Shown: positions 1 through 64,000 of the stretch, one piece after another | Layout of the letters: the number at the start of each line of letters is the position of its first letter | Numbering within the stretch: the first letter of the stretch is position 1 | Source of the DNA: Oscillospiraceae bacterium | GTDB taxonomy: Bacteria; Bacillota; Clostridia; Oscillospirales; UBA929 | Reading direction: 5' to 3' | NCBI GenBank assembly: GCA_009782385.1 | Contig: WRJE01000004.1 | Location: 1,549-65,548 of the forward strand | Length of the DNA stretch: 64,000 bases | The notes under the pieces: generated by a model | The model's input: the letters and a program-made list of their open reading frames with translations, nothing else | Database searches by the model: none | What the model was told of the DNA's origin: nothing | Translations under genes and position numbers: made by a program

Positions 1-1
1 C

Positions 2-316
2 GTGATTGCTATTTATCATGTGCCCGAGGGCGAGAACTGCGAGTTTTTGCTTTTATCTTCGGATAATAAAGCGTTAATCGTGAATTCTAAGATTATCCCG
101 TTGAAATCAACAAGAACGACTATAGGCGTGGATACGATAAGTTTGCCGAAAGGACGCGAGTTGTCGTGCGTAATTAAAAATCCCGCGGCGTTATATCAAA
201 ACACGCAGCCCTACAGGAAAGCGAAAATTCCCGTGCGGGGCAGCGTGTTTACGCCCATAGATATAGAAGCGGACCAGATTTCTATGGATAGTATAATAGA
301 CGACGTTGATAATTGA
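2..316 (+). CDS. 3' end of an ORF that begins left of the window; function uncertain (faint resemblance to the C-terminal repeat region of type IIA topoisomerase A subunits)
   Basis: Open frame from the window edge to the stop at 314-316. AT-rich like the neighbouring element genes. No diagnostic motif recognised. Confidence 0.3.
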   Translation: MIAIYHVPEGENCEFLLLSSDNKALIVNSKIIPLKSTRTTIGVDTISLPKGRELSCVIKNPAALYQNTQPYRKAKIPVRGSVFTPIDIEADQISMDSIIDDVDN

Positions 317-320
317 GAAA

Positions 321-527
321 TCACTTAAATTTATTTTTATTCTTCGTCAGTTTGAGCGTAATCACGGCTGTCGCTATGCACGCAACTGCGGCGATTACTA
401 TGCCGATGATTTCGCGGTCGCCTGTTCCGGCTGCGATGTCCGGACCCTGTGCGCTCACTGAAACCGCGAAAATTATATTTAGTATGTATATTAATAAAAT
501 TGCAAAAATCCGTTTAATTATTTTCAT
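321..527 (-). CDS. Small secreted/membrane-anchored protein, hypothetical
   Basis: 68 aa. N-terminal signal-like hydrophobic segment ending VSVSAQG, a second hydrophobic helix, and a basic KNKNKFK tail. Confidence 0.4.
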   Translation of the reverse strand: MKIIKRIFAILLIYILNIIFAVSVSAQGPDIAAGTGDREIIGIVIAAVACIATAVITLKLTKNKNKFK

Positions 528-644
528 GATTTATATACCCTGCACCTTTATGTTTTTAATCTCTTAAAACTATTATAACATATAAATGTTTTAATGTCAA
601 CAGTTTATTAACATTTTTTTATTGGGTATATTTGTAATATTTAG

Positions 645-1958
645 TCAGTTAAGAATCAGCCAGAGTATTTTCGCGGTTTCCGCGCGCGTTATCCCTCCTG
701 AAGCGTTTAAATTATTATCTAACCATTTTGATTTGTCTATATATTTTGACGTGATTGACGCGGCGTTTGTCCTGCTTACTGATTTCTGCGGCCCGAACGC
801 GTAAGTTCTGCCGTCTGCGCCCGGATATAATTTATTATATAATCCGGCTTTGTAACACGCTTTCACGCTGTTTAACGCGTAGTTTGGGATTTTATCAATG
901 TCTGAAAACGGCAGTTTTACTCCGGAAACGTCCGAGTCTTTTATTTTTAGTTTTAAAGTCCTGACCATGAAAACCGCGAAATCAGAGTTATTAACTTCGG
1001 CTTTGGGCGAAAATTCTTTTTTCTGCGCATTATTCGCGGACGCCGCGACAGCGAACATTATGCCCGCTTCGTGCAAATCGTCCGCGTATTTAGCAGTTTG
1101 CGCGTCGTTATTTATATCGCTGAAATATATTGACTTTCCCAGAGAATTCGCGACGGTTTTATATATTAATTTATGCCCCGCGACATTCGGGTGGGGGTCT
1201 GTGTTAAACGTGAGAACCGAGGCGTTCAATACTTTTTTCGTTGATTTTTTAACTGCCGGCTGAACGTCGGCTATAATAAATTTATTTGACGCGCAGGTTT
1301 CTTTTATTATATTATTAATTTTATTTATATAAGTTTCGGCCGTATCATAAATGGGCTTGATAATTTTCTCGTAGTCTTTGTACGGATTATATACTGTTAA
1401 AAAAACGATTTTCGCGGTTTTGTTTTTCGCGAGAATCCCCGCGATTTTATCTATATCCGATTTAAATTTTTCGCAGGCTTTGTTTAAAGCTTTAATCATA
1501 TCGTCGTATTCTTTCACGCCGGGTTTAAAATATTCTGATATATAAGCCGAGATTAATTTCGGGTCGATTTGCTGCTGCGGGTAGTCCCCCATGCTTTCCG
1601 TATCTATATCCGGCGATAAATCTTCGAACGCGTTTGCGAAATTATTCAGGCCTATATTTACAGTTATAACAGACGCCGCCTGAAGCGCGGACGATAAATT
1701 TTTATCGGGATTTGATAGCTGCTTTAATAAATCCGCGGAATCAGCCCCGTCAACTGCGAAATCCCGAAGCTCGTGCGATAAATTTTTCGCGAGCAGATTA
1801 GGATAACTGTCGTTTGATTTATTTTTCAAGCCGTAGCCGGCGGCGATAGAATCGCCGAGCGATAAATATATTTTCGCGCTGTCCGCCGCGACAGAATTAA
1901 AGGGCAAAACGCACGACAAGAGCGCGATAAGCAAAATAAGCGCGGTTAATTTTTTCAT
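645..1958 (-). CDS. Secreted SGNH/GDSL-family hydrolase with C-terminal SLH-like repeats
   Basis: Signal peptide MKKLTALILLIALL. Block I GDSIAAGYG. C-terminal FSDI...ITRAETAKIL segments resemble S-layer homology repeats. GGAGGTG RBS. Confidence 0.8.
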   Translation of the reverse strand: MKKLTALILLIALLSCVLPFNSVAADSAKIYLSLGDSIAAGYGLKNKSNDSYPNLLAKNLSHELRDFAVDGADSADLLKQLSNPDKNLSSALQAASVITVNIGLNNFANAFEDLSPDIDTESMGDYPQQQIDPKLISAYISEYFKPGVKEYDDMIKALNKACEKFKSDIDKIAGILAKNKTAKIVFLTVYNPYKDYEKIIKPIYDTAETYINKINNIIKETCASNKFIIADVQPAVKKSTKKVLNASVLTFNTDPHPNVAGHKLIYKTVANSLGKSIYFSDINNDAQTAKYADDLHEAGIMFAVAASANNAQKKEFSPKAEVNNSDFAVFMVRTLKLKIKDSDVSGVKLPFSDIDKIPNYALNSVKACYKAGLYNKLYPGADGRTYAFGPQKSVSRTNAASITSKYIDKSKWLDNNLNASGGITRAETAKILWLILN

Positions 1959-2179
1959 AGATTAACACCTCCGTTAATATTATAATATATATTGAGGCAA
2001 TCTGTCAACACAAAAAATTTTTTTAAAAAAGGCTTGACAAAGCGGGGGGGGAGCTATAATATATAATGTGAGTAGCGCAACCCTATACTTTTGCATTAAA
2101 TTTAAACAAATAAATAAAGTTTTAGAAAAAACTATAAAAGCGATAAATGGGCAATAATAACGTGTGAGCGTTGAGTTTT

Positions 2180-3775
2180 ATGAAGCGTGTTTGTGCTTAT
2201 TGCAGGGTATCGACAGAGCAAGACGACCAGTTAAACAGCTTAGAGAATCAAAAAAGGTATTTTGAGCAATATATCAGCAATAATCTTGAATGGCAGTTTT
2301 GCGGGCTGTATGTTGACGAGGGTATATCAGGTACGAACGTCAATAAGCGTGCAGGGTTTCAGAAAATGGTACAGGACGCGGAAACACAAAAGTTTGACCT
2401 TGTGCTAACCAAAGAAATAAGCAGATTTGCCCGTAACACCTTAGACAGTATTTTCTATACCAGAAAACTAAAATCACTGGGCATAGGCATAGTTTTTATG
2501 AACGACAACATAAACACATTAGAGCCTGACGCAGAATTGAGATTAACAATTATGTCCAGTATAGCACAGGAAGAAAGCCGTAAAACCTCCGATCGTGTAC
2601 GGTGGGGACAGAAACGGCAAATGGAAAAAGGCGTTGTATTTGGGAAAGGTGTTTACGGCTATCACTTAAATAACGGTATGCTTTCTATTAACGAAGATGA
2701 AGCTAAGATAGTCAGACTGATATTCAAACTCTATCTTGATGAAGGTATGGGCGTATATGTTCTTTGTAAAGAACTTGAAAATAGGGGTATTCGCTCGCCT
2801 AGTGGTGATATGCGATGGAAAGACGCTAGTATACTGCGAATGTTACGCAATGAAAAATACTGTGGGACACTAAAGCAAAAGAAAGAAATCACGACCGATT
2901 ATTTAAGTCACAAAAGAAAACTCAACGAGGGTGAGGAAGATTTTGTTATCATCGAAAATAGCCATACTCCCATAATTGATAAACAGACTTTTGACAGAGT
3001 ACAACAGGAGTTAATAAGAAGACGCACTAAGCAAATTGAAAAGGGCAGACATTCTAACCGTTATGTATGGTCGGGCAAAGTGGAATGTTTTCATTGCAAA
3101 TCGAAGTTTAGACGCAAAGTAAACAATATGAACTCGCCATATCCTCAAACTGTATGGCAGTGTGGCGAAGCTAAAAAATACGGTAGTAAAAAAATCAACG
3201 CCAACGGTCAGATTGCAGGTTGTGACTGTAAGCAAATCCATGAGCTGATATTACAGGCTAGTTTTATGACTGCTTTAGATACGGTGCTAAAAAACAAAGA
3301 AAGTGTTTTAGAGAGGCTAAAAGATGTTATACATGGCACATTATCAGAAATAGGGGACTGTGCCGAAGAAACACGGGAAATTGAACGGGATATTGCACGG
3401 ATAAACGGGCGGAAAGTAAAGCTGATGGAACTGTTTTCAGGTGAAGCAATCACCAGAGCCGAGTTTAACAGTGTAAACGACCAGTACAACAAACAACTGG
3501 AAACCGTTTTTAAGCGTCAAGCTAAAGTCAATGAAACCATTGATAAAGCAGGAGATTTGAAAGAACGGCTTGCGAATATTGACACTTTATTATATAGCCT
3601 TTTCACTAACGCAGTATCCGAAGAAGATTTTATTTTCAGTGAAAAAGTGTGTAATGAGACATTGCATAAAGTGGTAGTTGAGAGCAGGGACAAGGTTAGT
3701 TTCTATTTGAAAGGTTGCGAAAACAATGAACCTTTTTTTATACCCCTTTCCCTAACGAAGTGGGGACTGCGTTAG
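2180..3775 (+). CDS. Large serine recombinase (resolvase/invertase N-domain, recombinase domain, zinc-ribbon/coiled-coil)
   Basis: N-terminus KRVCAYCRVSTEQDDQ...SRFARN (catalytic Ser motif). Central recombinase-domain motifs. Cys cluster CFHC...CGEAKKYG...CDC. ~530 aa. I prefer the ATG at 2180 over the TTG at 2171. Confidence 0.9.
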   Translation: MKRVCAYCRVSTEQDDQLNSLENQKRYFEQYISNNLEWQFCGLYVDEGISGTNVNKRAGFQKMVQDAETQKFDLVLTKEISRFARNTLDSIFYTRKLKSLGIGIVFMNDNINTLEPDAELRLTIMSSIAQEESRKTSDRVRWGQKRQMEKGVVFGKGVYGYHLNNGMLSINEDEAKIVRLIFKLYLDEGMGVYVLCKELENRGIRSPSGDMRWKDASILRMLRNEKYCGTLKQKKEITTDYLSHKRKLNEGEEDFVIIENSHTPIIDKQTFDRVQQELIRRRTKQIEKGRHSNRYVWSGKVECFHCKSKFRRKVNNMNSPYPQTVWQCGEAKKYGSKKINANGQIAGCDCKQIHELILQASFMTALDTVLKNKESVLERLKDVIHGTLSEIGDCAEETREIERDIARINGRKVKLMELFSGEAITRAEFNSVNDQYNKQLETVFKRQAKVNETIDKAGDLKERLANIDTLLYSLFTNAVSEEDFIFSEKVCNETLHKVVVESRDKVSFYLKGCENNEPFFIPLSLTKWGLR

Positions 3776-4121
3776 CTATGGCAAAATCCTCGCGGTTCAC
3801 GTAGTCGATAAGCGTCAGCCCGTTGTCATGCGCCTGCTCGAGCAGCCATAGCGGGATACGCCCGCCAATGCCTATTTGGTCGCCGCGCATAACATTTACT
3901 ATTTCATTGGGACTAAAGGCTTCGCCGATGATATTGACCGCACCCGCTTTCGTCAGCATAGGCAGCGGCCAGATGACGCACTCTGCCCGCGCCACGGCAT
4001 CTTCGATACTGTTTGCGGAGTTCTGCCCGATTCCCCAAGTGTATACCTTGTGACCGTCCTGCAAAAGCAGGCGCGTCAGCCGCGCTTGCCGTTCATCGCC
4101 GCCGATAACTGTATAAATCAA
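3738..4121 (-). pseudogene. dpaA: 5' part (~120 codons) of dipicolinate synthase subunit A, truncated at the recombinase-element junction
   Basis: TTG start preceded by GGGGAGGG. IYTVIGGDERQ...NREDFAIANAVPT is colinear with the N-terminal DpaA/SpoVFA family. After PT, six unrelated codons and a stop follow. The expected family length is roughly 290-300 aa. Confidence 0.75.
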
Positions 4122-4149
4122 AAAAAGCCCTCCCCATAGATACAACGCA

Positions 4150-4196
4150 CAGATAACAGATTACAGATAACAGATAGCCCTGCACACTGTTATCTG
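4150..4196. promoter_or_regulatory. Three copies of CAGATAACAG (two direct, one inverted) upstream of dpaA
   Basis: CAGATAACAGAT at 4150-4161 and 4164-4175. The inverted copy CTGTTATCTG is at 4187-4196. The motif lies 30-75 bp upstream of the dpaA start. Confidence 0.3.
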
Positions 4197-4238
4197 TTCA
4201 CTGAAACGGTTCTACCACATTGTATTCGGGGAGGGGGG

Positions 4239-4718
4239 TTATTGTGAGGATAATGTATCGACTACTTTAAGCAGCTCATCAATATTGACTTCATTGTTAA
4301 AATAAAAACAAATACAAAGAGTGGTCTCTTGGCTGTTTTCGATGTTAGCTGTAATGTCAGAAACTCTCATTTCATCGTTATATATATCACAAAGATAATC
4401 TTCTTCTCCATAAATCTCAAACCTATATTCGCTTGCTATTTGGTGATAATCCATACGGAGAGCTTTTTCTTTTGACAGTTTAATTTCAAGCCAGACGCAA
4501 TCAATATCAATTCCTATATCCCCGATACCATTCAACGAGATAACAGGAATTGGAAAAGTTTCTGTTACAAAAACTCCGTTATGCTTTACGGAATGGTTGT
4601 TGAAAAAACCGCTTTTTATCTGAATCCCCGATTTTTTCAAGGCTTTGCGTATTTCGTCATATTTCGCGCAAATCGGAGCGTATATCTCATTAAGATAATT
4701 CAATACTTCCATGTTCAT
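4239..4718 (-). CDS. Hypothetical cytoplasmic protein
   Basis: 159 aa from the ATG at 4718 (MNMEVLNY) with a GGAGGT RBS. No recognised motif. AT-rich. Confidence 0.5.
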   Translation of the reverse strand: MNMEVLNYLNEIYAPICAKYDEIRKALKKSGIQIKSGFFNNHSVKHNGVFVTETFPIPVISLNGIGDIGIDIDCVWLEIKLSKEKALRMDYHQIASEYRFEIYGEEDYLCDIYNDEMRVSDITANIENSQETTLCICFYFNNEVNIDELLKVVDTLSSQ

Positions 4719-4735
4719 TTTATTACCTCCATCGG

Positions 4736-4768
4736 CAAACAATCCTCGCAGGTGACAATATCAACACC
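4736..4768. repeat. Left copy of a 33-bp direct repeat (duplicate of the 3' end of the DUF1667 gene)
   Basis: caaacaatcctcgcaggtgacaatatcaacacc; 32/33 identical to 6956-6988. Confidence 0.95.
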
Positions 4769-5040
4769 TAAAATAGGTCTGAATGAGTGCCTGTGCGTGA
4801 AGCGGTTAATATCAGCTTTTTCCCGTCAATTAAGTAAATGAGAAGCCAGTCCGACTGAATGTGACATTCTCGAAACCCGTTATAATCTCCGGTCAGCTCA
4901 TGGTCACGGTGCTTCGGGGCAAGCGGCTTTTGCTCGCGGAGCGTTTGAATGATTTCGTCAAGCAGTTCAATTTTAAGACCGCGTTTTTTACATAGGTTGC
5001 GGTCTTTTCTATATTTTTTAGTTGTATGGAGAAATAACAT
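4768..5040 (-). CDS. yafQ: Type II toxin, YafQ/RelE family mRNA interferase
   Basis: KHRDHELTGDYNGFRECHIQSDWLLIYLIDG...RTGTHSDLF matches the YafQ C-terminal signature. The start lies just downstream of the antitoxin gene's stop (2-nt gap). Confidence 0.85.
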   Translation of the reverse strand: MLFLHTTKKYRKDRNLCKKRGLKIELLDEIIQTLREQKPLAPKHRDHELTGDYNGFRECHIQSDWLLIYLIDGKKLILTASRTGTHSDLF

Positions 5041-5042
5041 TA

Positions 5043-5342
5043 TTACGCATACTCCGCATCATACTCGGCATCTAACTCCGCATTGAGTTCGGTAACGGAG
5101 TTATAACCTTTAGATTGAATCTTGCCGCTTGCAATATCCCGCGCTTCTTTCATGGCGGCTAATGTTTCTTCGTTGTATTTTGGTAAAGTTATGTCGAAAG
5201 GCAAGCCGCCGACAATCATAGATTTGTGTAGAAAAATATTTACCGCGTCCGCTACGGTAAGTCCAAAATGAGAAAAGATTCCGTCAACGGTTGATTTAAC
5301 TTCGGGTTCAACCCTAATATTTATACTTGCAGTTTTAGCCAT
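5043..5342 (-). CDS. dinJ: Type II antitoxin, RelB/DinJ family (RHH)
   Basis: MAKTASINIRVEPEVKSTVDGIFSHFGLTVADAVNIFL is a typical DinJ N-terminus. It lies immediately upstream of yafQ. Confidence 0.85.
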   Translation of the reverse strand: MAKTASINIRVEPEVKSTVDGIFSHFGLTVADAVNIFLHKSMIVGGLPFDITLPKYNEETLAAMKEARDIASGKIQSKGYNSVTELNAELDAEYDAEYA

Positions 5343-5366
5343 ATCAATCACGTATAATAGAATCAA

Positions 5367-6943
5367 CCCAAGATTTGGGGGTGGTTCTATTATTTTCCCC
5401 TTTCATAAAATTTGGTTATATCAGCGGGATTAGCTGCCCGACAGATATAATAGATGTGGCGCTGCGGATTTGTACATCTTAATCTACGGCTTTGACTGTT
5501 TCGGGGTGACTCAAACCGCAGACACCTGTCTAAATTGGTAATCAGTTGGTTAACGCATTGACGTTTTATATGCGTGAGTACATGGCAGGTGTTCTGCGGC
5601 AAACCGTGCCGCGCCGAATACTATTTTTTGGAGGTCTGCCAATGAATAACGTAGGAATCGACATCTCAAAGTACAAACATGACTGCTTCATCGTCACCGA
5701 CTTCGGTGAGGTTTTGAACGAAGGTTTTTCCTTCGAGAACAACGCCAAAGGTTTTTCCATGTTGCTGGACGAGCTGCTCAAAAGCGACAAAGAAAACCTC
5801 AGAATTGGCTTTGAATCAACGGGAAACTACAGCATCAACCTCAAATTGTTTCTTGAGAAAAACGGGTATTCCTTCATGGAAATTAACCCGGTTCTCGTTA
5901 AAGAACATATCAAAAGCCAATCTTTGCGCCGTACCACAACGGACAAGCTCTCTGCAATGGCGATTGCAAACTATTTAATCTCAAAGGAGTATTTGCCCCA
6001 TCTGAAATCCTTTTACCACACCTTTTCACTCAAACAGCTAACGAGGCTCAGGAGCGACCTTGTACACCAACGCAGCCGGTATCTCGTTCAGCTCACAAAC
6101 GTATTAGATTGCGTCTTCCCTGAGTTTAAGCCGTTTTTTGACGGGAAGTTCTCGGCAACCGCTCTGTTCATATTGACAAATTATCCTTCTCCTGAAAAAA
6201 TCGCCAACATGAACGTGAAATCCTTTGATATTCTTCGCCGCAAATCCCGCGGCAAGTTTTCAATGGATAAGTTTGTCATGCTCAAACACTTAGCCAAGAA
6301 CACGGTGGGGATGTATACTGATTTCTATGGGATTCAGATGGATGCTCTTTTGGACATTTACTACCAAATCGACTGCAAGCTCTCTGAGGTTGACGCTGAA
6401 ATCACCAAAATCATTACTGAAATTAATCCGCCTACGCTCTCAATAAAAGGGGTCGGCGAGGTGTCGGCCGCTGTAATCGTCTCGGAGTTCGGTGACTTTT
6501 CCCGCTTTCCAAATCCGGGCAAAATGCTTGCCTTTGCCGGACTTGAACCCGGTTATTTCCAGTCCGGCATCGCCGAACATAACGGGCGTATGGTTAAACA
6601 TGGTTCAGCGCATCTGCGCTGTGCTATCCTGAACTGCTGTCGGGCGTTGCGTCTTCACAACGAGGTCTTCGCAGCCTATTACTTAAAGAAAATCGGCGAG
6701 GGCAAGGAACACGGGGTTGCCGTGAGCCATATGGCCAAAAAGCTAATTCGCCTGATTTTCACTCTTGAAACCAAGGGCGAGAGGTTTGACCCGGCTAAAC
6801 TGAGATAGTTTGACTTCTCTTCAAAATCGCCCTTTCACATGGGCTTGTTTGTTATACCGTTTTTCAGCTTGTGAATTTTATTTCAAAAAAGACTTGACTT
6901 CTAATAGTTGGTCACCCCACTTACAGTATACACCATTTTAGAA
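5367..6943 (+). mobile_element. IS110-family insertion sequence (ends not defined)
   Basis: Single DEDD-type recombinase gene flanked by ~275 bp (5') and ~135 bp (3') of non-coding DNA. No terminal inverted repeats, as expected for this family. Confidence 0.6.
5642..6808 (+). CDS. IS110-family transposase/recombinase (DEDD N-domain plus IS116/IS110/IS902 C-domain)
   Basis: MNNVGIDISKYKHDC..., then ...GVGEVSAAVIVSEFGDFSRFPNPGKMLAFAGLEPGYFQSG...KHGSAHLR. GGAGG RBS before the ATG at 5642. Confidence 0.9.
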   Translation: MNNVGIDISKYKHDCFIVTDFGEVLNEGFSFENNAKGFSMLLDELLKSDKENLRIGFESTGNYSINLKLFLEKNGYSFMEINPVLVKEHIKSQSLRRTTTDKLSAMAIANYLISKEYLPHLKSFYHTFSLKQLTRLRSDLVHQRSRYLVQLTNVLDCVFPEFKPFFDGKFSATALFILTNYPSPEKIANMNVKSFDILRRKSRGKFSMDKFVMLKHLAKNTVGMYTDFYGIQMDALLDIYYQIDCKLSEVDAEITKIITEINPPTLSIKGVGEVSAAVIVSEFGDFSRFPNPGKMLAFAGLEPGYFQSGIAEHNGRMVKHGSAHLRCAILNCCRALRLHNEVFAAYYLKKIGEGKEHGVAVSHMAKKLIRLIFTLETKGERFDPAKLR

Positions 6944-7303
6944 TCAAATACAACACAAACAATCCCCGCAGGTGACAATATCAACACCCGTGCCAAGTAT
7001 GTCCGTGACAACCACATCACCCGCAAGAATCGGCGGATTGATATGAGTGCGGCGCAGCACTTGCATACACGGCAGCAGCATTGCTTTAGGCAGCGGGAAC
7101 GCCGATTTTACAGGCACGGGCATACCGTTCCCCGCAACGGCAACCGTTGTTGTGAGCATACGGCGCGGGTCGAACAGCTCCGATTGCGCGTATGTCTCGC
7201 CGCGCTTGCAGGCATTGCCCGTCAGCTTGCTTATCTCCCCACCGTTAACGTCCGCGTTCATGCGGCAGCCCATGGGACACGAAATACACGTTATCTCTTT
7301 CAT
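6944..7303 (-). CDS. DUF1667 family protein of the anaerobic glycerol-3-phosphate dehydrogenase cluster
   Basis: MKEITCISCPMGCRM...CKRGETYAQSELFDPRRMLTTTV. ~120 aa. Follows the two flavoprotein genes, which is typical in Clostridia. Confidence 0.8.
   Translation of the reverse strand: MKEITCISCPMGCRMNADVNGGEISKLTGNACKRGETYAQSELFDPRRMLTTTVAVAGNGMPVPVKSAFPLPKAMLLPCMQVLRRTHINPPILAGDVVVTDILGTGVDIVTCGDCLCCI
6956..6988. repeat. Right copy of the 33-bp direct repeat (within the 3' end of the DUF1667 gene)
   Basis: caaacaatccccgcaggtgacaatatcaacacc; encodes GVDIVTCGDCL on the minus strand. Confidence 0.95.
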
Positions 7304-8550
7304 CAGTCAAAATCCTGTTCCGGCAGCTCAACAGCCACCGTTATTTGTGACGGCGCGTGTTTAAGGTTAACTGTCACTCTCTGCATTTCACCCGGGGTGA
7401 CTATTTGCGCGCGTTTTGAATAGACACGCTCCGCGTCCGCGTATACAACGATATTAGCCTTGCGGTAGACATCTGTCGGGCGGAAGTACAGTATATGCTC
7501 GCCGCTCCCGCAAATAAACTGCGGCACGGCATACCTCACGCGGTTTCCCGCGCGGACGACCGCGCGTTCGCCGCCGTAAGGCTCTCCCTTGACATAACGC
7601 GCCGCTCCCGCTCCCGCGCGGAACGCCTCTTCCGTGACAAAGTCAACCAAATCGTGGACGTGGACGGCGTTGCCGCAGGCGAAAACACCCTCGCGCAATG
7701 TTCGCATATGCTCATCGACTATCGGCCCGCCCGTTGAGTTGTCAAGTATGACCCCGGCAGACTTTGACAGCTCGTTTTCGGGTATCAGTCCCACAGACAG
7801 AAGTATCGTGTCACACTCCACAAAGAACTCAGTGTCAGGAATCGGCTGCCTGTGTTCGTCCACTTGCGCGGCGGTAACGCCCTCAACGCGCTGTGTGCCG
7901 TGTATGCGCGTAATTGTGTGGTTAAATTTCAGGGGGATGTCGAAGTCCTCGACACACTGCACGATATTGCGCGTCAGTCCGCTGCTGTACGGCATGATTT
8001 CGCATATGAGCTTAACTTCCGCGCCCTCGAGCGTAAGCCGCCGCGCCATGATAAGCCCGATGTCGCCCGACCCGAGTATGACGGCTTTCCGCCCCGGCAA
8101 GTAACCCTCGATGTTTACAAGCCGCTGTGCCGCTCCCGCTGTAAATATACCCGCAGGGCGCGTACCGGGTATCAAGAGCGCACCGCGCGTGCGTTCGCGG
8201 CAACCCATCGCCAGCACGACCGCTTTAGCGTCAATTTCCATTGTGCCGTGCTTGGGACTGATGACCGTCAGCGTCCGTTCGGGTGTCATGTCCAGTACCA
8301 TTGTGTCGGTTAAGACCTCTATTCCCAAAGCATTGACCTGTTTTATAAAACGCAGGGCGTACTCCGGCCCCGTGAGTTCTTCTTCAAAGTGGTGCAACCC
8401 GAACCCGTTGTGTATGCACTGCGGCAGGATTCCGCCGAGCCTCTCGCCGCGCTCGATGATTAAAACACCGTCAACGCCGTTCTCTTTCGCGGCTATTGCC
8501 GCCGCCATGCCCGCCGGCCCGCCGCCTATAATTACGATATTACGTTTCAT
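7303..8550 (-). CDS. NAD(P)/FAD-dependent pyridine nucleotide-disulfide oxidoreductase
   Basis: Two dinucleotide folds, IVIIGGGPAGMAAA and AVILGSGDIGLIMA. Translationally coupled to its neighbours. Confidence 0.8.
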   Translation of the reverse strand: MKRNIVIIGGGPAGMAAAIAAKENGVDGVLIIERGERLGGILPQCIHNGFGLHHFEEELTGPEYALRFIKQVNALGIEVLTDTMVLDMTPERTLTVISPKHGTMEIDAKAVVLAMGCRERTRGALLIPGTRPAGIFTAGAAQRLVNIEGYLPGRKAVILGSGDIGLIMARRLTLEGAEVKLICEIMPYSSGLTRNIVQCVEDFDIPLKFNHTITRIHGTQRVEGVTAAQVDEHRQPIPDTEFFVECDTILLSVGLIPENELSKSAGVILDNSTGGPIVDEHMRTLREGVFACGNAVHVHDLVDFVTEEAFRAGAGAARYVKGEPYGGERAVVRAGNRVRYAVPQFICGSGEHILYFRPTDVYRKANIVVYADAERVYSKRAQIVTPGEMQRVTVNLKHAPSQITVAVELPEQDFD

Positions 8551-9932
8551 CTTATTTTGACCTCCGCAACGAACGACGCGCCGCCGGACTTTGTGACCTC
8601 GTTGAGTTCAACTCCGGTTTCCCTAGCTATTATTTCAAGTATGCGCGTCAGGCAAAAGCCGCCCTGACAACGCCCCATACCCGCGCGGACGCGGCGTTTC
8701 ACGCCGTCAACGGTTGTCGCGGGTATGATTCCGCGTACAGCCGCGATAATTTCACCCTCCGTGACATTTTCACAGCGGCAGACCACACGCCCGTAATGCG
8801 GCAGTTCGCCGGACTTGGGTATTCCTTTGCGGATAGGTTCAAAGTTCCCGCGCGTGACTGCAAATCTCGCGTCTTTTTCGCCGAGCAGCTCACGCGCGTA
8901 GAGCGCGATTGCGGGCGCGGCGGTCAGCCCGGGCGAGCATATGCCCATTATGTCCAGCCATTTTTCAGCCGCTTCTTCTATAACAAAATCATCCCCGACA
9001 ATAGCGCGTATGCCTGAAAACGAGTTGATTATATCCCGCTGAGGTACATCCCTGATACTTCTCCGCGCGGATTTCAGCAGCTCGCTCTGACCCTCGCGGG
9101 TAGTCGCGGTGTCGTAAGACGTATCCAGAGCTGTTGGACCGATGAGGATGTTGCCGTCAACGGTCGGCGTTACCAGAACGCCCTTACCCATTTTTCCGGG
9201 AGTTTGGAAAATCGTATGCTTAACCAAGTCCGCGCGGCTCTTATCCAAAAGGCAGTATTCACCGCGCCGCAGTATTTGCTCCCTCTTCACGCCGCCCGCC
9301 ATTACGGACAGAGCGGGTGCGCCCGCTCCGGCGGCATTGATTACATAGTCCGCCGTTATTTTATAGCTTCCGACCGTCAGCGTCCACGTATCGTCTGTGC
9401 GTTCAACCGCTCTGACGGCATGACCGAGCAGAAAATCCGCGCCGTTACGCGCGGCGTTTTCGCAAAGCGCGACGGTGAGCGTCATAGGGTCAACGATGCC
9501 CGCGCTTGGGGCGTGTAACACCCATTCAACGTCATCCGAAAGGTTCGTCTCTGGACATTTATCGCGCGGCAGAATTTCCAAGCCGCCAACGCCGTTTTTA
9601 ATTCCGCGTTCGCGCAAGTCCTCCAAGTGCCGCCTGTCTTCCTCTGAAAACCCCAGTACAAGAGAGCCGTTCCGCTTAAACGGCACACTTAGCTCCGAAC
9701 ACATCCGCTCGTATAGCTCGTTTCCCCTGACGTTCAGTTTTGCCATAAGAGTACCGTTTTTCGCGTCAAATCCGGCATGGACTATGCCTGAGTTGGCCTT
9801 AGACGCGCCGCAGCCGACATCGCATTCGCGTTCAATTACGCAAACGCTGAGTTCCGTGCGGGTGAGTTCGCGGGCGACAGCCCCGCCGACAACGCCCGCG
9901 CCGATTATGGCTATATCGTAATGTTTGCCCAT
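8547..9932 (-). CDS. FAD-dependent glycerol-3-phosphate dehydrogenase/oxidase with a BFD-like [2Fe-2S] domain
   Basis: [21 protein letters not shown] fold. C-terminal [11 protein letters not shown]...[12 protein letters not shown] motif. Adjacent to glpK. Confidence 0.85.
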
Positions 9933-11374
9933 CCTTTTGCCCTTTCAACTGCTCTGCGCCAATTATCAAGCCCCGTCACGTTAAATCCGCCGGGGTTAAA
10001 TATCTCCGCGCCCTCGCCTGTAACCTCCGCGCCGCAAATCCCGGCGGTAATTCCCGCAAGCATTGCCGCGCCTTTCGCCGTTGTCTCAATGTCGCGCGGA
10101 CGCGACACCGAAACGCCGCATATGTCGGCCTGAAATTGCAGTAACGGATCGCTTACAGCCGCGCCGCCGTCAACTTTCAGCACGGAGAGCGGGATACCGC
10201 TGTCTTCCTCCATACATTCCAAAACGTCATAGACCTGATACGCAATCGCCTCAAGCGCGGCGCGGCAGATATGCGCTTTGGTGACACCGCGCGTCAGCCC
10301 CGTTATTATGCCCCGCGCGTCCATATCCCAATACGGTGCGCCCAGTCCGACAAAGGCGGGGACGATAAACGCGCCGCCGCTGTCCGCGACAGTTTCGGCA
10401 AGCCTGTCACATTCGGGCGCGGTTGAAATAAGTCCCAGTTCATCGCGCAGCCACTGTATCAACGCGCCGCCGATAAAAACACTGCCCTCGAGAGCGTAGG
10501 TCGTCTTGCCGCCGAGCGTCCACGCAACGGTCGTTAACATCCCGTGTTTGGATTCAATCGGCGTATCGCCCGTATTTTGCAGTAAGAAACAGCCTGTGCC
10601 GTATGTATTCTTCACTTGTCCCGCGGTGTGGCAGCCCTGCCCGAAAAGAGCCGCGTGTTGGTCGCCCATTGCCGCCGCTATAGGTATGCTCGCGCCGCCG
10701 AGTTTGCATTTGCCGTAAACTTCTCCCGAATCGCGTACTTCCGGCAGCATTTTCATCGGGATACCTAAAAGCTCCGTCAGCTCCGCGTCCCACCCAAGCG
10801 TATGTATATTGAACAGCATTGTGCGCGAGGCGTTTGTCGTGTCGGTTATGTGCGCCGCGCCATTGGTCAGCTTCCATATCAGCCATGTGTCTATTGTTCC
10901 CGCGAGCAAGTCGCCGCGTTCGGCGGCGGCTCGCGCACCGTCCACGTTGTCAAGCAGCCACTTTATTTTTGTGCCGGAAAAATAAGCGTCAAGCACAAGC
11001 CCTGTCTTTGAGCGTATCATATCCCTGTGCGGCTCTAAGCTCTTGCAGATGTCCGCCGTGCGGCGGCACTGCCACACAACGGCGTTGTGAATGGGTTTTC
11101 CGGTGTTCTTATCCCAGACAACCACTGTTTCGCGCTGATTGGTAATGCCAACGGCGGCGACATCGCCCGCCGAAACGCCGCTTTTGATTAACGCTTCGTT
11201 CGCGGCGGCGAGCTGTGTCTCGTAAATTTCCATAGGGTCATGCTCGACCCAGCCGGGGCGCGGGTAATGCTGCGTCAGAGCGCGGGAAGCGTGAGCGAGC
11301 CTGTTCATGCCCGCGTCGTATACGATGGCGCGGGATGAAGTCGTCCCCTGATCAAGTGATAGGATGTACGGCAT
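9911..11374 (-). CDS. glpK: Glycerol kinase
   Basis: [32 protein letters not shown] and [11 protein letters not shown] are FGGY kinase signatures. Confidence 0.95.
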
Positions 11375-11383
11375 AGTTACCTC

Positions 11384-12544
11384 CTACTTATAGTTCAAAA
11401 TTTGCACACTGTCCGCCGCCGTTCCGAGAATTGATGAGATAACCGCGTTCGACACCAAGAAACCCTTAGGTGTGAGCCGCCATCGGTCGCCTGTACGCAG
11501 AGTGATTCCGTGTTCCTCAAAGCGTTTAAGGCTTGTCTCAATACTGTCAAAAGACGCGCGGAACATTCTCGAATATTCGTTTGAGCTGACACCCGTATCC
11601 GTCCTAAGATTGAGCATCAAGTATTCTCCGGCGCGTTCTATTTCGGGAATTATCTCACTTTGCGCGATAACCTCGTTATCGCCGGAAATGCCTTCAATAT
11701 ACCCTTTAATGCTTTTGACATAGCTGAAACGCCGCCCGTCAAAGTCCGAGTGCGCCGCCGGCCCGAAGCCCATATACGGTTGGAGCGTCCAGTATTTCAT
11801 GTTGTGCCGTGATTCGCGCGAGGGTTTTGCGAAGTTCGACACCTCATAGTGCCGAAATCCCGCTTGTACAAGCAGTTCATCCGCCAAAAGGTACATATCC
11901 GCCTGCAAATCGTCATCGGGCAGGGACGGATTTTTCGCGTATAAGGGTGTGTATTCCTCAAGTTTTAAGCCGTAGCATGAGATATGCTCCGGCTGCCATT
12001 TTATAATGCTCTCAAGCGTTCCGCGCCATTCTTCGAGCGTATGACCCGGCAGACCGTAGAGCAAATCCACAGATATGTTTTCAAAGCCCGCCGTCCGCGC
12101 GTCTAAAAACGCGCTCGCCGCCTGTTCGGAGGTGTGTGCCCGCCCCAGTTCCAAGAGCCGCGTGCCGTCTAGCGTCTGCACACCGATTGACAGGCGGTTA
12201 AAGCCCGCGCGGAATAGTTTTTTCAGCAGTTTTTTATCAACTGTGCCGGGATTGACCTCCGCCGTTATCTCCGGATTTTTAGATAGATTGAACGCGCTGC
12301 CGCAAGCCTTATAAATCGCGGCAAGCCGCTTCACGCCCAACAGTGACGGCGTGCCGCCGCCGAAATAGACGGTGTCAACGGTGTATTTTCCGCAAAATCT
12401 GCCCGCCTCTTTTATGTGGGCAATTACGGCTTTAACATATGCGTCCATCTGCGCGGGAGTTCCGGCAATGGAATAAAAGTCGCAGTATTCGCATTTTTGA
12501 AGGCAAAAGGGTACATGGATATACAAACCGAGCGTGTTTTGCAT
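11384..12544 (-). CDS. hemW: Radical SAM heme chaperone HemW (HemN-like, oxygen-independent coproporphyrinogen oxidase family)
   Basis: YIHVPFCLQKCEYCDFYS CxxxCxxC motif, GGGTPS, ~386 aa. Confidence 0.85.
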   Translation of the reverse strand: MQNTLGLYIHVPFCLQKCEYCDFYSIAGTPAQMDAYVKAVIAHIKEAGRFCGKYTVDTVYFGGGTPSLLGVKRLAAIYKACGSAFNLSKNPEITAEVNPGTVDKKLLKKLFRAGFNRLSIGVQTLDGTRLLELGRAHTSEQAASAFLDARTAGFENISVDLLYGLPGHTLEEWRGTLESIIKWQPEHISCYGLKLEEYTPLYAKNPSLPDDDLQADMYLLADELLVQAGFRHYEVSNFAKPSRESRHNMKYWTLQPYMGFGPAAHSDFDGRRFSYVKSIKGYIEGISGDNEVIAQSEIIPEIERAGEYLMLNLRTDTGVSSNEYSRMFRASFDSIETSLKRFEEHGITLRTGDRWRLTPKGFLVSNAVISSILGTAADSVQILNYK

Positions 12545-12565
12545 CGTATCACCTGCCTATAATTA

Positions 12566-12588
12566 GTAGGGACGAACCGCGTTCGTCC
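12566..12588 (+). repeat. REP-like unit (GTAG plus hairpin)
   Basis: GTAG GGACGAAC cgc GTTCGTCC, located just upstream of the hemW start codon (12544, minus strand). Confidence 0.8.
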
Positions 12589-12654
12589 GTTTTACAAGTC
12601 AGCCGCCCCATTTAAGGTAAAATGAAACGGCGTACAGAAAACGGATAAAAAAAC

Positions 12655-12683
12655 TTGACACGGAGTTTAACCAATGGTATTAT
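12655..12683 (+). promoter_or_regulatory. Sigma-A type promoter for a candidate small RNA
   Basis: TTGACA (12655-12660), 17 nt spacer, TATTAT (12678-12683) preceded by TGg (extended -10). Confidence 0.5.
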
Positions 12684-12689
12684 TATGGC

Positions 12690-12788
12690 AGAAAGGGCAA
12701 TACCAAACGGTCTTTGTCCGAAATAGGTCTAATGTTACAATAAGTAACCGCCTACCGGGCTATGGAGGGCGGTTACTTTGTTTTTATT
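12690..12788 (+). ncRNA. Candidate ~100-nt small RNA (promoter to intrinsic terminator), convergent with the 24-codon ORF
   Basis: Bounded by the promoter above and the hairpin plus T-run at 12744-12788. The only ORF is a 13-codon frame with no RBS. Confidence 0.4.
12744..12788. terminator. Bidirectional intrinsic terminator hairpin
   Basis: GTAACCGCC (12744-12752) pairs with GGCGGTTAC (12768-12776). TTTGTTTTTATT follows on the plus strand and TTATTGT on the minus strand. Confidence 0.6.
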
Positions 12789-12847
12789 GCGCGAATGAGG
12801 CTTGCCAGAGCTTGAATTAATTTCCGCAGCTCTATAAGTACACCCAT
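12773..12847 (-). CDS. Candidate 24-aa amphipathic peptide MGVLIELRKLIQALASLIRAIKTK
   Basis: ATG at 12847, TAA at 12773-12775. GGGGGTGA lies 5 nt upstream and sits in a CCCCC-GAAA-GGGGG hairpin. The ORF is below the ORF-track size cutoff. Confidence 0.4.
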   Translation of the reverse strand: MGVLIELRKLIQALASLIRAIKTK

Positions 12848-12928
12848 CGGCTCACCCCCTTTCGGGGGACAAAGACCGCCAACATTGCCCCGTAAACGGC
12901 GTTGCCGCCGCTTACCTGCCATATTGTT

Positions 12929-12957
12929 AAGATACCACAAATCTAAAACTGTGTCAA
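12929..12957 (-). promoter_or_regulatory. Possible promoter for the 24-codon ORF
   Basis: On the minus strand: TTGACA (12952-12957), 17 nt spacer, TGgTATCTT (-10 at 12929-12934). Confidence 0.3.
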
Positions 12958-12986
12958 ATTATAGTCGATATGACGGTAATTCGCCC

Positions 12987-13015
12987 TTGCCGAACCCTGT
13001 AATAATTGATATAAT
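12987..13015 (+). promoter_or_regulatory. Sigma-A type promoter of the LytTR/HPK10 operon
   Basis: TTGCCG (12987-12992), 17 nt spacer, TATAAT (13010-13015), 25 nt before the ATG. Confidence 0.5.
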
Positions 13016-13040
13016 CGTCAAGAGGGAGGGGAAACACCCT

Positions 13041-13745
13041 ATGTACAAAGTCGCCATTTGCGAAGATGAGCAAGTTTTTTCCAACGCGCAGGAGAAAGCC
13101 TGCCGCTCTGTTTTGGAGAAATTGAATATAGAGCATCAAATAGAATTGTACGCGAGCGGTGAGGAGTTTCTCTCTGCCGGACAGAAAGAACGGTATGACC
13201 TTATCCTGCTGGACATCATCATGGGCGGCATGAGCGGTATGGAACTGGCAAAAGTCATCCGCGAATCAGACCGTGAAGCCGTTATCATCTTTATAACGTC
13301 AAGCCGGGAATATGTCTTTGAGGGTTACGATGTAAACGCGCTCCACTATCTGATAAAGCCTGTAGATGTTAACATCTTGGAGCGGCTGATTCGGGAATCT
13401 TATACCGAGAAATTCCAAGACAGCTTCTTTGTATTCAAGACGGGCGGGTTGAATCAGCGCACAGCGGTCAAAGACATCGTATCGCTGGAAACGGTCGGTC
13501 GGAAGGTGGAGGTTACGCTAAAAGACGGTACGCTGCAATATTCCGGCAAGCTGACAGAGTTACTGGAAAAGCTGCCAAAGGGACGTTTTGTCCGCTGTCA
13601 TCAGGCGTTTGCCGTCAACATTGAGAACATAAGGGAGCTTACGCGATTTGAGGCTATAACCCATAACGGGAAAAAGATACCGATTAGCCGTACATTTCAA
13701 AGCGATATAAAGAAAGCGTTTCTAAGACAGATGGGAGGGAGATAA
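13041..13745 (+). CDS. LytTR-family response regulator (AgrA/ComE-like)
   Basis: MYKVAICEDE...LILLDIIMGGMSG receiver domain plus a C-terminal LytTR domain (...FVRCHQAFAVNIENI). AGGGAGGGG RBS. The upstream part of ORF 12885 is rejected. Confidence 0.9.
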   Translation: MYKVAICEDEQVFSNAQEKACRSVLEKLNIEHQIELYASGEEFLSAGQKERYDLILLDIIMGGMSGMELAKVIRESDREAVIIFITSSREYVFEGYDVNALHYLIKPVDVNILERLIRESYTEKFQDSFFVFKTGGLNQRTAVKDIVSLETVGRKVEVTLKDGTLQYSGKLTELLEKLPKGRFVRCHQAFAVNIENIRELTRFEAITHNGKKIPISRTFQSDIKKAFLRQMGGR

Positions 13746-13749
13746 AAAG

Positions 13750-15225
13750 ATGAAAAAATTCATGCCCCCATTGTGGTATATTCTGATTGTGTCCGGCGTT
13801 TTTGCCGCGCTTGTCTATTTTTGCATGATACGCTGGCATATACAACTGTCAAACGGCATACCTCTTGACCCGAATCTCTTCCAAGTCACGAATATGGGTG
13901 AAAAAGCTCCGGGTATTATGCCTTATGTTTTGGAATGGAATGCGTTTAACATAGCGGGATTATTGATTTGCTTGGTCTTGGGGAGTATATGCCTGATTCT
14001 GGGCGTTATCCGCGCTTTGAACAAACTGAGCTGCAAGCATATTTTTTTAATCGCGCTTTTCTCTTTGCTCTTCTCCATTGATAAGCTGTCCGTGTCTGAT
14101 TTTGCGCTCAGAACGTTAAGTGCGGAATTTTTGTTCTATGTTACAAGAGTTACATATATATTCTATCCCATCGCGTTGTTTACGCACTTATACTATTATT
14201 TGCGGCACTCCGCGCGAAAGTGGATGTCTCCGCTTATTATTATGCTCGTTGTGTATGCGGTTGCCTCATGGGTGATGTATCTCGGGTTTGGGCTGCCGCT
14301 CAGTGTGCCTAATATGTTCTATACATATGTATCTGCGGCTTGCTCGGTCATATTCTTGGGCGTTGGTTCATTTGCTGCCGAATCAAAAGCCGCCGCGCGT
14401 TATATCCGCACCATTTCCGCCGCGTGGATTTGTTGGTTAGTATATATGGTTGTTAAAAGCGCGGCAGGTATCCAAACCGTTTGGGCTAACGAGTATATGG
14501 TTGCGATTACCGTCAGTGTTGCGTTCATGTTATCTTATGTGCTGCTTGTAAATACCCTCGAATTGGAAAATTACAAGACAGAAGCTAGATTGTTGGAACT
14601 TAGAAACGGGCTGCTCGTGGAAAACTATCAAACCCTCGAAGCCTATATGTCTCAAATCGCGCAGATGAAGCATGAAATGCGCCATCATCTGCTCGCTATG
14701 AAAATCTTGACGGATGACTGCAAACACGAACAGCTCGCCGCGTATCTGACTGATATTCAAGACAGTTATACTGAAGCTCCGGAAATTGTAATTTGCGGTC
14801 ATCGTATGATACAGTCGGTACTCGGACACGCGGCTCAACGAGCCGGACAAATGGGTTTTGAGATTAGTTTTGACATCTCCCCTCTGCCGCCTCTTACCAT
14901 AACCGATACGGATACCGTCAGCCTTCTAATGAACCTGATAAATAACGCTTTGGAGAGCTGTGAAAAAATGCAATCCCCGGAAAAAAGATGGATTACCGTT
15001 GCGGCTAAACCCCGCGCGCCGTATCTTTATATTTCTGTAAAAAACAGTTCCGGCGGCGATGTGAGGGTGAAAAACGGTCGGTATATCAGCACAAAGGAAG
15101 ACCCGTTTTTTCACGGTCACGGATTGACCGTTGTACACGGCATTGCGAAAAAGTATAACGGATTTGCCGAGTTTGAGCATACGGAAGATTCGTTTTGCGC
15201 GGAGGTCGCGCTGCGTGTGATATAA
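13750..15225 (+). CDS. Polytopic sensor histidine kinase, HPK10 (AgrC/ComD-like) type
   Basis: Multi-pass hydrophobic N-terminal half. H-box QMKHEMRHHLLAM, N-box LLMNLINNALESC, G-box HGHGLTVVHGIAKKY. Confidence 0.85.
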   Translation: MKKFMPPLWYILIVSGVFAALVYFCMIRWHIQLSNGIPLDPNLFQVTNMGEKAPGIMPYVLEWNAFNIAGLLICLVLGSICLILGVIRALNKLSCKHIFLIALFSLLFSIDKLSVSDFALRTLSAEFLFYVTRVTYIFYPIALFTHLYYYLRHSARKWMSPLIIMLVVYAVASWVMYLGFGLPLSVPNMFYTYVSAACSVIFLGVGSFAAESKAAARYIRTISAAWICWLVYMVVKSAAGIQTVWANEYMVAITVSVAFMLSYVLLVNTLELENYKTEARLLELRNGLLVENYQTLEAYMSQIAQMKHEMRHHLLAMKILTDDCKHEQLAAYLTDIQDSYTEAPEIVICGHRMIQSVLGHAAQRAGQMGFEISFDISPLPPLTITDTDTVSLLMNLINNALESCEKMQSPEKRWITVAAKPRAPYLYISVKNSSGGDVRVKNGRYISTKEDPFFHGHGLTVVHGIAKKYNGFAEFEHTEDSFCAEVALRVI

Positions 15226-15244
15226 GTAATACCGAATAAATTCA

Positions 15245-15377
15245 TGTAGGGTCGGGCTTCCATGCCCGACCGTTTTGTATGTTTATCGACAATCCGGCGG
15301 CGCGTCCGGGAAGCCGCGCCCTACTATGCCCGACCGTTTTGTATGTATATCGGTAGGGAACGCCGCCATCGGCGTTC
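15245..15377. repeat. Cluster of three REP-like units (forward, reverse, forward) with an internal 27-bp direct repeat
   Basis: GTAGGGTCGGGCttccatGCCCGACC (15245-15270). GGCGCG...CGCGCCCTAC (15296-15323). GTAGGGAACGCCGccatCGGCGTTCC (15352-15377). atgcccgaccgttttgtatgt occurs twice. Confidence 0.85.
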
Positions 15378-15388
15378 CGCGCCTATTT

Positions 15389-15459
15389 TGTGTCAGTTAT
15401 GTCGGTTTTCGTGTCAACTGCGTCAGACTACTTGAATGTAGTTAATCCTGTTCGTATAC
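15389..15459 (+). promoter_or_regulatory. Candidate LytTR-type direct repeats plus promoter upstream of the first secreted paralog
   Basis: GTGTCAGTT (15389-15397) and GTGTCAACT (15410-15418) are 21 bp apart. Then TTGAAT (15431-15436), 17 nt spacer, TATACT (15454-15459). Confidence 0.4.
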
Positions 15460-15500
15460 TGGGTGCAGGTAACATAATTACTTTTAGGAGGAATCTGACT

Positions 15501-17510
15501 ATGAAAAACAAGAAAATCATATCCCTGCTCCTCGCTCTTATATTCGCGTTGGGAATTATCCCCGCGTTTGCCCCTCCCGCAACGGCGGCGAGCGGCGGCA
15601 CAACCATTGACATGGCGGATACCAACCCGCCGTCTAGCGGCACAGGTTGGACATATGCAAGCAATTCCTACACCATACTAGACGGCGCGAATGTGATTGT
15701 CACCGGAAGCAACGGCGGAAGCCAACGGTATGTTGCGGTCGCGATGGGCGCAACGGTAACCGTCACGCTGGACAATGCGTCCATTATTAATACAAGTTCT
15801 TACTTTTGCCCATTTGCGTCACTGAATAATACAAATGTAACGCTTAATCTCAAAGGAAATAACATCCTCACGGCGGGGCTTGCCGTTCCGGGACTATGGG
15901 CCGCGGAAGGTTCTTCGCTTACCATTAACGGTCCGGGCAGTCTGACCGCAACCGGCGGCGATGGCGGCGCGGGCATAGGCGCGGACGAGGGATTTGCCAA
16001 CGGTAATATAACCATAAACAGCGGCACGGTGGAAGCCATAGCGGGCGGCTCGGGCAACTCGGCGGCTATCGGCAGAGGTCACGATGATGGTGGTGGTGTC
16101 TACATCTTCAACGAAATGGGCGTGATTAACATCGTCAGCGGATTTAACTATTTTACAAACACGACAAACAGCGAGGACGGCGCAGCAGCTTCCGATTCGT
16201 TTGTTTGGAGTGATACATACAGATATATTAAAATAGTACCTCACAATCCGGTAATAAGCGTCAATACACAGCCCGCCGCCGCGACAAACCTCACGGCGGG
16301 AAGCATATCCGGCTCATTGTCCGTGACGGCAAGCGCAACGCTTGGCGCGGAATTGAGTTATCAGTGGTACTCTAACACAAGCGCAAGCAATACGGGCGGC
16401 ACGGCTGTCAGCGGCGCAACGGGCGCGAGCTTTACGATACCGACAGCCTTAACGGAGGGAACTTATTATTACTACTGTGTAGTGAGCGGATTGGTAAGCG
16501 CAACGGGCGGCGCGGCTTCCGTTGCGTCTAACACGGCAACGGTGACTGTTGAGGAAAGCTCCGAACCGGAGCCTTCTCCAGAACCGGAATCCGAACCTAG
16601 CCCCGAACCGGAACCCGAACCCGAACCGGGCGATGATTCTCAAAACAGCGGCACAATCAGCCTAACCGATTCCTCCGCGCCGCATATCAACCTCGCGGCG
16701 GAAACAATATCTTTACCGTTCACCGTTGCGGCATACAGTATAGACGGCGGCAAGAAATGGAAAAAAGGCGAACTGCCCACAGACACCAAATGGTACAAAC
16801 TGTTCGATAACAAAAAAGGCTTGGAACTGTGGGTAACAAACGCTTGGAACGATAAAGACATAAAAGAAGATAAAAAGGTCGTGGAAAAGAAAGGCGTTCC
16901 ATCCGGCGCGACTATTATCAAATTCCCCAAAATAGACGGACGACCGAAAGCAAATCAAGAAAAAGTCGCGCCTTGGTACGGAACGGGAACTGAAACATCA
17001 TTTGTACTGAGTAAAAAGGGTAAAACCTTCTCTACTCCAACGAGTGTTTATGAGTACGCTGAAACTTCAGATGGGAAAACCGCAAGCGGCGCGTGGGCAA
17101 TCTTCAAAGACGGCTTGTCCATACCCGATTCCGGAAAAGTCACATGGCTGTTCCGTTCACCGCCAACAGTAGAAGGAAGTAAATATACACCCGGAAGCAA
17201 AGCCTTTAAGTTAAACGCCGTGGCATATGTCAAAACACCGAACTACAAAGCTCCAACCGAAGCGAAAGCGGGTAAACCAACTCTGCTAAAACTGAAAAAG
17301 GGTGACTTCTGCTTGGTGATGATTGACGGGGAAGTTAAGATATTCGGGTCGGCGACTGCCAAAACGGACATAAAGATTGTAGGGGGAACTCCGGGGGCGA
17401 ACGAGATACCTAGCGGCACTTCGGTAAGCATTTGGAAAGCGGCGACAGGTAAGAAACCGCGTTCATCGGCACAGGAACTGACTATGCCGACAATAACGCC
17501 GCCGACATAG
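15501..17510 (+). CDS. Secreted paralog P1: beta-helix-like Gly-rich N-domain, Ig-like segment, Glu/Pro linker, conserved C-terminal module
   Basis: Signal peptide MKNKKIISLLLALIFALGIIPAFAPPATA. Repeated G-x-ITINSGTV/GGAGIG segments. EPEPSPEPESEPSPEPEPEPEP linker. AGGAGGA RBS at the ATG at 15501. Confidence 0.85.
   Translation: MKNKKIISLLLALIFALGIIPAFAPPATAASGGTTIDMADTNPPSSGTGWTYASNSYTILDGANVIVTGSNGGSQRYVAVAMGATVTVTLDNASIINTSSYFCPFASLNNTNVTLNLKGNNILTAGLAVPGLWAAEGSSLTINGPGSLTATGGDGGAGIGADEGFANGNITINSGTVEAIAGGSGNSAAIGRGHDDGGGVYIFNEMGVINIVSGFNYFTNTTNSEDGAAASDSFVWSDTYRYIKIVPHNPVISVNTQPAAATNLTAGSISGSLSVTASATLGAELSYQWYSNTSASNTGGTAVSGATGASFTIPTALTEGTYYYYCVVSGLVSATGGAASVASNTATVTVEESSEPEPSPEPESEPSPEPEPEPEPGDDSQNSGTISLTDSSAPHINLAAETISLPFTVAAYSIDGGKKWKKGELPTDTKWYKLFDNKKGLELWVTNAWNDKDIKEDKKVVEKKGVPSGATIIKFPKIDGRPKANQEKVAPWYGTGTETSFVLSKKGKTFSTPTSVYEYAETSDGKTASGAWAIFKDGLSIPDSGKVTWLFRSPPTVEGSKYTPGSKAFKLNAVAYVKTPNYKAPTEAKAGKPTLLKLKKGDFCLVMIDGEVKIFGSATAKTDIKIVGGTPGANEIPSGTSVSIWKAATGKKPRSSAQELTMPTITPPT
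16674..17507 (+). other. Conserved C-terminal module, copy in P1 (278 aa)
   Basis: SAPHINLAAET...VAAYSIDGGKKWKKGELP...KFPKIDGRPKANQEKVAPWY...LFRSPP...LKKGDF...WKAATGKKP. Alignable to 25450-26235 and 28003-28824. Confidence 0.85.
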
Positions 17511-17579
17511 GTGTTGACAACGCTCGCAGCCCTCTTTATAATGGAAATAGGAATATTTTCTTATAGAGGGGGATGCTTT

Positions 17580-18653
17580 ATGTTATCATTAAGGCAAGAC
17601 GCAAAGTACGCGCTTATCATTCCCACCAGTATCGGTGTGCGTATTCAGCCGCTTAACGGCGTGCCTGTGCATACAAGCGATACTTTTTCCATGCACGTTA
17701 CAAGCGCGGAATCCAATGTCGCGAGCGTTGCCTCGTACCTTGGACTTCCGGTCAAGATTTTGACCGCGTTTGTAAAAGACAGCCCGATATCGGCACTCAT
17801 AAAGAGTAATCTCCGCAGCCGAGGAATGGATTATGAGGGCAGGGATGTTGAGCAGGGCGGTCCGTGGGGTTACAGGCATCAGTTTAATATAGCCGACAGC
17901 GGATTCGGCGTGCGCGGGCCGCGCGTACATAACGACCGTGCGGGTGAAGTAGGGCGTACTCTGAATGTGCGCGATTTTGACCTAGAGCGCATATTCGGGA
18001 GCGAGGGCGCGCAAATTCTTCATCTGTCGGGGCTTATTGCCGCGCTGTCGCCTGAAACGGGCGAGTTTTGCATAGAGCTTGCCAAAGCGGCAAAGAAGCA
18101 CGGCACGTTGATATCGTTCGACTTGAACCATCGCGCTTCATTTTGGAAAAACCGCGAGGGTGAGCTTGGCGAGTTGTTCGGGCGAATAGCGTCCTTGACA
18201 GATATACTTATCGGGAATGAAGAAGATTTTCAGTTGGCTCTCGGTATATCCGGGCCGGAAACGGGCGCGGGAATCGCCGGAAAAACCGACAGCTTTAAGG
18301 CGATGATCGGCGAAGTGAAGAAAGCGTATCCGGACACTTCGGTCTTCGCCAATACTTTGCGGCAAGTGATAAGCGCGAATCGGCATTTATGGGGTGCGCT
18401 CATGCTTGAGGGCGATAACTGGCACACCGCCAGAGCGCGTGAGATAGATGTTCTTGACCGCATAGGCGGCGGCGACGGATTTGTGGGCGGAATGCTGTAC
18501 GGTATTCTTAAAGGCTGGGCACCCGAGAAATGGATTCAGTTCGGCTGGGCTTCGGGTGCGCTTGCGACAACTTATTCCACCGACTACAACCAACCCGCCG
18601 ATGAGGAGCAAATCTGGAGCATATGGCACGGTAACGCAAGAGTTAGGAGATAA
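17580..18653 (+). CDS. PfkB-family sugar kinase (2-dehydro-3-deoxygluconokinase-like)
   Basis: C-terminal DRIGGGDGFVGGMLYG motif typical of ribokinase/PfkB kinases. Start at the ATG at 17580. Confidence 0.8.
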   Translation: MLSLRQDAKYALIIPTSIGVRIQPLNGVPVHTSDTFSMHVTSAESNVASVASYLGLPVKILTAFVKDSPISALIKSNLRSRGMDYEGRDVEQGGPWGYRHQFNIADSGFGVRGPRVHNDRAGEVGRTLNVRDFDLERIFGSEGAQILHLSGLIAALSPETGEFCIELAKAAKKHGTLISFDLNHRASFWKNREGELGELFGRIASLTDILIGNEEDFQLALGISGPETGAGIAGKTDSFKAMIGEVKKAYPDTSVFANTLRQVISANRHLWGALMLEGDNWHTARAREIDVLDRIGGGDGFVGGMLYGILKGWAPEKWIQFGWASGALATTYSTDYNQPADEEQIWSIWHGNARVRR

Positions 18654-18655
18654 GC

Positions 18656-20095
18656 ATGAACAAATCGGACATCGGAATGATAGGGCTTGCCGTTATGGGC
18701 AAGAATCTCGCTATGAATATGGCGGGAAAAGGCTTTGCGGTCAGCGCGTTTGACATTGACGCGGAGAGAGTAAAAGACGTTGACGGAGAAAAAAATATCA
18801 CAGGCGCGTTAACACTTGAGGAGTTCGTGTCGCAGCTGTCGTCTCCGCGCCGTGTTATGATGATGATAAGGGCGGGAAAGCCCGTGGATGAAGTGATAGA
18901 AAAACTGATTCCGCTGCTCTCTCCCGGCGATATTATCATTGATGGCGGCAACTCCCACTTCCCCGACACCATACGGCGTATGCGCTATACCGAGCTGAAA
19001 GGCATACTGTATATCGGCGCGGGTGTCTCGGGCGGAGAGGAGGGCGCGTTGCATGGACCGTCTATAATGCCGGGCGGCTCGGCGGCGGCGTGGAAAGATG
19101 TAAAACCGATTTTTCAGGCAATCGCGGCAAAAGCCCCGGACAGCAGCCCGTGCTGTGAATGGGTCGGCGGCGATGGTGCGGGTCATTTCGTCAAAATGGT
19201 ACACAACGGGATTGAATACGGCGATATGCAGCTCATTTGCGAGGCTTATCACCTTATGAGAGACTTATTGGGCATGAGCGCGTCTGAAATGCACGAGGTT
19301 TTCAAGGGTTGGAACGAACGCGAGCTAAACAGCTACCTGATAGAGATTACACGCGATATACTTGCGGTCAACGATGAAGACAATACACCGTTAGTCGATA
19401 AAATCCTTGACACAGCGGGGCAAAAAGGCACGGGCAAGTGGACTGCAATATCCGCGCTTGACGAAGGCGTACCGCTAACATTGATTGGCGAGGCGGTATT
19501 CTCGCGCTGTCTGTCGGCAATAAAGGTCGAGCGTGTTGAGGCTTCAAAAATCATAAAAGGAACACGGTCAAAGTTCAGCGGCGACAGGCAAGAGTTCATA
19601 AAAGACTTGGGAAACGCTCTGTACGCGGCAAAATTAGTGTCTTACGCTCAGGGGTTCGCGCTTCTGCGTCAGGCGGCGGAGACACATAACTGGGATTTGA
19701 ACTACGGGAACATCGCCCTTTTATGGCGCGGCGGGTGCATTATACGCTCCGCGTTTTTAGGCAAAATAAAAGAAGCGTTCGATAATAATCCAACGCTTAC
19801 AAATCTTCTGCTTGACCCGTTCTTCCGGCAGGTGATGGAAAAATCTCAGCAGGGTTTCCGCAATATCTGCTCTTCTGCGATGCTGAACGGAGTTCCCGCG
19901 CCGGCGTTCGCTTCCGCGCTGAGTTATTTCGATGGCTACCGCTGTCCGTATCTGCCCGCGAATCTTCTGCAAGCCCAACGCGATTACTTCGGGGCGCATA
20001 CCTATGAGCGAACCGACCGACCGCGCGGTGAATATTTCCATACAAACTGGACGGGACGCGGCGGCAGTACGGCATCTACCACATATAACGCCTAG
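18656..20095 (+). CDS. gnd: 6-phosphogluconate dehydrogenase, decarboxylating
   Basis: IGMIGLAVMGKNLAMN, GAGHFVKMVHNGIEYGDMQLI and QAQRDYFGAHTYER are signatures of this family. Confidence 0.95.
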   Translation: MNKSDIGMIGLAVMGKNLAMNMAGKGFAVSAFDIDAERVKDVDGEKNITGALTLEEFVSQLSSPRRVMMMIRAGKPVDEVIEKLIPLLSPGDIIIDGGNSHFPDTIRRMRYTELKGILYIGAGVSGGEEGALHGPSIMPGGSAAAWKDVKPIFQAIAAKAPDSSPCCEWVGGDGAGHFVKMVHNGIEYGDMQLICEAYHLMRDLLGMSASEMHEVFKGWNERELNSYLIEITRDILAVNDEDNTPLVDKILDTAGQKGTGKWTAISALDEGVPLTLIGEAVFSRCLSAIKVERVEASKIIKGTRSKFSGDRQEFIKDLGNALYAAKLVSYAQGFALLRQAAETHNWDLNYGNIALLWRGGCIIRSAFLGKIKEAFDNNPTLTNLLLDPFFRQVMEKSQQGFRNICSSAMLNGVPAPAFASALSYFDGYRCPYLPANLLQAQRDYFGAHTYERTDRPRGEYFHTNWTGRGGSTASTTYNA

Positions 20096-21336
20096 CCTGT
20101 TTGAATCTTACCGCAGCTTAACCGTCCTTCGGGGCATTTGCCGTCCGCAAAGCAGCTCGCTCCGAATTTCGCGAATAATTTTTCGTCTTCCGCTCGCAAT
20201 TTATCAAGCATATCAACAGCGATTTTTCTGATTTCCCATTGCGCTCTCGTACAGCAGCGCAGCTTAAAGAACAAGTCCATCTCTCTGGCGTTCATGGAAG
20301 TTATAACATCCAGAGTGTTTCCGCTCAGCGCGAGATACGCTTCATCGCTGAAACCGTGTTCTCTGAGTTTATGTATAGCTTCCGCGTTTTTGGCAAACGC
20401 GGCACGGTAACGGTTTTCCAAAGAGCCGTTTTCGGCAACCGATGGCGGTATTAGATATCTGTTGGGGTCGGCGTGCCATATCGGCGGGATGATAATTGAT
20501 TGCAGTCTGTGTCTGACTAAATGTGTCAGCCCCGACAGGGAAATATTTCTGATGATATATGCCGCGCTGATAAACTCTAGCAATCTCGGGTTAGTGTTGG
20601 GGAAATTTTGAACACCCCGCGTGCTGTCCGTATATGAAATAAGTTCAACATTTGAATTTGTAACCGCCGACTCGGGCGAAATTTTAGGGAAACACGGTTT
20701 TTCAACGGGACGATGCTCGCATCGTCCTATGTCTTTAAGTATAAACGGGAATAACTCTTCTAACTGTTCGCGGAGCTGATTTCCCAAATCGGTCAGTTCC
20801 CCGTGCATCGCGCCGCGCCCCTCGAAGATTTCTTTCAGCATATGCTGTAACTCCCGCGCGTTAACGGTGCAGTAAAAATTACTGTGAAACGAGTACGGCA
20901 ATAAAAACCGTGCGTCCTCTTTCGGGATTCCGTTGTTTACAAAGTAGTTATATTCACCGAATAAAAACTCAACGTGACTGCGGTAAAGCCGCTCCGCTTC
21001 ATCGGACATTTTTTCCGGTGTGTAGTATCCCATTTTGCCGAAGTCAACATACCTTCTGGATTTTACTGTATATGACGCAAGGCGGAACTCTATAAAGAAC
21101 TGTTCAACTAAAACGGAAACATTTGAAAATGCAATCGTAAAAACGGCGTGTTCGAGAAATGACGTATGACCTGAACGCAGCACTTTTTCTATCAGTTTTG
21201 AGTTGCCCGCGTTATTCTCCGTGTCTGAAAAAATGCACATTGCATCGCCTTGGGTTGTAGAGATACGCGCCGCGCCGGCGCATATCCGTGTGTTTTCCTG
21301 ATTTACCGATATTATCTTTGCTGTACCTTGCGGCAT
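20092..21336 (-). CDS. Two-domain ThyX-like (flavin-dependent thymidylate synthase family) protein with a Cys-rich tail
   Basis: N-domain: RSGHTSFLEHAVFT...ASYTVKSRRY...DARFLLPYSF...NARELQHML (RHR degenerate). C-domain: LVRHRLQS...NAREMDLFFKLRCCTRAQWEIR. Tail: CFADGKCPEGRLSCG. 414 aa, against roughly 220-250 for usual ThyX. Confidence 0.75.
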   Translation of the reverse strand: MPQGTAKIISVNQENTRICAGAARISTTQGDAMCIFSDTENNAGNSKLIEKVLRSGHTSFLEHAVFTIAFSNVSVLVEQFFIEFRLASYTVKSRRYVDFGKMGYYTPEKMSDEAERLYRSHVEFLFGEYNYFVNNGIPKEDARFLLPYSFHSNFYCTVNARELQHMLKEIFEGRGAMHGELTDLGNQLREQLEELFPFILKDIGRCEHRPVEKPCFPKISPESAVTNSNVELISYTDSTRGVQNFPNTNPRLLEFISAAYIIRNISLSGLTHLVRHRLQSIIIPPIWHADPNRYLIPPSVAENGSLENRYRAAFAKNAEAIHKLREHGFSDEAYLALSGNTLDVITSMNAREMDLFFKLRCCTRAQWEIRKIAVDMLDKLRAEDEKLFAKFGASCFADGKCPEGRLSCGKIQTG

Positions 21337-21384
21337 ATTCTTTACTCCTTACTGTTTGTATAATTTAGGCCGCCCGCCAACTTC

Positions 21385-23832
21385 TTACGGATAATCCAAC
21401 AGCCCAAGCATTTTTGCTTTTATCACCGCCTCGCTCGCGCTATGGACACCCAAACGCCTATACAGAAGCCGCACATGAGTTTTTACGGTGTCATACCCTA
21501 CTCCGGTCGCGTCGGCAATCTCGCCGTAAGACATTTTTTTGTTTAGATACGGCAGCATGGCTCGCTGTTGCGCCGATAGCATGGTCGCTTCAATTTTTGA
21601 AGAACCGCAATTCTTATGAATTTTATCAATCAGCTTGTCAAGCCAAGCGGCAAGCGAATCATCGGCGTTCCCGCTCAGTTCCCATAATAGCGGAAGCAAT
21701 TCCATGCCTTCGCTCACAAACAACTGCGTGAAGCCGTAAGGCATAGCAATAGAGACGGCATTTCCAAGATGAACCGTTGCCTCCTCTTTTTCGCCGCCGC
21801 GCATAAGCGCGACAGACACAAGAATCCCGCTCTCGATTATATCCAAAGGACGGCAATAATCAGACGCTAAAGTTTGCAGTCGTTTCCCGAACGCAACGGC
21901 GGCACTGTAATCTTTCAAAGCGATATATGAGCGCAGCGTGGCGAAATGTCCGGCAAGCTGATAGAACGGCAGCTGTTCCAGACGGCAGGCATAAAACTCA
22001 AGCCATTCCCGCGCCGCCGCGCCGGATTCCGCGCCGCCCCCGCCGATTGCCATTCTCGTTTGCAACGCTTTGAAGTTCGGGCGCAGAAATTGCGCCCTGT
22101 TTTCGATGTATGCCCTGACTTCATCCATGATGTCGCCCGCTTCGTCTAACGCCCCCATCGCGTGCAGAACCGCCGCCAAAATCATACGCGCCGAAAACCA
22201 TGTCTCGGGGTGCGCCTTTTCCTCGCAGGAGAAAACCCCGGTTATGGCGTGACGCGCCGCTTTAAGCAGTTCGCCGCGCTCGTAGTATATCCCGGCAATC
22301 AGCGATTGTTCCATAACCTCGTAATCCTTGCCGATCATTACGCCGAACGTGTTTCTGTATAACGCCAAATCTTCCTCTTTCAATTCGTAATTTTCCGAAT
22401 AATCACGCATTGAGCGGTGGAAAAACGGCAGATTGTGCGTAATTGTATTGGTGGTCGCCGATTCGGTTTCCCGCGCCCCCATCGACCGCATCATAACGGC
22501 AAGCATCTTGGCGTACTCAAGCATCGGAACACGCGGGTCAAGACTGCCCAAAAACCCCACCGTTTCTATAATATCGGGGTATTTTTCGGCAATTTCGGGC
22601 AGTTTTTCCTGCAAAACGTCTATCCAGTAGGTAAAATCCTGCATATCGCCGCCCCAGAATGACGCACAGCAGCACTCGACCGTCAGAAACGGGTTTTCCG
22701 CAATAAACGACATGGGCATATACATAACATTCCGGCTTGTGAAATGGTAGCTTGCCTCTATGGATATGTTTTCCGTCTCCTCGTTGTAAACGGTGATTGC
22801 CCGCTCACAGCGGATAATCCCCTCGTGATCCAGATTTTTGAAAAAATACAGTATGCTTTGAAAATAGTTCCCGCGCCCGAAATACCATTCGGCGGTTACA
22901 TTGTTGAGCTTCCGTATTTCATCGCCGCTCAGATTATTATCAAGGCGTTCCAATAAAAACTCGCGGAATATGTCGTGGAAGCGGTAAACGCCGCCGTCAC
23001 ACGACAAAAAAGCGTTGCCCATTTTCATCAGCCGCTCCAACAGCCCGATACCGTCCGTCTGCTCTGTCAGCCGTTCCGCAAGTTCCGGCGTAATTTCGTT
23101 TGGTACAGCCAAACGCAGGAGCGAGATTTTTGTGTCGCGTGTCCACAGTCCCCAAACACGCTTTTCCAGATACTCTGTCAGTGTATGCGATGTCTCGTCA
23201 TATTTCTTGCCGGACAGCAGCAGCGACAGGTATATCGCCCAGCCGCCCGTCGTTTTTATCAAACTTCCGATGTCTTCCGGCGTAAGTCTACCGTCCGGTA
23301 ATTTTATTTCTTTAACCGTAAAGAGAAGGTCGTTCTGTGTCAAAACCTCAAACCGCCCTGTCTCCGTTAAGAGTTCCGAAGGCTCGGAGCGGCTTATCAG
23401 GCACAGGCAGACATAATAGGGCAGGCGGGCGGTAATCAGCGGCAGATTGCCGATAATTTCCTCGTTATCGAGCATATGAAGGTCGTCGATAAGCAAATAA
23501 ACGCGGCTGTGACGTTTGGACAGCAGGTTTATTATATCAAGCAGCCTGTCAAAGCTCACGTTCGCCTGCGGCAGGAGATGCGCCTTATCCATGAGTATCA
23601 GAAGCGCGCGCGCCAGCTTTTTGTAAAACACAAACGGGGCGTTATCGGCCTCTGTCACGGTTATGCTCTCCGTTTTTTTACGCATATAGGATATCCACTG
23701 CCCGGCGGCAACGGTCTTGCCGTAACCGCCCGGGGCGGTTATATAAATGTTCTTCTTCGCCGACATTGTTTTCAGCCTTTGAACCAAGTGTTCGCGGAAT
23801 ATTACATCATCCTTGATATTTACCGTATCCAT
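21385..23832 (-). CDS. MalT-like STAND ATPase / LuxR-family transcriptional regulator
   Basis: Walker A ITAPGGYGKTVAA, Walker B LLIDDLH, a long helical (TPR-like) middle region, and a C-terminal LuxR HTH (LSAQQRAMLPYL...YGEIADATGVGYDTVKTHVRLLYRRLGV). Confidence 0.85.
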   Translation of the reverse strand: MDTVNIKDDVIFREHLVQRLKTMSAKKNIYITAPGGYGKTVAAGQWISYMRKKTESITVTEADNAPFVFYKKLARALLILMDKAHLLPQANVSFDRLLDIINLLSKRHSRVYLLIDDLHMLDNEEIIGNLPLITARLPYYVCLCLISRSEPSELLTETGRFEVLTQNDLLFTVKEIKLPDGRLTPEDIGSLIKTTGGWAIYLSLLLSGKKYDETSHTLTEYLEKRVWGLWTRDTKISLLRLAVPNEITPELAERLTEQTDGIGLLERLMKMGNAFLSCDGGVYRFHDIFREFLLERLDNNLSGDEIRKLNNVTAEWYFGRGNYFQSILYFFKNLDHEGIIRCERAITVYNEETENISIEASYHFTSRNVMYMPMSFIAENPFLTVECCCASFWGGDMQDFTYWIDVLQEKLPEIAEKYPDIIETVGFLGSLDPRVPMLEYAKMLAVMMRSMGARETESATTNTITHNLPFFHRSMRDYSENYELKEEDLALYRNTFGVMIGKDYEVMEQSLIAGIYYERGELLKAARHAITGVFSCEEKAHPETWFSARMILAAVLHAMGALDEAGDIMDEVRAYIENRAQFLRPNFKALQTRMAIGGGGAESGAAAREWLEFYACRLEQLPFYQLAGHFATLRSYIALKDYSAAVAFGKRLQTLASDYCRPLDIIESGILVSVALMRGGEKEEATVHLGNAVSIAMPYGFTQLFVSEGMELLPLLWELSGNADDSLAAWLDKLIDKIHKNCGSSKIEATMLSAQQRAMLPYLNKKMSYGEIADATGVGYDTVKTHVRLLYRRLGVHSASEAVIKAKMLGLLDYP

Positions 23833-23890
23833 ACATAAACCTCCATATTATTTTTTAACGGCGTACCGGGAAATCGGCGGGCGGACGAAC

Positions 23891-23935
23891 GGGGATGGCG
23901 CGTTATACAACCCACCCGGGGTGAGAGGTGAACCT
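23891..23935 (+). repeat. Copy 1 of a ~45-bp direct repeat containing GGGGATG / GGGGTGAG boxes
   Basis: ggggatggcgcgttatacaacccacccggggtgagaggtgaacc, 60-100 bp upstream of the regulator start. Confidence 0.85.
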
Positions 23936-24000
23936 GTTGCAAATGACATGACCCATACCTTATAATAAAGCAGTAACATCACTCCTTATTCTTCTCTTTA

Positions 24001-24053
24001 GAATCCGTGTCCAATCATTTTGAAAAATTTTTTTCATGATTGGATACAGATTC
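24001..24053. promoter_or_regulatory. Inverted repeat with 18-bp arms and a 17-bp AT spacer in the divergent intergenic region
   Basis: gaatccgtgtccaatcat (24001-24018) against atgattggatacagattc (24036-24053). 16 of 18 positions are complementary. Spacer: tttgaaaaatttttttc. Confidence 0.6.
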
Positions 24054-24093
24054 CATTTTAGCATACTTATATGTAATCGGTCAAGCCCCTACC

Positions 24094-24139
24094 GGGGATG
24101 GCGCGTTATGTACAACACACCCGGGGTGAGAGTTGTACC
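24094..24139 (+). repeat. Copy 2 of the ~45-bp direct repeat
   Basis: ggggatggcgcgttatgtacaacacacccggggtgagagttgtacc, 150-195 bp upstream of P2. One indel and a few substitutions relative to copy 1. Confidence 0.85.
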
Positions 24140-24288
24140 GCTCAACTTTACAGGTTAATGTTTCGATAGTTTACACAGAGGGGGGTGTTTGGAATATCAT
24201 ATAAAAATGGGCTTTTTATATGCGGCTTTGGCGGCAAGGACGACCGCCGGAGAAACACCGATACCATTACTTTTAAGGAGGAATTTTT

Positions 24289-26238
24289 ATGAAAACTTTT
24301 AAGCGAACTTTGTTTGTCTTTTTATGCGCGGCTGTGTTTGCCGCAGTTATCGGCGCGGGCGTACCCGCCCTCGCGGACGATTACGTTTCGTTCACCATAG
24401 AAGAGGGATATTTGGGCGATATTACCATCTACCTCAAGATGGAAGGTTTTGACGATGCTAACGATGAGGGCAGAGCCTTCTATTACGAAGGGGGCTACGC
24501 TGATTACAACTGGGATCCACGACATAACGTAGGCGATACTGTTCCCGCAAATTTTGCCTACTTGAAGAAAATAACAGCCGAAACAACGAGCATTAAAGGC
24601 GATTCCCGCTCGGATAGCAGCGAACTATCTTGGGAGAATGGTGTCTATAGTCAGACCCCCTTTGGTTCCGGTGTAAGGTATCGGGTTTACGAACTTGACG
24701 AAAACCGTAAAGTTCTTAAAATGTGGGAGCTAATCGGTAACGACATGAATCCGCAAGTGAAAATACCCCCTAAAACTCCCACATTGACTACAGCGAATAG
24801 GCAAGGGGGTGTTCTACTTCGTGCAGATTATCTCACTGTTACATCGAACAGATATTATTTTGAACTCAAAGCTGCGCCGTATACGCCCGCGTATAACGTA
24901 GGCGATACCGCTGTCAAAAGCAACCTTACACAGCTTAAGCATGAGGATTCCTATGAAGAGAAGTACGGCGACCCCGGGACAGATATGACGATGTATATGT
25001 ATGAAATCGCGCCTGATAATAAAGTTCTCGCGCGGATTGAATTGACGGCGAAGACGCAGGCGGATTTTACGCCGTATGACGCTGTTTACAAGTGCGGCGA
25101 TAAAATAACGAGCGTACACGCGGCTGTAGCGAACCCGGAATCGGTTATTGCCGCAATCAACAAGAAGATTAAAGAATTGGCGGATGCCGGAGAATTAGGA
25201 GTACATACCGGTGTCTATTTCGAGCGGCAGAATCCAAGTTACGTTCCCGGCAGTACGGGTTCAACTAAAGACTTTGAGGCTTTTCTGCCGGATAAGTGGA
25301 TAGCGGGACGCTTCTATTTGAAAACAGGCACAGTTACAGTCTCAAACGTCACCCCCGGTTACAACGAGCCCCAAATCAAGTTTACAGCCGACGCTCCCTA
25401 TAGCGGCGCACCCGCAAACTCCATCATAGTAAACACCACCACATCCGACGGCGCGACAATCAACCTAACCACTGAGACAATCGACCTCGCGGGGTTCACA
25501 GTGGCGGCATACAGCATAGACGGCGGTACGAAGTGGAAAAAAGGGCCTCTGCCCGCCGGAGAAAAATTCAAGAAGATGCTCAACAAGCCGATGACATTGT
25601 GGCTGTCCGACACTTGGAAAGACAAGGCCGTTAAAGCCGACCCCGACAAAAATATCGAGGCCGTTGCCAAAGGCGTTCCGGATAACGCTAGGATTGCCAA
25701 GTTCCCCGCTCTTGAAAAACGACCCAAGAAGAACGAGGAAAAGCTGAAACCCTATTACGGCGACACACATTGGGTGCTTGCACAGAAGGACAGCGCGGAA
25801 GCGGTGTTCAGCGGCTATGAATACGCCCCGTCATCCAACGGGAAAACCCCGACCGGAAACTGGGAAGCTGTGCCGTCAAGCGGATTCGGAATTGTGTCGG
25901 GCGCGACTAAACTTACATACCTGTTCCGTACCGCGCCGAACAGCACGACCCCTGCCAGCGCACCGTTCAAAATAAAACCCGCCAACTTCGGCAAAGCACC
26001 CGCTTACAAGATTAAGGACACAAAAGACCCCGCAGATAAAACTATAATAATCAAAGTCATCGCCTTTAAGAAGGGCGACCAATACGCCGTTGGAAGCGAG
26101 GGGTACACCCCTGCTTTGGAAGATAAACTGACGCTCACTGTCGCCGAATTAGCGGAGAGGGGCGCGAATCTGAACGTCAGAAAGGCCGCAACGGGCAAGA
26201 AACCACCATCAGACGCGCAGAGCATAGCACTCAAATAA
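24289..26238 (+). CDS. Secreted paralog P2: internally duplicated N-terminal region plus the conserved C-terminal module
   Basis: Signal peptide MKTFKRTLFVFLCAAVFAAVIGAGVPALA. Internal repeat (NVGDT...YRVYELDENRKVLKMWEL / NVGDT...MYMYEIAPDNKVLARIEL). AAGGAGGA RBS. Confidence 0.85.
   Translation: MKTFKRTLFVFLCAAVFAAVIGAGVPALADDYVSFTIEEGYLGDITIYLKMEGFDDANDEGRAFYYEGGYADYNWDPRHNVGDTVPANFAYLKKITAETTSIKGDSRSDSSELSWENGVYSQTPFGSGVRYRVYELDENRKVLKMWELIGNDMNPQVKIPPKTPTLTTANRQGGVLLRADYLTVTSNRYYFELKAAPYTPAYNVGDTAVKSNLTQLKHEDSYEEKYGDPGTDMTMYMYEIAPDNKVLARIELTAKTQADFTPYDAVYKCGDKITSVHAAVANPESVIAAINKKIKELADAGELGVHTGVYFERQNPSYVPGSTGSTKDFEAFLPDKWIAGRFYLKTGTVTVSNVTPGYNEPQIKFTADAPYSGAPANSIIVNTTTSDGATINLTTETIDLAGFTVAAYSIDGGTKWKKGPLPAGEKFKKMLNKPMTLWLSDTWKDKAVKADPDKNIEAVAKGVPDNARIAKFPALEKRPKKNEEKLKPYYGDTHWVLAQKDSAEAVFSGYEYAPSSNGKTPTGNWEAVPSSGFGIVSGATKLTYLFRTAPNSTTPASAPFKIKPANFGKAPAYKIKDTKDPADKTIIIKVIAFKKGDQYAVGSEGYTPALEDKLTLTVAELAERGANLNVRKAATGKKPPSDAQSIALK
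25450..26235 (+). other. Conserved C-terminal module, copy in P2 (262 aa)
   Basis: GATINLTTET...VAAYSIDGGTKWKKGPLP...KFPALEKRPKKNEEKLKPYY...LFRTAP...FKKGDQ...RKAATGKKP. Confidence 0.85.
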
Positions 26239-26255
26239 AACAAAGGCAAGGAAAT

Positions 26256-26391
26256 GTAGGGACGAACTGCGTTCGTCCGCGGGCGGCCAATGACCGCCCC
26301 TACGGCATACCATGCGTTTTCGCGGGCGGACGAACGGCCGCCCCTACGACATACCGTGCGTTTTCGCGGGCGGACGAACGGCCGCCCCTAC
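26256..26391. repeat. REP-like cluster between P2 and P3 (one forward unit, three reverse units including a 44-bp tandem duplication)
   Basis: GTAGGGACGAACtgcGTTCGTCC (26256-26278). GGGCGGccaatgaCCGCCCCTAC (26281-26303). Two tandem units ...cgttttcgcGGGCGGacgaacggCCGCCCCTAC (26304-26347 and 26348-26391). Confidence 0.85.
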
Positions 26392-26463
26392 ACGGGAAAA
26401 TAAAAAAACGGAGCGGCAAGGATGACCGCCCGGAAGACAATTATTATCAAGGAGGAAATTACA

Positions 26464-29400
26464 ATGAAAAAACGATCAATTCTAAGCATGGTGCTTGTAC
26501 TCACGATGATAATTTCCATGTTCACATTCGGCGGGACAATGGCGGTTGCGGCGGAGTATGTGCCGGGTGTGATTACTATCACAAAACAGCCGCCGTCATC
26601 AATAACTGTTACGCAGGGGCAAATAGACACCCAACTTACGATTGACGCGACATCCACCGGAAAACAAAACGCTTATATGGAAGATTACAAAGAACCTATT
26701 CGCGCGGAATGGAAGCAGACCTCTGCAAGCGGAGAACCCTCCGGGACTGACAGCGTTTTGGGACAAGGAATTGGACAGTCGTCTACTCTCTACTTCCTGC
26801 CGTCAACATTTAAGATTCCGACAGGCTTAGCTCCCGGCGTACATTACTTCTATGCTACCGTTATATCTGGTAGACGTACCAGCGGCGATACCGGTACAGG
26901 CTCGCCCAGCGTCACTTCCGATGTTACAAAAGTAATCGTTTTACCAAGCGCGTCTACCCAATCAACGGGTTTGAATACAATAAAAGGTTTATACATGATA
27001 CGAGACAAAACATCCATGGAAGCATTTGATGTAGGCGCGTGGAACAACATAAGCGAGACTATGCTGTTTAACGCGGGTTTTATAGATGAACCGACACTGG
27101 CATCAGAAAAAATTGATGCCGTAATGAATGCGTTAAGAGACGCTCATCCAAATACTGACGGTTCAGAAGCGGCTTCATTGCCGTCTTTCAGCATACAGGA
27201 AATGCAAAAAATTATCTACGGTGCGCTCGGCGGTAAGTATAGGTGGACGGAAACCAATACTCCTGTAGACCCAACGGGAACAAAGGGCGCGTGGACGGTA
27301 AAATTTCCCGAAGATATTGCTACTTCGGATAGAAATTCTTATCCTCCCTTTATTACATTATATCCGGGTGAATCTTATGAAGTAAGATACGATTCACCTG
27401 CGGGCAGTGGAAGCGATAATAGGCAGCCTGCCGCACAGGCGGCTGAAGGCTTCTACAACGCGGTTATGGCATCCGCCGCGATAACGGCAAACTATGATAT
27501 AACCTACTCAGGCGTTACGCTTACTTTCACGCAAAAAGTGCCGAGCAGAGATTTTGCGGATACCGTCAATTCGATTGACAAAAGTAAAATATTACAGAGT
27601 TACTACTTTGGCTCCACATATGTATTGATACCTCAAACCACCTATTTTTCAAATGGTATAACTGCCGGTGCCGGACCCTCTTATGAACCAGAAGTCACAA
27701 GAGTAACTCAACCAATCCCCGTGACACCCGGAATCGCGGGCGTTTACAGGCTTACTATCCAAGCTCCTCTCAGCAAAGGCGAGACGATTAAGATTGGCGG
27801 CGATACATATACATCGGCGGGCGATACGGACGATGCCGCCGCGATAGGCGCAATGACTTTTGATAACTTTACTGTAAGCGTCAGCGGTAATGAAGTTATA
27901 TTCACACAGAAAAATCCAAGCACCTCAAGTAATACCTTAGGCGGCAGTTCGGGCGGCGGAGCAACGGACGGCGACGCGAACGGCACAATCAGTAAGGGTG
28001 ACGCACCCGCTCCTCATATCAACCTCACAGCCGAGACAGTCAACGCCGGGTATGAAGTAGCGGCATACAGCATTGACGGCGGCAAGAAGTGGAAAAAAGG
28101 ACCTCTGCCCGAAGATAAGAAACTGGCGGGACTGTTCAACAAGGGTATGACCCTATGGCTAACAGATAAATATAACGACAAAGACGTAAAAGAAGAGAAA
28201 ACAGTAGTGGCTAAAAAAGGCGTTGCGGACGGCGCGAATGTCGTCAAGTTCCCCAAGATAGAAAAACGCCCCAAAGCCAACGCGGAAAAACTCGCGCCGT
28301 TCTATTACCACGCGACACCCTCGAGCTGGTTCATGACCAAGAAAGGCGCGAAAACGTACTCCGAACCCACAGGCAAGTACGAATGGGCGGATACGGAAGA
28401 CGGTAAAGCCGCGAGCAGCGCGTGGCAGTCACTTCCCGATGTTGGCTGGACAATCGAGGATACAGGCACAAAGAAGACAGTCCTGTTCCGTTCCGCGCCC
28501 GTGGCGGACGAGGGCAAATATATACCCGGAAGCAAGATATTCAAAGTAAAGCCCGCCGCATACGGCAAAGCTCCCAATTATAAGATTAAATCGGTTAAAA
28601 ACCCGGACAATAAAGACACCAAACTCAATGTCTTACCGTTTAAGAAAGGCGACCAGTACTTAGTTGTGGGCGGTATCGGCGGCAGACCGGAAGCGTGGAT
28701 TGAGCCGTTGACAGCCAAGTTGGATATCCAAGTCGGCGAATTGGGCCCGGAGGGTACAAAAGTACACATCAGGAAAGGCGCGACAGGCAAGAAGCCCGCA
28801 TCGGCGATTCAGGAGATAGCTCTGCCCGAGGGCATTGCCAAAATCGAGTATGTAACGGTTACTGTTGCGAGCGATGCGGACGGGGTTAAGTATACATATT
28901 CGCAGTCTTCGCTCGCCAATGCCGTACCCGGAAAGGGTATCAACTTGCCGAAAGACGGATTCAGCCTTATAGTCGGCGCGACCATACACATCCACGCCGA
29001 TTGGGACGATAGTGGCGTTAATAAAGCACAGCAGATAAGCTATAAGGCGATAGGAGCAGATGTTGACGATGGTAAGGCTCTGGCATTCAACGATTGGAAA
29101 ATCGGTGCGCCGAAAATCGCCGCGAAATCTCAACCGAAAGTGACCGAGAAAGAGATTATAATTACAGGCAGCGGGTTTAAGACCGGAACGACCGACATTC
29201 TTTTGCAAAACTTCACAATCGAAGGCAGCGCGGCGGGCAAGGTAACGGGCATAGACGCGACTGCAACAGAGGTTAAGTTCACAACGACAACCGCTTTGGC
29301 ATCGGGCGACAAGATAACGATTACGGCAAAGCCCGCCGCATATAGCACAGCACCCATGCTTAACAGTAACACGGTGACGTTCACGGTTGACGTTGACGAG

Positions 29401-29670
29401 GCGGCGTTTGACACGGCAATCGCAAAACTGACGGCAGTAGAAAACAAACTCGGCGAGATAGCCGCACTCGCGGCTTGGGATGCCGCAGGTGGTCCGGCTA
29501 AACGTAGTCTGGTAGTCGATGCCGTTGCGGCTATAGTTGGAAGTGCGGTTACGGTTTCATCACCTGCGACAACTCCGACCGACACTTCCCATACGGTGAC
29601 TATTACATCCAAAACTAAACCCGAGCTATACTCAAAAGATGTTACCGTTACTTATACAATCGGCTCGTAG
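26464..29670 (+). CDS. Secreted paralog P3: large N-terminal region, conserved module, and an extra ~280-aa C-terminal extension
   Basis: Signal peptide MKKRSILSMVLVLTMIISMF...MAVAAE. AAGGAGGA RBS before the ATG at 26464. The stop TAG lies inside the GTAG of a REP unit. Confidence 0.85.
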   Translation: MKKRSILSMVLVLTMIISMFTFGGTMAVAAEYVPGVITITKQPPSSITVTQGQIDTQLTIDATSTGKQNAYMEDYKEPIRAEWKQTSASGEPSGTDSVLGQGIGQSSTLYFLPSTFKIPTGLAPGVHYFYATVISGRRTSGDTGTGSPSVTSDVTKVIVLPSASTQSTGLNTIKGLYMIRDKTSMEAFDVGAWNNISETMLFNAGFIDEPTLASEKIDAVMNALRDAHPNTDGSEAASLPSFSIQEMQKIIYGALGGKYRWTETNTPVDPTGTKGAWTVKFPEDIATSDRNSYPPFITLYPGESYEVRYDSPAGSGSDNRQPAAQAAEGFYNAVMASAAITANYDITYSGVTLTFTQKVPSRDFADTVNSIDKSKILQSYYFGSTYVLIPQTTYFSNGITAGAGPSYEPEVTRVTQPIPVTPGIAGVYRLTIQAPLSKGETIKIGGDTYTSAGDTDDAAAIGAMTFDNFTVSVSGNEVIFTQKNPSTSSNTLGGSSGGGATDGDANGTISKGDAPAPHINLTAETVNAGYEVAAYSIDGGKKWKKGPLPEDKKLAGLFNKGMTLWLTDKYNDKDVKEEKTVVAKKGVADGANVVKFPKIEKRPKANAEKLAPFYYHATPSSWFMTKKGAKTYSEPTGKYEWADTEDGKAASSAWQSLPDVGWTIEDTGTKKTVLFRSAPVADEGKYIPGSKIFKVKPAAYGKAPNYKIKSVKNPDNKDTKLNVLPFKKGDQYLVVGGIGGRPEAWIEPLTAKLDIQVGELGPEGTKVHIRKGATGKKPASAIQEIALPEGIAKIEYVTVTVASDADGVKYTYSQSSLANAVPGKGINLPKDGFSLIVGATIHIHADWDDSGVNKAQQISYKAIGADVDDGKALAFNDWKIGAPKIAAKSQPKVTEKEIIITGSGFKTGTTDILLQNFTIEGSAAGKVTGIDATATEVKFTTTTALASGDKITITAKPAAYSTAPMLNSNTVTFTVDVDEAAFDTAIAKLTAVENKLGEIAALAAWDAAGGPAKRSLVVDAVAAIVGSAVTVSSPATTPTDTSHTVTITSKTKPELYSKDVTVTYTIGS
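28003..28824 (+). other. Conserved module, copy in P3 (274 aa, internal rather than terminal)
   Basis: APAPHINLTAET...VAAYSIDGGKKWKKGPLP...KFPKIEKRPKANAEKLAPFY...LFRSAP...FKKGDQ...RKGATGKKP. Confidence 0.85.
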
Positions 29671-29780
29671 GGACGAACTTTGGTCGTCCGTGGGCGGCCA
29701 TCTTTTGAACGGTCGGGCATGGAAGCCCGACCCTACGGGAAACCGTGCGTTTTCGCGGGCGGACGAACGGCCGCCCCTAC
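29667..29780. repeat. REP-like cluster downstream of P3
   Basis: GTAGGGACGAactttggTCGTCC (29667-29689). GGTCGGGCatggaaGCCCGACCCTAC (29711-29736) is the exact reverse complement of 15245-15270. ...GGGCGGacgaacggCCGCCCCTAC ends at 29780. Confidence 0.85.
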
Positions 29781-29790
29781 ACGGGAAAAT

Positions 29791-29835
29791 AAAAAAACGC
29801 GGCGGGGTCATTTGACCCCGCCCCGGTTTTTATTA
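29791..29835. terminator. Bidirectional intrinsic terminator between P3 and the anti-sigma gene
   Basis: AAAAAAA, then GCGGGGTCA ttt TGACCCCGC, then cccGGTTTTTATTATTATTT. Confidence 0.7.
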
Positions 29836-30807
29836 TTATTTCCTATTCCTCACAAACCCCACCGTCAGTAAAGCTATACCTGCAAACAGTCCCGTCAGAA
29901 GGGTTATCAAAAAGACATTGGCATCTGTTGTCGTATAGTTCCACACAAACAAGTTTGCTTCGCTAAAGCTGAATATCGGCTTTGCGTCCAGTATCCAACT
30001 TACTATGTTGCCGACGGTTGAGAGGAATACGCCGCCGATTATTGAACATATTCCGGCTCTTATAAACCCGTTGAGCCTTGCGTAGCGGATAATCGCGAAC
30101 AATGCCCAAGGGAACAATACACAGGCGGAGGTAATCAGTATGGCGGGTCTCCAATAATCCGGGCTGCTTCCGTGTATCCCGCTGATAATTATTGTCGCGT
30201 ACAATAACAGCGTGTCGGCGGTCATGATAATCAAGCCCTTGTGCCGTGAGATAAACCCTGTCAACGGCAGCTGATACATAACAACGGGCAGGAACAACAC
30301 CGATAAACCGAACAGCGAAGGTATGACGGCGACAAAGAACCAATTACCGCCGGAATATATGTTGACGGTCAGCAGTAATAAAGTCAGGCTTCCGGCGAAA
30401 CTTCCGACAGTCCAAAGGCCTTTGCGCTGTTCCGCGACCATCGGCACGACCGAAACCGATGCCGCGACCATCAGAGAGGTCAGCACGATAAAGAACCAGT
30501 CAAGCGCGTGTCCGGTTGCGAGATTAACGATAAGGCTTACTACAATGGGCACTGCCATAACCGACGCGATACTGATTCCCGCAATCAGTGATTTACGCTT
30601 GAACTTCTCGGCGTGCCGCCCGACTACATTATCGCGCTCATTAGTCAGCTTTGCCTCAAGCGTTTCATCGTCAATTTTCCGCAGCTCATTTTTGCATTTT
30701 TCACATTCGGAAATGTGTTCCTCGATAATTTGCCTGCTGTGTTCACTGCATACGCCGTCATGGTATAACGGCAGCAAGTCTTTTACCAGTTCGCAAGAGT
30801 GTTTCAT
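29836..30807 (-). CDS. Anti-sigma factor with an N-terminal zf-HC2 domain and a polytopic membrane region
   Basis: CELVKDLLPLYHDGVCSEHSRQIIEEHISECEKCKNEL (H-x3-C-x2-C), followed by several hydrophobic helices. 4-bp overlap with the sigma gene. Confidence 0.75.
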   Translation of the reverse strand: MKHSCELVKDLLPLYHDGVCSEHSRQIIEEHISECEKCKNELRKIDDETLEAKLTNERDNVVGRHAEKFKRKSLIAGISIASVMAVPIVVSLIVNLATGHALDWFFIVLTSLMVAASVSVVPMVAEQRKGLWTVGSFAGSLTLLLLTVNIYSGGNWFFVAVIPSLFGLSVLFLPVVMYQLPLTGFISRHKGLIIMTADTLLLYATIIISGIHGSSPDYWRPAILITSACVLFPWALFAIIRYARLNGFIRAGICSIIGGVFLSTVGNIVSWILDAKPIFSFSEANLFVWNYTTTDANVFLITLLTGLFAGIALLTVGFVRNRK

Positions 30808-31277
30808 TTTATATCCATCCTTTCCTGAATCTTCAGTCTGGCGCGGTGATATGTTACACGAGCCCAGTTTTCGGTTTTTGAAAACAACAGACCAATCTTT
30901 TGAAATGACAGCTCTCCGAATACCCTGAGCTGAAAAACTTCCTTATAGGGTTCTTCCAGATTATGCAGTGCCTGATGTATCCTAAAGGTAGATTCTTCGT
31001 CTTCAAAAGCGGTTTCTATGCTGACATCCGAAACGCTTTCGCTCTCTGACCCGCTGTGCCGCGCCTGCCGTTTGAGTTCATCGTTGAACAGATTTTTAGC
31101 GATAGCGCATAGCCATGTAAACTCTGAAGCGTCTCCCCGATATTTTTTGTCGGTGCTAAGTGCTTTGAAAAATGTTTTCTGCGTTATTTCTTCCGCACAG
31201 TCACTATCTCGCGCCAAGGTCATTACAAATGAATATATTTGCATATAATAAGTGTTATATAACTGCTCGAAGTCCAT
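30804..31277 (-). CDS. ECF (group 4) RNA polymerase sigma factor
   Basis: MDFEQLYNTYYMQIYSFV...AEEITQKTFFKA (region 2) and ...LEEPYKEVFQLRVFGELSFQKIGLLF...RVTYHRARLKI (region 4). AGGAGG RBS at the ATG at 31277. Confidence 0.85.
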   Translation of the reverse strand: MDFEQLYNTYYMQIYSFVMTLARDSDCAEEITQKTFFKALSTDKKYRGDASEFTWLCAIAKNLFNDELKRQARHSGSESESVSDVSIETAFEDEESTFRIHQALHNLEEPYKEVFQLRVFGELSFQKIGLLFSKTENWARVTYHRARLKIQERMDIK

Positions 31278-31310
31278 ATCCTCGCCTCCTTTCTGTTCGA
31301 TTTCAAGGAT

Positions 31311-31337
31311 TAGACTGATTAGCCGCCGTTTCGTTAC
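31311..31337 (-). promoter_or_regulatory. Possible ECF-type autoregulated promoter
   Basis: On the minus strand: GTAAC (31333-31337), 17 nt spacer, GTCTA (31311-31315), ~35 nt upstream of the sigma start. Confidence 0.3.
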
Positions 31338-31540
31338 AAAAAAATAAAATCTTTTGCGTATCAGTTTATCATCGGTTTTGAGATTGTTCAAGCATTAATT
31401 TTTATTATATCCATACCAAAAATCCCAAAAATTATTAAGCATATCAGACGAATCACGGGCAATAATAGTATCGCGGGTAAAACCGCCGTATGTCTTAATA
31501 AAGACATGAAATAAATGTAGTCAACAAGGAGATGTTCTCA

Positions 31541-31729
31541 ATGGCCAGTAATCCTCTTGTCCCGAACGCTAAAGACGCTCTTAACCGTTTCAAAATGGAA
31601 GCCGCTTCTGAAGTAGGCGTTAACCTTAAAAACGGTTACAATGGCGATCTGACCGCGAGTCAGGCCGGTTCTATCGGCGGACAAATGGTCAAGAAAATGA
31701 TCGAACAGGCTGAAAAAAGTATGCACTAA
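31541..31729 (+). CDS. Small acid-soluble spore protein, alpha/beta type
   Basis: MASNPLVPNAKDALNRFKMEAASEVGVNL...GDLTASQAGSIGGQMVKKMIE is a classic SASP signature. AAGGAGA RBS. Confidence 0.9.
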   Translation: MASNPLVPNAKDALNRFKMEAASEVGVNLKNGYNGDLTASQAGSIGGQMVKKMIEQAEKSMH

Positions 31730-31732
31730 CCG

Positions 31733-31756
31733 CAAAGGCATTTTTGCCTTTTGGTT
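31733..31756 (+). terminator. Intrinsic terminator after the SASP gene
   Basis: CAAAGGCA tttt TGCCTTTG followed by GTT. A short hairpin directly after the stop. Confidence 0.5.
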
Positions 31757-31786
31757 ACCAAAACTGTTTTAGTCAATAACTGAATA

Positions 31787-31828
31787 GCGGGAGAGCCGGT
31801 TTGAAAATCGGCTCTCTCGCGTTTTTTT
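31787..31828 (+). terminator. Second, stronger intrinsic terminator
   Basis: GCGGGAGAGCCG gtttgaaaat CGGCTCTCTCGC followed by GTTTTTTT. Confidence 0.6.
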
Positions 31829-31932
31829 CGCGGATACCATATTATGACAGTTATCGCGTGGGACATACCGTATACTTGTTATGTAAACCATTTGCGGATA
31901 ACAAATATTCTTATGATATGGAGGGAAATATA

Positions 31933-32787
31933 ATGAAAAATCTTGCGTTTTGGGAAAAGAACCGCGTTATATACATAAAATCGGGCGAAATAATTCCCAA
32001 TCCGGCACAGCCCCGCAAGTCTTTTGAGCCAAACGGCTTGAAAGAGCTTGCTAACAGCATACGCGAACTGGGTATCTTGCAGCCGCTGACCGTCAGAAAG
32101 TCAAACGGCGGTTATGAGCTTGTCGCCGGTGAAAGACGGCTTAGAGCGTCACGTATGGCGGGGCTTTCGGAAGTGCCGTGTATCGTTACGGAAGCGGACG
32201 AACAGCGTTCGTCGCTTATAGCTCTGGTAGAAAACCTTCAGCGGCGCGATTTGGATTTCTTTGAGGAAGCCGAAGGTATAAAACGGCTTATAGACCTCTA
32301 TGGTCTGTCACAGGAGGAAGCATCGAGGCGGCTTGGCAAATCACAGCCCGCCGTTGCCAATAAACTGCGTATACTTAGGTTTGATGAGCAAACCAGAGAC
32401 ATCATGCGTAACGGCAATCTGACGGAGCGGCACGCCCGCGCGCTCCTGCGCGTTGAAAAACCTGAAAGCAGGCGCGAGGTGCTTGAGTTAATCATTGAGC
32501 GCGGTCTGAATGTCGCCCAGACTGAGGCGTATATTGATGACTTATTAACACAGAAGCCCGCGCGGATTATACCTATAGCTCAACCCCCGCAGAAGAACGA
32601 ACGCCCGGCAAAAATACACTATATCGTTAAGGATGTGCGGCTGTTTTTGAACACGGTCGAGCGTGCCGTAGATGTGATGCGCGGCGCGGGCGTTGCTGCC
32701 GACATGGAAAAAGAGGAACTTGACGATGAAATTATCCTAAAAATAAGCATACCGAGAAAAAAGGCAAAAATAACGGCGTTGCAGTAG
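31933..32787 (+). CDS. ParB/Spo0J/Noc-family DNA-binding protein (no adjacent ParA)
   Basis: IPNPAQPRKSF, GILQPLTVRK, ELVAGERRLRASRMAG and an HTH (SQEEASRRLGKSQPAVANKLRIL). GGAGGG RBS before the ATG at 31933. Confidence 0.85.
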   Translation: MKNLAFWEKNRVIYIKSGEIIPNPAQPRKSFEPNGLKELANSIRELGILQPLTVRKSNGGYELVAGERRLRASRMAGLSEVPCIVTEADEQRSSLIALVENLQRRDLDFFEEAEGIKRLIDLYGLSQEEASRRLGKSQPAVANKLRILRFDEQTRDIMRNGNLTERHARALLRVEKPESRREVLELIIERGLNVAQTEAYIDDLLTQKPARIIPIAQPPQKNERPAKIHYIVKDVRLFLNTVERAVDVMRGAGVAADMEKEELDDEIILKISIPRKKAKITALQ

Positions 32788-32809
32788 GGCGTGACGGTCT
32801 CGGCACGCC
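32784..32809 (+). repeat. REP-like unit overlapping the parB-like stop codon
   Basis: GTAG GGCGTG acggtctcgg CACGCC. The TAG of GTAG is the stop codon. Confidence 0.7.
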
Positions 32810-32826
32810 GTTTGGAATGTCAGAGC

Positions 32827-33603
32827 TTATGGAACAGGGGACGCTGAGGTAAGTTTATCATATATTGAAACTGCTGCTATTGAAACGACAATCATAATGG
32901 CAGATGTAATAGTTACGCCTAAAATGGTCTGATTAGGTATAAACGTACTTGGTCCGGCATTAACCGCGCAATGAAAAAGCAAGCATAAAAATATATTTCC
33001 TTTTGATATTTTATGAATCGCGCCCAATGCAAATGTCCCTCCAAACAAAATAATCGCGGAGAAAAAAGACCTCACTCCCAACGAACTATTCTCCAGAGAC
33101 AGCCATAGGGGGACGTGCCATAATAACCAGATAGGGGCGGTAATTAAACATGAAAGGATGTAACCGAATTTCTTGTTCAATTCGGAATATAGTATATATC
33201 TCCAACCCGCTTCTTCCATTCCCGCGCCGTACAACAGCGACCCAAGCATCCAGACGAAAAACATATATAGAGGCTCTGCCCTATTCAAACCGGAAGTCAC
33301 TATCAGTGAAACCATGAGGACAACAAACAAAGCAATGACAAACAGGTAATTATATACCGATGTTTTGACTGTAAAGATATTCCTCAGCCATTCTTTCATG
33401 CCTGATACTTTATTGTTTCTCTTTAGCACTATGAATGAAGCGATTGCCGGAGACCATGCGCCGATAAATTGAGGTGAATATAATACAGGATATTTTTCAA
33501 GTGTAATTCCAAACTGCCCGCATAAAACTAATCCTCCCCAAAAAATGAGCATAATGGTAAAGGTCAATGCGGTAAAATGAATAACTATTTTTTTATTTAT
33601 CAT
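32827..33603 (-). CDS. CPBP-family intramembrane glutamic endopeptidase (CAAX protease/bacteriocin self-immunity family)
   Basis: Polytopic. Motifs GMEEAGWRY, LLWHVPLW and LLFHCAVN. Confidence 0.8.
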   Translation of the reverse strand: MINKKIVIHFTALTFTIMLIFWGGLVLCGQFGITLEKYPVLYSPQFIGAWSPAIASFIVLKRNNKVSGMKEWLRNIFTVKTSVYNYLFVIALFVVLMVSLIVTSGLNRAEPLYMFFVWMLGSLLYGAGMEEAGWRYILYSELNKKFGYILSCLITAPIWLLWHVPLWLSLENSSLGVRSFFSAIILFGGTFALGAIHKISKGNIFLCLLFHCAVNAGPSTFIPNQTILGVTITSAIMIVVSIAAVSIYDKLTSASPVP

Positions 33604-33644
33604 TGCGTTAACCTTTCTCGTATAATATTGGTTTTAAGTCAGAC

Positions 33645-33713
33645 GGGCGGTCAATGACCGCCCCTACGAACGAGATTGCATTATAAACGGGCGACCGTGA
33701 CGGTCACCCTTAC
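33645..33713 (-). repeat. Two reverse-oriented REP-like units
   Basis: GGGCGGTCaatGACCGCCCCTAC (33645-33667). GGGCGACCGtgaCGGTCACCCTTAC (33689-33713), which overlaps the arsR-like stop. Confidence 0.75.
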
Positions 33714-34027
33714 AGAATCGGAATCATTTTTGACAGTTCCGTTAGCAATTCGGGCGTTAAATGAATGTCAAAGTCTTTTATTTCATAATATTTCATTGAT
33801 TTTCCGGTTTCGGAGATTTCATAGCTCCATGTCACAATAGCGGCTTCCTCGAGTTTTTTTAAGTGCATATAGAGAAGCGGCCTGCTCATGTTCATTATTT
33901 TAGCCAGTTCGCTGACATACCGCCGCTTTTCCGAAAGAACGCCGACAACCTTTATTCTCATTGGATGAGAGAGCGCGTCAAATAACCTTGTGTAATCCTC
34001 ATGGCTTGATAAAATCAAGCTCTCCAC
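33710..34027 (-). CDS. ArsR-family winged-helix transcriptional regulator
   Basis: LFDALSHPMRIKVVGVLSEKRRYVSELAKIMNMSRPLLYMHLKKLEEAAIV is a typical ArsR HTH. Confidence 0.8.
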   Translation of the reverse strand: MESLILSSHEDYTRLFDALSHPMRIKVVGVLSEKRRYVSELAKIMNMSRPLLYMHLKKLEEAAIVTWSYEISETGKSMKYYEIKDFDIHLTPELLTELSKMIPIL

Positions 34028-34028
34028 G

Positions 34029-34289
34029 TTATTCTATCTCCTTCATCATCTTGTTTATGGAGCTAAGACTTTCGTTCATGTCGGCGAGTTCTGCTTTAAC
34101 GGCTTCGATTTCTACCGTAAGTTTAGTTGTCAGTTCTTCAAACGAATTTTTGCTTATGGCAGATAAGCGGGCTTTGTATGCTTGACCTATAACAATAATC
34201 AGCACAACAGCGATAATAGCGATGAAACTAAAAATTAAACTTACCTTCATCACTTCATTACCTAAACCTACCATTAATAACTCATCCAT
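34029..34289 (-). CDS. Small membrane protein with a cytoplasmic coiled-coil tail, hypothetical
   Basis: One TM (VSLIFSFIAIIAVVLIIVIG), then heptad-like ELTTKLTVEIEAVKAELADMNESLSSINKMMKEIE. 1-nt gap to the arsR-like gene. Confidence 0.5.
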   Translation of the reverse strand: MDELLMVGLGNEVMKVSLIFSFIAIIAVVLIIVIGQAYKARLSAISKNSFEELTTKLTVEIEAVKAELADMNESLSSINKMMKEIE

Positions 34290-34317
34290 GTTAACCTCTC
34301 CTTGTTTGTAATTATTT

Positions 34318-34343
34318 CATATGTAATAAAAATATTACATATG
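34318..34343. promoter_or_regulatory. Perfect 10-bp-arm palindrome, candidate operator of the ArsR-like operon
   Basis: CATATGTAAT aaaaat ATTACATATG, 30-55 bp upstream of the 34289 start. Confidence 0.45.
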
Positions 34344-34366
34344 GTATATTGGCATTGTAATATATA

Positions 34367-34397
34367 AAAGGATATTTGTCAACACAAATATCCTTTT
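34367..34397 (-). terminator. Intrinsic terminator after yoeB
   Basis: On the minus strand: AAAGGATATTTG tgttga CAAATATCCTTT followed by TATATATT. Confidence 0.5.
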
Positions 34398-34454
34398 CAA
34401 AATGTTAATTTTTTGTGAACAGAAAAAGGGGGGATTAGCAATACTTATGTAATA

Positions 34455-34715
34455 TTAATCATCGTAATGACCGCCGCATTGAGCAATAATGATTTGGTTA
34501 CGTTCAACTTTATAAACAATACGGTTAGTTTCATCAATACGCCTGCTCCAATACCCATGTCTATTCCCCCTTAAAGGTTCAGGTTTGCCGATACCTTTGA
34601 AGGGGTGGCGATCAATATCCTTGATAATAGCATTGATACGCTTTAGTGTCTTTTTATCTTCTGTCTGCCACTCAATATACTCGTCCCACGCTTTGTCATG
34701 CCAGATTTTATTCAT
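34455..34715 (-). CDS. yoeB: Type II toxin, YoeB/Txe family
   Basis: MNKIWHDKAWDEYIEWQTEDKKTLKRINAIIKDIDRHPFKGIGKPEPLRGNRHGYWSRRIDETNRIVYKV...GGHY is a near-textbook YoeB. Confidence 0.9.
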   Translation of the reverse strand: MNKIWHDKAWDEYIEWQTEDKKTLKRINAIIKDIDRHPFKGIGKPEPLRGNRHGYWSRRIDETNRIVYKVERNQIIIAQCGGHYDD

Positions 34716-34974
34716 CTTCAACCTCAATTAACTCATGAACCGTAAGGTTTCGTCCGGCTTCAATATCGTTTATTCTGCGGGCAAGCTCTGCTTGATTTTT
34801 ATCGCTGTAAAACGGGTCATAAATATCAAAAGGTATTTTTCCCTGCCGCAGGGATTGCCGCGCAAATATATTGAACGCGGTAGATAAATTCATGCCAAAA
34901 TCATTAAACATCCTTTCGGCTTGTTCTTTAATTTCCCTGTCAATCCGGATTGTTACATTGATTGTATCAGCCAT
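34708..34974 (-). CDS. Type II antitoxin with a DinJ/RelB-type RHH N-terminus, paired with YoeB
   Basis: MADTINVTIRIDREIKEQAERMFNDFGMNLSTAFNIFARQSL. AGGAGG RBS. 8-nt overlap with yoeB. Confidence 0.8.
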   Translation of the reverse strand: MADTINVTIRIDREIKEQAERMFNDFGMNLSTAFNIFARQSLRQGKIPFDIYDPFYSDKNQAELARRINDIEAGRNLTVHELIEVEDE

Positions 34975-35045
34975 CACAAGCACCTCCTGTTTGTATTATA
35001 CCACAGTATTTCGTGCATATCAAGTAATATGCACGAAAAATATTG

Positions 35046-35486
35046 CTATACATCGCCAACCATCACAATCGTGTCTTCAAGAGTGAAAAAGTCCAACTTC
35101 TTATAAAAAGCATGAGCCGGGATATTTCTTTGTGTACTCAACATAATAGCAGGTATGCCAAGTACAACCAACTCTTTCTTTACACCCTCCATCAAGGCAA
35201 TACCAATACCCTGCCTTTGCAAATTCGGGTCAACAATATAGTCATTGATGTAATACTCAGTTCCTTTGGTGTAGGGCTTTTCATATCCGAAACAAAGAGC
35301 AATAATCTTGTCGTTTTGCTTTCCTACAAAACCTATGAAAAAGTTGTTTGAAGTCCATTTGCTTATATAATCCACCACAACATCGCGTGATTCCCATTCC
35401 TCATTCCAAGGCTCTGCTGAATATGTTTTCATATATAAGTCTACACATTCATCTAACATAGATACATCAAATTTCTCGATAGTCAT
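35046..35486 (-). CDS. GNAT-family N-acetyltransferase
   Basis: YIVDPNLQRQGIGIALMEGV (acetyl-CoA motif A Q/RxxGxG/A). 146 aa. AGGAGGA RBS at the ATG at 35486. Confidence 0.8.
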   Translation of the reverse strand: MTIEKFDVSMLDECVDLYMKTYSAEPWNEEWESRDVVVDYISKWTSNNFFIGFVGKQNDKIIALCFGYEKPYTKGTEYYINDYIVDPNLQRQGIGIALMEGVKKELVVLGIPAIMLSTQRNIPAHAFYKKLDFFTLEDTIVMVGDV

Positions 35487-35562
35487 TTTCACTTTTCCTC
35501 CTATGTATAGTATAAATACCGCCGCCAAGTCCAATCCGAACAAGGCAACGCAGAAAATAAAA

Positions 35563-35961
35563 CTACTGTACCGTTTTTTGTAAAAATTCTGCCGGTGTCA
35601 TAATAAACGATTCATTAGGATAATCTTTTATATTGCCTGTGATAAGGATTGCCCCTATTGCCATTGCCGTATCGTAGAAAATGCGATCTGTCTCGTCAGA
35701 CATGGGGATATCGCTTTTTTCGGGGGTAATGCTTTCGCCGTAATCTTTCATCTTTGCCAACAGGCTTTCTCTTTTGTGGACGGAAAAAGCAAATTTCGGA
35801 CGACTTAATACTTCGGTGTATTCCTCAAGAATAAAATCATTGAAGACCGGGATAATGTTACTCGGCATCATTTTAATAATCGCAGAAGCATTCCCGTCAT
35901 CGGACCATAATGCCGACACCAAAATATTTGTGTCTATAACAACCCTTATAATACTCTTCAT
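35563..35961 (-). CDS. PIN-domain toxin (putative ribonuclease)
   Basis: RVVIDTNILVSALWS...FYDTAMAIGAILITGNIKDY; acidic residues in PIN spacing. 4-nt overlap with the upstream antitoxin. Confidence 0.8.
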   Translation of the reverse strand: MKSIIRVVIDTNILVSALWSDDGNASAIIKMMPSNIIPVFNDFILEEYTEVLSRPKFAFSVHKRESLLAKMKDYGESITPEKSDIPMSDETDRIFYDTAMAIGAILITGNIKDYPNESFIMTPAEFLQKTVQ

Positions 35962-36257
35962 GCTTGTATCCGTTGTTTTTCGCTGCGGTAGGCTTTTATT
36001 TCCGCATTGATTTCATCAGCAGTCAAAAAACCTTTTTTTTCGTTTTCGGCGCGGATGCTTTCTATCAGTTGATGAAATTGAGCGGCTTCGTTTTCCGCCA
36101 TATGGATTTTGAAAGGTATAGCTCTTTCATTAACCATTTGGCGAACGAAGATATTGATTGCCGTGGACAATGTCATTCCCATAGCATTAGCTATGGAATC
36201 CGCTTCTTTTTTCACAGAACGGTCAATTTTTACATTCAAACTCGCTAAATCGCCCAT
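35958..36257 (-). CDS. Type II antitoxin with a DinJ/RelB-type RHH N-terminus, paired with the PIN toxin
   Basis: MGDLASLNVKIDRSVKKEADSIANAMGMTLSTAINIFVRQMV. Start at the ATG at 36257; the longer ORF to 36440 is rejected. Confidence 0.75.
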   Translation of the reverse strand: MGDLASLNVKIDRSVKKEADSIANAMGMTLSTAINIFVRQMVNERAIPFKIHMAENEAAQFHQLIESIRAENEKKGFLTADEINAEIKAYRSEKQRIQA

Positions 36258-36458
36258 ATCAAACAGCCCCTTGTTAATTGATAGACATATTATAGCATGA
36301 TATTCGCCTGTTGTCAATACAATGGGCGAATATTGCGTGTTAATCAAAATTTTTTCACGCAAATATCGAACATGACATATAGTTGTCGTGTTCGATATGA
36401 TAATATATTTACAATGTCGCTTGCGGGCGCAATTTTGCAAATATTAGGAGGGAAAGCC

Positions 36459-36962
36459 GTGTTAAATAAAGCCTTGGTGGTAATAGATGTTCAAAATGAC
36501 ACAACAAAGAATTACAAGGAGATAATTGATGACATTAACAGAGCTGTTGATTGGGCGGTTAGTAATAATATTCATGTCGTCTATATCAGACACGAAAATT
36601 TATCAGACGGTACAAGGACTTTCAAGCCCAACACTCGCGGTTCAGAACTGGCTGCAGACTTAAAAGTAGTAACAGAAAACATTTTTACGAAATACAAGCA
36701 GAATGCGTTAAGCAGCGAGGAGTTCACGGAATTTATCGGTAAGAATGGGATACGCGAGTTCTATCTGACAGGGGCGGACGCTATTGCCTGTGTTAAATCA
36801 ACTTGCTATAATCTGCTTAAAGATAATTACAAAGTTACCGTCATATCAGATTGCGTAACGAGCTATGATAAAAGGAAAATTGACGAAATGCTGCGTTACT
36901 ATGAGAGCAAAGGCGGCATAATAATCAGCTTGAATGCCTTGTTAGATTCTACCCCTTTATAA
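36459..36962 (+). CDS. Isochorismatase-family cysteine hydrolase
   Basis: [11 protein letters not shown]...[16 protein letters not shown] (catalytic Cys context). GTG at 36459 preceded by AGGAGGG. Confidence 0.75.
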
Positions 36963-37689
36963 GCCTTCTGATTGCGTTTACAGCCAATATTATCGCGTTT
37001 TCGGGGTCGTGGCACTCGTTATCGTCAAGCCCCAAGGCACGGCGTTCTTGATTCCACACCGCGACAAAGCACGAGCCGCAGCGGACACCGAGCGCGTTCG
37101 CCGCGACAAAAAGGGCGGCGGATTCCATCTCTGAGGCGAGTACGCCAAGGCGTTTCCATGCCTCCCATTTTGCCAGCAGTTCCCCGGCAATGGGCATCCG
37201 TGACGGGTTGTGCTGCCCGTAGAACGAGTCCTTGCACTGTACCACGCCGACATGATACGGCAAGCTCCCGGCTTTCGCCGTTTCGGCAAGCGCGTTGAGT
37301 ACGTCATAGTTGGCAACGGCGGGATACTCAATGGGCGCGTATTCGCGCGATGTGCCTTCGTGGCGCACAACGCCCGTGGCAATAACCAAATCGCCGCCCA
37401 TTACCTGCTGCGCTATGCCGCCGCAAGTGCCGACACGCACAAATGTATGCGCTCCGATTGCCGCGAGTTCCTCCAACGCAATGGCGGCGGACGGGCCGCC
37501 GATTCCGGTGGATGTCACGGATACGCGCGTGCCGTCAAGCGTTCCGGTATATGTGACATACTCGCGGTTCTGCCCGACTTTCTTAGGATTGTCGAAGTGT
37601 TCCGCGATTTTTTCGCAGCGTCCCGGGTCGCCCGGCAGTATGACATACTCCCCGACATCGCCTTTTTCGAGATTGATGTGATATTTCAT
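36949..37689 (-). CDS. udp: Uridine phosphorylase / PNP-UDP family nucleoside phosphorylase
   Basis: [17 protein letters not shown]...[18 protein letters not shown]...VGTCGG...SEMESAALF. Confidence 0.85.
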
Positions 37690-37692
37690 AAT

Positions 37693-39732
37693 TTAGCCCT
37701 CCGTATCAATAGCCGTCATTCTGGCTTTAATATCAAAATACGCGCTGAATACCTCTCTCGCTATCGGCGCGACACGCGAGCCGCCCGCGCCTTTTTCAAC
37801 AACGACCGCAACGGCAATTTCGGGGTTTTCATAAGGCGCGTAGGCAACGAACACGCCGTTGTCGGGGCGGTTCGCGCTCGTCTGCGCCGTACCTGTTTTT
37901 GCCGCCACGGGTATCGGATATGACGCGAAAATCCTTGCCGCCGTGCCGCCCGCCTGCGCCGCCATACGCATACCTTCCTGAACGGCCTTTATGTTATCGG
38001 GGTCAAGCTCAAGGTCGTCCATGATTTCGGGCAGATTGTCAAATGTCTCGCGCCTGAAGTCATATGAACGCGCCGATTTTAGGATATGCGGGCGGTAATG
38101 CAGTCCGCCGTTCGCTATTGTCGCCGTGTAAACCGCCATTTGGAGCGGCGTGAAGCTGTTATAGGACTGACCGATTGCCGCCTGTATGGTATCGCCCGGC
38201 ATCCAACGCAGGTTCTGCGATTCGACATATTCCTGACTTGCCAGAACGCCAATGCTCTCGCCGTCCAGCTCGATTCCCGACTTCCGCCCGAATCCCATTT
38301 TCATGGCATATTCGCCGAGGCGGTCGATTTTCAAGAGCCGCCCGACTTCATAATAGTAGTAGTTGCACGAAACTTTTAGTGAATTGTAGACATTGACGCT
38401 GCCGTGACTGCCGTTGCACCTCGGCGTATAGCTCGGCGCGTAAAACATATATCTGACATTGTCAAAAATGGTGGTTCTCGGTTTTACTATCTCGTATTCA
38501 AGAGCCGCTATAGCCGTACACATCTTGTATATCGAGCCGGGGGCGTATGTTCCGGCGATTGCGCGGTTGTACATGGGTCTTGAGGGGTCTTCGTTCATTA
38601 TCTGAAAATTCTGCTTAAAATTAATCAGGCTGAAAGTGGGGTACGAAGCCATTGCCAGAATCTCGCCGGAATTTATATCTATGACGGCGACCGCGCCGCC
38701 CGCCGCCGCGCCGCCCTCTCTGTCAACGCCAGTTGCCCGCAAGTCCTCGATACCGCGCTCCAGAGCGCGTTCAACGGCTTCCTGCAAGCGCAAATCGAGC
38801 GTGGTTATTATGTGGTTTCCCGCCTGTGGTTCTCTTCTGTATCTCTGCGCGGTTATCTGCCCGGAAATTGTCGTTTCAACGCTCATTATGCCGTCAACGC
38901 CTTTGAGCCACGATTCGGCGGCTTTTTCAACGCCGTCAATGCCGACAATAGCGTCTAATGAATACCCCAGTCCTAAATATTCCTCTGCTCTGCTCTCGGG
39001 TATCTGTCCGACACGCCCCAGTAAATGCGCCGCGAAATCAGTCCGGTACTCCCTTGTCGTAACGCTGTTGACGCTTACGCCCGGCAAACGCCGCTCTTCA
39101 ATCAACGTCAGCAGTTTTACGGATATACCGTCCGCGAATATATACGGCGGTATGTTGAAAAAGACGGTTCGCAATTCCAACTCATAGCGTACACCTATTA
39201 CCAGACGCGCATCGTCATCGCTGAACTCCTCTGGGATTTTGTACCGCTCGCGCAAAAAAACCATAAGCTCTTCGGCGGTAAAATCCGGCTGTTCAATTTC
39301 ATCCAAGAATCGTTTCAGACGTTTATCCTGCGCCGATGTCATATCGTTTATATATCGGTACGGCTCATATGTGACCGGGAATGTGTCTTCGTAGAGCGTA
39401 TCTTCACGGCGGCACAGCGCGATAAGGTTCAGAATGCCGCGTGCGGACGAGCCGAACTCATTCGCGTCGGCGAGCGTTAATTGGCGATGGTTCAGCGTGA
39501 TATTGTAGCCCAGTACGTTTGTTATCAGAGGGCGGCCGTAACGGTCAAAAACCTCTCCGCGAGCTGCCGCGACACCGATTTCGGTGGTATAGCGGCGTTC
39601 GGCGCGAGCCGCCGCCTCAGGCACGGTTTGGATTATCTGGAGGTCAAAGAGCGTTATAACAAGAACTGCCGCGAACGCCAGCGTCATGAGACCCAAGATG
39701 CCTATTCTGATGTATAAACGCGGTTTGGACAT
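37693..39732 (-). CDS. Penicillin-binding protein 2 (class B transpeptidase; MrdA/SpoVD-like)
   Basis: N-terminal TM, PBP dimerisation domain, SxxK (PGSIYK), SCN and KTGTA motifs. Follows mreCD. GGAGGG RBS before the ATG at 39732. Confidence 0.9.
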   Translation of the reverse strand: MSKPRLYIRIGILGLMTLAFAAVLVITLFDLQIIQTVPEAAARAERRYTTEIGVAAARGEVFDRYGRPLITNVLGYNITLNHRQLTLADANEFGSSARGILNLIALCRREDTLYEDTFPVTYEPYRYINDMTSAQDKRLKRFLDEIEQPDFTAEELMVFLRERYKIPEEFSDDDARLVIGVRYELELRTVFFNIPPYIFADGISVKLLTLIEERRLPGVSVNSVTTREYRTDFAAHLLGRVGQIPESRAEEYLGLGYSLDAIVGIDGVEKAAESWLKGVDGIMSVETTISGQITAQRYRREPQAGNHIITTLDLRLQEAVERALERGIEDLRATGVDREGGAAAGGAVAVIDINSGEILAMASYPTFSLINFKQNFQIMNEDPSRPMYNRAIAGTYAPGSIYKMCTAIAALEYEIVKPRTTIFDNVRYMFYAPSYTPRCNGSHGSVNVYNSLKVSCNYYYYEVGRLLKIDRLGEYAMKMGFGRKSGIELDGESIGVLASQEYVESQNLRWMPGDTIQAAIGQSYNSFTPLQMAVYTATIANGGLHYRPHILKSARSYDFRRETFDNLPEIMDDLELDPDNIKAVQEGMRMAAQAGGTAARIFASYPIPVAAKTGTAQTSANRPDNGVFVAYAPYENPEIAVAVVVEKGAGGSRVAPIAREVFSAYFDIKARMTAIDTEG

Positions 39733-39763
39733 AAATCCCTCCACTGATTAAACATTGTCATTT

Positions 39764-39811
39764 GTATGGACGCACTATGTGCGTCCACGGACGACCACAG
39801 GTCGTCCCTAC
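39764..39811. repeat. Two REP-like units between mreD and the PBP2 gene
   Basis: GTAT GGACGCAC tat GTGCGTCC (39764-39786). GGACGACCacagGTCGTCCCTAC (39789-39811). The CTAC supplies the mreD stop. Confidence 0.75.
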
Positions 39812-40323
39812 CTTTTAATCAGCGTTCTTCTGTAAATCGTGCGGGCGGGAAAGTATAAAATAGGCAGCAGCGCGAGCGAATAAAGTATTTCCGGCGTTGT
39901 GACATATATATATGCCCACGAGTCAGCCCGCCTGAACAGCAGTAAAAACGCGGAAACGAACAGCACCTGTGTTACAACCAACACGATTATTGCTAAAAAG
40001 TAAGCGGAGAGAAGCGTTTTTCGCAGGCTGTATTCCGCCACCAGTCCGACCGCGATGCAGAAGAGCATAAGAATCATTGTATAGTATGTCGTGGTATACA
40101 CGGAAATCCAATCGCATATAAGCCCGCAGATAAATCCGGAAAAGCCCCCTATATACGGGCCGGAGAACAGCGATATAATTACGCAGACCATAATAAGCAA
40201 GAGCGGGCGCACATTCAAAACGGGCGGCAGAAGGAACTGAAGCGCAAATGTTAGAAAAATGAGGAGAATATACAGCGAAATTTTAATTATCGCTATACGC
40301 ATACGGTAACTCTCTGTATACAC
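39808..40323 (-). CDS. mreD: Rod shape-determining protein MreD
   Basis: Small polytopic protein directly after mreC. The start may be an internal Met (MRIAIIK). Confidence 0.75.
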   Translation of the reverse strand: MYTESYRMRIAIIKISLYILLIFLTFALQFLLPPVLNVRPLLLIMVCVIISLFSGPYIGGFSGFICGLICDWISVYTTTYYTMILMLFCIAVGLVAEYSLRKTLLSAYFLAIIVLVVTQVLFVSAFLLLFRRADSWAYIYVTTPEILYSLALLPILYFPARTIYRRTLIKR

Positions 40324-40325
40324 CG

Positions 40326-41168
40326 CTAATCCTCGCTTTCAAACGACATGATAAGAAAAACCTGTTCAACGTGCGTTAGCTCCGCTGCGGGAGTAATAAT
40401 CGCGGTTACGGTCATGCCGTTACGGTCGTATTCCAAATCGGAGACATAGCCGATAACCAAATCACGCGGGAACACCTCGCCTATGTCGGATGTCAAGACC
40501 TCATCGCCCTCTTTGATGTCCGTGTCCGTGCCGAAGCCTATCATAGTCAGCTTATTGTCATACATAAGCTCGAATCTTCCCCTGCATACGCCGTAGTCCC
40601 TCGACCGAAAGATATACGCGCCGCACGCAAAATCTGAGTCTACCAACATTCTGAGAACCGACTGGTCGGAACCGACCTCTGAAACAACACCTACTATCTG
40701 CCCGAACTCGTTAAGCGCGAGCATTTGCGGCACAACGCCGTGTTTGTCGCCGCGCGATATGGTGAATGTGCGGGCATAGTTGTCGATGTCCCCGGCAATT
40801 ACCGTTGCGGGCATTAACTCGAAATCCCGCCGCTTCTGCTTAAATTCCAATATGTCGCGCAAACGCTCATTCTCTTTCAATGTCTCATGATACAGCCGCG
40901 ATTGTTCGTCTACCGTGGCGGCGTGACGGCGCAGCCGTGAGTTTTCGGCGCGTAGTTCCTCGATTATGCGTCCGCTGCTCCAAAACGTGTTTAATCTCTC
41001 TGAAATTGAGTTTAATGAGGTTTGTATAGGTTTTAGCGCACTGCCCAAAATCCCCGAACCTCCGAGCGCGCGTCCGGGCGACAGAGCCGAGTAAACAGAG
41101 AGCGCGATTGCGGCAATTATTATTGCGGCAACCAGAATTATCCATTTATATCTTAAAATAAATTTCAT
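40326..41168 (-). CDS. mreC: Rod shape-determining protein MreC
   Basis: N-terminal TM, a coiled coil (ENSRLRRH...ENERLRDILEF), and a beta-rich C-domain. Confidence 0.9.
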   Translation of the reverse strand: MKFILRYKWIILVAAIIIAAIALSVYSALSPGRALGGSGILGSALKPIQTSLNSISERLNTFWSSGRIIEELRAENSRLRRHAATVDEQSRLYHETLKENERLRDILEFKQKRRDFELMPATVIAGDIDNYARTFTISRGDKHGVVPQMLALNEFGQIVGVVSEVGSDQSVLRMLVDSDFACGAYIFRSRDYGVCRGRFELMYDNKLTMIGFGTDTDIKEGDEVLTSDIGEVFPRDLVIGYVSDLEYDRNGMTVTAIITPAAELTHVEQVFLIMSFESED

Positions 41169-41175
41169 TTAAGCG

Positions 41176-41736
41176 TTACAGTTTTATTCCGAACTTGTTC
41201 AAAAGCTGTCCGAGACGAAACAACGGCAGCCCCATTACATTGTAAAAATCGCCCTCAATAGCGGAGACAAAGAGCGCGCCCCTGCCCTGTATGCCGTATG
41301 AACCCGCTTTATCAAGCGGTTCTCCGGACGCGATATAAGACTTTATATCATGTATGCTCAACGGCGCGAAACGCACCCTTGTGCGTTCGGTTTCGGTCAG
41401 CATACGCTGACCGTTAAACACCGTGATACCTGTGTATACATCGTGCCAGTGTCCCGAGAGTTTTTCGAGCATCATCTGCGCTTCGGCTTCGTTCGCGGGC
41501 TTTCCGAGGGTATGCCCGTTCAGCTCGACAAGCGTGTCTGCCGCAATGGCAACCTCACCCGGGTATGTTTCAACGCACATGGCTTTTCTGCGCGACAGCT
41601 CACCGACCGCCTGTCCTGCGGGAAGGCTGCAGCACTCGTCTGTCTGCGGGATAACAACACGCAGTTCGTGTCCTTGAAACTGTTTCAGAAGCTCCAATCG
41701 TCTTGGCGAACCTGACGCCAAAACCAACGCAGCCAC
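41176..41736 (-). CDS. maf: Maf-family nucleoside triphosphate pyrophosphatase
   Basis: LVLASGSPRRLELL...AADTLV...DKAGSYGIQG. Confidence 0.9.
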   Translation of the reverse strand: MAALVLASGSPRRLELLKQFQGHELRVVIPQTDECCSLPAGQAVGELSRRKAMCVETYPGEVAIAADTLVELNGHTLGKPANEAEAQMMLEKLSGHWHDVYTGITVFNGQRMLTETERTRVRFAPLSIHDIKSYIASGEPLDKAGSYGIQGRGALFVSAIEGDFYNVMGLPLFRLGQLLNKFGIKL

Positions 41737-42147
41737 TTATAAAAACTCCCTGAGTTGTTCGGTCAGCTTGTCCTCAGAAATACCGACCGAAACGACAAAG
41801 TTAATTCCGTGCGACTTTCCGAACTGTTTCATCCAGACAAAGAATTTTTCCAAATCGCCTATGTCGTCCATCTTGGCTACTTTGTGAAGACTGTCAATGA
41901 AAATGTGGGTAATATCGAAGTTTCCGACATACAGTCCCGTTATAACGCCGCGCATTACCTGAAAACCTTGGATGTCAAACTCCGAAGAGTCGATAAGACG
42001 CACCGCGTTAATGATGTCGTAGCGCAGTTTGTTCCCGCGTTCGATACAGACGACCTGCCCGTTGTCCTCTCTGGCTGTTTTGTTTACCATCTCGATAATA
42101 TTTTTCGTTTTCCCTGTGCCGGCAAGTCCGGCAAATAATTTTACCAT
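41737..42147 (-). CDS. Minimal (136-aa) P-loop NTPase, uncharacterised
   Basis: Walker A GLAGTGKT at residues 7-14. Walker B-like THIFIDS. Abuts the maf start. Confidence 0.5.
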   Translation of the reverse strand: MVKLFAGLAGTGKTKNIIEMVNKTAREDNGQVVCIERGNKLRYDIINAVRLIDSSEFDIQGFQVMRGVITGLYVGNFDITHIFIDSLHKVAKMDDIGDLEKFFVWMKQFGKSHGINFVVSVGISEDKLTEQLREFL

Positions 42148-42153
42148 TTTTAT

Positions 42154-43485
42154 CTACCCCAATCTCTTTAGTAATTCTTCTCTCTTTTCTTCATACCCTT
42201 TTTTGCCCAACAGCGCAAACATATTGACTTTGTACGCCTCAACGCCCGGCTGGTCGAACGGGTTTACACCGAGAGTATAGCCCGAAACGCCGCAGGCAAA
42301 CTCAAAGAAGTAAACAAGCTGACCGAGCGTGCGTTCATCGGGCGCGGCGCAGGAAATTTCTATGTTCGGCACGCCGCCGTCCATATGCGCCAGCATCGTT
42401 CCCTTGAACGCCTGTGTGTTGATTGAGTGTAAGCCCTGTCCGGCGAGAAAATTAAGCCCGTCTCCGTCTTCCGCCTGTGACGGGATGGTTATATCCCTCA
42501 TGGGGCGGTCAAAGGTTACGATAGTCTCCATCAGTTTCCTCTCGCCGTCTTGCAGATACTGCCCCATTGAGTGCAAATCCGCCGTAAGCTCAACGCTCGC
42601 GGGGAATATGCCCTTGCGGTCTTTACCCTCGCTCTCGCCGTAGAGCTGTTTCCACCACTCGCTCATAAACCGAAAGCCCGGCTCGTAGCATCCTAAAACT
42701 TCGATACAATAACCCTTGCGGTACAGCGCGTTACGCGCCGCCGCGTATATCCACGCGGGATTGCTTGCGCCCTCTTTATAGCATACGTCCATCGCTTCTT
42801 CCGCGCCCGCGAACATCATATCGACATCCAGTCCGGCAACGGCGCACGGCAGCAATCCAACGGCTGTCAGAACAGAGTAGCGTCCCCCGATATTATCAGG
42901 CACGGCAAAGGTTTCGTATCCCTGCGCGGTTGCTACTTGTTTAAGTACGCCGCGCGAACGGTCGGTCGTGGCGTATATGCGCCGTGCCGCGCCCGCCGCG
43001 CCGTAACGCTTTTCAATTTCATCCCTGAACAGGCGGAACGCGATAGCCGGTTCAGTAGTCGTTCCCGATTTCGATATGACATTTATCGAAAAGTCGCGGT
43101 CTTTAATCAACTCGAAAATACTGTGTATATAGTCGGGGCTGAGATTGTTCCCGACAAACAGCACGTCCGGGGTCGTCTTTTTTTGCTGATTGTAAAAGGG
43201 CGATTTGATAAACTCAACAGCCGCCCGCGCCCCCAGATATGAGCCGCCGATACCGATGACGAGAAGCACCTCTGAATCCTTGCGTATCCGTGCCGCCGCC
43301 GCTTTTATACGCTCAAGCTCATCGCGGTCATAATCGCGGGGCAGTGTTGTCCATCCAAGGAAATCCTTGCCCGGCCCCGTACCGTTTACAAGTGTTTGAT
43401 GCGCCTTTTCAACATCGGAAAAGACGGCGTTCAGCTCACTTTCCGAAACGAAAGATTTAGTTATTTCGTGGGTGACCTTTATCAT
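42154..43485 (-). CDS. pgi: Glucose-6-phosphate isomerase
   Basis: FLGWTTLP, VIGIGGSYLGARA and GGRYSVLTAVGLLP are typical of the firmicute-type PGI (~445 aa). Confidence 0.95.
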   Translation of the reverse strand: MIKVTHEITKSFVSESELNAVFSDVEKAHQTLVNGTGPGKDFLGWTTLPRDYDRDELERIKAAAARIRKDSEVLLVIGIGGSYLGARAAVEFIKSPFYNQQKKTTPDVLFVGNNLSPDYIHSIFELIKDRDFSINVISKSGTTTEPAIAFRLFRDEIEKRYGAAGAARRIYATTDRSRGVLKQVATAQGYETFAVPDNIGGRYSVLTAVGLLPCAVAGLDVDMMFAGAEEAMDVCYKEGASNPAWIYAAARNALYRKGYCIEVLGCYEPGFRFMSEWWKQLYGESEGKDRKGIFPASVELTADLHSMGQYLQDGERKLMETIVTFDRPMRDITIPSQAEDGDGLNFLAGQGLHSINTQAFKGTMLAHMDGGVPNIEISCAAPDERTLGQLVYFFEFACGVSGYTLGVNPFDQPGVEAYKVNMFALLGKKGYEEKREELLKRLG

Positions 43486-44239
43486 AGAATAGCTCCCTTC
43501 TGCGTTGTTCTCTTTGCTGTTTAAGCGCGTATTTAATCAAATCATCCTTGTCCACCGAATTAGTAAAATGGAACATTGCGCCGATGTAGTATGGATACGG
43601 TATGTCGGGGTCGTTATTTCTGCGTACCCAGTTTATCTGAGCGGTCAGCTTTTTATCAAGCCCGAAAATTTCACTGGGCATTAACAGCTGTATCATATCA
43701 CCGATTTCCGGTCTTTCTCCGGTAAGCATCGCAACGCCGCCCGCCGAAAGATTGTTTATGAGGCAGTCATGTGCAACATACTCTTCCGAGTTTTTTATCT
43801 GCACCTCAAATGATGTCTCGATATTTACATCCACCCTAAAATCCGAACGCCGCTGAAAACGTGTAAAGTAACCGCCGAATCTCATTTCAAGGAAGTCGAG
43901 CTTGTCTTTTGCGACACGTTCGCCCGCAAACGCTTTTGTCTCGTAATACGCGCCGCTGCCCTTCTCCATAAACTCGATTTTTACTTCATCATCGAATGCC
44001 AGCGGATATAATAAAGTCCCACGCATGGGGGCGGAAATAAGAAAATTTTCATCATCGATAACGCTCTCGAACACGCTTCGCAGTATAATCGTTTTATCTT
44101 CTTCGGCCTTTAGTTTAACTATGACCGCCAAGGGTGTGCCTGTCGGCAACTCAATTTCCGACAGATTTTTTTGATGTGTAAGGATAGATTCGCTTGCCTT
44201 GCGGTCACGTTTATTATTTGGCTTACTGAAGTTTGCCAA
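43457..44239 (-). CDS. PilZ-domain c-di-GMP receptor with a YcgR-like N-domain
   Basis: RRSDFRV ... NLSAGGVAM (RxxxR and D/NxSxxG motifs). Confidence 0.8.
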   Translation of the reverse strand: MANFSKPNNKRDRKASESILTHQKNLSEIELPTGTPLAVIVKLKAEEDKTIILRSVFESVIDDENFLISAPMRGTLLYPLAFDDEVKIEFMEKGSGAYYETKAFAGERVAKDKLDFLEMRFGGYFTRFQRRSDFRVDVNIETSFEVQIKNSEEYVAHDCLINNLSAGGVAMLTGERPEIGDMIQLLMPSEIFGLDKKLTAQINWVRRNNDPDIPYPYYIGAMFHFTNSVDKDDLIKYALKQQREQRRRELFYDKGHPRNN

Positions 44240-44250
44240 ATAAATCCCTC

Positions 44251-44649
44251 CTATTTCGGATTAACTATATCGCGCCATCCGAGATCGCCGCGGCTAAGAC
44301 CGTGTATCAATACCTCCGCGGTCGCCACATTCGTAGCAATCGGCACGTTATGAATGTCGCACAGCCGTATAAGTGATATGTCGGGTTCGTGGGGAGCGGC
44401 GGTCAGCGGGTCTCTGAAAAGCAATACCAAATCAATTTCGTTATAGGCGATACGCGCCCCGATTTGCTGGTCGCCTCCCTGAGAACCCGACAGGAATCTC
44501 TTTATATTCAATCCCGTTGCTTCGGCAATCAGTCGTCCGGTCGTTCCGGTCGCGCAAAGATTGTGTTTAGACAGGATACCGCAGTAAGCAATGCAGAACT
44601 GCACTAAAAGCTCTTTCTTTTTATCATGGGCAATCAAAGCGATATACAT
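44251..44649 (-). CDS. mgsA: Methylglyoxal synthase
   Basis: [10 protein letters not shown]...[10 protein letters not shown]...[12 protein letters not shown]...[15 protein letters not shown]. Confidence 0.9.
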
Positions 44650-44667
44650 ACACACAACCCTCCCCGG

Positions 44668-45438
44668 TTACTCAATTCCGGACAAAAACGCGCGTTTTGC
44701 CTTGCTTGTGACTTTCATGTCACTCTGCGGCACACGTTCGCCCAACAGTCTTAACGCTATATCCCGATACGCCTCAGCAGCACCGTCCTGCGACAGCAAG
44801 ACAAGCGGCACACCTTTATTGGTGGCTGCGATAACCCTTTCATCCTCGGGAACAACACCCAAAAGAGGGATACCCGTAGCGTCCATAATATCATCGACAT
44901 AGAGTGCGCCGCGAAACGCGACAAGTCTTGGTCGCACGCGGTTAACCACAAGAAAGGCGCGTTGGTTCAGTAATTCGGATACCCGCGCCGCATCGCGCAT
45001 ACTTACAACATCAGGTGTGACGACCACAACGACCAACTCCGCGATTTCCGCAATCGCAAGATGTCTTTCGCCAAGTCCCGCAGAGCCGTCTATCCATATG
45101 AAGTCGAATTTTTCCTTGTATTTGCCGATTAAAACGCCGAATTTTTCAATATCCATTTCATCTTCGGAGCTTGGCGCGGCAATAATGGAGAGGTTGGGTA
45201 TGTCGGGGTGAACAATCGGCGCGTCTTCCCACGCGACATTGTCCGACAGCGCGTCCCCGAGGTGCATGACGGCTTTATCGGAGACACCCATTATGATGTC
45301 AACGTTTCTAAGGCCGCAGTCCGTGTCAATCAGCAGAGTTTTATGACCCAGTATGCCAAGGCATGAAGCGACACCCGAGCCGACCGTGGTTTTTCCCGTG
45401 CCGCCCTTTCCGGATATCGAAAAAATGACCTGACCCAA
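44668..45438 (-). CDS. MinD/ParA-family P-loop ATPase (no minC or minE adjacent)
   Basis: Deviant Walker A SGKGGTGKTT, LLIDTDCGLRNVDIIMG, and a basic/amphipathic C-terminus. Confidence 0.8.
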   Translation of the reverse strand: MGQVIFSISGKGGTGKTTVGSGVASCLGILGHKTLLIDTDCGLRNVDIIMGVSDKAVMHLGDALSDNVAWEDAPIVHPDIPNLSIIAAPSSEDEMDIEKFGVLIGKYKEKFDFIWIDGSAGLGERHLAIAEIAELVVVVVTPDVVSMRDAARVSELLNQRAFLVVNRVRPRLVAFRGALYVDDIMDATGIPLLGVVPEDERVIAATNKGVPLVLLSQDGAAEAYRDIALRLLGERVPQSDMKVTSKAKRAFLSGIE

Positions 45439-45448
45439 GACTACACCT

Positions 45449-46612
45449 CTATGATTTCAACACTCTGACTTTAATTATTCCCTCCACGGACATAAGTGAT
45501 TCAAGCAGTTTATTGTCTATTTCGGTTGATACGTCCAAAATGGTATAGGCATATTCTTTCAAAGATTTGTTCAGCATATTATCTATGTTGATACCCGCGT
45601 CACCTACCATAGACGATATGCTTGACAGCATTGAGGGTATATTTCTGTGAATCACGCACAGGCGGTACGGCGTTGTTCTCGCCAGCTCGACATCGGGATA
45701 GTTGACGGAGTTTTTAATATTGCCGAACACCAGATAGTTGGACATTTCTTGAACCGCCATTACGGCGCAGTTGTCCTCGCTCTCGGGTGTGGACGCTCCC
45801 AAGTGAGGGATGGGTACGACTTTCGGATGCTTGTTAACGCGCCCGTTGGGGAAGTCGGTGACATAGCACGACACGCGACCGCTGTCCAGAGCCGATATCA
45901 TGTCGTCATCGTTAACCAGTTCGGCGCGGGCAAAGTTGATAATGCGTACACCCGGCTTCATCAGCGATAACGCCACGGAGTTTATCATGTGCTTCGTATA
46001 GGTGTTAAGCGGAGCGTGAATGCTCAGGTAATCACATTCCGCCAGCAGTTTGTTAAAGTCGTGATAGCGGCTGACACTGCGCGAAAGTCCCCACGCCGCG
46101 TCAACCGAGATGTACGGGTCGAAGCCAAGGACATTCATACCCAAGTGGTGCGCCGCGTTGGCAACGCCAACGCCGATTGCGCCAAGCCCGACAACGCCCA
46201 AGGTTTTACCCATGATTTCGGGTCCGGCAAACGCCGACTTGCCCTTTTCGATTTGCTTGGCGACATCATCGCCCTCAAGTCCCGATGCCCATTTAATACC
46301 CGCCGTTATATTGCGTGACGCTAAAAACAACGCGCAAACCGCAAGCTCGCGGACGGCGTTGGCGTTCGCGCCCGGTGTGTTAAACACGACAATACCCTTT
46401 TCGGCGCAAGCATCGAGCGGAATGTTATTAACGCCCGCGCCCGCGCGGGAAACCGCCAACAGGTTATCGGGCAGTTCCATGCTGTGCATATCGGCGGAAC
46501 GCAGGAGGATACCCTCGGGGTTCTGCTCATTGTCATTAAGCGTGAACTGCGCGGGGTCGAGTAAATCCAGTCCTATAGGAGCGATTTTATTCAAGCTGCG
46601 TATAGTATACAT
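45449..46612 (-). CDS. serA: D-3-phosphoglycerate dehydrogenase with a C-terminal ACT domain
   Basis: 2-hydroxyacid dehydrogenase NAD fold GVVGLGAIGVGVA, catalytic HLGAST, and an ACT-like tail. Downstream of serC (the pspC-like gene lies between). Confidence 0.85.
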   Translation of the reverse strand: MYTIRSLNKIAPIGLDLLDPAQFTLNDNEQNPEGILLRSADMHSMELPDNLLAVSRAGAGVNNIPLDACAEKGIVVFNTPGANANAVRELAVCALFLASRNITAGIKWASGLEGDDVAKQIEKGKSAFAGPEIMGKTLGVVGLGAIGVGVANAAHHLGMNVLGFDPYISVDAAWGLSRSVSRYHDFNKLLAECDYLSIHAPLNTYTKHMINSVALSLMKPGVRIINFARAELVNDDDMISALDSGRVSCYVTDFPNGRVNKHPKVVPIPHLGASTPESEDNCAVMAVQEMSNYLVFGNIKNSVNYPDVELARTTPYRLCVIHRNIPSMLSSISSMVGDAGINIDNMLNKSLKEYAYTILDVSTEIDNKLLESLMSVEGIIKVRVLKS

Positions 46613-46637
46613 CTTCAGTCCGTCCTTTTATTATTGT

Positions 46638-46823
46638 TTATATTTGGTCTTGATAGGGCAGTATCAGCGCGGCGACAAAGTACGCAAACAACCCCACACC
46701 TGCAAATGCCGAAATCGCCCACACCAAGCGGATAATAGTTGGGTCAATATCCAAAAACTCGCCTATACCGCCGCAAACGCCGCAAATCTTGCCGTTGCGT
46801 ATCTTATAAATTCTCTTATTCAT
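46638..46823 (-). CDS. PspC-domain membrane protein
   Basis: KICGVCGGIGEFLDIDPTIIRLVWAI followed by a TM helix. Confidence 0.75.
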   Translation of the reverse strand: MNKRIYKIRNGKICGVCGGIGEFLDIDPTIIRLVWAISAFAGVGLFAYFVAALILPYQDQI

Positions 46824-46838
46824 TTTTCTATTCTCCTT

Positions 46839-47924
46839 TTATTTCCCGTATTCAAACTCAAATTCTTTCATAAAGTCACAGAGTGTTTTTATACCCTCAA
46901 CGGGCATCGCGTTATAAATACTGGCGCGTATGCCGCCTGTCGCGCGGTGACCCGCGAGCGAAACCAGTCCGCGCTTTGCCGCCTGAGTGACAAACTCTTT
47001 GTCCAGTTCAACGTTGCCCAAGTTGAACGTGACGTTCATCATCGAGCGAGAATCCGTTGCGACACTGGCGCGGTAAAGGTTGGAGTCATCAATCAGAGAG
47101 TAAAGCATATCGGCTTTCCTGCGGTTATACTTCTGCATTGCCGCAAGACCGCCCTGCTTCTCCACCCAGTCGAGAACCAGACTTAACAGGTAAATGCCGT
47201 ATGTCGCCGGGGTATTTATCATCGAGTCGTTCTGCGTCTGCGCCGCGTAATCCATTACAGACGGAGTTAACGGCATTGCGTTTCCTGTCAAATCACGGCG
47301 GATTATTACCACGGTTAATCCCGCGGGACCCATATTCTTCTGCGCCCCCGCGTAGATGATACCGAACTTAGACACGTCAACGGGTTCGGAGAGTATGGAC
47401 GAGGACATATCGCAAACGAGCGGCACTTTGCCCGTGTCAGGAGTATACGGCCAGCGCGTTCCGAAAACGGTATTGTTGTGGCAATAGTGGAAATATGCCG
47501 CGTCGGTGTCAACGCTGTACGCCGACTGGAGCGGTATTATGGTATAATCGCTGTCCTTTGTGGACAGGGCAATGCGCGCGCCGCCGTATTTTTTGCCCTC
47601 AACATATGCTTTGTTGGAAAAGAATCCCGTTACGGCGTAGTCCGCGCTTTTGTGACTGCCCATGAGGTTCATGGGTATTGAAGCGAACTGGAGTGTCGCT
47701 CCGCCCTGTAAAAACAACGCTTTATGCGTATCCGGGATACCCATTACGCGGCAGAGCTTCGCTTCGGCCTCCTCGTATACTTTCAAATAATCTTTCGAGC
47801 GGTGGCTCATTTCCATAACGGACATTCCGGTATTGTTGTAATTTTCCAGTTCCGCGGCGGCACGCCTAAGCACTTCTAAAGGAAGCATTGACGGACCCGG
47901 CGAAAAGTTAAACACTCTTTGCAT
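46839..47924 (-). CDS. serC: Phosphoserine aminotransferase
   Basis: FNFSPGPSMLP...MEMSHRS...GAQKNMGPAGLTVVI...GGIRASIYNAMP. Confidence 0.95.
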   Translation of the reverse strand: MQRVFNFSPGPSMLPLEVLRRAAAELENYNNTGMSVMEMSHRSKDYLKVYEEAEAKLCRVMGIPDTHKALFLQGGATLQFASIPMNLMGSHKSADYAVTGFFSNKAYVEGKKYGGARIALSTKDSDYTIIPLQSAYSVDTDAAYFHYCHNNTVFGTRWPYTPDTGKVPLVCDMSSSILSEPVDVSKFGIIYAGAQKNMGPAGLTVVIIRRDLTGNAMPLTPSVMDYAAQTQNDSMINTPATYGIYLLSLVLDWVEKQGGLAAMQKYNRRKADMLYSLIDDSNLYRASVATDSRSMMNVTFNLGNVELDKEFVTQAAKRGLVSLAGHRATGGIRASIYNAMPVEGIKTLCDFMKEFEFEYGK

Positions 47925-47995
47925 AAAATATCCCCCTCTATATTGTTATGCCTATTATACGCTATGTGTTTTATGTTGTCAATAATTTCAACGGT

Positions 47996-49750
47996 TTAAT
48001 ACTTCCCGTACTCTCCGCCGCCCTCATTATACAACGTATTTTCCGGCATTGTGAACTGTTTTTTGTGTCCCGCGCCTAAACCGCTTCCCGTTGCGCCTTT
48101 CAGCTTGAACTGCGCGATAAGCTCCTCGAGTATCGAAGACTGTCCGCTCATTTCTTTTGAGGCGGCCGCGCTTTCTTCGGCTGTCGCGCTGTTCTGCTGA
48201 ACAACGTTCGCTACTTGGTCAATGCCTTGGTTAATCTGAGAGATACCCGCCGATTGTTCCTCGGACGACTGAGCTATCTCACTGACTATCTGGCTGCTCT
48301 CGTTAATTCCGCTGACGATTTCGGCAAGACTTGCGGCGGTCTCGTCCGCGATACGCGAACCCAGTTCCGCCTTCTCCATTGAGTTCTCTATCATTTCTCC
48401 TGTTTCTCTCGCCGCGTCCGCACTCTTGCTCGCGAGATTGCGGACTTCTTCCGCAACGACCGCAAAGCCTTTGCCGTGCTGTCCCGCTCTTGCCGCCTCA
48501 ACGGCGGCGTTTAGGGCGAGGATATTCGTCTGGAACGCTATATCGTCTATGACCTTTATAACCTTTTTGATGTTTTGGCTCGCCGTGTTGATGTCCTTGA
48601 CGGCGGCTGTCATTTCACCCATCTGGCGGCTGCCCTTTTCGGCGTTGCCCTTAATGGTGTTGGCGAGCAACGCGGCTTTATCGGCCTTTTCGGCGTTCTC
48701 TTTTGTCTTTTGCGCGATTTCGGAGATAGATAAGGACAGCTTCTCAACCGATGCGGTCTGTTCGGTCGAACCGCGAGCAAGTGCCTGCGACCCGTCCGCT
48801 ATCTGTTTCGCGCCTGTGGAAACGTGATTGGAGGAAGCGTTTATATCCCTAAACATATTGTTGAAGCTGTCAGTCATGTTATTAAGGGATTTTCCCATTG
48901 CGTCGGCATCCGAGAGCAGCTCAACATCCGTGGTTAGATCGCCTTCCGCAATGGATTCCAGTTCTCCGGCGATACGCGCAACGTGCCGGATAAACGCCGA
49001 AGCACCGCCAACCAAGTCCCCGATTTCGTTCTTGATGCCGGAGAGCCTTTGGATGAACGCGGATTCCTCCGCTCCGATGTTGATGTCCCCCGTAGTACCG
49101 GCTTTTTTCATAAATGTGGAAACCAGTGTTAGCGGCTTAATGATACCCGCCGGAATGAACCATGAGAAGAAAATGCCAACAATCAGAGCCACGACAACGA
49201 ACGCAATGATAACGATTGTCACCGAAGCACCGTCGGCGACAATTTCCGATGTTTTCGCGTCTATCAGCACAGCGTAGCGATCATCCATCTGTACCAGAAT
49301 CGAAATGACCTTTTCCGTTTCCGGCAGAATAGTATTCATGGCGTGCGCCAATGCCATTTCCCTGTCATCGTTTTGTAAATACACGTTAATTGCCTTTGCC
49401 TCGTTGTGTATAAAGTGGTGGGGCTGGTGAATGCTGTCAATCAGCATAAGCACTTCAGAATCGGTTATCTGTCCTTCTTCACTACTGAGCCACTTGCCTA
49501 AGGCACAGGTGTCAGGGTCAACCGACCCTGTAAAATCCTCACCGGACACCGACGACATTATAAGTCCGTGCCTCCATGTGTAATGGGCTTGCAGCACAGT
49601 GGCAATTCCTGCCGCCTCCACCTCTAAATCATGCAATTCGTTGGACATTCGCGTTAAGTCGAATATAGACAGTATCCCCACGATGCCGACAATCAGCCCA
49701 ATCGCAATCATTATTACAAATCCGCCGCGGATTTTTGTACCGATTTTCAT
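47996..49750 (-). CDS. Methyl-accepting chemotaxis protein
   Basis: Two TM helices flanking a sensor domain, a HAMP domain, and the conserved signalling hairpin ([37 protein letters not shown]). Confidence 0.9.
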
Positions 49751-49894
49751 TTGAAAACCGCCTTTCCATTTAGATTGCTTACAGCGCAGCCGTGCCGGAG
49801 CATGACGGCACTTACTATACCATCATACCATAGTCCGTATCATTCCGCAAGATTTATATTTAATTGTCGGTCGGGTGCTAAAGAGAGGAAATAA

Positions 49895-51100
49895 TCACGC
49901 CTCCAGTTCTGTTTTCGTACTTCTGAACGCGCGTTCAGACTGGTTCAAATGTTTTCCGATTACAAGCGCGACACAGAAGAACGCCGCCATAAACGCGAGC
50001 TGTATCAGCATTGCCTGCCACACGGGTGATAACGATTCCGCGCTGAACGATGTCAGGCTGACGATGTTATCAAGCGTGACCGTATACCAATACATCGGGG
50101 TGAGCCTTGACACCTTCAGCACACCATCCCCCAGCATTTCGAGCGGAACGAACACGCCGCCCAAGAAACTGAGAGCCAACGCCAAGAAGTTGGCGGCCGC
50201 GTTCTGCGCGTTGGGGCTTGTGATAAAAACAGACGCTAATGTTGCGATTGACAGCGAGAGCAGTGTGACAATAAATGACGTGAGCAGCATCAGCGCGATA
50301 ATCCTGCCATCGGTGTCCCCGAGCAGAGAGCCGTAAAACAATAATCCCTGCAAGATTATCAAAGCCCATGCCGCGATGCTGACCAACAAACTGCAAAGTA
50401 TCTGCTGAAAACTCTGCGAACGCGGCTTCATCGGCGAACATAAGTTACGCATACGCACATCGGGGCGGCGGAACGCCTTTGTTATATTGCTTACGCTGAC
50501 TATAATCAGCACTAAAATAATATAGCTCACCATACGCATATATACATGAACCTGACCGTTTATCGGCGCGCTCGCGCCGAATCGCTTCATTTCGACTTGC
50601 GCCTCCGCCATTAAGTCACTCAAAACCAGATTCACAAGAGCTTTTTCATCTTCTACTGTCTCTTTATACAGCCGCGCGAGGTTAAAATATTGATTAACAA
50701 GCCTGTCCGCGTAGTAGCCTTTTGCGGATTCGACCGTTAAGACGGTTTCGATTACAGCGTCACCGCCGTTGAAAAATGTTTCATTAAACCCCTTGGGCAG
50801 GATAATTATAAAGTCTGTCGCCTGATAAAAAGCCGCGTCTTGCAGGGCGCGTTTATCGTCCTCGAGCTCTACCGCAACGCCGTGTCTGTTAAGATATTCT
50901 GTCAAGCCGACTGATAACGGGGAATCAACATCGCGGTTTATAACGGTAAAATTAGGTTTAACTGAGCTGATATCAAAGTTGGTTTCATCGATATAAACCC
51001 GTGACATTACCAACTGTAAAGCCAGAAATACCGCAAAATATAATAAAAACGAGCCGGCGTGCCGTTTTATTATGGTTACACACGTACTAAATACTTTCAT
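49895..51100 (-). CDS. ABC-2 family transporter permease
   Basis: N-terminal TM, a large extracytoplasmic loop, and a C-terminal 5-TM bundle. Overlaps the upstream permease gene. Confidence 0.75.
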   Translation of the reverse strand: MKVFSTCVTIIKRHAGSFLLYFAVFLALQLVMSRVYIDETNFDISSVKPNFTVINRDVDSPLSVGLTEYLNRHGVAVELEDDKRALQDAAFYQATDFIIILPKGFNETFFNGGDAVIETVLTVESAKGYYADRLVNQYFNLARLYKETVEDEKALVNLVLSDLMAEAQVEMKRFGASAPINGQVHVYMRMVSYIILVLIIVSVSNITKAFRRPDVRMRNLCSPMKPRSQSFQQILCSLLVSIAAWALIILQGLLFYGSLLGDTDGRIIALMLLTSFIVTLLSLSIATLASVFITSPNAQNAAANFLALALSFLGGVFVPLEMLGDGVLKVSRLTPMYWYTVTLDNIVSLTSFSAESLSPVWQAMLIQLAFMAAFFCVALVIGKHLNQSERAFRSTKTELEA

Positions 51101-52223
51101 AACGCTGCCTCCCGATAAAAAATGATGTAATTACAAGCAATACAACCGTCATTGCCGAAATAATTCCTATATTCAAGAAAAATCGTTCGTAATTGTCATA
51201 ATAGTAAAGACAATAGAACGCATCGACTATTCTCGATGCCGGATTCAGCCACGCGGCTATCGGCACGTTTTGCATTACTATATAATTCATATTGCCAATC
51301 ATAAGCCCGGAGAGAAAAACGCAAATCATATTAACGGTAATAAGAATCGCCGTCTTCGCCTGTTCCTTTATTTTCGGGTTGACGCTTACCATCGCGCCGA
51401 ACGCCACGCCCAGAACACTGCCGACAAAGCAAGTCAGAAGCACCATTCCGAGCTTTGAGCCAAAATCTATACCCAACACAAAGATGATATACGCCACACA
51501 GAATAACAGCGAGAGATAATGAACCGTCATACCGCCGAGTAAGTCATATGTCACCATGCGGAAACGCCCGACCGGGGACATTGTACGCCGCGCCCCAAGC
51601 GCGGATATGTTGGCTTGCAGATATGACACGGATACCAGACCCTGAAAGCAGCCGTACATACAAATCATCGCCAGCATTGAGTAAAAATAACCGATTTTAG
51701 CCGAGACAGGATTGTCGGAGAGTGAGATTTTCTCTGTGTAGTTCACGCGGCTAAGTAATTCCTCAAGATTTCCCAACTGTGACAAATCCCGCGTTATAAC
51801 CGCTTCAACGCTGTTTTTTGTTTGAAGGTAGCTGTCGAGAAAGCTCTTGGCTATCGTCTGGTTCAAGCCGTCACTTTTTACAATAAGGCTCAATGCACCT
51901 CCCGCGATGATATATCCGTCTATTTCGCCGCTCTCCAACGCGGCATCCGCCCCGTTAACATCGGGAAAATATCGCAAATCAAACAGCCTGTCTTCTCCGG
52001 TTGAGACCGATTCCAACGCGGAAACAAAGGATGCGTCCTGCCTGTACTGCTCGTTATCCACAACGCCCATGGGTATTACTTTCAGCATACCCGCCGCGTC
52101 AAGTCCGGCAAAAGCGAAATAGAACAGTGTAGCCAGCATAATGGGGAAAATCCATGTCCATATCATTGTTTCCTTGTCGCGTATGCCTGCAATTACGCGC
52201 TTGCCGTAAATATTCCAAAACAT
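51087..52223 (-). CDS. ABC-2 family transporter permease
   Basis: Same architecture as the neighbouring permease. Follows the ATPase gene. Confidence 0.75.
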   Translation of the reverse strand: MFWNIYGKRVIAGIRDKETMIWTWIFPIMLATLFYFAFAGLDAAGMLKVIPMGVVDNEQYRQDASFVSALESVSTGEDRLFDLRYFPDVNGADAALESGEIDGYIIAGGALSLIVKSDGLNQTIAKSFLDSYLQTKNSVEAVITRDLSQLGNLEELLSRVNYTEKISLSDNPVSAKIGYFYSMLAMICMYGCFQGLVSVSYLQANISALGARRTMSPVGRFRMVTYDLLGGMTVHYLSLLFCVAYIIFVLGIDFGSKLGMVLLTCFVGSVLGVAFGAMVSVNPKIKEQAKTAILITVNMICVFLSGLMIGNMNYIVMQNVPIAAWLNPASRIVDAFYCLYYYDNYERFFLNIGIISAMTVVLLVITSFFIGRQRYESI

Positions 52224-52239
52224 ATAAAACTCACCTCTC

Positions 52240-53169
52240 TCAGTCTTTCAGCTCTTTGCCCGTGATTTCAAGGAACACATCGTTGAGCGTTGGCGGTTCG
52301 GAGAACACGCGCCCCACCCCCACGTTATTGCGTCTCAGTATATCCAGCACGGGAATCAAAGCGTGGCTTCCGGCGGTATACCGCACGGTCAAGAGATTGT
52401 CCGTGTAGTCAGCCGAAAATGTGCCGTCCAGCTTTTGAATCTCTTTAAGTACGTTCGCGGGCAGGTCGTATATCTCCGCCGTCATCTTCTCGCCTGTGCG
52501 TATCATCGCCTTTAGCTCTTCTTTTGTTCCTGTCGCAACGGCTTTACCGCCCGACATAATCATAATCCGTGTACAGAGCTGCTCGACCTCCTCCATGTAG
52601 TGCGAGGTATAAACTATGGTCGCGCCGTTCCTGTTCAGCTCGCGGATACCCTCAAGTATGTGATTGCGGCTCTGCGGGTCAACCGCCACGGTAGGCTCGT
52701 CAAGAAAGATAAGCTCGGGTTTGTGCGCGATACCGCAAGCTATGTTTAACCTTCTCAGCAGTCCGCCGCTGAGTTTCTTAGGCAGAAATTTACGGAAGTC
52801 ACCAAGTCCCGTGAACTCAACGGCTTCATCCACAAGCTGTCTGCGCTTTGCCTTGTCAGGAACGTAAAGCCCGCAAAAATAGTCGATGTTCTCAATAACG
52901 GTCAGCTCGTTAAAGACCGCGACATTTTGCATGACAACGCCTATGCGCCGTTTCAGCGCGTAGTTATCTGACGACATGGGTTCTCCGAAAAGGTGTACCT
53001 CGCCTTTGCCGTATTTCAGCAATGAGAGCATACAGTTAATAGCGGTTGTCTTGCCCGACCCATTGGGACCTAATAACCCGAAAATCTCGCCTTTTTGAAC
53101 GTTTAGGTCAAAGTGATCTAACGCGAGTAAGTCCCCGTACCTTTTAACTAAACTGCGTACTTGAATCAT
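52240..53169 (-). CDS. ABC transporter ATP-binding protein
   Basis: Walker A GPNGSGKTT, signature LSGGLLRR, Walker B LIFLDEPT. Confidence 0.9.
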   Translation of the reverse strand: MIQVRSLVKRYGDLLALDHFDLNVQKGEIFGLLGPNGSGKTTAINCMLSLLKYGKGEVHLFGEPMSSDNYALKRRIGVVMQNVAVFNELTVIENIDYFCGLYVPDKAKRRQLVDEAVEFTGLGDFRKFLPKKLSGGLLRRLNIACGIAHKPELIFLDEPTVAVDPQSRNHILEGIRELNRNGATIVYTSHYMEEVEQLCTRIMIMSGGKAVATGTKEELKAMIRTGEKMTAEIYDLPANVLKEIQKLDGTFSADYTDNLLTVRYTAGSHALIPVLDILRRNNVGVGRVFSEPPTLNDVFLEITGKELKD

Positions 53170-53303
53170 GAATGCGTCCTCCTATAATTTATATTTCCAT
53201 CATAACAGAGCGTTTTACCGAAAAACAGTGATTACAGTCACGAGATTTTGCCGCGCGAAATGACATTTGTAATTTGCTGTGATATAATGTTGTCGGTGAT
53301 GTT

Positions 53304-54371
53304 ATGCAAAAACTGATTGACAAATTGATATTACTCGGTCTGTGCGTACTCGCGCTGTCAATGACACCGTTCGCGCTTGTAAGCGTAATCGCTCCGCTTG
53401 CGGTGATTGCGGTCAGCTCGTTAAACAGTTATCTGGAAAACCGCCTCCCGATATATCTGTGCGCGTCATATGTGGTAATATGTATGTTCGTACCCGAATT
53501 CGCCTTCTTTCTGCCGCTAATCGTATATGACTGCGCTCATTTTGAAAATCCGCTTCCGCGCTTTTGCTGGATTGCCGCGCTGCCGTTTATTGTAATCGCG
53601 CATAATGTCTTTTTTATAACGGCTATAGTGCTTTTCTCCGCAGTGGCGTTTCTTCTGCATTACAAAACGAATGTTCAACTAAAAATCCAAGGCGACTACT
53701 TCTCGCTTATGGACGATGCCAAGGAACGCGCGGCGCATCTCGAGCGCAGAAACCGCGAGCTTATGGAAAAGCAGGATTATGAGGTAAGGCTTGCGACCCT
53801 TGCGGAACGCAACCGCATTGCCCGCGAAATACATGACAATGTGGGGCATTTGCTCACGCGCTCAATCTTGCAGATTAGCGCGTTACGGGTGGTAAATACA
53901 AGTGAGGGCAAACAGAGCGAAGAGCTTGACCTTGTGCGTGATACTCTCTCCGAAGCGATGGACAGTATTCGCAGCAGTGTGCATGATTTGCGCGACGAGT
54001 CGGTAGATTTGAAAATGCGGTTGGATTCTATGATTGATAAATTTACATTTTGCCCGGTTAAGCTCAATTACAACGCCGATGATTTGCCCGTTGAAATAAA
54101 AATATGCTTTGCTTCTATAGTACGCGAAGCTCTCAGCAACATAGCCAAGCATAGCAACGCCGCCGAGGCGGCAGTCACCGTAACGGAACATCCGGCATTC
54201 TTTCAGCTCGTTATAACCGACAACGGGACGGTTCGGGCAAGCAAAGCAGATCGCGGTATTGGACTTCAAAACATGACCGACCGCATTGACGCTCTGGGTG
54301 GAATATTCCGCGTTGAGAGCGGCAAGGGTTTTAGGATATTTATATCTGTGCCTAAGGGGGAATTAGCGTGA
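53304..54371 (+). CDS. Sensor histidine kinase, HisKA_3 (DesK/LiaS-like) type
   Basis: Polytopic N-terminus. H-box RNRIAREIHDNVGHLLT. GHKL motifs NIAKHSNA and DRGIGLQNM. Confidence 0.85.
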   Translation: MQKLIDKLILLGLCVLALSMTPFALVSVIAPLAVIAVSSLNSYLENRLPIYLCASYVVICMFVPEFAFFLPLIVYDCAHFENPLPRFCWIAALPFIVIAHNVFFITAIVLFSAVAFLLHYKTNVQLKIQGDYFSLMDDAKERAAHLERRNRELMEKQDYEVRLATLAERNRIAREIHDNVGHLLTRSILQISALRVVNTSEGKQSEELDLVRDTLSEAMDSIRSSVHDLRDESVDLKMRLDSMIDKFTFCPVKLNYNADDLPVEIKICFASIVREALSNIAKHSNAAEAAVTVTEHPAFFQLVITDNGTVRASKADRGIGLQNMTDRIDALGGIFRVESGKGFRIFISVPKGELA

Positions 54372-54988
54372 AAGTAGTAATAATCGACGATGACGGCTTT
54401 ATTTGCGCGTCACTGAAAACAATATTACAGGCAGACCCCGAAATTGAGGTTGCCGCCACGGGAACGAGCGGGGAAGAGGCGATAACGCTGTACGAAACCG
54501 TCCGCCCGGACATCCTGCTGACGGACATACGGATGGACGGTCTGAGCGGCTTGGAGGCGGGCGAGCGGATTCTGCAAGCACATCCCGAGGCGAAGATTCT
54601 GTTTCTTACAACCTTTTCCGACAACGAGTATATCGTAAAAGCCCTGCGTATGGGCGCGAAAGGGTATCTGATAAAACAAAACGCCGAGGCTATCGCCCCC
54701 GCGCTGAAAGCTGTCATGTCGGGTCAGAGTGTTTTCGGAAGTGAAGTCGTTTCAAAGCTGCCGTCATTTATAAGCGGTCAGGTAAAACCCGATTTGTCTG
54801 AATACGGCATTATTGAGCGGGAAATGGAAATCATCGAGCAGGTGGCAAAGGGACTGAACAACAAGGAAATCGCGGACACATTGCACCTCAGCGAAGGCAC
54901 GGTCAGAAATTACCTGAGCGTTATTCTGGAAAAGCTCAATTTGCGCGACAGAACTCAACTGGCAGTGTTTTATTACGAAAATCATTGA
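54368..54988 (+). CDS. NarL/LuxR-family response regulator
   Basis: Receiver domain (MKVVIIDDD...DILLTDIRMDGLSG) and a LuxR HTH (EREMEIIEQVAKGLNNKEIADTLHLSEGTVRNY). Confidence 0.9.
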   Translation: MKVVIIDDDGFICASLKTILQADPEIEVAATGTSGEEAITLYETVRPDILLTDIRMDGLSGLEAGERILQAHPEAKILFLTTFSDNEYIVKALRMGAKGYLIKQNAEAIAPALKAVMSGQSVFGSEVVSKLPSFISGQVKPDLSEYGIIEREMEIIEQVAKGLNNKEIADTLHLSEGTVRNYLSVILEKLNLRDRTQLAVFYYENH

Positions 54989-56268
54989 CATTTCAGCAAA
55001 ACCACACATTCAACGTGTCTCGTCCTCGGGAACATATCAACAACGCCCAGTTTTTCCGCCGCAAAACCCCGCTCCGCAAATAGCTTAACATCCCGCGCCA
55101 GTGTCGCGGGGTCGCAGGAAACATAAACAATCCTGTTCGGTTCAAGGGCTGTTACAGCGTTTATCGCCTTAGCGTCCAACCCGCTTCTGGGCGGGTCTAA
55201 TACAACGGCTTCAACACGTTGCGGCAATTTGACCGTTCCCGCGTCGCCAAGGAAAAACTCCGCGTTTACAACGCCGTTTCGCTTGGCGTTCCGTTTCGCG
55301 CACTCAACGGATTCAGCAACTATTTCAACGCCGAATACCTTTTCGGCTCTGCGTGCCGTCCACAGGGTCAGTGTCCCCGTGCCGCAGTACAAATCGGCGG
55401 CGGCGGAGCAGTCGCCGATATATTCACTCGCGAGATTGTACAGCTTGACCGCCTGTTTCGTATTCACCTGCGCGAACGCGAACGGGTGCAGCTCAAACAC
55501 AAATTCGCCTAACCGCTCGTCAAGCGTCAGTTCGCCCCATAGTGTTTTTATGCTGCCCGCAAGCAGAACATTGTCTGCACGCGGGTTTTCTATTACGAGA
55601 ATACTCTTAATATCACGGCAATTCTCGCGCAAATCCGATACCCAAGCATCGGAATTATCAAGCCCGCCATTGACGACTAATGCCGCCTGAACCCCGAACT
55701 CCGTAGCTCTTACCATCAAATGCCGCGCGGTTCGGATGTTATATTTTTCCAGAAACTCCCTCGTAACGCGGGCGCAGTCATTTATCTGCGGCGCGTTCGT
55801 TTTACATTCAAGGTACGGCACAATGTCGTGGGTTCGGGATCTGTAGTATCCCATTGCGATTTCATTCCCGCCTATCGGGATGACCGCCTTATTGCGGTAT
55901 CCGCCCACGCTGTCCGCTCCTATAATGTCATTCGCGCTCAACTCAACTCCGCCGATACGTTTTAACGCCTGCTCGGCTTTATTAACCTTGAAACGCAGTT
56001 CTTCATCATAGCTTATATGCCGCAAGTCACAGCTCCCGCATTTGGGAAACACGGCGCAGTCATCGGAAACGCGCTGTTCCGACGGCGTAATAAGCTCCTC
56101 TATTCTGCCCCAAACCGCTTTTTTATCGGCACTGATAACCTTAACTGCCGCAATGTCACCCCGCGCCGCCCCGCGCACAAAGACGGCGTGTCCCTCATGG
56201 CGGCACACGCCCATACCCTCGCTGTTATAGTCTATAATTTTGGCGGTAAATATGTCGTTTTTAGTCAT
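54982..56268 (-). CDS. 23S rRNA (uracil-5-)-methyltransferase, RlmD/RumA family
   Basis: N-terminal TRAM domain, Fe-S Cys cluster (CAVFPKCGSCDLRH), SAM motif DLYCGTGT, and C-terminal YVSCDPATLARD. Confidence 0.85.
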   Translation of the reverse strand: MTKNDIFTAKIIDYNSEGMGVCRHEGHAVFVRGAARGDIAAVKVISADKKAVWGRIEELITPSEQRVSDDCAVFPKCGSCDLRHISYDEELRFKVNKAEQALKRIGGVELSANDIIGADSVGGYRNKAVIPIGGNEIAMGYYRSRTHDIVPYLECKTNAPQINDCARVTREFLEKYNIRTARHLMVRATEFGVQAALVVNGGLDNSDAWVSDLRENCRDIKSILVIENPRADNVLLAGSIKTLWGELTLDERLGEFVFELHPFAFAQVNTKQAVKLYNLASEYIGDCSAAADLYCGTGTLTLWTARRAEKVFGVEIVAESVECAKRNAKRNGVVNAEFFLGDAGTVKLPQRVEAVVLDPPRSGLDAKAINAVTALEPNRIVYVSCDPATLARDVKLFAERGFAAEKLGVVDMFPRTRHVECVVLLKCQ

Positions 56269-56375
56269 AGCGGTCTTCTTTCATTCATTTTATAGAAATA
56301 TTGTACTATAAAAAGTGAAATATGCAAGTGTTTTACGTAATTATTTCAGAAAGCGGAGAAAACGCCAAATATTGT

Positions 56376-56404
56376 TTGACTTTGACGTATTAAGCATATA
56401 TAAT
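56376..56404 (+). promoter_or_regulatory. Sigma-A type promoter of carB
   Basis: TTGACT (56376-56381), 17 nt spacer, TATAAT (56399-56404). Confidence 0.45.
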
Positions 56405-56432
56405 GTATAACTGCGAACAGGGGGAATATTAT

Positions 56433-59400
56433 ATGCCAAAAAGAACGGATATTAAAAAGATACTTATAATCGGCTCAGGGCCGATTATTATCGGGCAAGC
56501 GTGTGAGTTCGATTACTCAGGCACTCAGGCGTGCAAGGCGTTGAGGGCGTTGGGATATGAGATAGTGTTGGTAAACTCCAATCCGGCAACGATAATGACA
56601 GACCCTTCCACCGCCGATGTCACATATATCGAGCCGCTGAATGCCGCGAGGCTTGCGGAGATTATTGAAAAGGAACGCCCCGATGCCCTGTTGCCCAACT
56701 TAGGCGGGCAGTCCGGATTGAATCTCTGTTCGGAACTGGGCAAGGCGGGCATTATTGATAAATTCGGTGTTAAGGTAATCGGTGTGCAGATTGACGCGAT
56801 TGAGCGCGGTGAGGACAGGATTGCCTTTAAGAACGCGATGGACGAGCTGGGTATCGAGATGGCGCGTTCTGAACCCGCGTATTCGGTCGAGCAGGCGGAG
56901 GATATAGCCGAAAGGCTCGGTTACCCCTGCGTAATACGCCCCGCGTATACTATGGGCGGCGCGGGCGGCGGTTTTGTTCATAACGCGGATGAACTCCGCG
57001 TTATTGCCGGGCGGGGTATTTCGGCAAGTATGGTCGGGCAGATTTTGGTCGAGGAGTCTATCGCAGGGTGGGAAGAACTTGAACTTGAGATTGTCCGCGA
57101 CAGCAAGGGGCATATGATAACCGTCTGCTTCATTGAAAATATCGACCCGTTGGGCGTGCATACGGGCGACTCGTTCTGCGCCGCGCCAATGCTGACTATA
57201 TCTGAAGACACTCAAAAGCGTTTGCAGGAGGCGGCATATAAAATCGTCGAATCCATACAGGTAATAGGCGGTACGAACGTACAATTCGCGCACGACCCGA
57301 AAACCGGGCGATTTGTCGTTATAGAGATAAACCCGCGCACATCGCGCTCGTCCGCGCTCGCGTCAAAGGCAACGGGCTTTCCCATCGCGCTTGTTTCGGC
57401 ACAGCTCGCGGCGGGGCTTACTCTCGATGAACTGCCCTGCGGCAGGCACGGCACGTTGGATAAATATGTACCCGCAAGCGATTACGTTGTAATTAAATTC
57501 GCCCGTTGGGCGTTTGAGAAATTTCGCGGCTCGCATGATAAGCTCGGCACACAGATGAAAGCGGTGGGCGAGGTTATGAGCATCGGAAAGACATACAAAG
57601 AGGCGTTTCAAAAAGCTATCCGCAGTCTTGAAATCGGGCGTTACGGTCTTGGCGGCGTGTTCCCTGACGAGACTAAGGAAAATCTTCTTGATATGCTGAA
57701 AAATCCGAGCAGCGAGCGGCACTTTATAGCTTATGAGGCTTTGAAGAAGGGCGCGGCAGTCGATGAAATAGTAAGCATCACAAAGATAAAACGGTACTTT
57801 GTCGAACAGATGAACGAACTGGTCGAGACAGAGAAAAACCTTGTCGCCGCCGGAAAATCCGTTGACGGCGAGCTGCTCGTTAACGCTAAGAAAGACGGCT
57901 TCTCCGACCGCTACATCGCGGGATTGACGGGATTGACGGGATTGACGGAGGAACAGATACGCGGAAAGCGCGTTGGCTTGGGTGTTAACGGCGCGTGGGA
58001 TTCAATCCACGTCTGCGGCACGGAGGACGCGGCGTATTATTATTCGACATACTGCTCCGTGGGGCGCGGCGACCCCGACAAGCCGAGAGAGACCTCAAAA
58101 CGCGATAAGGTTATTATATTGGGCGGCGGTCCGAACCGTATAGGGCAGGGCATAGAGTTCGACTACTGCTGTGTTCACGCGGCGTTTGCCCTGCGGGACT
58201 TGGGTTTTGAAACGATTGTCGTCAACTGCAATCCCGAAACGGTGTCCACGGATTACGACACCTCCGACAGGCTCTATTTTGAGCCGCTGACACTTGAGGA
58301 TGTTTTGAGTATTTACGAGGAGGAAAAACCCTTGGGCGTTATCGCGCAGTTCGGCGGGCAGACACCGCTGAACTTGGCGTTCGAGCTGGAACGCGCGGGA
58401 GTTAACGTGCTTGGCACGTCACCCGGTGCTATAGACTTGGCGGAAGACCGCGACAGATTCGCTAAGATAATGGAAGATTTAGGGATTCCCATGCCCGAAG
58501 CGGGCATGGCGGACAATGTAGATGACGCGCTGAAAGTTGCGGAGAAAATCGGCTACCCGCTGATGGTACGACCGTCGTATGTCTTGGGCGGACGCGGCAT
58601 GGAGGTCGTCTATGACGCGGACGCGCTGAAACGCTACATGAAAGCCGCGATTGGCGTGACCCCCGAACGTCCGATACTGCTTGACCGTTTTCTGTCTAAC
58701 GCCCTTGAGTGCGAATCTGACGCGATAAGCGATGGGGAAAACGTATTTGTCCCCGCCGTCATGGAGCATATTGAACTGGCGGGCATACACTCGGGCGATT
58801 CGGCGTGTGTCCTGCCGCCCGTCACAATACCTGATGATACAACGGAGACGATTATAGAATATACGCAGAAGATAGCGAAGGCACTCAATGTCGTGGGACT
58901 TATGAATATACAGTACGCCATTGAAAGCGGGCGGGTGTATGTGCTTGAGGCAAATCCCCGCGCTTCGCGCACAGTACCGCTTGTCAGCAAGGTGTGCAGC
59001 GTGAATATGGTACGCATAGCGACTGAAATCATAACCGCCGCCGTCACGGGGCGAAAATCTCCCGTGTTGGAATTAAAACGTAAAAAAATCCCCTACTTCG
59101 GGGTTAAAGAGTGTGTTTTGCCGTTTAATATGTTCCCGGAGGTCGATCCAATACTCGGACCGGAAATGCGCTCGACCGGAGAGGTTCTCGGCATAGGTAT
59201 TTCAATGGGCGAGGCGTTCAGAAAGGCGCAGGAGGCGACGGGTACGAGACTTCCCGCTTCCGGCACGGTGCTTCTAACCGTCAGCGACAGGGACAAAAGG
59301 GAAGCGATAGAAATAGCGCGTATGTTTGTCGGGCTGGGGTTTAGGCTTATATCCACTGCCGGAACTCATGCCGCGCTGAAAGCAAACGGCATAGAGAGTG

Positions 59401-59654
59401 TTTCCGTAAACAAAATCCACGAGGGCGGTCATAATATTTTTGACGCGCTGGTTAACAATGAAGTTGACCTTTTGATTAACACGCAGTCCGGCAGCATGAG
59501 CGCGCATGACGACAGCTATATCCGCAAAGCCGCCATACGCCACAACGTGCCTTATGTAACGACAATGGCGGCGGCTCGCGCCGCCGCGTTGGGAATCGGT
59601 TCGCCCGATGGCGGAGTTAAGGCTCTGCAGGAGTATCACAAGGATATTATGTGA
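56433..59654 (+). CDS. carB: Carbamoyl-phosphate synthase large subunit
   Basis: [25 protein letters not shown]. Duplicated ATP-grasp halves and an MGS-like C-domain. ~1073 aa. No carA next to it. Confidence 0.95.
57921..57947 (+). repeat. In-frame 9-bp tandem triplication inside carB
   Basis: ggattgacg x3, encoding GLT-GLT-GLT. Confidence 0.95.
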
Positions 59655-60216
59655 TTTTCCTGCTGCCGGGTTTGACAAGCTCCAACTTCCCCTCTTTGCA
59701 CAGTGGGCAGTCGTCCGCGTCATAGCTCTCGACATTGAATTTTACCGCCGGATACCGTGGAAACCCCAAGTCACCCGTGTATCTGTCCGCAATACACGCA
59801 ACCCCAACGACCGTACCGCCCGCCGCGCGTATGACATCCGCCGTTTCTAGGGTGGACTTGCCTGTCGTGACAACATCCTCCATTATGATAACCTTCGCGC
59901 CGGGCTTTATGACAAATCCGCGCCGCAGGCACATAACGCCGTTCTCGCGTTCGGTGAATACATTGGGCTTGCCTGTCTGGCGCGACAGCTCATATGCCGC
60001 TATGATACCGCCCATGGCGGGACCGACTATAATATCAAAGTCCACATTTTTCAACTGTTCAGCCACCGGGGCGATAACTTCGGCGGCTGTTTTCGGGTCT
60101 TCAAACAATCTCGCGCATTGGCAGTAGCGGTTGGAGTGCCGCCCGGACGAGAGCAGGAAATGCCCCTCTAGGTACGCTCCGGCGTTGGTTAGCGCGGTTA
60201 TGGTTGTGTTGTTCAT
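59647..60216 (-). CDS. pyrE: Orotate phosphoribosyltransferase
   Basis: [14 protein letters not shown]... and the PRPP motif [13 protein letters not shown]. Start at the ATG at 60216; the longer ORF runs through a REP cluster. Confidence 0.9.
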
Positions 60217-60251
60217 ATTATCGTTCCTTTCTTGAAATATTACGTTTTTTT

Positions 60252-60363
60252 GTAGGGTGCGCCGCCCTCGGCGCACCGTTGTAAATATTACCGCCGATGA
60301 CAGGGAAAATGGCGGAACGCACAGGATAGGAAACGGCGGAACGCCGAGGGCGGCGTTCCCTAC
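60252..60363. repeat. Inverted pair of REP-like units between pyrD and pyrE
   Basis: GTAGGGTGCGCCGccctCGGCGCACC (60252-60277). GGAACGCCGagggCGGCGTTCCCTAC (60338-60363). The CTAC supplies the pyrD stop. Confidence 0.85.
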
Positions 60364-61256
60364 AATACACCTCTTATTTCGTCCAGATTTTTTATTCCCA
60401 AACTGTCCATCAGTTCCGGCAGTTCGCCTGTGATTTCCGCGCCTGCCATGGGGTTTACGAAGTTCGCCGTTCCGATCTGAACACACGCCGCGCCCGCCAT
60501 GATAAATTCCAAGACATCGGCGGCATTGCTTATGCCGCCAAGCCCCACAACGGGTATTTTTACCGCCTTACATACCTCATAGACCATCCTCAGCGCAACG
60601 GGTTTTACCGCAGGACCGGACAATCCCGCAAACACATTGTCAAAAACGGGTTTTCTCGCGGCTATATCAACCGCCATACCTTTGAGCGTGTTTATCAGCG
60701 ACAGCGCGTCCGCGCCCGCGTCCGCGCAAGCCGCCGCCATATCTGTTATGTCCTCCGCGTTGGGAGACAGCTTAACCATCAGCGGCTTTTTGCAGTGTTT
60801 TCTTATCTCGCGCACAAAATCATGCGCCACTTTCGACTTTATGCCATACGCCATGCCGCCTTTTTTTACGTTGGGGCATGAGATGTTAAGCTCGATTATA
60901 TCCGCGCCCGTTTTATTAAGCAGGTTTATGCTCTCGATGTAGTCCTCAGGCTCATTGCCGCCGACATTGACGATTACAGCCGTCCCAAGCCCGAGCATGA
61001 AAGGCAGTTCACGCTCGATAAACGCGGCGACACCGGGATTTTGCAATCCTACGCTGTTAAGCATACCCATCGGTGTTTCATGCACGCGCCGCCCGCCGTT
61101 GCCCTCGCGCGGCTCTAATGTCAGACCCTTTGTGCATATGCCTCCGAGCTTTGACAAGTCGTAAAACGCTGAATACTCGCGCCCGAATCCGAATGTGCCT
61201 GATGCCATTATAACGGGGTTTTTCAGCTCAATCCCGCAGAGATTCACTCTTACCAT
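60360..61256 (-). CDS. pyrD: Dihydroorotate dehydrogenase (class 1B) catalytic subunit
   Basis: [13 protein letters not shown]...ELNISCPN...[13 protein letters not shown]...GGISNAAD. Start at the ATG at 61256. Confidence 0.9.
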
Positions 61257-61996
61257 AACAACTCGCCCCCCTTGAACACAGGACCATCGGCACAGCACCG
61301 TTCATTGCCGTTGACAGTCTTGCACGTACAGCACAGGCAAGCACCCACGCCGCAAGCCATGTATCTGTCCATGGAGATAAGCAGCGGTACGTTCGCCTTT
61401 ACGCACATTTGCGCGACCGCTTTTGAAAAACCCTCCGAACCGCAAGCCAGAATAAGGTCAAAATCCTTCGGGTCAAACAGTTCCGTTACAAGGCCTCTAT
61501 GCCCCTCAACGCCGTTGTCGGTGGCGATTTTTGTGTGCGGCGTGCCGAGGGCGTTGCGCCCTACAAATCTGTACGTCAGATAACTTTCACCATGAAACCC
61601 GCAGAAACACTCGTACTCGCACGTCAGCCTTTTGCAGACCTCAATAAACGGCGCGATACCGATACTGCCGGACACCACCGCGACACGCTTATGCTTATTG
61701 ATAAAATCCATATCAAAGCCGTTGCCGAGCGGCCCGGTGAGATTTATTTCGTCACCCACACGCATTTCTGAAAACTCCAGTGTACCCGCGCCCACAACGG
61801 CATAGCAGAACTCCAACCAACCGCCCCCTATTTCGCACACGCTTATGGGGCGCGGCAGAAGCTCCCCGCGGGGTTGCAGCATATAGAACTGACCCGGTTT
61901 TACACTTTCGGTTTCTGCGGTTACTTTCATGCTGTAAATGCCTTCGGTTATTTTGTCGTTTGAGATTATTTCAGCGCGTGAATATTTCATAGACAC
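61250..61996 (-). CDS. pyrK: Dihydroorotate dehydrogenase electron-transfer subunit
   Basis: FAD/NAD-binding fold and a C-terminal [2Fe-2S] motif [11 protein letters not shown]. Precedes pyrD. Confidence 0.85.
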
Positions 61997-62844
61997 CCGC
62001 CAATCGCGTCACGCATTCTTACCGTCTCTTCTCTCGCGTAATGCTCGAAACGCTCCGAACCGTCCGGGTGTTTTTTATAGGCGGTCAATATCGCGCGTGA
62101 GCTGTTGACGACACCGCCGTTGCCGTCTTTCAGGAACAGCGCGGCATCTCCCGCGCTTCCACCCTGCGCTCCGAATCCGGGTATCAGCAGGAATGTTGTC
62201 GCGAGCATTTCCCGCAGTTTTTTAATTTCATCGGTGTTTGTCGCGCCCATGACCGCGCCGACAGATGAGTAGCCGCATTCTCCCATGTATTTTTTGCCCA
62301 GCTTTTGCAATTTTTCGCCGACAATCTCATAGACCTTTTTCCCGATGTCGGTCGTTAAGTATTGGATGTCGAACGATCCGGTGTTGGACGTTCGCATAAG
62401 CGCGAAACAACCCTTGCCCTTTGCGAAATACGGCTCGAACGGTTCGAGCGTATCCATGCCCATGTATGGGTTCAGCGTTACAAAGTCAGCCTCGAAGTCG
62501 CCGGAGAAGTGCGCTTTGGCGTACATTTCCGCCGTCTCTTTGATGTCGCCGCGCTTTATGTCCGCTATGACGAGCTGCCCCACGCTCTTAATGTACTTCA
62601 GTGTTTCGGCGTAAGCCGCAAGCCCGTCCAGACCCAACGCTTCGTAATAGGCTATCTGAACCTTGTAGCAGGCTACAACGTCATGCGTTGCGTCGATGAG
62701 CTTTTTGTTGAACGCGAAGACCGCTTTACCCGGTGTGCCGTAATTCTTTTTGAACTCCTCGGGAATGTATGCAGGGGACGTATCCAACCCAAGACACACC
62801 ACGCCGTTTTTGGCGACATTCTTAAAAAGTTTGTCGATGTTCAT
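61987..62844 (-). CDS. pyrF: Orotidine-5'-phosphate decarboxylase (long, type 2 form)
   Basis: VCLGLD...YKVQIAYYE...VIADIKRGDI...LIPGFGAQGG. Confidence 0.9.
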   Translation of the reverse strand: MNIDKLFKNVAKNGVVCLGLDTSPAYIPEEFKKNYGTPGKAVFAFNKKLIDATHDVVACYKVQIAYYEALGLDGLAAYAETLKYIKSVGQLVIADIKRGDIKETAEMYAKAHFSGDFEADFVTLNPYMGMDTLEPFEPYFAKGKGCFALMRTSNTGSFDIQYLTTDIGKKVYEIVGEKLQKLGKKYMGECGYSSVGAVMGATNTDEIKKLREMLATTFLLIPGFGAQGGSAGDAALFLKDGNGGVVNSSRAILTAYKKHPDGSERFEHYAREETVRMRDAIGGCL

Positions 62845-62859
62845 ATTATCCTCCCTTAT

Positions 62860-63618
62860 CTATACCGTTCCGATATAACACTCTGTAAACTGCGGATAGC
62901 GAATAATTCCGTCTTCATTATAGGCATCAAAAAGTGCGTTTAACTCTTTAACAAGTCCGTGGTACTTGTCGGGGTCTTTGTCTTCGCGCGGGCTGTATGA
63001 CCTCGACAAATTCATGCCTATATAGGCTTCACGGTTTATAACCATGTCGTTACTGAAAGTTTCTTTTGTTTTCTGTGAAAAGAAATCAGATAAATCTGAT
63101 GGCGCGTTTCCGCCTTTGCCCAATCCTTTCGTGTCTATGCAATATCTCTCCCTAATAACATAATCTTCTTTGACAAACTTTGCATTGTAATCTCTTGTAT
63201 TCCACACAAGGATGATTTTTCCGCCGGACTTTAATATTCGTTGGCACTCTGCCTTAAATATCTGTCTGTCAAACCAATGAAACGCTTGCGCCGCAGTTAC
63301 AAAATCAATACTGCTCTCATGCAGCCCAGTATTTTCAGCAGTTGCTTTTACAGATACGAAATTATTGTAATCCTTTAAGTCCTCTTCTGCAAGACAGCGC
63401 ATATCATTGTTTGGCTCAACACAATAGACATTGCTGCCTCTGTCCAACAAAAGCCGACTGAATATTCCCGTTCCCGAACCAATATCGGCTATTATGCTGT
63501 CTTTGCGGAATCCTGTTTCTGAGTATAGGTAATCAAAGAGTTCTTTGGGATACGATGCCCTGTATTTTTTATAGACATCCGCCTTGCCTGTAAATCTCTC
63601 CTCATTTTTAGTATTCAT
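62860..63618 (-). CDS. Class I SAM-dependent methyltransferase
   Basis: Motif I IADIGSGTGIFSRLLL. ~252 aa from the ATG at 63618. Confidence 0.8.
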   Translation of the reverse strand: MNTKNEERFTGKADVYKKYRASYPKELFDYLYSETGFRKDSIIADIGSGTGIFSRLLLDRGSNVYCVEPNNDMRCLAEEDLKDYNNFVSVKATAENTGLHESSIDFVTAAQAFHWFDRQIFKAECQRILKSGGKIILVWNTRDYNAKFVKEDYVIRERYCIDTKGLGKGGNAPSDLSDFFSQKTKETFSNDMVINREAYIGMNLSRSYSPREDKDPDKYHGLVKELNALFDAYNEDGIIRYPQFTECYIGTV

Positions 63619-63681
63619 CAAACCCTCCCTTACATAAAAAAACCGCGGCGGAGGGGAAATCCCCAATCGCCGTGGTATATA

Positions 63682-63894
63682 TCATGCTTCTTTCGTCTCC
63701 AAACCGAATTTGCGTTTGAAGCGGTCAACACGTCCGCCGGTATCCACAAGTTTTTGTTTGCCGGTAAAGAACGGATGGCACTTGGAGCATATTTCAACGC
63801 GGATTTCCTTTTTAACAGAGCCGGTCGTAAATGTCTCGCCGCAGGCGCACCGCACGTTGACCTGTTTATATTCGGGATGTATACCCTCTTTCAT
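63682..63894 (-). CDS. rpmE: 50S ribosomal protein L31 (Zn-ribbon type)
   Basis: [22 protein letters not shown]...[13 protein letters not shown]. Confidence 0.95.
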
Positions 63895-63914
63895 CTTAAA
63901 TCACCTCTCACGGT

Positions 63915-63943
63915 ACAATAACATAAATTGAATCGCTTGTCAA
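63915..63943 (-). promoter_or_regulatory. Sigma-A type promoter of rpmE
   Basis: On the minus strand: TTGACA (63938-63943), 17 nt spacer, TATTGT (63915-63920). Confidence 0.45.
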
Positions 63944-64000
63944 TGCAAAAATTAAAAATTTCAGCACAATTTCTGTACAAGTGTCAATGATAGGTGACAA

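Follow-up and report, generated by a model that had tools for sequence, protein, structure and literature searches.

Genes and features at the dpaA locus

We analysed 64,000 nucleotides of a contig from a gut Oscillospiraceae genome, hereafter the window. At its left end, a large serine recombinase (LSR) gene and its neighbours lie against the 5' part of dpaA, the gene for subunit A of dipicolinate synthase. Dipicolinate is a spore compound, and mother-cell (sigma-K) expression of dpaA is established in B. subtilis. The features are listed below.

1 to 316, plus strand: cargo, gene similar to that for type IIA topoisomerase subunit A; the left edge of the window leaves only its 3' end
321 to 527, minus strand: cargo, 68-aa hydrophobic small protein from the ORF list, called as a gene on contig L001 too
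645 to 1958, minus strand: cargo, GDSL lipase/acylhydrolase carrying a signal peptide and, C-terminally, an SLH-like part (Pfam Lipase_GDSL_2 3e-16, SLH 1.5e-6; G+C about 38-44%)
2034 to 2062, plus strand: sigma-70-like promoter (TTGACA-17-TAATAT) upstream of the LSR gene, 10/12 in a consensus scan
2180 to 3775, plus strand: LSR, 531 aa from the ATG at 2180 or 534 aa from the TTG at 2171 (Pfam, PHROG, PDB)
3715 to 3810, minus strand: attL, approximate limits, with a host arm from 3774 to about 3810 (GAGGATTTTGCCATAGCT...), the core, and an element arm at about 3715-3760 (CTTCGTTAGGGAAAGGGGTATAAAAAAAGG, dpaA sense)
3738 to 4121, minus strand: dpaA 5' fragment, 121 DpaA codons (to ...NAVPT) plus six element-derived codons (SLGKGV) and a stop
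3761 to 3773, minus strand: 13-bp core common to both junctions, AACGCAGTCCCCA in the dpaA sense, from aligning the attL of the window and L005 with the attR of L009
4122 to 4250, minus strand: dpaA upstream region with the inverted repeat CAGATAACAG...CTGTTATCTG, a ribosome-binding site and, as a weak promoter-like match, CTCACA-18-TACAAT (sequence and promoter scan)

The initial annotation had read the ORF at 3738-4121 as the N-terminal part of dpaA with a TTG start. Both the Pfam DpaA_N match (PF16924, E 3e-17, residues 11-115) and the NCBI annotation (FWG36_01210, 127 aa) agree with this. The start codon, preceded by GGGGAGGG, and the ribosome-binding site are intact; CTCACA-18-TACAAT is a promoter-like match only, to which no sigma factor is assignable. 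The last DpaA-like residues are ...REDFAIANAVPT, followed by SLGKGV and the stop. Similarity had been said to end before SLGKGV, and in tblastn the homology to the intact relative P0004 indeed covers window positions 4115-3750, with the break inside the core at 3761-3773. The insertion site is dpaA codon ~121, encoding the conserved motif ANAVP(T/S)AEGA. The whole 64-kb window contains no dpaA 3' half by tblastn, so the other end of the element lies outside it, as had been proposed.

The LSR has the Pfam domains Resolvase (1e-33), Recombinase (6e-25) and Zn_ribbon_recom (3e-5). PF00239 and PF07508 score above the Pfam cut-offs; PF13408, at 24.6 bits, is just below its cut-off of 25.3 and passes in relatives. 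The recombinase of a 78% identical relative on L008 has a faint match to the coiled-coil family PF18822. The catalytic RVS motif is invariant in recombinase alignment A1, and the PHROG match is an integrase (4e-122). Homologues in the PDB are a conjugative-transposon recombinase (3g13, the closest solved) and SPbeta SprA (9dxh; E 2.5e-22, distant similarity only). The LSR gene is convergent on the dpaA fragment, and the dpaA promoter is therefore unable to drive it; its own promoter appears, judged by its sequence, to be of vegetative type. The initial annotation had the recombinase abutting the junction and reading toward dpaA. Its edge position and direction stand, but the reading frame actually crosses the crossover site: the final codons (KWGLR, stop) are dpaA in antisense, and the stop codon, inside the fragment on the opposite strand, is host sequence.

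Beside the dpaA 5' half, the window holds the LSR and about 3.7 kb of cargo. The topoisomerase-like gene exceeds 663 aa on L001 (Pfam DNA_topoisoIV 8e-106; PHROG DNA topoisomerase II), and a lectin and an invertase are further visible cargo types beside the topoisomerase and the surface lipase. The visible part, about 8 kb (window 1-3760, L001 and L009), is the smaller share of the element. In this part we found no phage structural, packaging or lysis genes, and the PHROGs matches were to integrase, topoisomerase and invertase only. IMG/VR gave no relative. Conjugation and mobilization genes (relaxase, coupling protein, type IV secretion) are absent from the window, which holds only the smaller part of the element; the related element on L002 has TrwB/TraG-like fragments. 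No recombination directionality factor was recognisable in the visible part. In L005 and L008 a conserved 55-57-aa ORF lies ahead of the recombinase gene; the window lacks it.

Overall G+C is about 39% in the element versus about 56% in the host. The left side had been described as AT-richer than the chromosome to the right. This holds for the element, with about 38-41% at positions 1-3750 against about 53% in the dpaA fragment, but positions 4239-6900, just right of dpaA, are likewise AT-rich (35-45%). They contain a DUF3201 gene, a YafQ/RelB toxin-antitoxin pair and an IS110 transposase, and host-like G+C (55-58%) begins only near 7000. No sporulation gene was found among the 30 other window ORFs tested. 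The window diverges from L001 at 2042, inside the LSR promoter, and from L005 left of 2180, both being contigs of a related metagenome assembly; the linkage of the LSR to the genes on its left is thus strain-specific. The dpaA/LSR junction itself is reproduced in the independent assembly at 98.7% identity (L005).

The missing 3' half and the attachment sites

The initial annotation had suggested searching for the missing dpaA 3' part and aligning both junctions. We found the 3' half as P0154 (MCL1820780.1), 180 aa, on a 15.6-kb contig of an Oscillospiraceae MAG. Its accession is 1,526 away from MCL1819254.1 of the window. A near-identical copy, P0273, is located on L009; this contig and L005, which carries a twin of the window junction, derive from one ENA sample. 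Based on accession proximity and sample identity, P0154 very probably belongs to the MAG of the window, in which the dpaA halves are on separate contigs. The second junction was taken from L009/P0154 and not from the contig of the window.

Both junctions share the 13-bp core, and joining them rebuilds the gene exactly in frame. The joined host sides read ...EDFAIANAVPSAEGAVQLA and encode a DpaA of 283 aa, which is 62% identical to intact P0004 over 279 aa, colinear and gapless at the joint, and colinear with B. subtilis DpaA (2rir, E 6e-37). The joined element sides give an attP with imperfect inverted arms, TATAGCACTTTTCCAAACG and CGTTAGGGAAAGGGGTATA. The symmetry centre of this reconstructed attP is on CC and the crossover lies inside the core. 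The element arm of attL is an imperfect inverted repeat (15/19) of the arm adjoining the dpaA 3' half on L009, and is homologous to the recombinase-side arm of an intact attP on L008. On L008/L016, the recombinase with 78% identity has such an unrecombined attP at its 3' end, and the same two arms flank dpaA in L002 and L008. The dpaA junction is a true attachment site of the recombinase. The recombinase is intact, as are the two gene halves and the two attachment sites, and the insertion should therefore be reversible. A collection of 5.8 billion proteins contained no rejoined dpaA of the lineage of the window.

Recurrence and selection

The architecture claimed for the window, an element splitting dpaA, recurs in many lineages. 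About 25 cluster representatives of DpaA stop at the break residue and have an element-type tail, and about 28 dpaA 3' fragments start there. One 90%-identity cluster includes both split and full-length members. The public assembly collection has one split form recorded in 37 of its blocks, and all 24 contigs read from these carry it. The same break is found in L002, L003/L004, L008 with L016, and L011, which represent independent samples and assemblers.

The 2.75-Mb contig L011 contains a complete element. In brief, the dpaA 5' half is followed by an LSR (40% identical to that of the window), CheR, a Lactamase_B-family protein (PF00753), a chemoreceptor and a hemerythrin, and then by the dpaA 3' half and dpaB. 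The element spans 7,356 bp core to core, in frame, with co-oriented halves and dpaB downstream, and has no transfer or phage genes.

Both dpaA halves are under purifying selection. The dN/dS is 0.09 for the 5' halves (window versus L002) and 0.08 for the 3' halves (L009 versus L008), with 79% amino-acid identity between lineages in both halves (dN about 0.13, dS about 1.5), and no stop or frameshift was present in any half examined. It should be noted that the 78% identical relative is inserted in the opposite orientation to the window element. The insertions are thus probably independent, and the dN/dS values may for this reason largely reflect the time before insertion.

In the sister lineage L008, dpaB is interrupted as well, with a recombinase at the edge of the interruption, which may be reversible too. 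Recombinases 41-47% identical to the LSR sit in cotJC, another mother-cell sporulation gene, at about 55 metagenome loci, several of them complete elements of 3-9 kb.

Comparison with known intervening elements

We found no description of dpaA as a target in the literature searched, in line with the initial annotation, and dpaA appears to be a new, widely used target of sporulation intervening elements. The vfbin element of Bacillus weihenstephanensis KBAB4 interrupts spoVFB (dpaB) (Abe et al. 2013, as cited in PMC4191935 and PMC6957869). According to these citing accounts it is, like the dpaA element, a serine-recombinase element in a dipicolinate synthase gene of the same mother-cell operon, and its excision rebuilds the gene. 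They differ in target (subunit B versus A here) and host (Bacillus versus a high-G+C member of the Oscillospiraceae, Clostridia), and excision of the dpaA element is a prediction from sequence.

The skin element (sigK/SpoIVCA; B. subtilis, C. difficile) also has an LSR at its very edge, next to a mother-cell gene fragment. Skin elements, whose cargo is unrelated, can be as small as a few kb or reach tens of kb (PMC5025042; bioRxiv 10.1101/2022.02.25.481979); the L011 element resembles the small ones. Unlike skin, the dpaA element has another target gene and an LSR frame that crosses the crossover site, and no Skr or CD1234-type directionality factor was found in its visible part. SPbeta (SprA-SprB, spsM) and phi3T (kamA) share with the dpaA element a serine integrase, an extended core common to both sites (16 bp in SPbeta versus 13 bp here) and a vegetative-type promoter, in the dpaA element an apparent one. 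Directionality in SPbeta comes from a sporulation-controlled factor (PMC5499854, PMC6957869). In contrast, the visible parts of the dpaA element contain no phage genes, and no SprB-like gene was identified in them. The gin (gerE, B. cereus) and yin (yabG, C. botulinum) elements show that such elements need not be prophages and can harbour several serine recombinases (PMC5595907); inverted repeats flank their 9-14 bp core (PMC10747680). Comparably, the L009 element has a second, small serine recombinase at its far end. The targets differ, and for gin and yin excision is experimentally proven with a defined partner factor, GirX.

Proposed excision and its alternatives

The site-specific insertion is real, and the matching junctions, the in-frame rejoining, the recurrence in many lineages and the purifying selection on both halves are likewise established. 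With moderate confidence, we suggest that the element is excised in the mother cell at sporulation and that this restores dpaA, as in skin. In brief, the element has integrated by serine-recombinase site-specific recombination at dpaA codon ~121, and recombination between the junctions within the core would free a circular element and leave the in-frame 283-aa DpaA. By analogy with skin, SPbeta, vfbin, gin and yin, this would take place in the terminally differentiating mother cell, which would then make dipicolinate, and the spore (germ-line) genome would keep the element. Presumably a directionality factor exists and both dpaA halves lie on one chromosome in direct orientation. Skin-like excision is a candidate, as the initial annotation had labelled it. 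The lack of a rejoined dpaA of this lineage in the protein collection, of a recognisable directionality factor in the visible part and of sporulation genes among the 30 other ORFs counts against it. The sigma-70-like promoter of the LSR also speaks against it, as does the G+C of about 39% versus about 56%, which argues against long co-residence of element and host.

These last two features fit an ordinary integrative mobile element (conjugative, mobilizable or phage-derived) for which dpaA, dispensable in vegetative growth, is a mere safe landing site. Such an element would excise for horizontal transfer only or never, and the host would sporulate without the enzyme, use another dipicolinate route or not sporulate. 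The accessory or transfer-like cargo (topoisomerase, surface lipase, lectin, invertase; TraG/TrwB-like fragments in L002), the conjugative-transposon origin of the closest solved LSR homologue and the insertion polymorphism inside one 90% cluster point the same way, and according to the literature EtfA replaces DpaAB for dipicolinate in some clostridia. We nevertheless consider this less likely than excision in the mother cell. The halves are stop-free in every lineage examined, with a dN/dS of about 0.09, one split form is on record in 37 blocks, and compact L011-type elements (7.4 kb) persist without transfer or phage genes. That related recombinases target a second mother-cell gene, cotJC, is hard to square with chance site choice. 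The two accounts do not exclude each other: SPbeta is excised in the mother cell and also as part of its own cycle.

If sporulation or dipicolinate synthesis had been lost, the split dpaA would be a decaying insertional pseudogene. The lack of sporulation genes among the 30 other ORFs, the dpaAB genes that the literature reports in some non-spore-formers and the interrupted dpaB of L008 would suit this. It is nonetheless improbable given the intact and conserved halves, the intact dpaA start codon and ribosome-binding site, and the intact recombinase and attachment sites; the L008 dpaB interruption, with its edge recombinase, may itself be reversible. An assembly artefact, with a mobile element chimerically joined to a dpaA fragment in a metagenome bin, might be suspected from the divergence of two contigs of another assembly at 2042 and 2180, where the region varies between strains. 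Such an artefact is very improbable, however, because the junction recurs in L005, the same break is found in the other independent samples and assemblers, and the junction structure is as expected of recombinase sites.

Implications

Sporulation intervening elements are among the few programmed DNA rearrangements in bacteria, and nearly all those described are from cultured bacilli, with a few from clostridia. The present case adds dpaA and, in passing, cotJC as targets, with the same dpaA codon broken in dozens of gut Oscillospiraceae lineages, among them split forms on record in many public assemblies. If excision is developmental, annotation pipelines that rely on intact dpaA or cotJC to judge sporulation capacity would wrongly classify many gut spore-formers, dipicolinate synthesis could be timed or gated by the elements, and genome engineering would gain recombinases whose sites, about 50 bp long, are defined. 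If it is not, the site is a well-defined insertion hot spot at which a spore-quality gene is inactivated in nature.

Quite tentatively, and aware that it may well prove wrong, we speculate that the window element belongs to a large, so far undescribed clade of serine-recombinase elements in the uncultured Clostridia of termite and human guts. Its members would have the attachment site inside the 3' end of the recombinase gene, be specialised for the mother-cell genes dpaA, cotJC and possibly dpaB, and insert either way via a flipped central sequence; programmed rearrangement would then be common in sporulation of gut Oscillospiraceae. The recombinase at one dpaB junction is distantly related (27% identical). 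Integration swaps the C-terminal tail of the recombinase, which is 531 aa when integrated versus 561-565 aa when free, and this could provide an inbuilt switch for directionality or expression.

The interrupted dpaA gene

The dpaA gene, encoding dipicolinate synthase subunit A, is split in the window by an element that carries a large serine recombinase. The features at the break are as follows.

2171/2180-3775, plus strand: recombinase gene with Resolvase, Recombinase and Zn_ribbon_recom domains
3738-4121, minus strand: dpaA 5' fragment of 127 residues, TTG start eight bases downstream of GGGGAGGG
3761-3773: 13-bp core (AACGCAGTCCCCA) common to both junctions of the element, from junction alignment

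The initial annotation had described both genes from the sequence, and both are confirmed. Residues 11-115 of the dpaA fragment match Pfam DpaA_N (PF16924, E 3e-17), colinearity with DpaA ends at ...REDFAIANAVPT, and SLGKGV and a stop follow. The recombinase gene lies at the break and has the three domains listed. The NCBI annotation agrees for both, with FWG36_01210 and a 531-aa "recombinase family protein" on a 65,644-bp contig of an Oscillospiraceae MAG. The proposed contrast in base composition is real, with a more complex pattern than first described. G+C is about 38-41% at 1-3750 and about 53% in the dpaA fragment, but positions 4239-6900, right of dpaA, are AT-rich again, and host-like values of 55-58% begin only near 7000.

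The missing 3' half and the attachment sites

A tblastn search with an intact DpaA matched only the 5' half; the dpaA 3' half is thus absent from the entire window. Only three proteins matched the 5' fragment in a word-based search, all of them cut at the identical residue. The nearest intact DpaA in an exhaustive phmmer search was P0004 (286 aa, 57% identical), from a termite-gut Oscillospiraceae MAG; its dpaA-dpaB is uninterrupted. Many 3' fragments were matched by the C-terminal half of P0004, the closest two being P0154 and P0273. P0154 (MCL1820780.1) is a 180-aa protein on a 15.6-kb contig of an Oscillospiraceae MAG, and it very probably comes from the same genome as the window, since its accession is only 1,526 from the window's MCL1819254.1. 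P0273, its twin, is encoded on ENA contig L009 from sample ERZ27257320. The same sample is the source of contig L005, which repeats the window's dpaA/recombinase junction at 98.7% identity; that the split is an artefact of assembly is very improbable. The 3' part that was expected elsewhere, with a matching core, is thus very probably present in this genome. Among GTDB species representatives scanned with the 3' half, only the intact relative WRLW01000061 matched. DpaA matches of 243-247 aa, considered as possible fragments, proved to be complete proteins whose N-domain is short.

In dpaA sense the window junction reads GAGGATTTTGCCATAGCT-AACGCAGTCCCCA-CTTCGTTAGGGAAAGGGGTATAAAAAAAGG and the L009 junction GGTATATAGCACTTTTCCA-AACGCAGTCCCCA-GCGCGGAGGGTGCTGTTCAGCTTGCC, and aligning the two, as had been suggested, defines the 13-bp core. 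The joined host sides read ...EDFAIANAVPSAEGAVQLA... and encode a protein of 283 aa, with ...GCCATAGCTAACGCAGTCCCCAGCGCGGAGGG... as the predicted sequence of the rejoined dpaA junction. This protein is 62% identical to P0004 over 279 residues, gap-free at the joint, and aligns with B. subtilis DpaA (2rir, residues 4-276). Joining the element sides gives an attP, the site of the element circle, with inverted-repeat arms (15/19 matches) centred on CC within the core; the predicted circle junction is ...CACTTTTCCAAACGCAGTCCCCACTTCGTTAGGG.... Judged from these sequences, the insertion is a classic outcome of serine-integrase recombination and would, on paper, be fully reversible.

The recombinase and its own site

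The integrated recombinase ends in ...FFIPLSLT|KWGLR*, its last codons and TAG stop (3773-3775) being antisense dpaA. The free form, as reconstructed, has about 30 further codons and is 561 aa long. The sole close relative, 78% identical and 565 aa long, is encoded on contig L008 and its independent JGI twin L016, and adjoins an unrecombined attP. One arm of this attP is also the one that precedes the dpaA 3' half on L008; the other follows the 5' half on L002, a contig of the same JGI sample. Throughout the wider clade, between a few and about 35 codons separate a conserved FF(K)IPLSxT motif from the end of the ORF, so it is a general feature that the site lies at the 3' end of the recombinase gene, inside it. 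A conserved C-terminal tail as a clade-wide feature was rejected; it is common to the two closest relatives only, and tails vary elsewhere.

The recombinase matches the PHROG integrase family phrog_95 (4e-122). Among solved structures it comes closest to a C. difficile conjugative-transposon recombinase (3g13, 3e-42) and to SPbeta SprA (9dxh, 2.5e-22). No relatives were found in IMG/VR, and all tblastn matches in GenBank phages were below 40% identity; a phage origin of the element finds no support in these searches. A single dpaA-specific recombinase clade was rejected: among 80 metagenome loci with relatives only L016 adjoins a dpaA fragment, and in L037 some 6 kb separate the recombinase from an intact dpaA. 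Recombinases of 56-64% identity have other flanks, many labelled Bathyarchaeota, and dpaA-adjoining recombinases of other lineages (L011 and L012-L015) are only 36-45% identical.

After the one close relative, the next recombinases (56-61% identical; P0345, P0350, P0354, P0359, P0368, P0375 and others, probably L017-L029) are mostly in MAGs labelled Bathyarchaeota, Nitrososphaerota or Candidatus Bathycorpusculum, flanked by neither dpaA nor cotJC. The archaeal labels could reflect cross-domain transfer in one habitat or binning error.

Orientation of the insertions

The recombinase of the sister lineage (L002 and L008) points into the dpaA 3' half, whereas that of the window converges on the 5' half. 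With respect to the recombinase gene the attP arms lie the same way round in either case, and the 12 bp at the centre, between AACG and CGTT, are flipped between the window and L008. In recombinase sense this stretch reads AAGTGGGGACTG in the window and CCGTGCCTACAG in L008, and the central dinucleotide is CC in dpaA sense in both. In serine integrases the central dinucleotide sets polarity, and the flipped centre with its constant CC fits this rule. The opposite orientations and inverted centre imply that the two insertions were probably independent events.

Element content

The visible parts, which are the minor share of the element, hold no phage or conjugation genes. Their cargo is as follows.

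Window: 3' end of a type IIA topoisomerase subunit A-like gene; small membrane protein; secreted GDSL lipase with SLH-like part
Far end (L009): GLUG-motif surface protein; 199-aa serine invertase; 99-aa membrane protein

The window departs from contig L001 at 2042, where L001 (1-1265) has a tRNA-Lys(ttt) and a B_lectin gene, and from L005 left of 2180, where in L005 (region 3790-4957) the start of the recombinase is overlapped by a 55-aa ORF. The element interior is thus mosaic between strains. The 55-aa ORF, with CxxC, is conserved on L005 and L008/L016 and missing from the window; it is a possible partner or regulator.

Recurrence across lineages

Of the 150 best cluster representatives in the search with the 5' fragment, about 25 stop at the residue where the window's dpaA breaks and carry element-type tails (for example NAVPT|AFGKQEY, NAVPA|ALAV and NAVPT|ALQKGH; intact proteins have NAVPT|AEGA). 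Of the 120 best 3'-half matches, about 28 have a foreign leader immediately ahead of (A)NAVPTAEGA. Both figures count clusters, each of 50% identity and with one representative; as split and intact forms may share a cluster, they need not mirror the natural frequency of split genes. One 90%-identity cluster holds split and 285-aa members together. A frameshift at a CCCC run was rejected as the cause of truncation, the tails matching element arms and neither shifted dpaA frame.

A complete small element, 7,356 bp core to core and in frame, is present in L011, from a 2.75-Mb contig. Its order is dpaA 5' half, recombinase (40% identical), CheR, Lactamase_B-family protein (Pfam PF00753), 1,179-aa chemoreceptor, hemerythrin, dpaA 3' half and dpaB. 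A split dpaA is also carried by the Oscillibacter sp. of MBD5161945.1. The split form P0303 is recorded in 37 blocks of a public assembly collection and present in all 24 contigs read. In this type (L012-L015, e.g. L013 8393-11112) a 518-aa recombinase adjoins the 3' half and is divergent from it, and dpaB is intact. No 5' half lies within 10 kb upstream of the 3' half in L012-L015, and the genes there look metabolic (PFOR, HpaB, CbiA-like); the alternatives are a very long element and widely separated halves.

In the sister lineage dpaB is cut too (L008 572-2621, equal to L016 2912-5063), at about codon 113-125 after ...APCTGNTLA. Past the cut follow a 51-56-aa ORF, a different recombinase (27% identical), and then the intact attP and the 78% relative; this region of a 5.5-kb contig is a nested or composite arrangement.

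Recombinases of 41-47% identity stand at a break in cotJC, a spore-coat Mn-catalase gene, in about 55 metagenome loci (L030, L034-L095; many from human gut). The break is at DIGT|EE(L/F)(A/G)HLE. At several loci the element is complete, 3-9 kb long and accompanied by both halves; both orientations are seen (examples: L084 7446-11283; L036 6608-11964; L034 6929-11793). In L084 the recombinase ORF continues in frame into the cotJC 3' half.

Selection and function

Between the two sister lineages the 5' and 3' halves each show 79% amino-acid identity. The dN/dS is 0.09 for the 5' halves (window and L002) and 0.08 for the 3' halves (L009 and L008), and dS is about 1.5 for either pair. Since the insertions differ in orientation, some of the signal may predate insertion. 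No stops or frameshifts were found in any dpaA half examined, and a decaying pseudogene is improbable.

We suggest that the element would be excised in the mother cell by recombination between the junctions, restoring dpaA. This is probably its function, by analogy with the sporulation gene-intervening elements skin, SPbeta, vfbin, gin and yin (PMC4191935, PMC5025042, PMC5595907, PMC6957869, PMC10747680), and we favour it because the split gene is conserved, the compact elements lack transfer genes, and cotJC is a target of remoter recombinase relatives. The chief alternative is a mobile element for which dpaA is a harmless place to insert, with no developmental control; it is possible and clearly the less probable of the two. 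Upstream of dpaA and of the recombinase gene no sporulation-type promoter was found, only weak sigma-70-type matches, and none of the 30 ORFs tested in the window is a sporulation gene.

The targets of intervening elements named in the papers searched are sigK, spsM, spoVFB, spoVR, gerE, kamA and yabG, and a broad comparative study of sporulation genes covers dpaAB with no mention of split genes. The initial view that dpaA is not a described target is borne out within the open-access literature searched, which names neither dpaA/spoVFA nor cotJC; an earlier report elsewhere is possible.

Other features

A 2.2-kb insert at 4736-6988 is flanked by a 33-bp direct repeat (4736-4768, 6956-6988). 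Its neighbours are a DUF1667 and a DUF3201 gene, and contig L005, near-identical in other respects, lacks it. A second AT-rich island spans 33000-36500, with 37-39% G+C against about 50-56% around it. The genes of both are as follows.

4768-5040: YafQ toxin
5043-5366: RelB antitoxin
5546-6808: IS110-family transposase
35046-35543: GNAT acetyltransferase
35958-36440: RelB/DinJ-type antitoxin with N-terminal extension

Two large proteins, P0006 (2,573 aa) and P0146 (843 aa), match DpaA N-domain residues ~46-111 in 8 and 6 separate stretches, respectively, which suggests that they contain a repeated module related to part of DpaA_N.

Follow-up and report, generated by a model that had tools for sequence, protein, structure and literature searches.

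Introduction

Insertions with long target duplication, in which the duplicated target exceeds 30 bp, contain no mobile-element genes and often span a start or stop codon, such that the target gene survives (PMC2853133). This type of insertion has been described for restriction-modification (RM) genes (Nobusato 2000, Gene 259:99, as cited in PMC2853133; Furuta, Abe and Kobayashi 2010, PMC2853133). Ectopic DNA annealing at microhomologies during replication is also documented (10.1101/2023.11.22.568220). Elements of the IS110/IS1111 group leave no target duplication (PMC11187229), and a promoter is rebuilt at the circle junctions of IS110 elements (PMC11208160).

The locus described here lies in a stretch of 64,000 nucleotides from an uncultured Oscillospiraceae bacterium (GenBank assembly GCA_009782385.1, contig WRJE01000004.1), referred to as the window. 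A dinJ-yafQ toxin-antitoxin (TA) cassette and an IS110-family element are found together between direct repeats at the extreme 3' end of a glp-operon gene. The structure reflects two events of ordinary types rather than a novel integrating islet: the TA cassette was probably captured with target duplication by recombinase-free illegitimate recombination, and the IS110 element would have inserted later and separately.

The repeat, the target gene and the empty site

A repeat search revealed one 33-nt direct-repeat family with copies at 4736-4768 and 6956-6988, which are 97% identical (32/33), the sole mismatch being T at 4746 versus C at 6966. The starts of the copies are 2220 bp apart, so the enclosed unit is 2187 bp; as an earlier note on this DNA had claimed, it contains yafQ, dinJ and the IS110 recombinase gene, the genes being confirmed with Pfam. 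Both copies are read on the minus strand. The right copy is still within the ORF of the DUF1667 gene of the glp operon (6944-7303, minus strand; 119 aa; Pfam) and encodes GVDIVTCGDCL, followed by CCI and a stop codon. The left copy, now non-coding, gives GVDIVTCEDCL and runs leftward into PMEVIK and a stop codon, the TGA of which overlaps the ATG at 4718 of the next gene behind a GGAGGT ribosome-binding site. The earlier note had translated both copies in this way, and re-translation gave the same result. The next gene (4239-4718, minus strand) has a weak Pfam match to DUF3201 and is now downstream of yafQ. It was formerly coupled to DUF1667 through an ATGA overlap and, with a GC content of 34%, is probably itself an earlier acquisition.

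The earlier note read the left copy as continuing into the previous 3' end of DUF1667 and predicted an empty site, which was found in the metagenome contig L024 through an exact-protein look-up and not through GTDB relatives. This contig encodes a 123-aa DUF1667 protein ending in CGDCLPMEVIK, with the ATGA overlap onto the DUF3201 gene; it is free of both TA genes and IS and has one copy of the 33 bp, positions 1200-1233 aligning to both copies of the window. No empty site was found in the GTDB relatives (61 genomes), where the closest DUF1667 match is just 44% identical and the same-genus MAGs are without the gene. The filled allele coexists with the empty one in a single metagenome sample, since the left junction recurs at 99.8% identity in the independent MEGAHIT contig L031, in the order DUF3201, 33-bp copy with the T variant, yafQ, dinJ, left end of the IS. 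The single copy in L024 and the recurrence of the left junction in L031 indicate that the repeat is neither chance nor an assembly artefact. The right junction, with the CCI tail, was seen in the window's own assembly only: exact look-up of the 119-aa DUF1667 protein gave no other record, and that of the 99-aa DinJ no record outside this assembly. The 33-mer does not fold better as DNA than its shuffles (z -0.95), and no dyad symmetry of the Xer/dif or serine-recombinase att type was detected in it by eye.

The new tail of DUF1667, TGT TGT ATT TGA, is the first 12 bases of the leader of the TA cassette, that is, promoter DNA, and the final three codons and stop are therefore cassette-derived. 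The ORF stays open because the insertion is beyond the conserved part of the gene and the promoter region of the cassette supplies three codons and a stop by chance.

The two alleles could also be read with the reverse polarity, the filled state being ancestral in the species and the empty site of L024 a secondary precise deletion between the 33-bp copies, which direct repeats of this length can mediate; no outgroup of the species with the locus was found. This reading is very unlikely given that the ATGA-coupled gene pair of the empty allele looks native, that the GC contents of the cassette (42%) and the IS (45%) are below those of the glp genes (56-58%) and that the relatives of the cassette sit on mobile elements. 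It would in any case still need an insertion event for the duplication, and would affect no more than the relative age of the two alleles in the sampled population.

The IS110-family element

The ends of the IS were defined by alignment with six other copies (L025-L030; 78-89% nucleotide identity), found in four unrelated contexts. The alignment is confined to 5349-6921 and the flanks of the copies start immediately outside CAC...CAC, which places an element of about 1564 bp at 5349-6915 (plus strand) with the core CAC at each terminus (5349-5351 and 6913-6915). The element is antisense to dinJ, whose Shine-Dalgarno (SD) box and ATG it separates. Its left end is 6 bp from the ATG, and 40 bp (6916-6955) separate its right end from the right 33-bp copy; the repeat thus encloses the genes, as in the earlier note, but is not end-to-end with the IS.

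The recombinase gene (5642-6808, plus strand; 388 aa) matches the Pfam profiles DEDD_Tnp_IS110 (DEDD RuvC-like) and Transposase_20, with E-values of 3e-32 and 4e-20. It is preceded by a non-coding left end (LE) of 290 nt (5352-5641, plus strand), a candidate bridge RNA with a -10 box, TATAAT, at 5353-5358, and followed by a right end (RE; 6809-6915, plus strand) with a -35 box, TTGACT, at 6894-6899. When RE is joined to LE through one CAC, a predicted circle-junction promoter is formed (TTGACT-17 nt-TATAAT). The repeat search detected no inverted repeat joining the IS ends, and the ends as defined by the six other copies show no duplication beyond the short shared core. A scan of 4600-7100 against Rfam, with E-values up to 1, gave no family, and the candidate bridge RNA is therefore unmatched.

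Variable LE segments track the flanks of each IS copy. In the window, the guide-like CATCTTAATC (5475-5484) resembles the left flank CATATCAATC, while GGGGTGAC (5503-5510) is complementary to the right junction GTCAC/CCC; in L025, CCATTACGC equals that copy's own left flank and GGAGGTGAC complements CAC/CTCC. Across 33 relatives, the observed match between left guide and own flank was reached by 1 of 2000 shuffled pairings; for the right guide (n=8) the signal is weaker, 54 of 2000 shuffles reaching the observed score. Based on these sequence comparisons, the element appears to be a bridge-RNA-guided member of the IS110 group, whose guide segments fit their own flanks as expected.

Because the end of the 33-bp repeat, ATATCAACACC, is similar to the real target, ATATCAATCACC, it was considered as a pseudo-target of the IS. 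This candidate was rejected: the two sequences match only when shifted by 1 nt with respect to the core, the left guide fails to pair with ATATCAACACC, and an IS110 event there would leave a single breakpoint rather than two 33 bp apart.

The toxin-antitoxin cassette

The yafQ-family toxin gene (4768-5040, minus strand; 90 aa) matches PF15738 (YafQ_toxin) with an E-value of 1e-31, and the PDB relatives of its product are HP0892/HP0894 and E. coli YafQ. The last base of its TAG stop is common to the left 33-bp copy. The dinJ/relB-family antitoxin gene (5043-5342, minus strand) encodes 99 aa from the ATG at 5342, matches PF04221 with an E-value of 5e-12 and has a start codon that aligns with the starts in IS-free relatives. 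The adjacent RelB/DinJ antitoxin and YafQ-family toxin genes form one operon and are predicted to be a type II YafQ-DinJ pair.

On the far side of the IS is the detached leader of the cassette (6916-6955, minus strand), which is homologous to the leaders of four IS-free cassettes (L032, L035, L116 and L117); joining 5351 to 6916 makes the leader colinear with all four. It contains the first half of the dinJ SD (GGGG) and a putative promoter (TTGTAT at 6953-6948, a 17-nt spacer and TATACT at 6930-6925), which was read by inspection and was not called by a consensus scan. Cut off from promoter and SD by the IS, the TA operon may be silent. Removal of the IS in silico leaves a dinJ-yafQ cassette of about 620 bp, promoter to stop codon, which begins about 7 bp before its own -35 box and ends with the final base of the yafQ stop codon. 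Homology to the IS-free cassettes begins at GTTTG/TGTTG and ends at the yafQ stop. The two joints have microhomologies of 5 bp (GTTTG) and 1 bp (G), of which just the former has a convincing length, the 1-bp one being uninformative.

The 33 bp were sought in the relatives of the cassette, including IS-free ones in other contexts, and in those of the IS, and were absent from all, which means that the repeat arose from the target by duplication and did not arrive with the element. In L032, L116 and L117 mutual homology runs 150-260 bp past the stop, which shows that the window has a sub-fragment of a larger donor context rather than a unit with fixed ends. The donor contexts hold T4SS, integrase and DUF4368 genes and are mobile elements. 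No direct repeats spanning the cassette were found in five other cassette contexts, and the process thus shows no sign here of recurring within this family of cassettes. Among the matches listed in a YafQ scan of the JGI metagenomes there were only relatives of at most 70% identity, too distant for cassette boundaries. No repeat, att site or recombinase of the cassette's own was found. An integron cassette was rejected, as no attC-type core sites were seen by eye at the borders. Two other TA-like loci of the same genome (L002 and L003) have flanking repeats that are only weak 22-26-nt matches.

The earlier note favoured a single mobile element, in which the 2187-bp unit of yafQ-dinJ and IS110 brings its own 33-bp copy of the target and is integrated site-specifically by the IS110 recombinase. 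The repeat does bracket exactly yafQ, dinJ and the recombinase gene, one metagenome contains alleles with and without the unit as a block (L031 versus L024), and IS110/IS1111 elements can move cargo placed inside the IS ends (PMC11187229). The TA genes, however, are outside the IS ends, and the other IS copies end at the equivalents of 5349 and 6915, never with the TA pair, an outcome that the note itself had named as refuting the islet. The guide segments fit the dinJ leader and not the 33-bp sequence, and IS110 exchange occurs at a 2-3-nt core and leaves no long duplication (PMC11208160, PMC11187229). An integrative islet would have its own att copy and recombinase and would recur as a unit; here the 33 bp are absent from relatives, so the insert did not bring its own target copy, and the 2.2-kb unit is single-copy in the window's own genome, which otherwise has just weak paralogous dinJ and yafQ matches. 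The islet reading is thus barely credible, while the note's alternative, an IS landing beside an older TA cassette, was essentially right; more exactly, the IS is inside the cassette leader.

Diverged tract and order of events

Immediately beside the insert, at 6989-7130, is a patch that is about 10% diverged from L024 (13 substitutions and a 3-bp indel) and is followed by 541 bp (7131-7671) with zero differences. The left repeat copy has two further differences from L024, at 4746 and 4753, so the differences cluster at 4746-4753 and 6989-7130, with none in 4137-4745. This distribution suggests that the patch around the insert was imported from another lineage.

The import may be read as part of the insertion itself, by homology-facilitated illegitimate recombination (HFIR), a possible but doubtful alternative. 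The donor lineage, about 10% diverged, would already have had the TA cassette directly behind DUF1667, without duplication. Its DNA would have been anchored by homology in DUF1667 (crossover near 7131), and at the other end the yafQ stop would have been joined illegitimately to the chromosome of the recipient, at a point 33 bp upstream of the latter's DUF1667 stop region. The right copy would then be the donor's and the left the recipient's, and the duplication a by-product of the join and not of cassette capture. The location of the diverged tract almost wholly on the DUF1667 side (6989-7130), the left flank, which matches the empty-site contig at 99.8% identity as far as the repeat, and the microhomology of just 1 bp at the left joint, typical of the illegitimate end in HFIR, are all consistent with this. 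By contrast, the left copy and the empty-site lineage disagree at 2 of 33 positions, with no differences in the next 609 bp, and its T4753 is the allele of the right, supposed donor copy; the left copy thus looks donor-like and not recipient-like. In addition, no lineage was found with DUF1667-CCI followed by the TA genes and without the second copy.

Two separate events, as set out in the Introduction, explain the locus best. In the first, the cassette of about 620 bp, copied from a mobile-element context, would have entered DUF1667 at its extreme 3' end, duplicating 27-33 bp of the target. Since the cassette has no repeat, att site or recombinase of its own, this event would be classed as an insertion with long target duplication. 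To our knowledge, the mechanism of such insertions has never been established experimentally. One route for recombinase-free illegitimate recombination would be two template switches or templated repair synthesis, in which the nascent strand of DUF1667 would use GTTTG to prime on the cassette, copy it to the TAG and re-anneal 33 bp behind its departure point. As the stop region is covered by the duplication, the conserved domain of DUF1667 is intact; three codons of cassette promoter DNA would have taken the place of the old tail. The filled allele may then have moved between lineages by homologous recombination, leaving the diverged patch of about 10% on both sides of the insert. In the second, later event, the IS110 element of about 1.56 kb would have inserted between the SD and the dinJ ATG by its own RNA-guided site-specific recombination, so that promoter and SD are now on the far side of the IS from the TA genes. 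An IS-free allele containing the TA cassette was not found, and the order of the events is deduced from the structure only.

The 33 bp are close to the minimum length for RecA-dependent recombination. A Campbell integration via these 33 bp, with excision and re-entry of a RecA circle, might therefore be considered, the more so as both alleles occur in one sample; a circle with just 33 bp of homology, however, would not account for import of the 142 diverged bp on the right side of the insert. Equally, an unknown nuclease or integrase making staggered cuts of about 30 bp could have ligated in free DNA, as insertions with long target duplication recur across bacteria by a mechanism that is not known (PMC2853133). 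Against this, no candidate enzyme gene is in or adjoining the insert, and the neighbouring serine recombinase is part of an element that splits dpaA. Taken together, these two routes are unlikely.

Implications

A repeat-bracketed block that contains a recombinase need not be one mobile element. If the two-event reading holds, the IS110 element is here a late arrival with an RNA-specified target and the long repeat is the scar of an enzyme-less TA capture. On this reading, the insertions with long target duplication, a poorly understood class, gain an example that has TA cargo and two readable joints. The locus also offers a natural case in which an RNA-guided IS severs a TA operon from its promoter and ribosome-binding site. 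As YafQ is an RNase and cannot cut DNA, the locus argues against DNA cleavage by the cargo itself driving such insertions.

More speculatively, and with low confidence, recombinase-free insertion with long target duplication, templated at microhomologies, may be a routine way for small TA cassettes to spread into gene ends. If so, the duplication would keep the target gene intact and also provide a homology handle through which the cassette could later leave and re-enter, the present locus would be a base-readable instance in a Firmicute, and DNA-cleaving RM cargo would not be required.

Comparison with known systems

The locus resembles the described insertions with long target duplication (PMC2853133): a small selfish module without its own transposase or integrase is flanked by long direct repeats, which align to a single copy at the empty site of a related genome, and the repeat spans the target stop region such that the gene survives. 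It differs in that the cargo is a type II TA pair and not an RM system, the DNA breakage proposed as the cause by those authors being absent, and in that the duplication, at 33 bp, of which 27 are unambiguous (5+1 bp of microhomology), is at the short end of the range. Both joints are readable to the base, with microhomology, and the insert also contains a separate, probably later IS110 element with its own ends and target.

Like double illegitimate recombination (SPDIR) and HFIR (10.1101/2023.11.22.568220; 10.1101/2024.07.02.601687; PMC8116780), the locus has ectopic joins at microhomologies of a few bases, no dedicated recombinase and a nearby tract of donor-type polymorphisms. SPDIR, however, produces microindels of tens of bases, whereas the present insert is 620 bp long and left its target duplicated, not replaced. 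Both processes are known from naturally transformable bacteria; the host of this locus is an uncultured Oscillospiraceae bacterium.

The IS shares with the IS621/ISEc21-type IS110 elements (PMC11208160, PMC11208158, PMC11187229) the DEDD and Transposase_20 domains, a long non-coding left end, the lack of inverted repeats, a short core only, a predicted sigma-70 promoter across RE-LE and apparent covariation of LE and flank. Its core, by contrast, appears to be (C)AC and not CT, and it targets the stretch from SD through spacer to ATG of a gene, in antisense orientation in every case. Insertion between the RBS and the start codon is reportedly also a property of IS900 of Mycobacterium avium subsp. 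paratuberculosis, an observation attributed to Doran et al. 1997. A host-expression-dependent gene, hed, is present in IS900 (PMC8141618).

The TA genes are organised like E. coli YafQ-DinJ (PDB 4Q2U/4ML0) and H. pylori HP0892/HP0894, as an antitoxin-first operon of two genes. The predicted 90-aa toxin of the YafQ RNase family aligns end-to-end with the solved toxins, whereas identity to the studied proteins is about 40% or less and the operon, unlike theirs, is cut from its promoter and SD.

Structure and alleles of the repeat-bracketed locus

The 33-nt direct repeat described in the earlier note (left copy 4736-4768, right copy 6956-6988) is genuine, with 32 of 33 positions identical and 2187 bp enclosed, and a repeat search found it to be the sole long repeat family within 3500-8500. 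The bracketed span contains genes for a YafQ-family toxin (4768-5040, minus strand), a RelB/DinJ antitoxin (5043-5342, minus strand) and an IS110-family recombinase (5642-6808, plus strand). The DUF1667 gene (6944-7303, minus strand) has its 3′ end in the right copy, and a gene with a weak match to the DUF3201 family (4239-4718, minus strand) starts just past the left copy. Both copies were translated correctly in the note, and its GGAGGT box and the TGA/ATG overlap at 4718 were likewise confirmed. Among the DUF1667 proteins compared, the tails past GVDIV(A/T)C are not conserved.

When the DUF3201-like protein was looked up by its exact sequence, a single metagenome contig came back, L024, and it has the empty site that had been predicted. 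Here DUF1667 is 123 aa long, ends in ...GVDIVACGDCLPMEVIK and overlaps the DUF3201-like gene by ATGA, and a single 33-bp copy aligns to both window copies. Beyond the DUF3201-like gene lie the dpaA fragment and serine recombinase seen in the window, with no TA (toxin-antitoxin) pair and no IS. L031, a contig from the same sample, is the filled allele, 99.8% identical to the window, with the order DUF3201 start, left copy with the T variant, yafQ, dinJ and IS left end. Filled and empty alleles therefore coexist in one community and, as L031 is an independent assembly that includes the left junction, this junction is confirmed; the right junction is known from the window's own assembly alone. 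Exact look-ups of the 119-aa DUF1667 and the 99-aa DinJ found no IS-free filled allele.

In the window a large serine recombinase gene (2171-3775) adjoins the N-terminal fragment of dpaA (3738-4145). The resulting span, 2171-4145, is a skin-like intervening element, and L024 has the same arrangement.

The IS110 element is separate from the toxin-antitoxin pair

Six close copies of the IS (L025-L030, 78-89% nucleotide identity) were found in four unrelated contexts, namely an IS21-like pair, an rnf/apbE cluster, an unknown gene and alone on a short contig, and the TA pair is absent from all four. All six align to the window solely from 5349 or 5378 through 6915-6921; the IS is thus 5349-6915 (plus strand), about 1564 bp with CAC at each end. 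In multiple alignments IS homology begins at CAC·GTATAAT and ends at TTGGT·CAC, and the DNA outside is unrelated. Relatives of the recombinase number in the thousands, and many of them lie on contigs roughly 1.5 kb long. The reading preferred in the earlier note, that yafQ-dinJ and the IS move as one site-specific islet, is rejected because copies elsewhere end at the equivalents of 5349 and 6915 without the TA pair. Its fallback, in which an IS lies beside an older TA cassette, is correct in essence. When the right and left ends are joined in sequence via one CAC they read TTGACT-17 nt-TATAAT, and an IS110 circle junction is expected to form such a promoter (PMC11208160). IS110/IS1111 elements make no target duplication (PMC11187229).

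Two of the copies, L025 and L026, have an identical IS and right flank (the IS21-like element) and different left flanks, of which only that of L025 matches the IS guide; the difference could reflect either a rearrangement at that end of the IS or a chimeric assembly. A 16-nt inverted repeat, ATAATAGAATCAACCC / GGGGTGGTTCTATTAT, occupies the extreme left end of the IS (5354-5393), and its arms are changed compensatorily in the 78%-identical lineage (ATAATGGAGTTATC / GGGGTATCTCCATTAC). It could be a hairpin at the 5′ end of the RNA, or it could reflect pairing of the donor guide with the IS end.

Guide segments and target choice

The IS left end is near-invariant except for variable segments that follow each copy's own flanks. 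In L025 the guide-like CCATTACGC is identical to the left flank and GGAGGTGAC is complementary to CAC·CTCC, while in the window CATCTTAATC is set against the left flank CATATCAATC and GGGGTGAC is complementary to GTCAC·CCC. Among 33 relatives from GTDB genomes, the match of left guide to own flank was equalled or beaten by just 1 of 2000 shuffles; the match of the right guide was weaker (54 of 2000, n = 8). The core (CAC, CAT or CTC in loci L118-L197, relatives of the IS) varies together with the guide. No guide segment is related to the 33-bp repeat.

The IS clade, comprising relatives of 53-71% amino acid identity in Firmicutes and other gut MAGs, lies antisense between the Shine-Dalgarno (SD) box and the start codon. 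In 23 of the 33 loci an antisense start codon (CAT) is found 5-7 nt away from the core, and the right flanks of relatives have the sequence of SD boxes (GAGGTG, GGAGATG, AAGGAG), from which it follows that the clade targets the SD-spacer-ATG region of genes. IS900 reportedly does likewise (Doran et al. 1997). Judged by sequence, the target of the window IS, CCATATCAATCACCCCACTT, is the translation-initiation region of dinJ.

The cassette without the IS

With 5351 joined to 6916, the leader reads ...TGTTGTATTTGATTCTAAAATGGTGTATACTGTAAGTGGGGTGATTGATATG and aligns colinearly with IS-free dinJ-yafQ cassettes in other contexts (nucleotide identity 84% for L032, 82% for L035 and 75% for L033/L034; also L116 and L117). 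Homology to these cassettes runs from GTTTG·TGTTG(T/C)ATTTG to the yafQ stop codon. L032, L116 and L117 are mutually homologous for a further 150-260 bp, and genes for T4SS, integrase and DUF4368 proteins occur around these three. The cassette in the window is therefore a piece of a larger mobile-element context and not a unit with fixed ends.

The 3′ extension of yafQ in these three loci (L032:2107-2368), absent from the window, contains a long imperfect hairpin whose arms differ compensatorily between loci (GACACTTTCCGGC...GCCGGCAAAGTGTC versus GACGGTTAGGC...GCCATAACCGC). Elsewhere in the window's own genome (contig C22), a 26-nt direct repeat with 85% identity (L002:639-664 and 2723-2748, 2084 bp apart) brackets another dinJ-like locus; this could be a chance match.

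Origin of the 33-bp duplication

The 33-bp sequence is absent from every IS-free cassette relative compared, and no flanking repeat was found around the IS-free cassettes examined. The 33 bp are therefore a target duplication and were not brought by the insert, contrary to the initial proposal that the insert carried its own target copy. It also follows from the cassette comparison that the CCI-stop tail of DUF1667 is the putative promoter region of the cassette read in frame.

Window and L024 have zero differences in 4137-4745 and 7131-7671, two in 4746-4768, and 13 substitutions plus a 3-bp indel in 6989-7130, so the insert sits in a short tract of about 10% divergence. The simplest reading is capture in a diverged lineage, after which the filled allele was imported by homologous recombination. 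The main rival is homology-facilitated illegitimate recombination, with a homologous anchor within DUF1667 and an illegitimate join at the yafQ stop. This rival loses weight because the left copy carries donor-like alleles: T4753 is the right-copy base, and L024 has C.

Further dense mismatch patches against L024, with about 30 differences per 100 bp window, lie at 2185-2281 and 8050-8164, one where the serine recombinase gene starts and the other in an oxidoreductase gene, with identical sequence around them. These patches point to frequent short mosaic recombination in the population.

At the first joint of the captured cassette the microhomology GTTTG is common to target (GATTGTTTG·CCG) and cassette (GC GTTTG TGTTG); at the second it is a single G, at TAG·GTGTTG. 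We infer that a recombinase-free route fits these microhomologies. Such a route could be template switching (two switches) or templated repair, in which synthesis would prime on the donor cassette at GTTTG, copy through to TAG and then return to the original template, annealing 33 bp upstream. Ectopic DNA annealing at microhomologies during replication is documented (10.1101/2023.11.22.568220).

Consequences at the locus and relation to known systems

DUF1667 retains its conserved domain with an altered tail, the DUF3201 gene has lost its ATGA coupling and now lies behind yafQ, and the IS cuts dinJ-yafQ off from its own putative promoter and SD box. It may be that the TA pair is silent, or that a weak promoter-like site facing outward from the IS left end (5476-5447, minus strand) drives it. 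GC content is 42% in the cassette, 45% in the IS and 56-58% in the glp genes. At 34% GC the DUF3201-like gene stands out from its neighbours (54-58%), and it occurs in just 9 of the 301 genomes of the order, none of which belongs to the same family. It follows that this gene, and with it the "ancestral" tail, probably came from an earlier insertion at this DUF1667 end, where foreign DNA would have been added on three or more occasions.

Insertion with long target duplication was named by Kobayashi's group for restriction-modification systems, with DNA breakage by the cargo suggested as the cause (PMC2853133). That suggestion is inapplicable here, where the cargo is a predicted RNase toxin. The locus resembles this class in having a promoter-to-stop module without a recombinase of its own, a duplication across a stop codon (33 bp repeated, of which 27-33 bp are unambiguous given the junction microhomology) and a relative with an empty site. 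Each part of the locus is of a known kind: the IS is a bridge-RNA element of the IS110 family, the TA pair is YafQ-DinJ, and the cassette probably entered by insertion with long target duplication.

Follow-up and report, generated by a model that had tools for sequence, protein, structure and literature searches.

GTAG-headed hairpins in the window

The window is a 64,000-nucleotide stretch of contig WRJE01000004.1 from the genome of an Oscillospiraceae bacterium (Bacillota). It carries short GC-rich hairpins headed by the tetranucleotide GTAG, which an earlier note on this DNA had described as REP-like. Units were called strictly when GTAGGG was accompanied by a stem starting at position +4 with at least six pairs. 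Two length classes were distinguished, S (23 to 24 nt, 8-bp stem) and L (25 to 26 nt, 9- to 10-bp stem). The note had counted about 18 units at eight sites, and this was reproduced as 16 strict plus two degenerate units (33688-33713 and 39764-39787), with all eight sites occupied. Its list of sites was correct but incomplete, as it lacked a degenerate intragenic unit at 61535-61564, bringing the total to 16 clean and three degenerate units. The sites are as follows.

12566-12589, plus strand: single S-class unit, GTAGGGACGAACCGCGTTCGTCCG, in a divergent intergenic gap, followed by TTTT
15246-15379: cluster of three L-class units with different stems (15246-15271 plus, 15299-15324 minus, 15353-15378 plus), between two plus-strand genes
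26256-26391: cluster of four S-class units (26256 plus, 26281 minus, 26324 minus, 26368 minus)
29667-29780: cluster of three units (29667 plus, S class; 29711 minus, L class; 29757 minus, S class)
32784-32810, plus strand: single L-class unit whose TAG is the stop codon of a ParB/Noc-like ORF (31801-32787)
33645-33713, minus strand: S-class unit (33645-33667) and a degenerate unit ending CCTTAC (33688-33713)
39764-39811: degenerate forward unit with GTATGG (39764-39787) abutting an inverted S-class unit (39789-39811)
60252-60363: head-outward L-class pair with a 60-nt spacer (60252-60277 plus, 60338-60363 minus)
61535-61564, minus strand: degenerate L-class unit in frame in a PyrK-like ORF (61250-61996, minus strand), encoding VGRNALGTP

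Predicted folding energies of the window units ranged from −8.7 to −19.1 kcal/mol. The units at 26256 and 26281 are 2 nt apart and make up a head-outward dimer. Those at 26324 and 26368 are parts of a tandem duplication whose 44-bp module combines a spacer and a unit. This duplication had been reported before and was confirmed, with 26304-26347 and 26348-26391 identical at 42/44 positions and a third copy at 29737-29780. The exact reverse complementarity noted between two sites was also found, although its start coordinate had to be shifted by one base (15246-15271 versus 29711-29736). Besides the ParB/Noc-like ORF, a 1082-aa ORF (26422-29670) ends at the TAG of GTAG in the 29667 unit, the CTA of the 39789-39811 unit is the TAG stop of a minus-strand ORF (39808-40323), and the inverted unit at 60338-60363 gives a TAG stop to a minus-strand ORF (60360-61298). 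The 15246 unit also has a TTTT on its 3′ side.

A genome-wide family of REP elements

Across the 2.17-Mb genome (gut origin; 104 contigs; assembly 88% complete), 583 strict units representing 207 distinct sequences were identified at 328 sites on 75/104 contigs, so the units are not confined to the region of the window. The 16 strict units in the window compare with 17 predicted from the genome-wide density, indicating that the family is not local to it. GTAG was the 4-nt 5′ flank of 266 of the 859 perfect GC-rich hairpins in the whole genome, whereas the runner-up tetramer accounted for 49. Conversely, a hairpin followed 17.8% of all GTAG occurrences, compared with 6 to 9% for 12 control tetramers and 17.7% for the overlapping TAGG. 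This GTAG-flank pattern is far beyond chance. Many stem subfamilies comprised numerous identical copies, with a maximum of 33. The GTAG-headed GC-rich hairpins are thus genuine REP elements, a form of miniature mobile DNA, and their family spans the genome, as does the conserved GTAG flank seen in the window.

The unit consensus can be written Y-GTAG-(GG-stem-loop-stem-CC)-G-Y, with a length of 23 to 27 nt and stems of 6 to 10 bp. In the 583 strict units, position −1 was Y in 89%, +1 was G in 95%, and +2 was Y in 92%. Beyond these bases the sequence is unrelated from copy to copy, and the unit borders are therefore sharp. Clusters of 2 to 10 units were present at 154/328 sites, and the remaining sites held single units. 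Neighboring units formed 116 head-outward inverted, 110 tandem, and 29 head-inward pairs; of the head-outward pairs, 32/116 were separated by 0 to 2 nt and 48/116 by 20 to 39 nt. Stems differed in 245 adjacent pairs and were the same in 10. Head-outward inverted dimers, reminiscent of REPINs or BIMEs, were the commonest neighbor arrangement, and clusters were mosaics of stem types.

Genomic placement and comparison with terminators

Using crude ORF calls, on which all context statistics rest, 317 units lay within the ∼10% of the genome outside ORFs. Many of the apparently genic calls were ORF overextensions. The intergenic location given in the earlier note is therefore accurate as a predominant tendency but not a strict one, since ∼40 units (7%) did lie in frame within bona fide genes. 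These include a unit in the DnaX gene and one in a UDP-GlcNAc 2-epimerase gene, seven orthologues of which lack the unit. Units were mostly located directly 3′ of gene ends in the sense orientation and so probably end up in 3′ untranslated regions (UTRs), and REP units supply the TAG stop codon of ∼100 genes. Secondary effects on host genes, through stop-codon donation and 3′ UTR location, are likely.

The hairpins could alternatively be diverse Rho-independent terminators or 3′ mRNA stabilizers, with GTAG incidental or a reflection of stop-codon context. Consistent with this, the unit nearest a gene end was oriented with the upstream gene in 256 cases versus 82 (84 versus 28 for singletons in tandem gaps), convergent gaps were most often occupied (21.6% versus ∼14%), and TTTT follows a few units, such as those at 12566 and 15246. 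However, T-tracts were scarce, with TTTT within 8 nt of 42/583 units and at least five T residues in positions +2 to +8 of 51/583; a frequency of only 7 to 9% indicates that the units are not intrinsic terminators. Divergent, promoter-side gaps were occupied as often as tandem gaps, and the same units are found in either orientation, in clusters reaching 10 members, and embedded in frame within genes. Real terminators adjoin REP clusters, as illustrated by the genuine bidirectional terminator at 29801-29822, which is separate from the 29667-29780 cluster. Terminators need neither GTAG nor the flanking Y and GY, all of which are conserved, and unit abundance follows the presence of a REP-associated tyrosine transposase (RAYT) across genomes (see below). 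This alternative is considered very improbable.

RAYT genes of the genome

As the earlier note stated, no RAYT gene lies in the window. Two intact copies and one remnant were identified elsewhere in the genome.

Contig C48, 12542-13024, minus strand: intact RAYT of 161 aa with an S-class internal pair
Contig C20, ∼29750-30440, minus strand: intact RAYT paralog with an L-class first unit and a ∼70-aa REP-derived insert
Contig C29: RAYT remnant

The best family for the C48 ORF was NCBIfam REP_Tyr_transpos (NF047646), at 64.2 bits (curated cut-off, 80) versus 20 for IS200, and it scored 23.6 bits against Pfam Y1_Tnp (PF01797; cut-off, 23). A sequence search of the PDB returned Escherichia coli TnpA-REP (RayT/YafM; 4ER8) as its sole match (E value, 1.3e−9). 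The same structure was the top PDB fold match of the AlphaFold2 model (pLDDT, 76.7; E value, 1.4e−8; TM, 0.64), ahead of the TnpA proteins of ISDra2 and IS608. The C48 protein carries the motifs NHVH, WQ, and YIDDNP, and residues H83, H85, W123, Q124, Y144, N148, and P149 were invariant in 11 aligned RAYTs. It also has an 8-aa insert after beta1 and a second insert that separates the HuH strand from the helix after it. The peptides encoded by its REP units, VGARIARP (aa 42 to 49) and GRAMRAPT (aa 95 to 102), map to loops that the model predicts with low confidence.

These features fit TnpA-Y1 subclass 2.4 (Quentin et al. 2018, PMC6006769), equivalent to RAYT Group 4 of Bertels et al. 2017 (PMC5581495). 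The motifs listed for this subclass in Table 1 of PMC6006769 are NH[IFV]H, WQ, and YIxNNP. The RAYTs share the first two and Y...NP, but the match is inexact because the fourth position of the Y motif is D, E, or K rather than N. The absence of a C-terminal extension, more than one copy per genome, an early 8-aa insertion in the core, and the variable insertion after the HuH strand (between beta3 and alphaC) are further similarities, as are in-frame REPs, whose insertion in the gene is reported in PMC6006769 as the hallmark of subclass 2.4. Inserts in that subclass generally lie between HuH and Y and were regarded as probably neutral loop insertions (PMC6006769). In contrast, the genes here and most related genes (see below) have a fixed head-outward pair astride HuH, with arms matching each other and the dispersed REPs of the host.

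Identity to E. coli TnpA-REP, a member of subclass 2.2, is ∼24%. Both systems have GTAG at the hairpin foot, and the HuH, Y, and W-Q...R residues assigned to GTAG recognition align, but E. coli REPs are longer and bulged, and they flank the E. coli gene (a REPtron) rather than lying inside it. A classical REPtron, with REPs on both sides, was not found around the RAYT genes. At C48, a permease gene abuts the 5′ side, where there is no REP, and the 3′ side has one truncated unit at the gene end and a pair ∼470 nt farther. In-frame REP units instead lie within the coding sequence of each RAYT, on either side of the HuH motif. The earlier note had proposed a search for a Y1 (HUH) transposase flanked by inverted units; a transposase of the REP-associated type is indeed present, but its inverted pair is inside the coding sequence.

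The genome also encodes an IS200-type TnpA of the same superfamily, beside IscB on contig C10, with a strong Y1_Tnp match (109 bits), and this protein rather than the RAYT-like genes might mobilize the units. However, it is located in a low-GC region adjoining IscB, like an ordinary IS200/IS605-type element, and its protein sequence contained no REP-like unit, whereas the dispersed units are carried inside the RAYT-like genes. The REP-richness of relatives also follows the RAYT-like family, the family that was tested. We give mobilization by the C10 protein almost no credence.

REPs and RAYTs in related genomes

Among 41 relatives, 10/14 genomes with a full-length RAYT were REP-rich, compared with 0/27 without one (Fisher P = 9e−7). 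Four genomes (G001, G006, G013, and G015) were RAYT positive yet not REP-rich by the simple pattern count used. DNA synteny with congeners was not found, as the sequences were too diverged. Comparison of orthologous sites, which the earlier note had proposed, revealed that congeners differ in REP presence and type: the ParB-like gene ends in an L unit here, in a different S unit in congener G002, and in none in congener G001. More than 500 RAYT-family loci were identified, and the best 80 were mostly from Clostridia, which departs from the subclass 2.4 taxonomy of “Cyanobacteria, Bacteroidetes and various phyla” (PMC6006769).

The embedded units could be linked to the dispersed ones. Both internal units of C48 are GTAGGGGCGCGCATTGCGCGTCCG, which has 12 exact copies in the genome, those two counted. 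This sequence was the commonest in G028, whose single RAYT shares the internal unit of C48, at 26/100 among the first 100 matches listed. Both internal units were present in 61/76 related genes as a fixed head-outward pair, one before and one after HuH. Scoring required two internal units of equal length and was possible for 55/74 genes. In these, arm identity was 90.5% within a gene versus 58% between genes, a value reached in 0/2000 permutations. The REP length class was equal in both arms of 55/56 genes, and it changed 5 times on a RAYT tree built with REP-coded residues masked, versus 19 in shuffles. For several abundant stem subfamilies of this genome, no RAYT with a matching internal unit was found in the 88%-complete assembly.

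The units could be true REPs that are now immobile relics, with domesticated or decaying RAYTs and a pattern produced by old bursts, local duplication, and gene conversion. The 44-bp spacer-plus-unit module has been duplicated locally with its downstream sequence, 3′ of two neighboring genes. RAYT remnants exist here (C29) and in G011 and G019, G001 has kept its RAYT with REPs almost absent, and RAYTs are said to behave as vertically inherited single-copy genes (PMC5581495). Against this stand the abundance of identical copies in many subfamilies, the differing REP type at one gene end between congeners, and the invariant HuH, Y, and WQ...R block in the 11 aligned RAYTs. Moreover, arms that match within a gene and diverge between genes imply continuing turnover. 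Complete immobility thus appears unlikely, although less so than the two alternatives above.

Proposed mechanism and relation to known systems

We consider it very probable that the hairpins are GTAG-tagged REP elements on which the REP-associated tyrosine (HUH/Y1) transposases encoded in the same genome act. The proposed mechanism is modeled on E. coli TnpA-REP and the IS200/IS605 TnpA proteins. The RAYT would recognize the folded hairpin in single-stranded DNA and read the 5′ GTAG guide; its catalytic tyrosine would cut beside GTAG, and the enzyme would then rejoin the ends, which would spread or rearrange the units. The analysis showed the anatomy of the units and their dispersal across the genome, the enzyme genes and their class, the joint occurrence of RAYTs and repeats in relatives, the identity of embedded and dispersed sequences, and lineage-specific insertions.

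As in the GTAG REP superfamily (Di Nocera, De Gregorio & Rocco 2013, PMC3733652), to which E. coli REP/BIME and Pseudomonas REPINs belong, each unit is a short, GC-rich stem-loop whose 5′ GTAG is unpaired, several stem families are dispersed over one genome in hundreds of copies, and inverted dimers and mosaics occur. Shared features of placement are a location mainly 3′ of genes, a TAG that is often the stop codon, and occasional in-frame copies, including in replication genes. The present units differ in being very short, in their fixed GG...CC stem foot and the G after the stem, and in that neighbors almost never have the same stem. Fold, chemistry, and the logic of a hairpin with a 5′ guide tetranucleotide are shared with IS200/IS605 TnpA (IS608 and ISDra2). 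In those elements, however, the hairpins mark the ends of a gene-carrying transposon, whereas here hundreds of hairpins stand alone, and the transposase gene is not repeated as a unit.

GTAG REPs have been reported from Proteobacteria, Cyanobacteria, Chloroflexi, and PVC (PMC3733652), and the present host belongs to the Bacillota. The proposal of a REP family in a Firmicute is supported by the genome-wide units, their GTAG flank, the lack of a T-tract in most of them, the RAYT-type genes, and the differences at orthologous sites; each check from the earlier note that was run agreed with it. The accompanying remark that such systems are poorly documented in that phylum is consistent with the phyla named in the 2013 and 2018 surveys. 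REPs have been published before, as has their presence within subclass 2.4 genes, so the system belongs to a known kind, found here in a lineage where little has been documented.

The in-frame head-outward pair of subclass 2.4 RAYT genes may, more speculatively, be functional rather than a tolerated insertion, acting as a resident master copy of the enzyme's substrate. The pair occupies fixed positions flanking HuH, its arms are kept reverse-complementary in DNA despite encoding different peptides (VGARIARP and GRAMRAPT), it changes along with the dispersed REP type of the host and the RAYT clade, and it is the breakpoint of decaying RAYT genes. Together these features point toward function, although we hold this to be a possibility rather than the probable case. 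If true, the embedded pair would couple the specificity of the enzyme, its self-regulation or self-limitation, and the REP population to one another.

Genome-wide distribution and structure of the REP units

The assembly (2.17 Mb, 104 contigs, 48.6% GC, 88% complete) carries the window on contig C4. Genome-wide, GTAG formed the 4-nt 5′ flank of 266 of the 859 perfect GC-rich hairpins and the next tetramer that of 49, which upholds the conserved flank proposed in an earlier note made from the window sequence. Strict units, defined as GTAGGG with a stem beginning with GG and at least 6 pairs, numbered 583 at 328 sites on 75 contigs (∼0.27 units/kb), with 207 distinct sequences. The strict caller found 16 in the window, where genome density predicted 17; the family thus extends well beyond this region. 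Outside GTAG, the consensus had a pyrimidine at −1 (89%), G at +1 (95%), and a pyrimidine at +2 (92%), with GG at the start of the stem and CC at its end. Flanks past this consensus were unrelated from copy to copy, and the unit is therefore a sharply bounded module. Two structural classes dominated, S (23 to 24 nt) and L (25 to 26 nt).

Clusters of 2 to 10 units occupied 154 sites. Inverted neighbors were head-outward in 116 pairs and head-inward in 29, and adjacent units had different stems in 245 cases versus a common stem in 10. Because head-outward pairs exceed head-inward ones and neighbors almost never share a stem, the arrangement is a BIME/REPIN-like mosaic. The largest cluster, C73:892-1330, held 10 units in ∼440 nt with the strand pattern +--+--+--+, a regularity suggesting that a module of three units was amplified in tandem. 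Other classes of repeat were considered and dropped: a CRISPR array on account of the irregular spacing, DDE-type MITEs because terminal inverted repeats (TIRs) and target duplications were absent, and an assembly artefact because copies lay in unique flanks on 75 contigs.

Within the window, the units described earlier were present at all eight named sites, and the count of about 18 corresponds to the 16 strict units plus two degenerate ones (33688-33713 and 39764-39787). The reported reverse-complement match was recovered between 15246-15271 and 29711-29736, as was the 44-bp tandem duplication at 26304-26391 (42 of 44 positions identical), of which a third copy lies at 29737-29780. A ∼65-nt stretch (spacer, 24-nt unit, then ACGGGAAAATAAAAAAACG) occurred at both 26304-26412 and 29737-29800, after each of two neighboring genes (24289-26238 and 26422-29670), and the REP cluster behind these genes was probably copied along with the gene 3′ end. 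Searches of the window against Rfam returned no family at the gathering score.

REP units, terminators, and genes

GC-rich hairpins in intergenic gaps could simply be diverse intrinsic terminators, an alternative raised in the earlier note. A T-tract followed only 42 to 51 of the 583 units, the GTAG flank was kept, and divergent gaps held units about as often as tandem gaps. Genuine terminators were found adjoining REP clusters, e.g., at 29801-29822. The REP units are not terminators.

In 103 units (17.7%), the TAG of GTAG ended an open frame that spanned 100 codons or more, compared with 3.7% for all TAG triplets, and around one in five TAG-ending genes had its stop codon supplied by a REP. 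The unit nearest a gene end had the same orientation as the upstream gene in 256 cases and the opposite in 82. Replication strand was considered as the cause of this bias; units at lagging-strand genes were still oriented with the gene strand (10 versus 4), numbers too small to decide. This small, underpowered test suggests that unit orientation tracks gene strand, not replication strand.

Approximately 40 units lay in frame within 22 real genes, with at least 100 codons required on each side of the unit; these remained from an ORF-based count of 159 genic units that was inflated by ORFs running through REP clusters. For five genes, Pfam domains spanned or flanked the inserts (E3 lipoamide dehydrogenase, UDP-GlcNAc 2-epimerase, RsmB, a radical SAM protein, and DnaX). 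Carriers included the E1, E2, and E3 genes of a 2-oxoacid dehydrogenase operon, UDP-GlcNAc 2-epimerase, and RsmB, as well as PurL, NAD synthetase, and serine recombinase genes; DnaX held five units in its linker. VGRDAPGAP, VGRGIPDAP, and CRGGHWPP recurred among the encoded peptides. One intragenic unit in the window, absent from the earlier list of sites, lies in an ORF resembling PyrK (dihydroorotate dehydrogenase electron-transfer subunit).

REP units contributing to coding sequences
29668, TAG stop codon supplied by a REP
32785, TAG stop codon supplied by a REP
39808, minus strand, TAG stop codon supplied by a REP
60360, minus strand, TAG stop codon supplied by a REP
61535-61564, minus strand, degenerate L-class REP coding VGRNALGTP in frame in the PyrK-like ORF (61250-61996)
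Contigs C1, C5, C10, C13, C14, C19, C22, C35, C46, C52, and C55, in-frame units

Candidate transposases

The Y1/HUH transposase sought outside the window is represented by candidate REP-associated tyrosine transposases (RAYTs) on C48 and C20 and a remnant on C29. A Y1_Tnp profile scan of the genome gave two matches, an IS200-type TnpA on C10 and the C48 ORF. The latter encodes 161 amino acids, and its best family was the NCBIfam "REP-associated tyrosine transposase" at 64 bits, below the cutoff of 80. Protein searches added a second intact paralog on C20, missed by the Pfam scan because a ∼70-amino-acid REP-derived insert splits the domain, and the C29 remnant, which stops exactly at a REP unit. 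Escherichia coli TnpA-REP (4ER8) was the sole solved structure matched by sequence and likewise the best structural match of an AlphaFold2 model (pLDDT 76.7). The C48 motifs NHVH, WQ, and YIDDNP and two insertion positions fit TnpA-Y1 subclass 2.4 (Quentin et al. 2018, PMC6006769), equivalent to RAYT Group 4 of Bertels et al. 2017 (PMC5581495). The family had >500 loci in a species-representative genome collection, the best 80 being mostly from Clostridia; Gemmiger formicilis and Ruminococcus flavefaciens are among the RAYT-positive species. With tblastn, RAYT residues 41 to 103 also matched the opposite strand of their own gene (C48:12717-12905, plus strand; 56% identity), which is partly expected from an inverted REP pair, yet above what two 8-amino-acid arms alone would give.

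The C10 genes make up a typical IS200/IS605-type element that has no connection with the REPs and is located in a low-GC, phage-like stretch.

C10:4222-5888 (L003 723-2389), IscB gene (RNA-guided nuclease, 324 bits to NF040563), then directly the IS200-type TnpA

REP units embedded in RAYT genes

The classical REPtron has a gene flanked by REPs, whereas here the units are embedded in the gene itself. The C48 gene contains the 24-nt GTAGGGGCGCGCATTGCGCGTCCG twice, once forward and once inverted. Without its trailing G, this unit (23 nt) occurs 12 times in exact form across the genome, the two internal copies included.

C48, forward internal unit, before the HuH motif, codes VGARIARP
C48, inverted internal unit, after the HuH motif, codes GRAMRAPT

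Related RAYT genes were compared from Oscillospiraceae, Ruminococcus, Gemmiger, Acutalibacteraceae, Christensenellales, Clostridiaceae, and a few other phyla, and 61 of 76 carried both internal units at the same two positions. Arm identity was 90.5% within a gene and 58% between genes, a pattern reached in none of 2,000 permutations, and in 55 of 56 genes the arms agreed in length class. Length class also clustered in a RAYT phylogeny from which REP-coded residues had been masked, with 5 changes versus 19 in shuffles. As the two arms run in opposite directions through the reading frame and encode different peptides, their match is a property of the DNA. In-frame REP insertions in subclass 2.4 genes are already published (PMC6006769); the head-outward pair described here, fixed in position and matched in sequence, defines them more sharply.

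Remnants in the studied genome (C29:26375-26603) and two relatives (G011:C94:5697-5828 and G019:C164:2578-2787) have one end at the first internal unit, which suggests that breakage of these RAYT genes occurs at the REPs embedded in them. Another relative, G033, carries divergent paralogs with other layouts (C9:78654-79200 and C10:74697-75130), one with a unit inside and an inverted unit after the gene, the other with units before, inside, and directly after it. These may be intermediates from the flanked to the embedded architecture.

Association of RAYTs with REPs and insertion history

By a simple pattern count against a built-in control, 10 of 41 related genomes were REP-rich; all 10 carried a full-length RAYT, and none of the 27 genomes lacking a full-length copy was REP-rich (Fisher P = 9e−7). 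The single RAYT of the relative G028 has an internal unit identical to that of C48, and among the first 100 matches listed this was the commonest dispersed REP (26), mostly paired head-outward with GTAGGGGCGGCCATTGGCCGTCCG (22). The RAYT of G001, a congener, has this exact unit and GTAGGGGCGGCCATTGGCCGTCCG as its internal units.

DNA synteny with three same-genus genomes was limited to a few gene fragments (67 to 80% identity) and REP units. Since these genomes were too diverged at the DNA level, orthologous gene ends and proteins were compared, and presence/absence differences, a check proposed in the earlier note, were found. The end of a ParB-like gene carries an L-class REP here, a different S-class REP in the congener G002, and none in G001, and the UDP-GlcNAc 2-epimerase insert is missing from seven orthologues. 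On sequence comparison, these differences support insertion after divergence, short of proof for present-day activity. By analogy with E. coli TnpA-REP and IS200/IS605, the enzyme would recognize the hairpin in single-stranded DNA and read GTAG as a guide, and its tyrosine would mediate cleavage, then rejoining.

Place among known systems

The system is a GTAG-type REP family with subclass 2.4 RAYTs. To our knowledge, work on REP/RAYT systems has been confined almost entirely to Proteobacteria and Cyanobacteria. Firmicutes are not among the lineages given for GTAG REPs in the published surveys consulted (PMC3733652), and full-text literature searches that paired REP/RAYT with Firmicutes, Clostridia, or Ruminococcaceae gave no specific results, in agreement with the earlier remark that such systems are poorly documented in this phylum. 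The part of the PMC6006769 supplement that is in text form contains no Clostridia or Firmicutes names. Given the lack of Firmicutes in these surveys and searches, a known system is extended to a new lineage.

A gut Oscillospiraceae genome thus holds a dense, two-class REP population together with both candidate enzymes. For annotation, REP clusters produce false ORF extensions and REP-coded peptides (e.g., VGRDAPGAP) inside real proteins. In metagenome-assembled genomes, REPs may be among the causes of contig breaks (one contig end in the relative G010 lies within ∼30 nt of a RAYT-internal REP), and they also matter for strain typing. As the gene contains the presumed substrate of the enzyme it encodes, subclass 2.4 is a convenient model for the question of how RAYT specificity and REP sequence coevolve.
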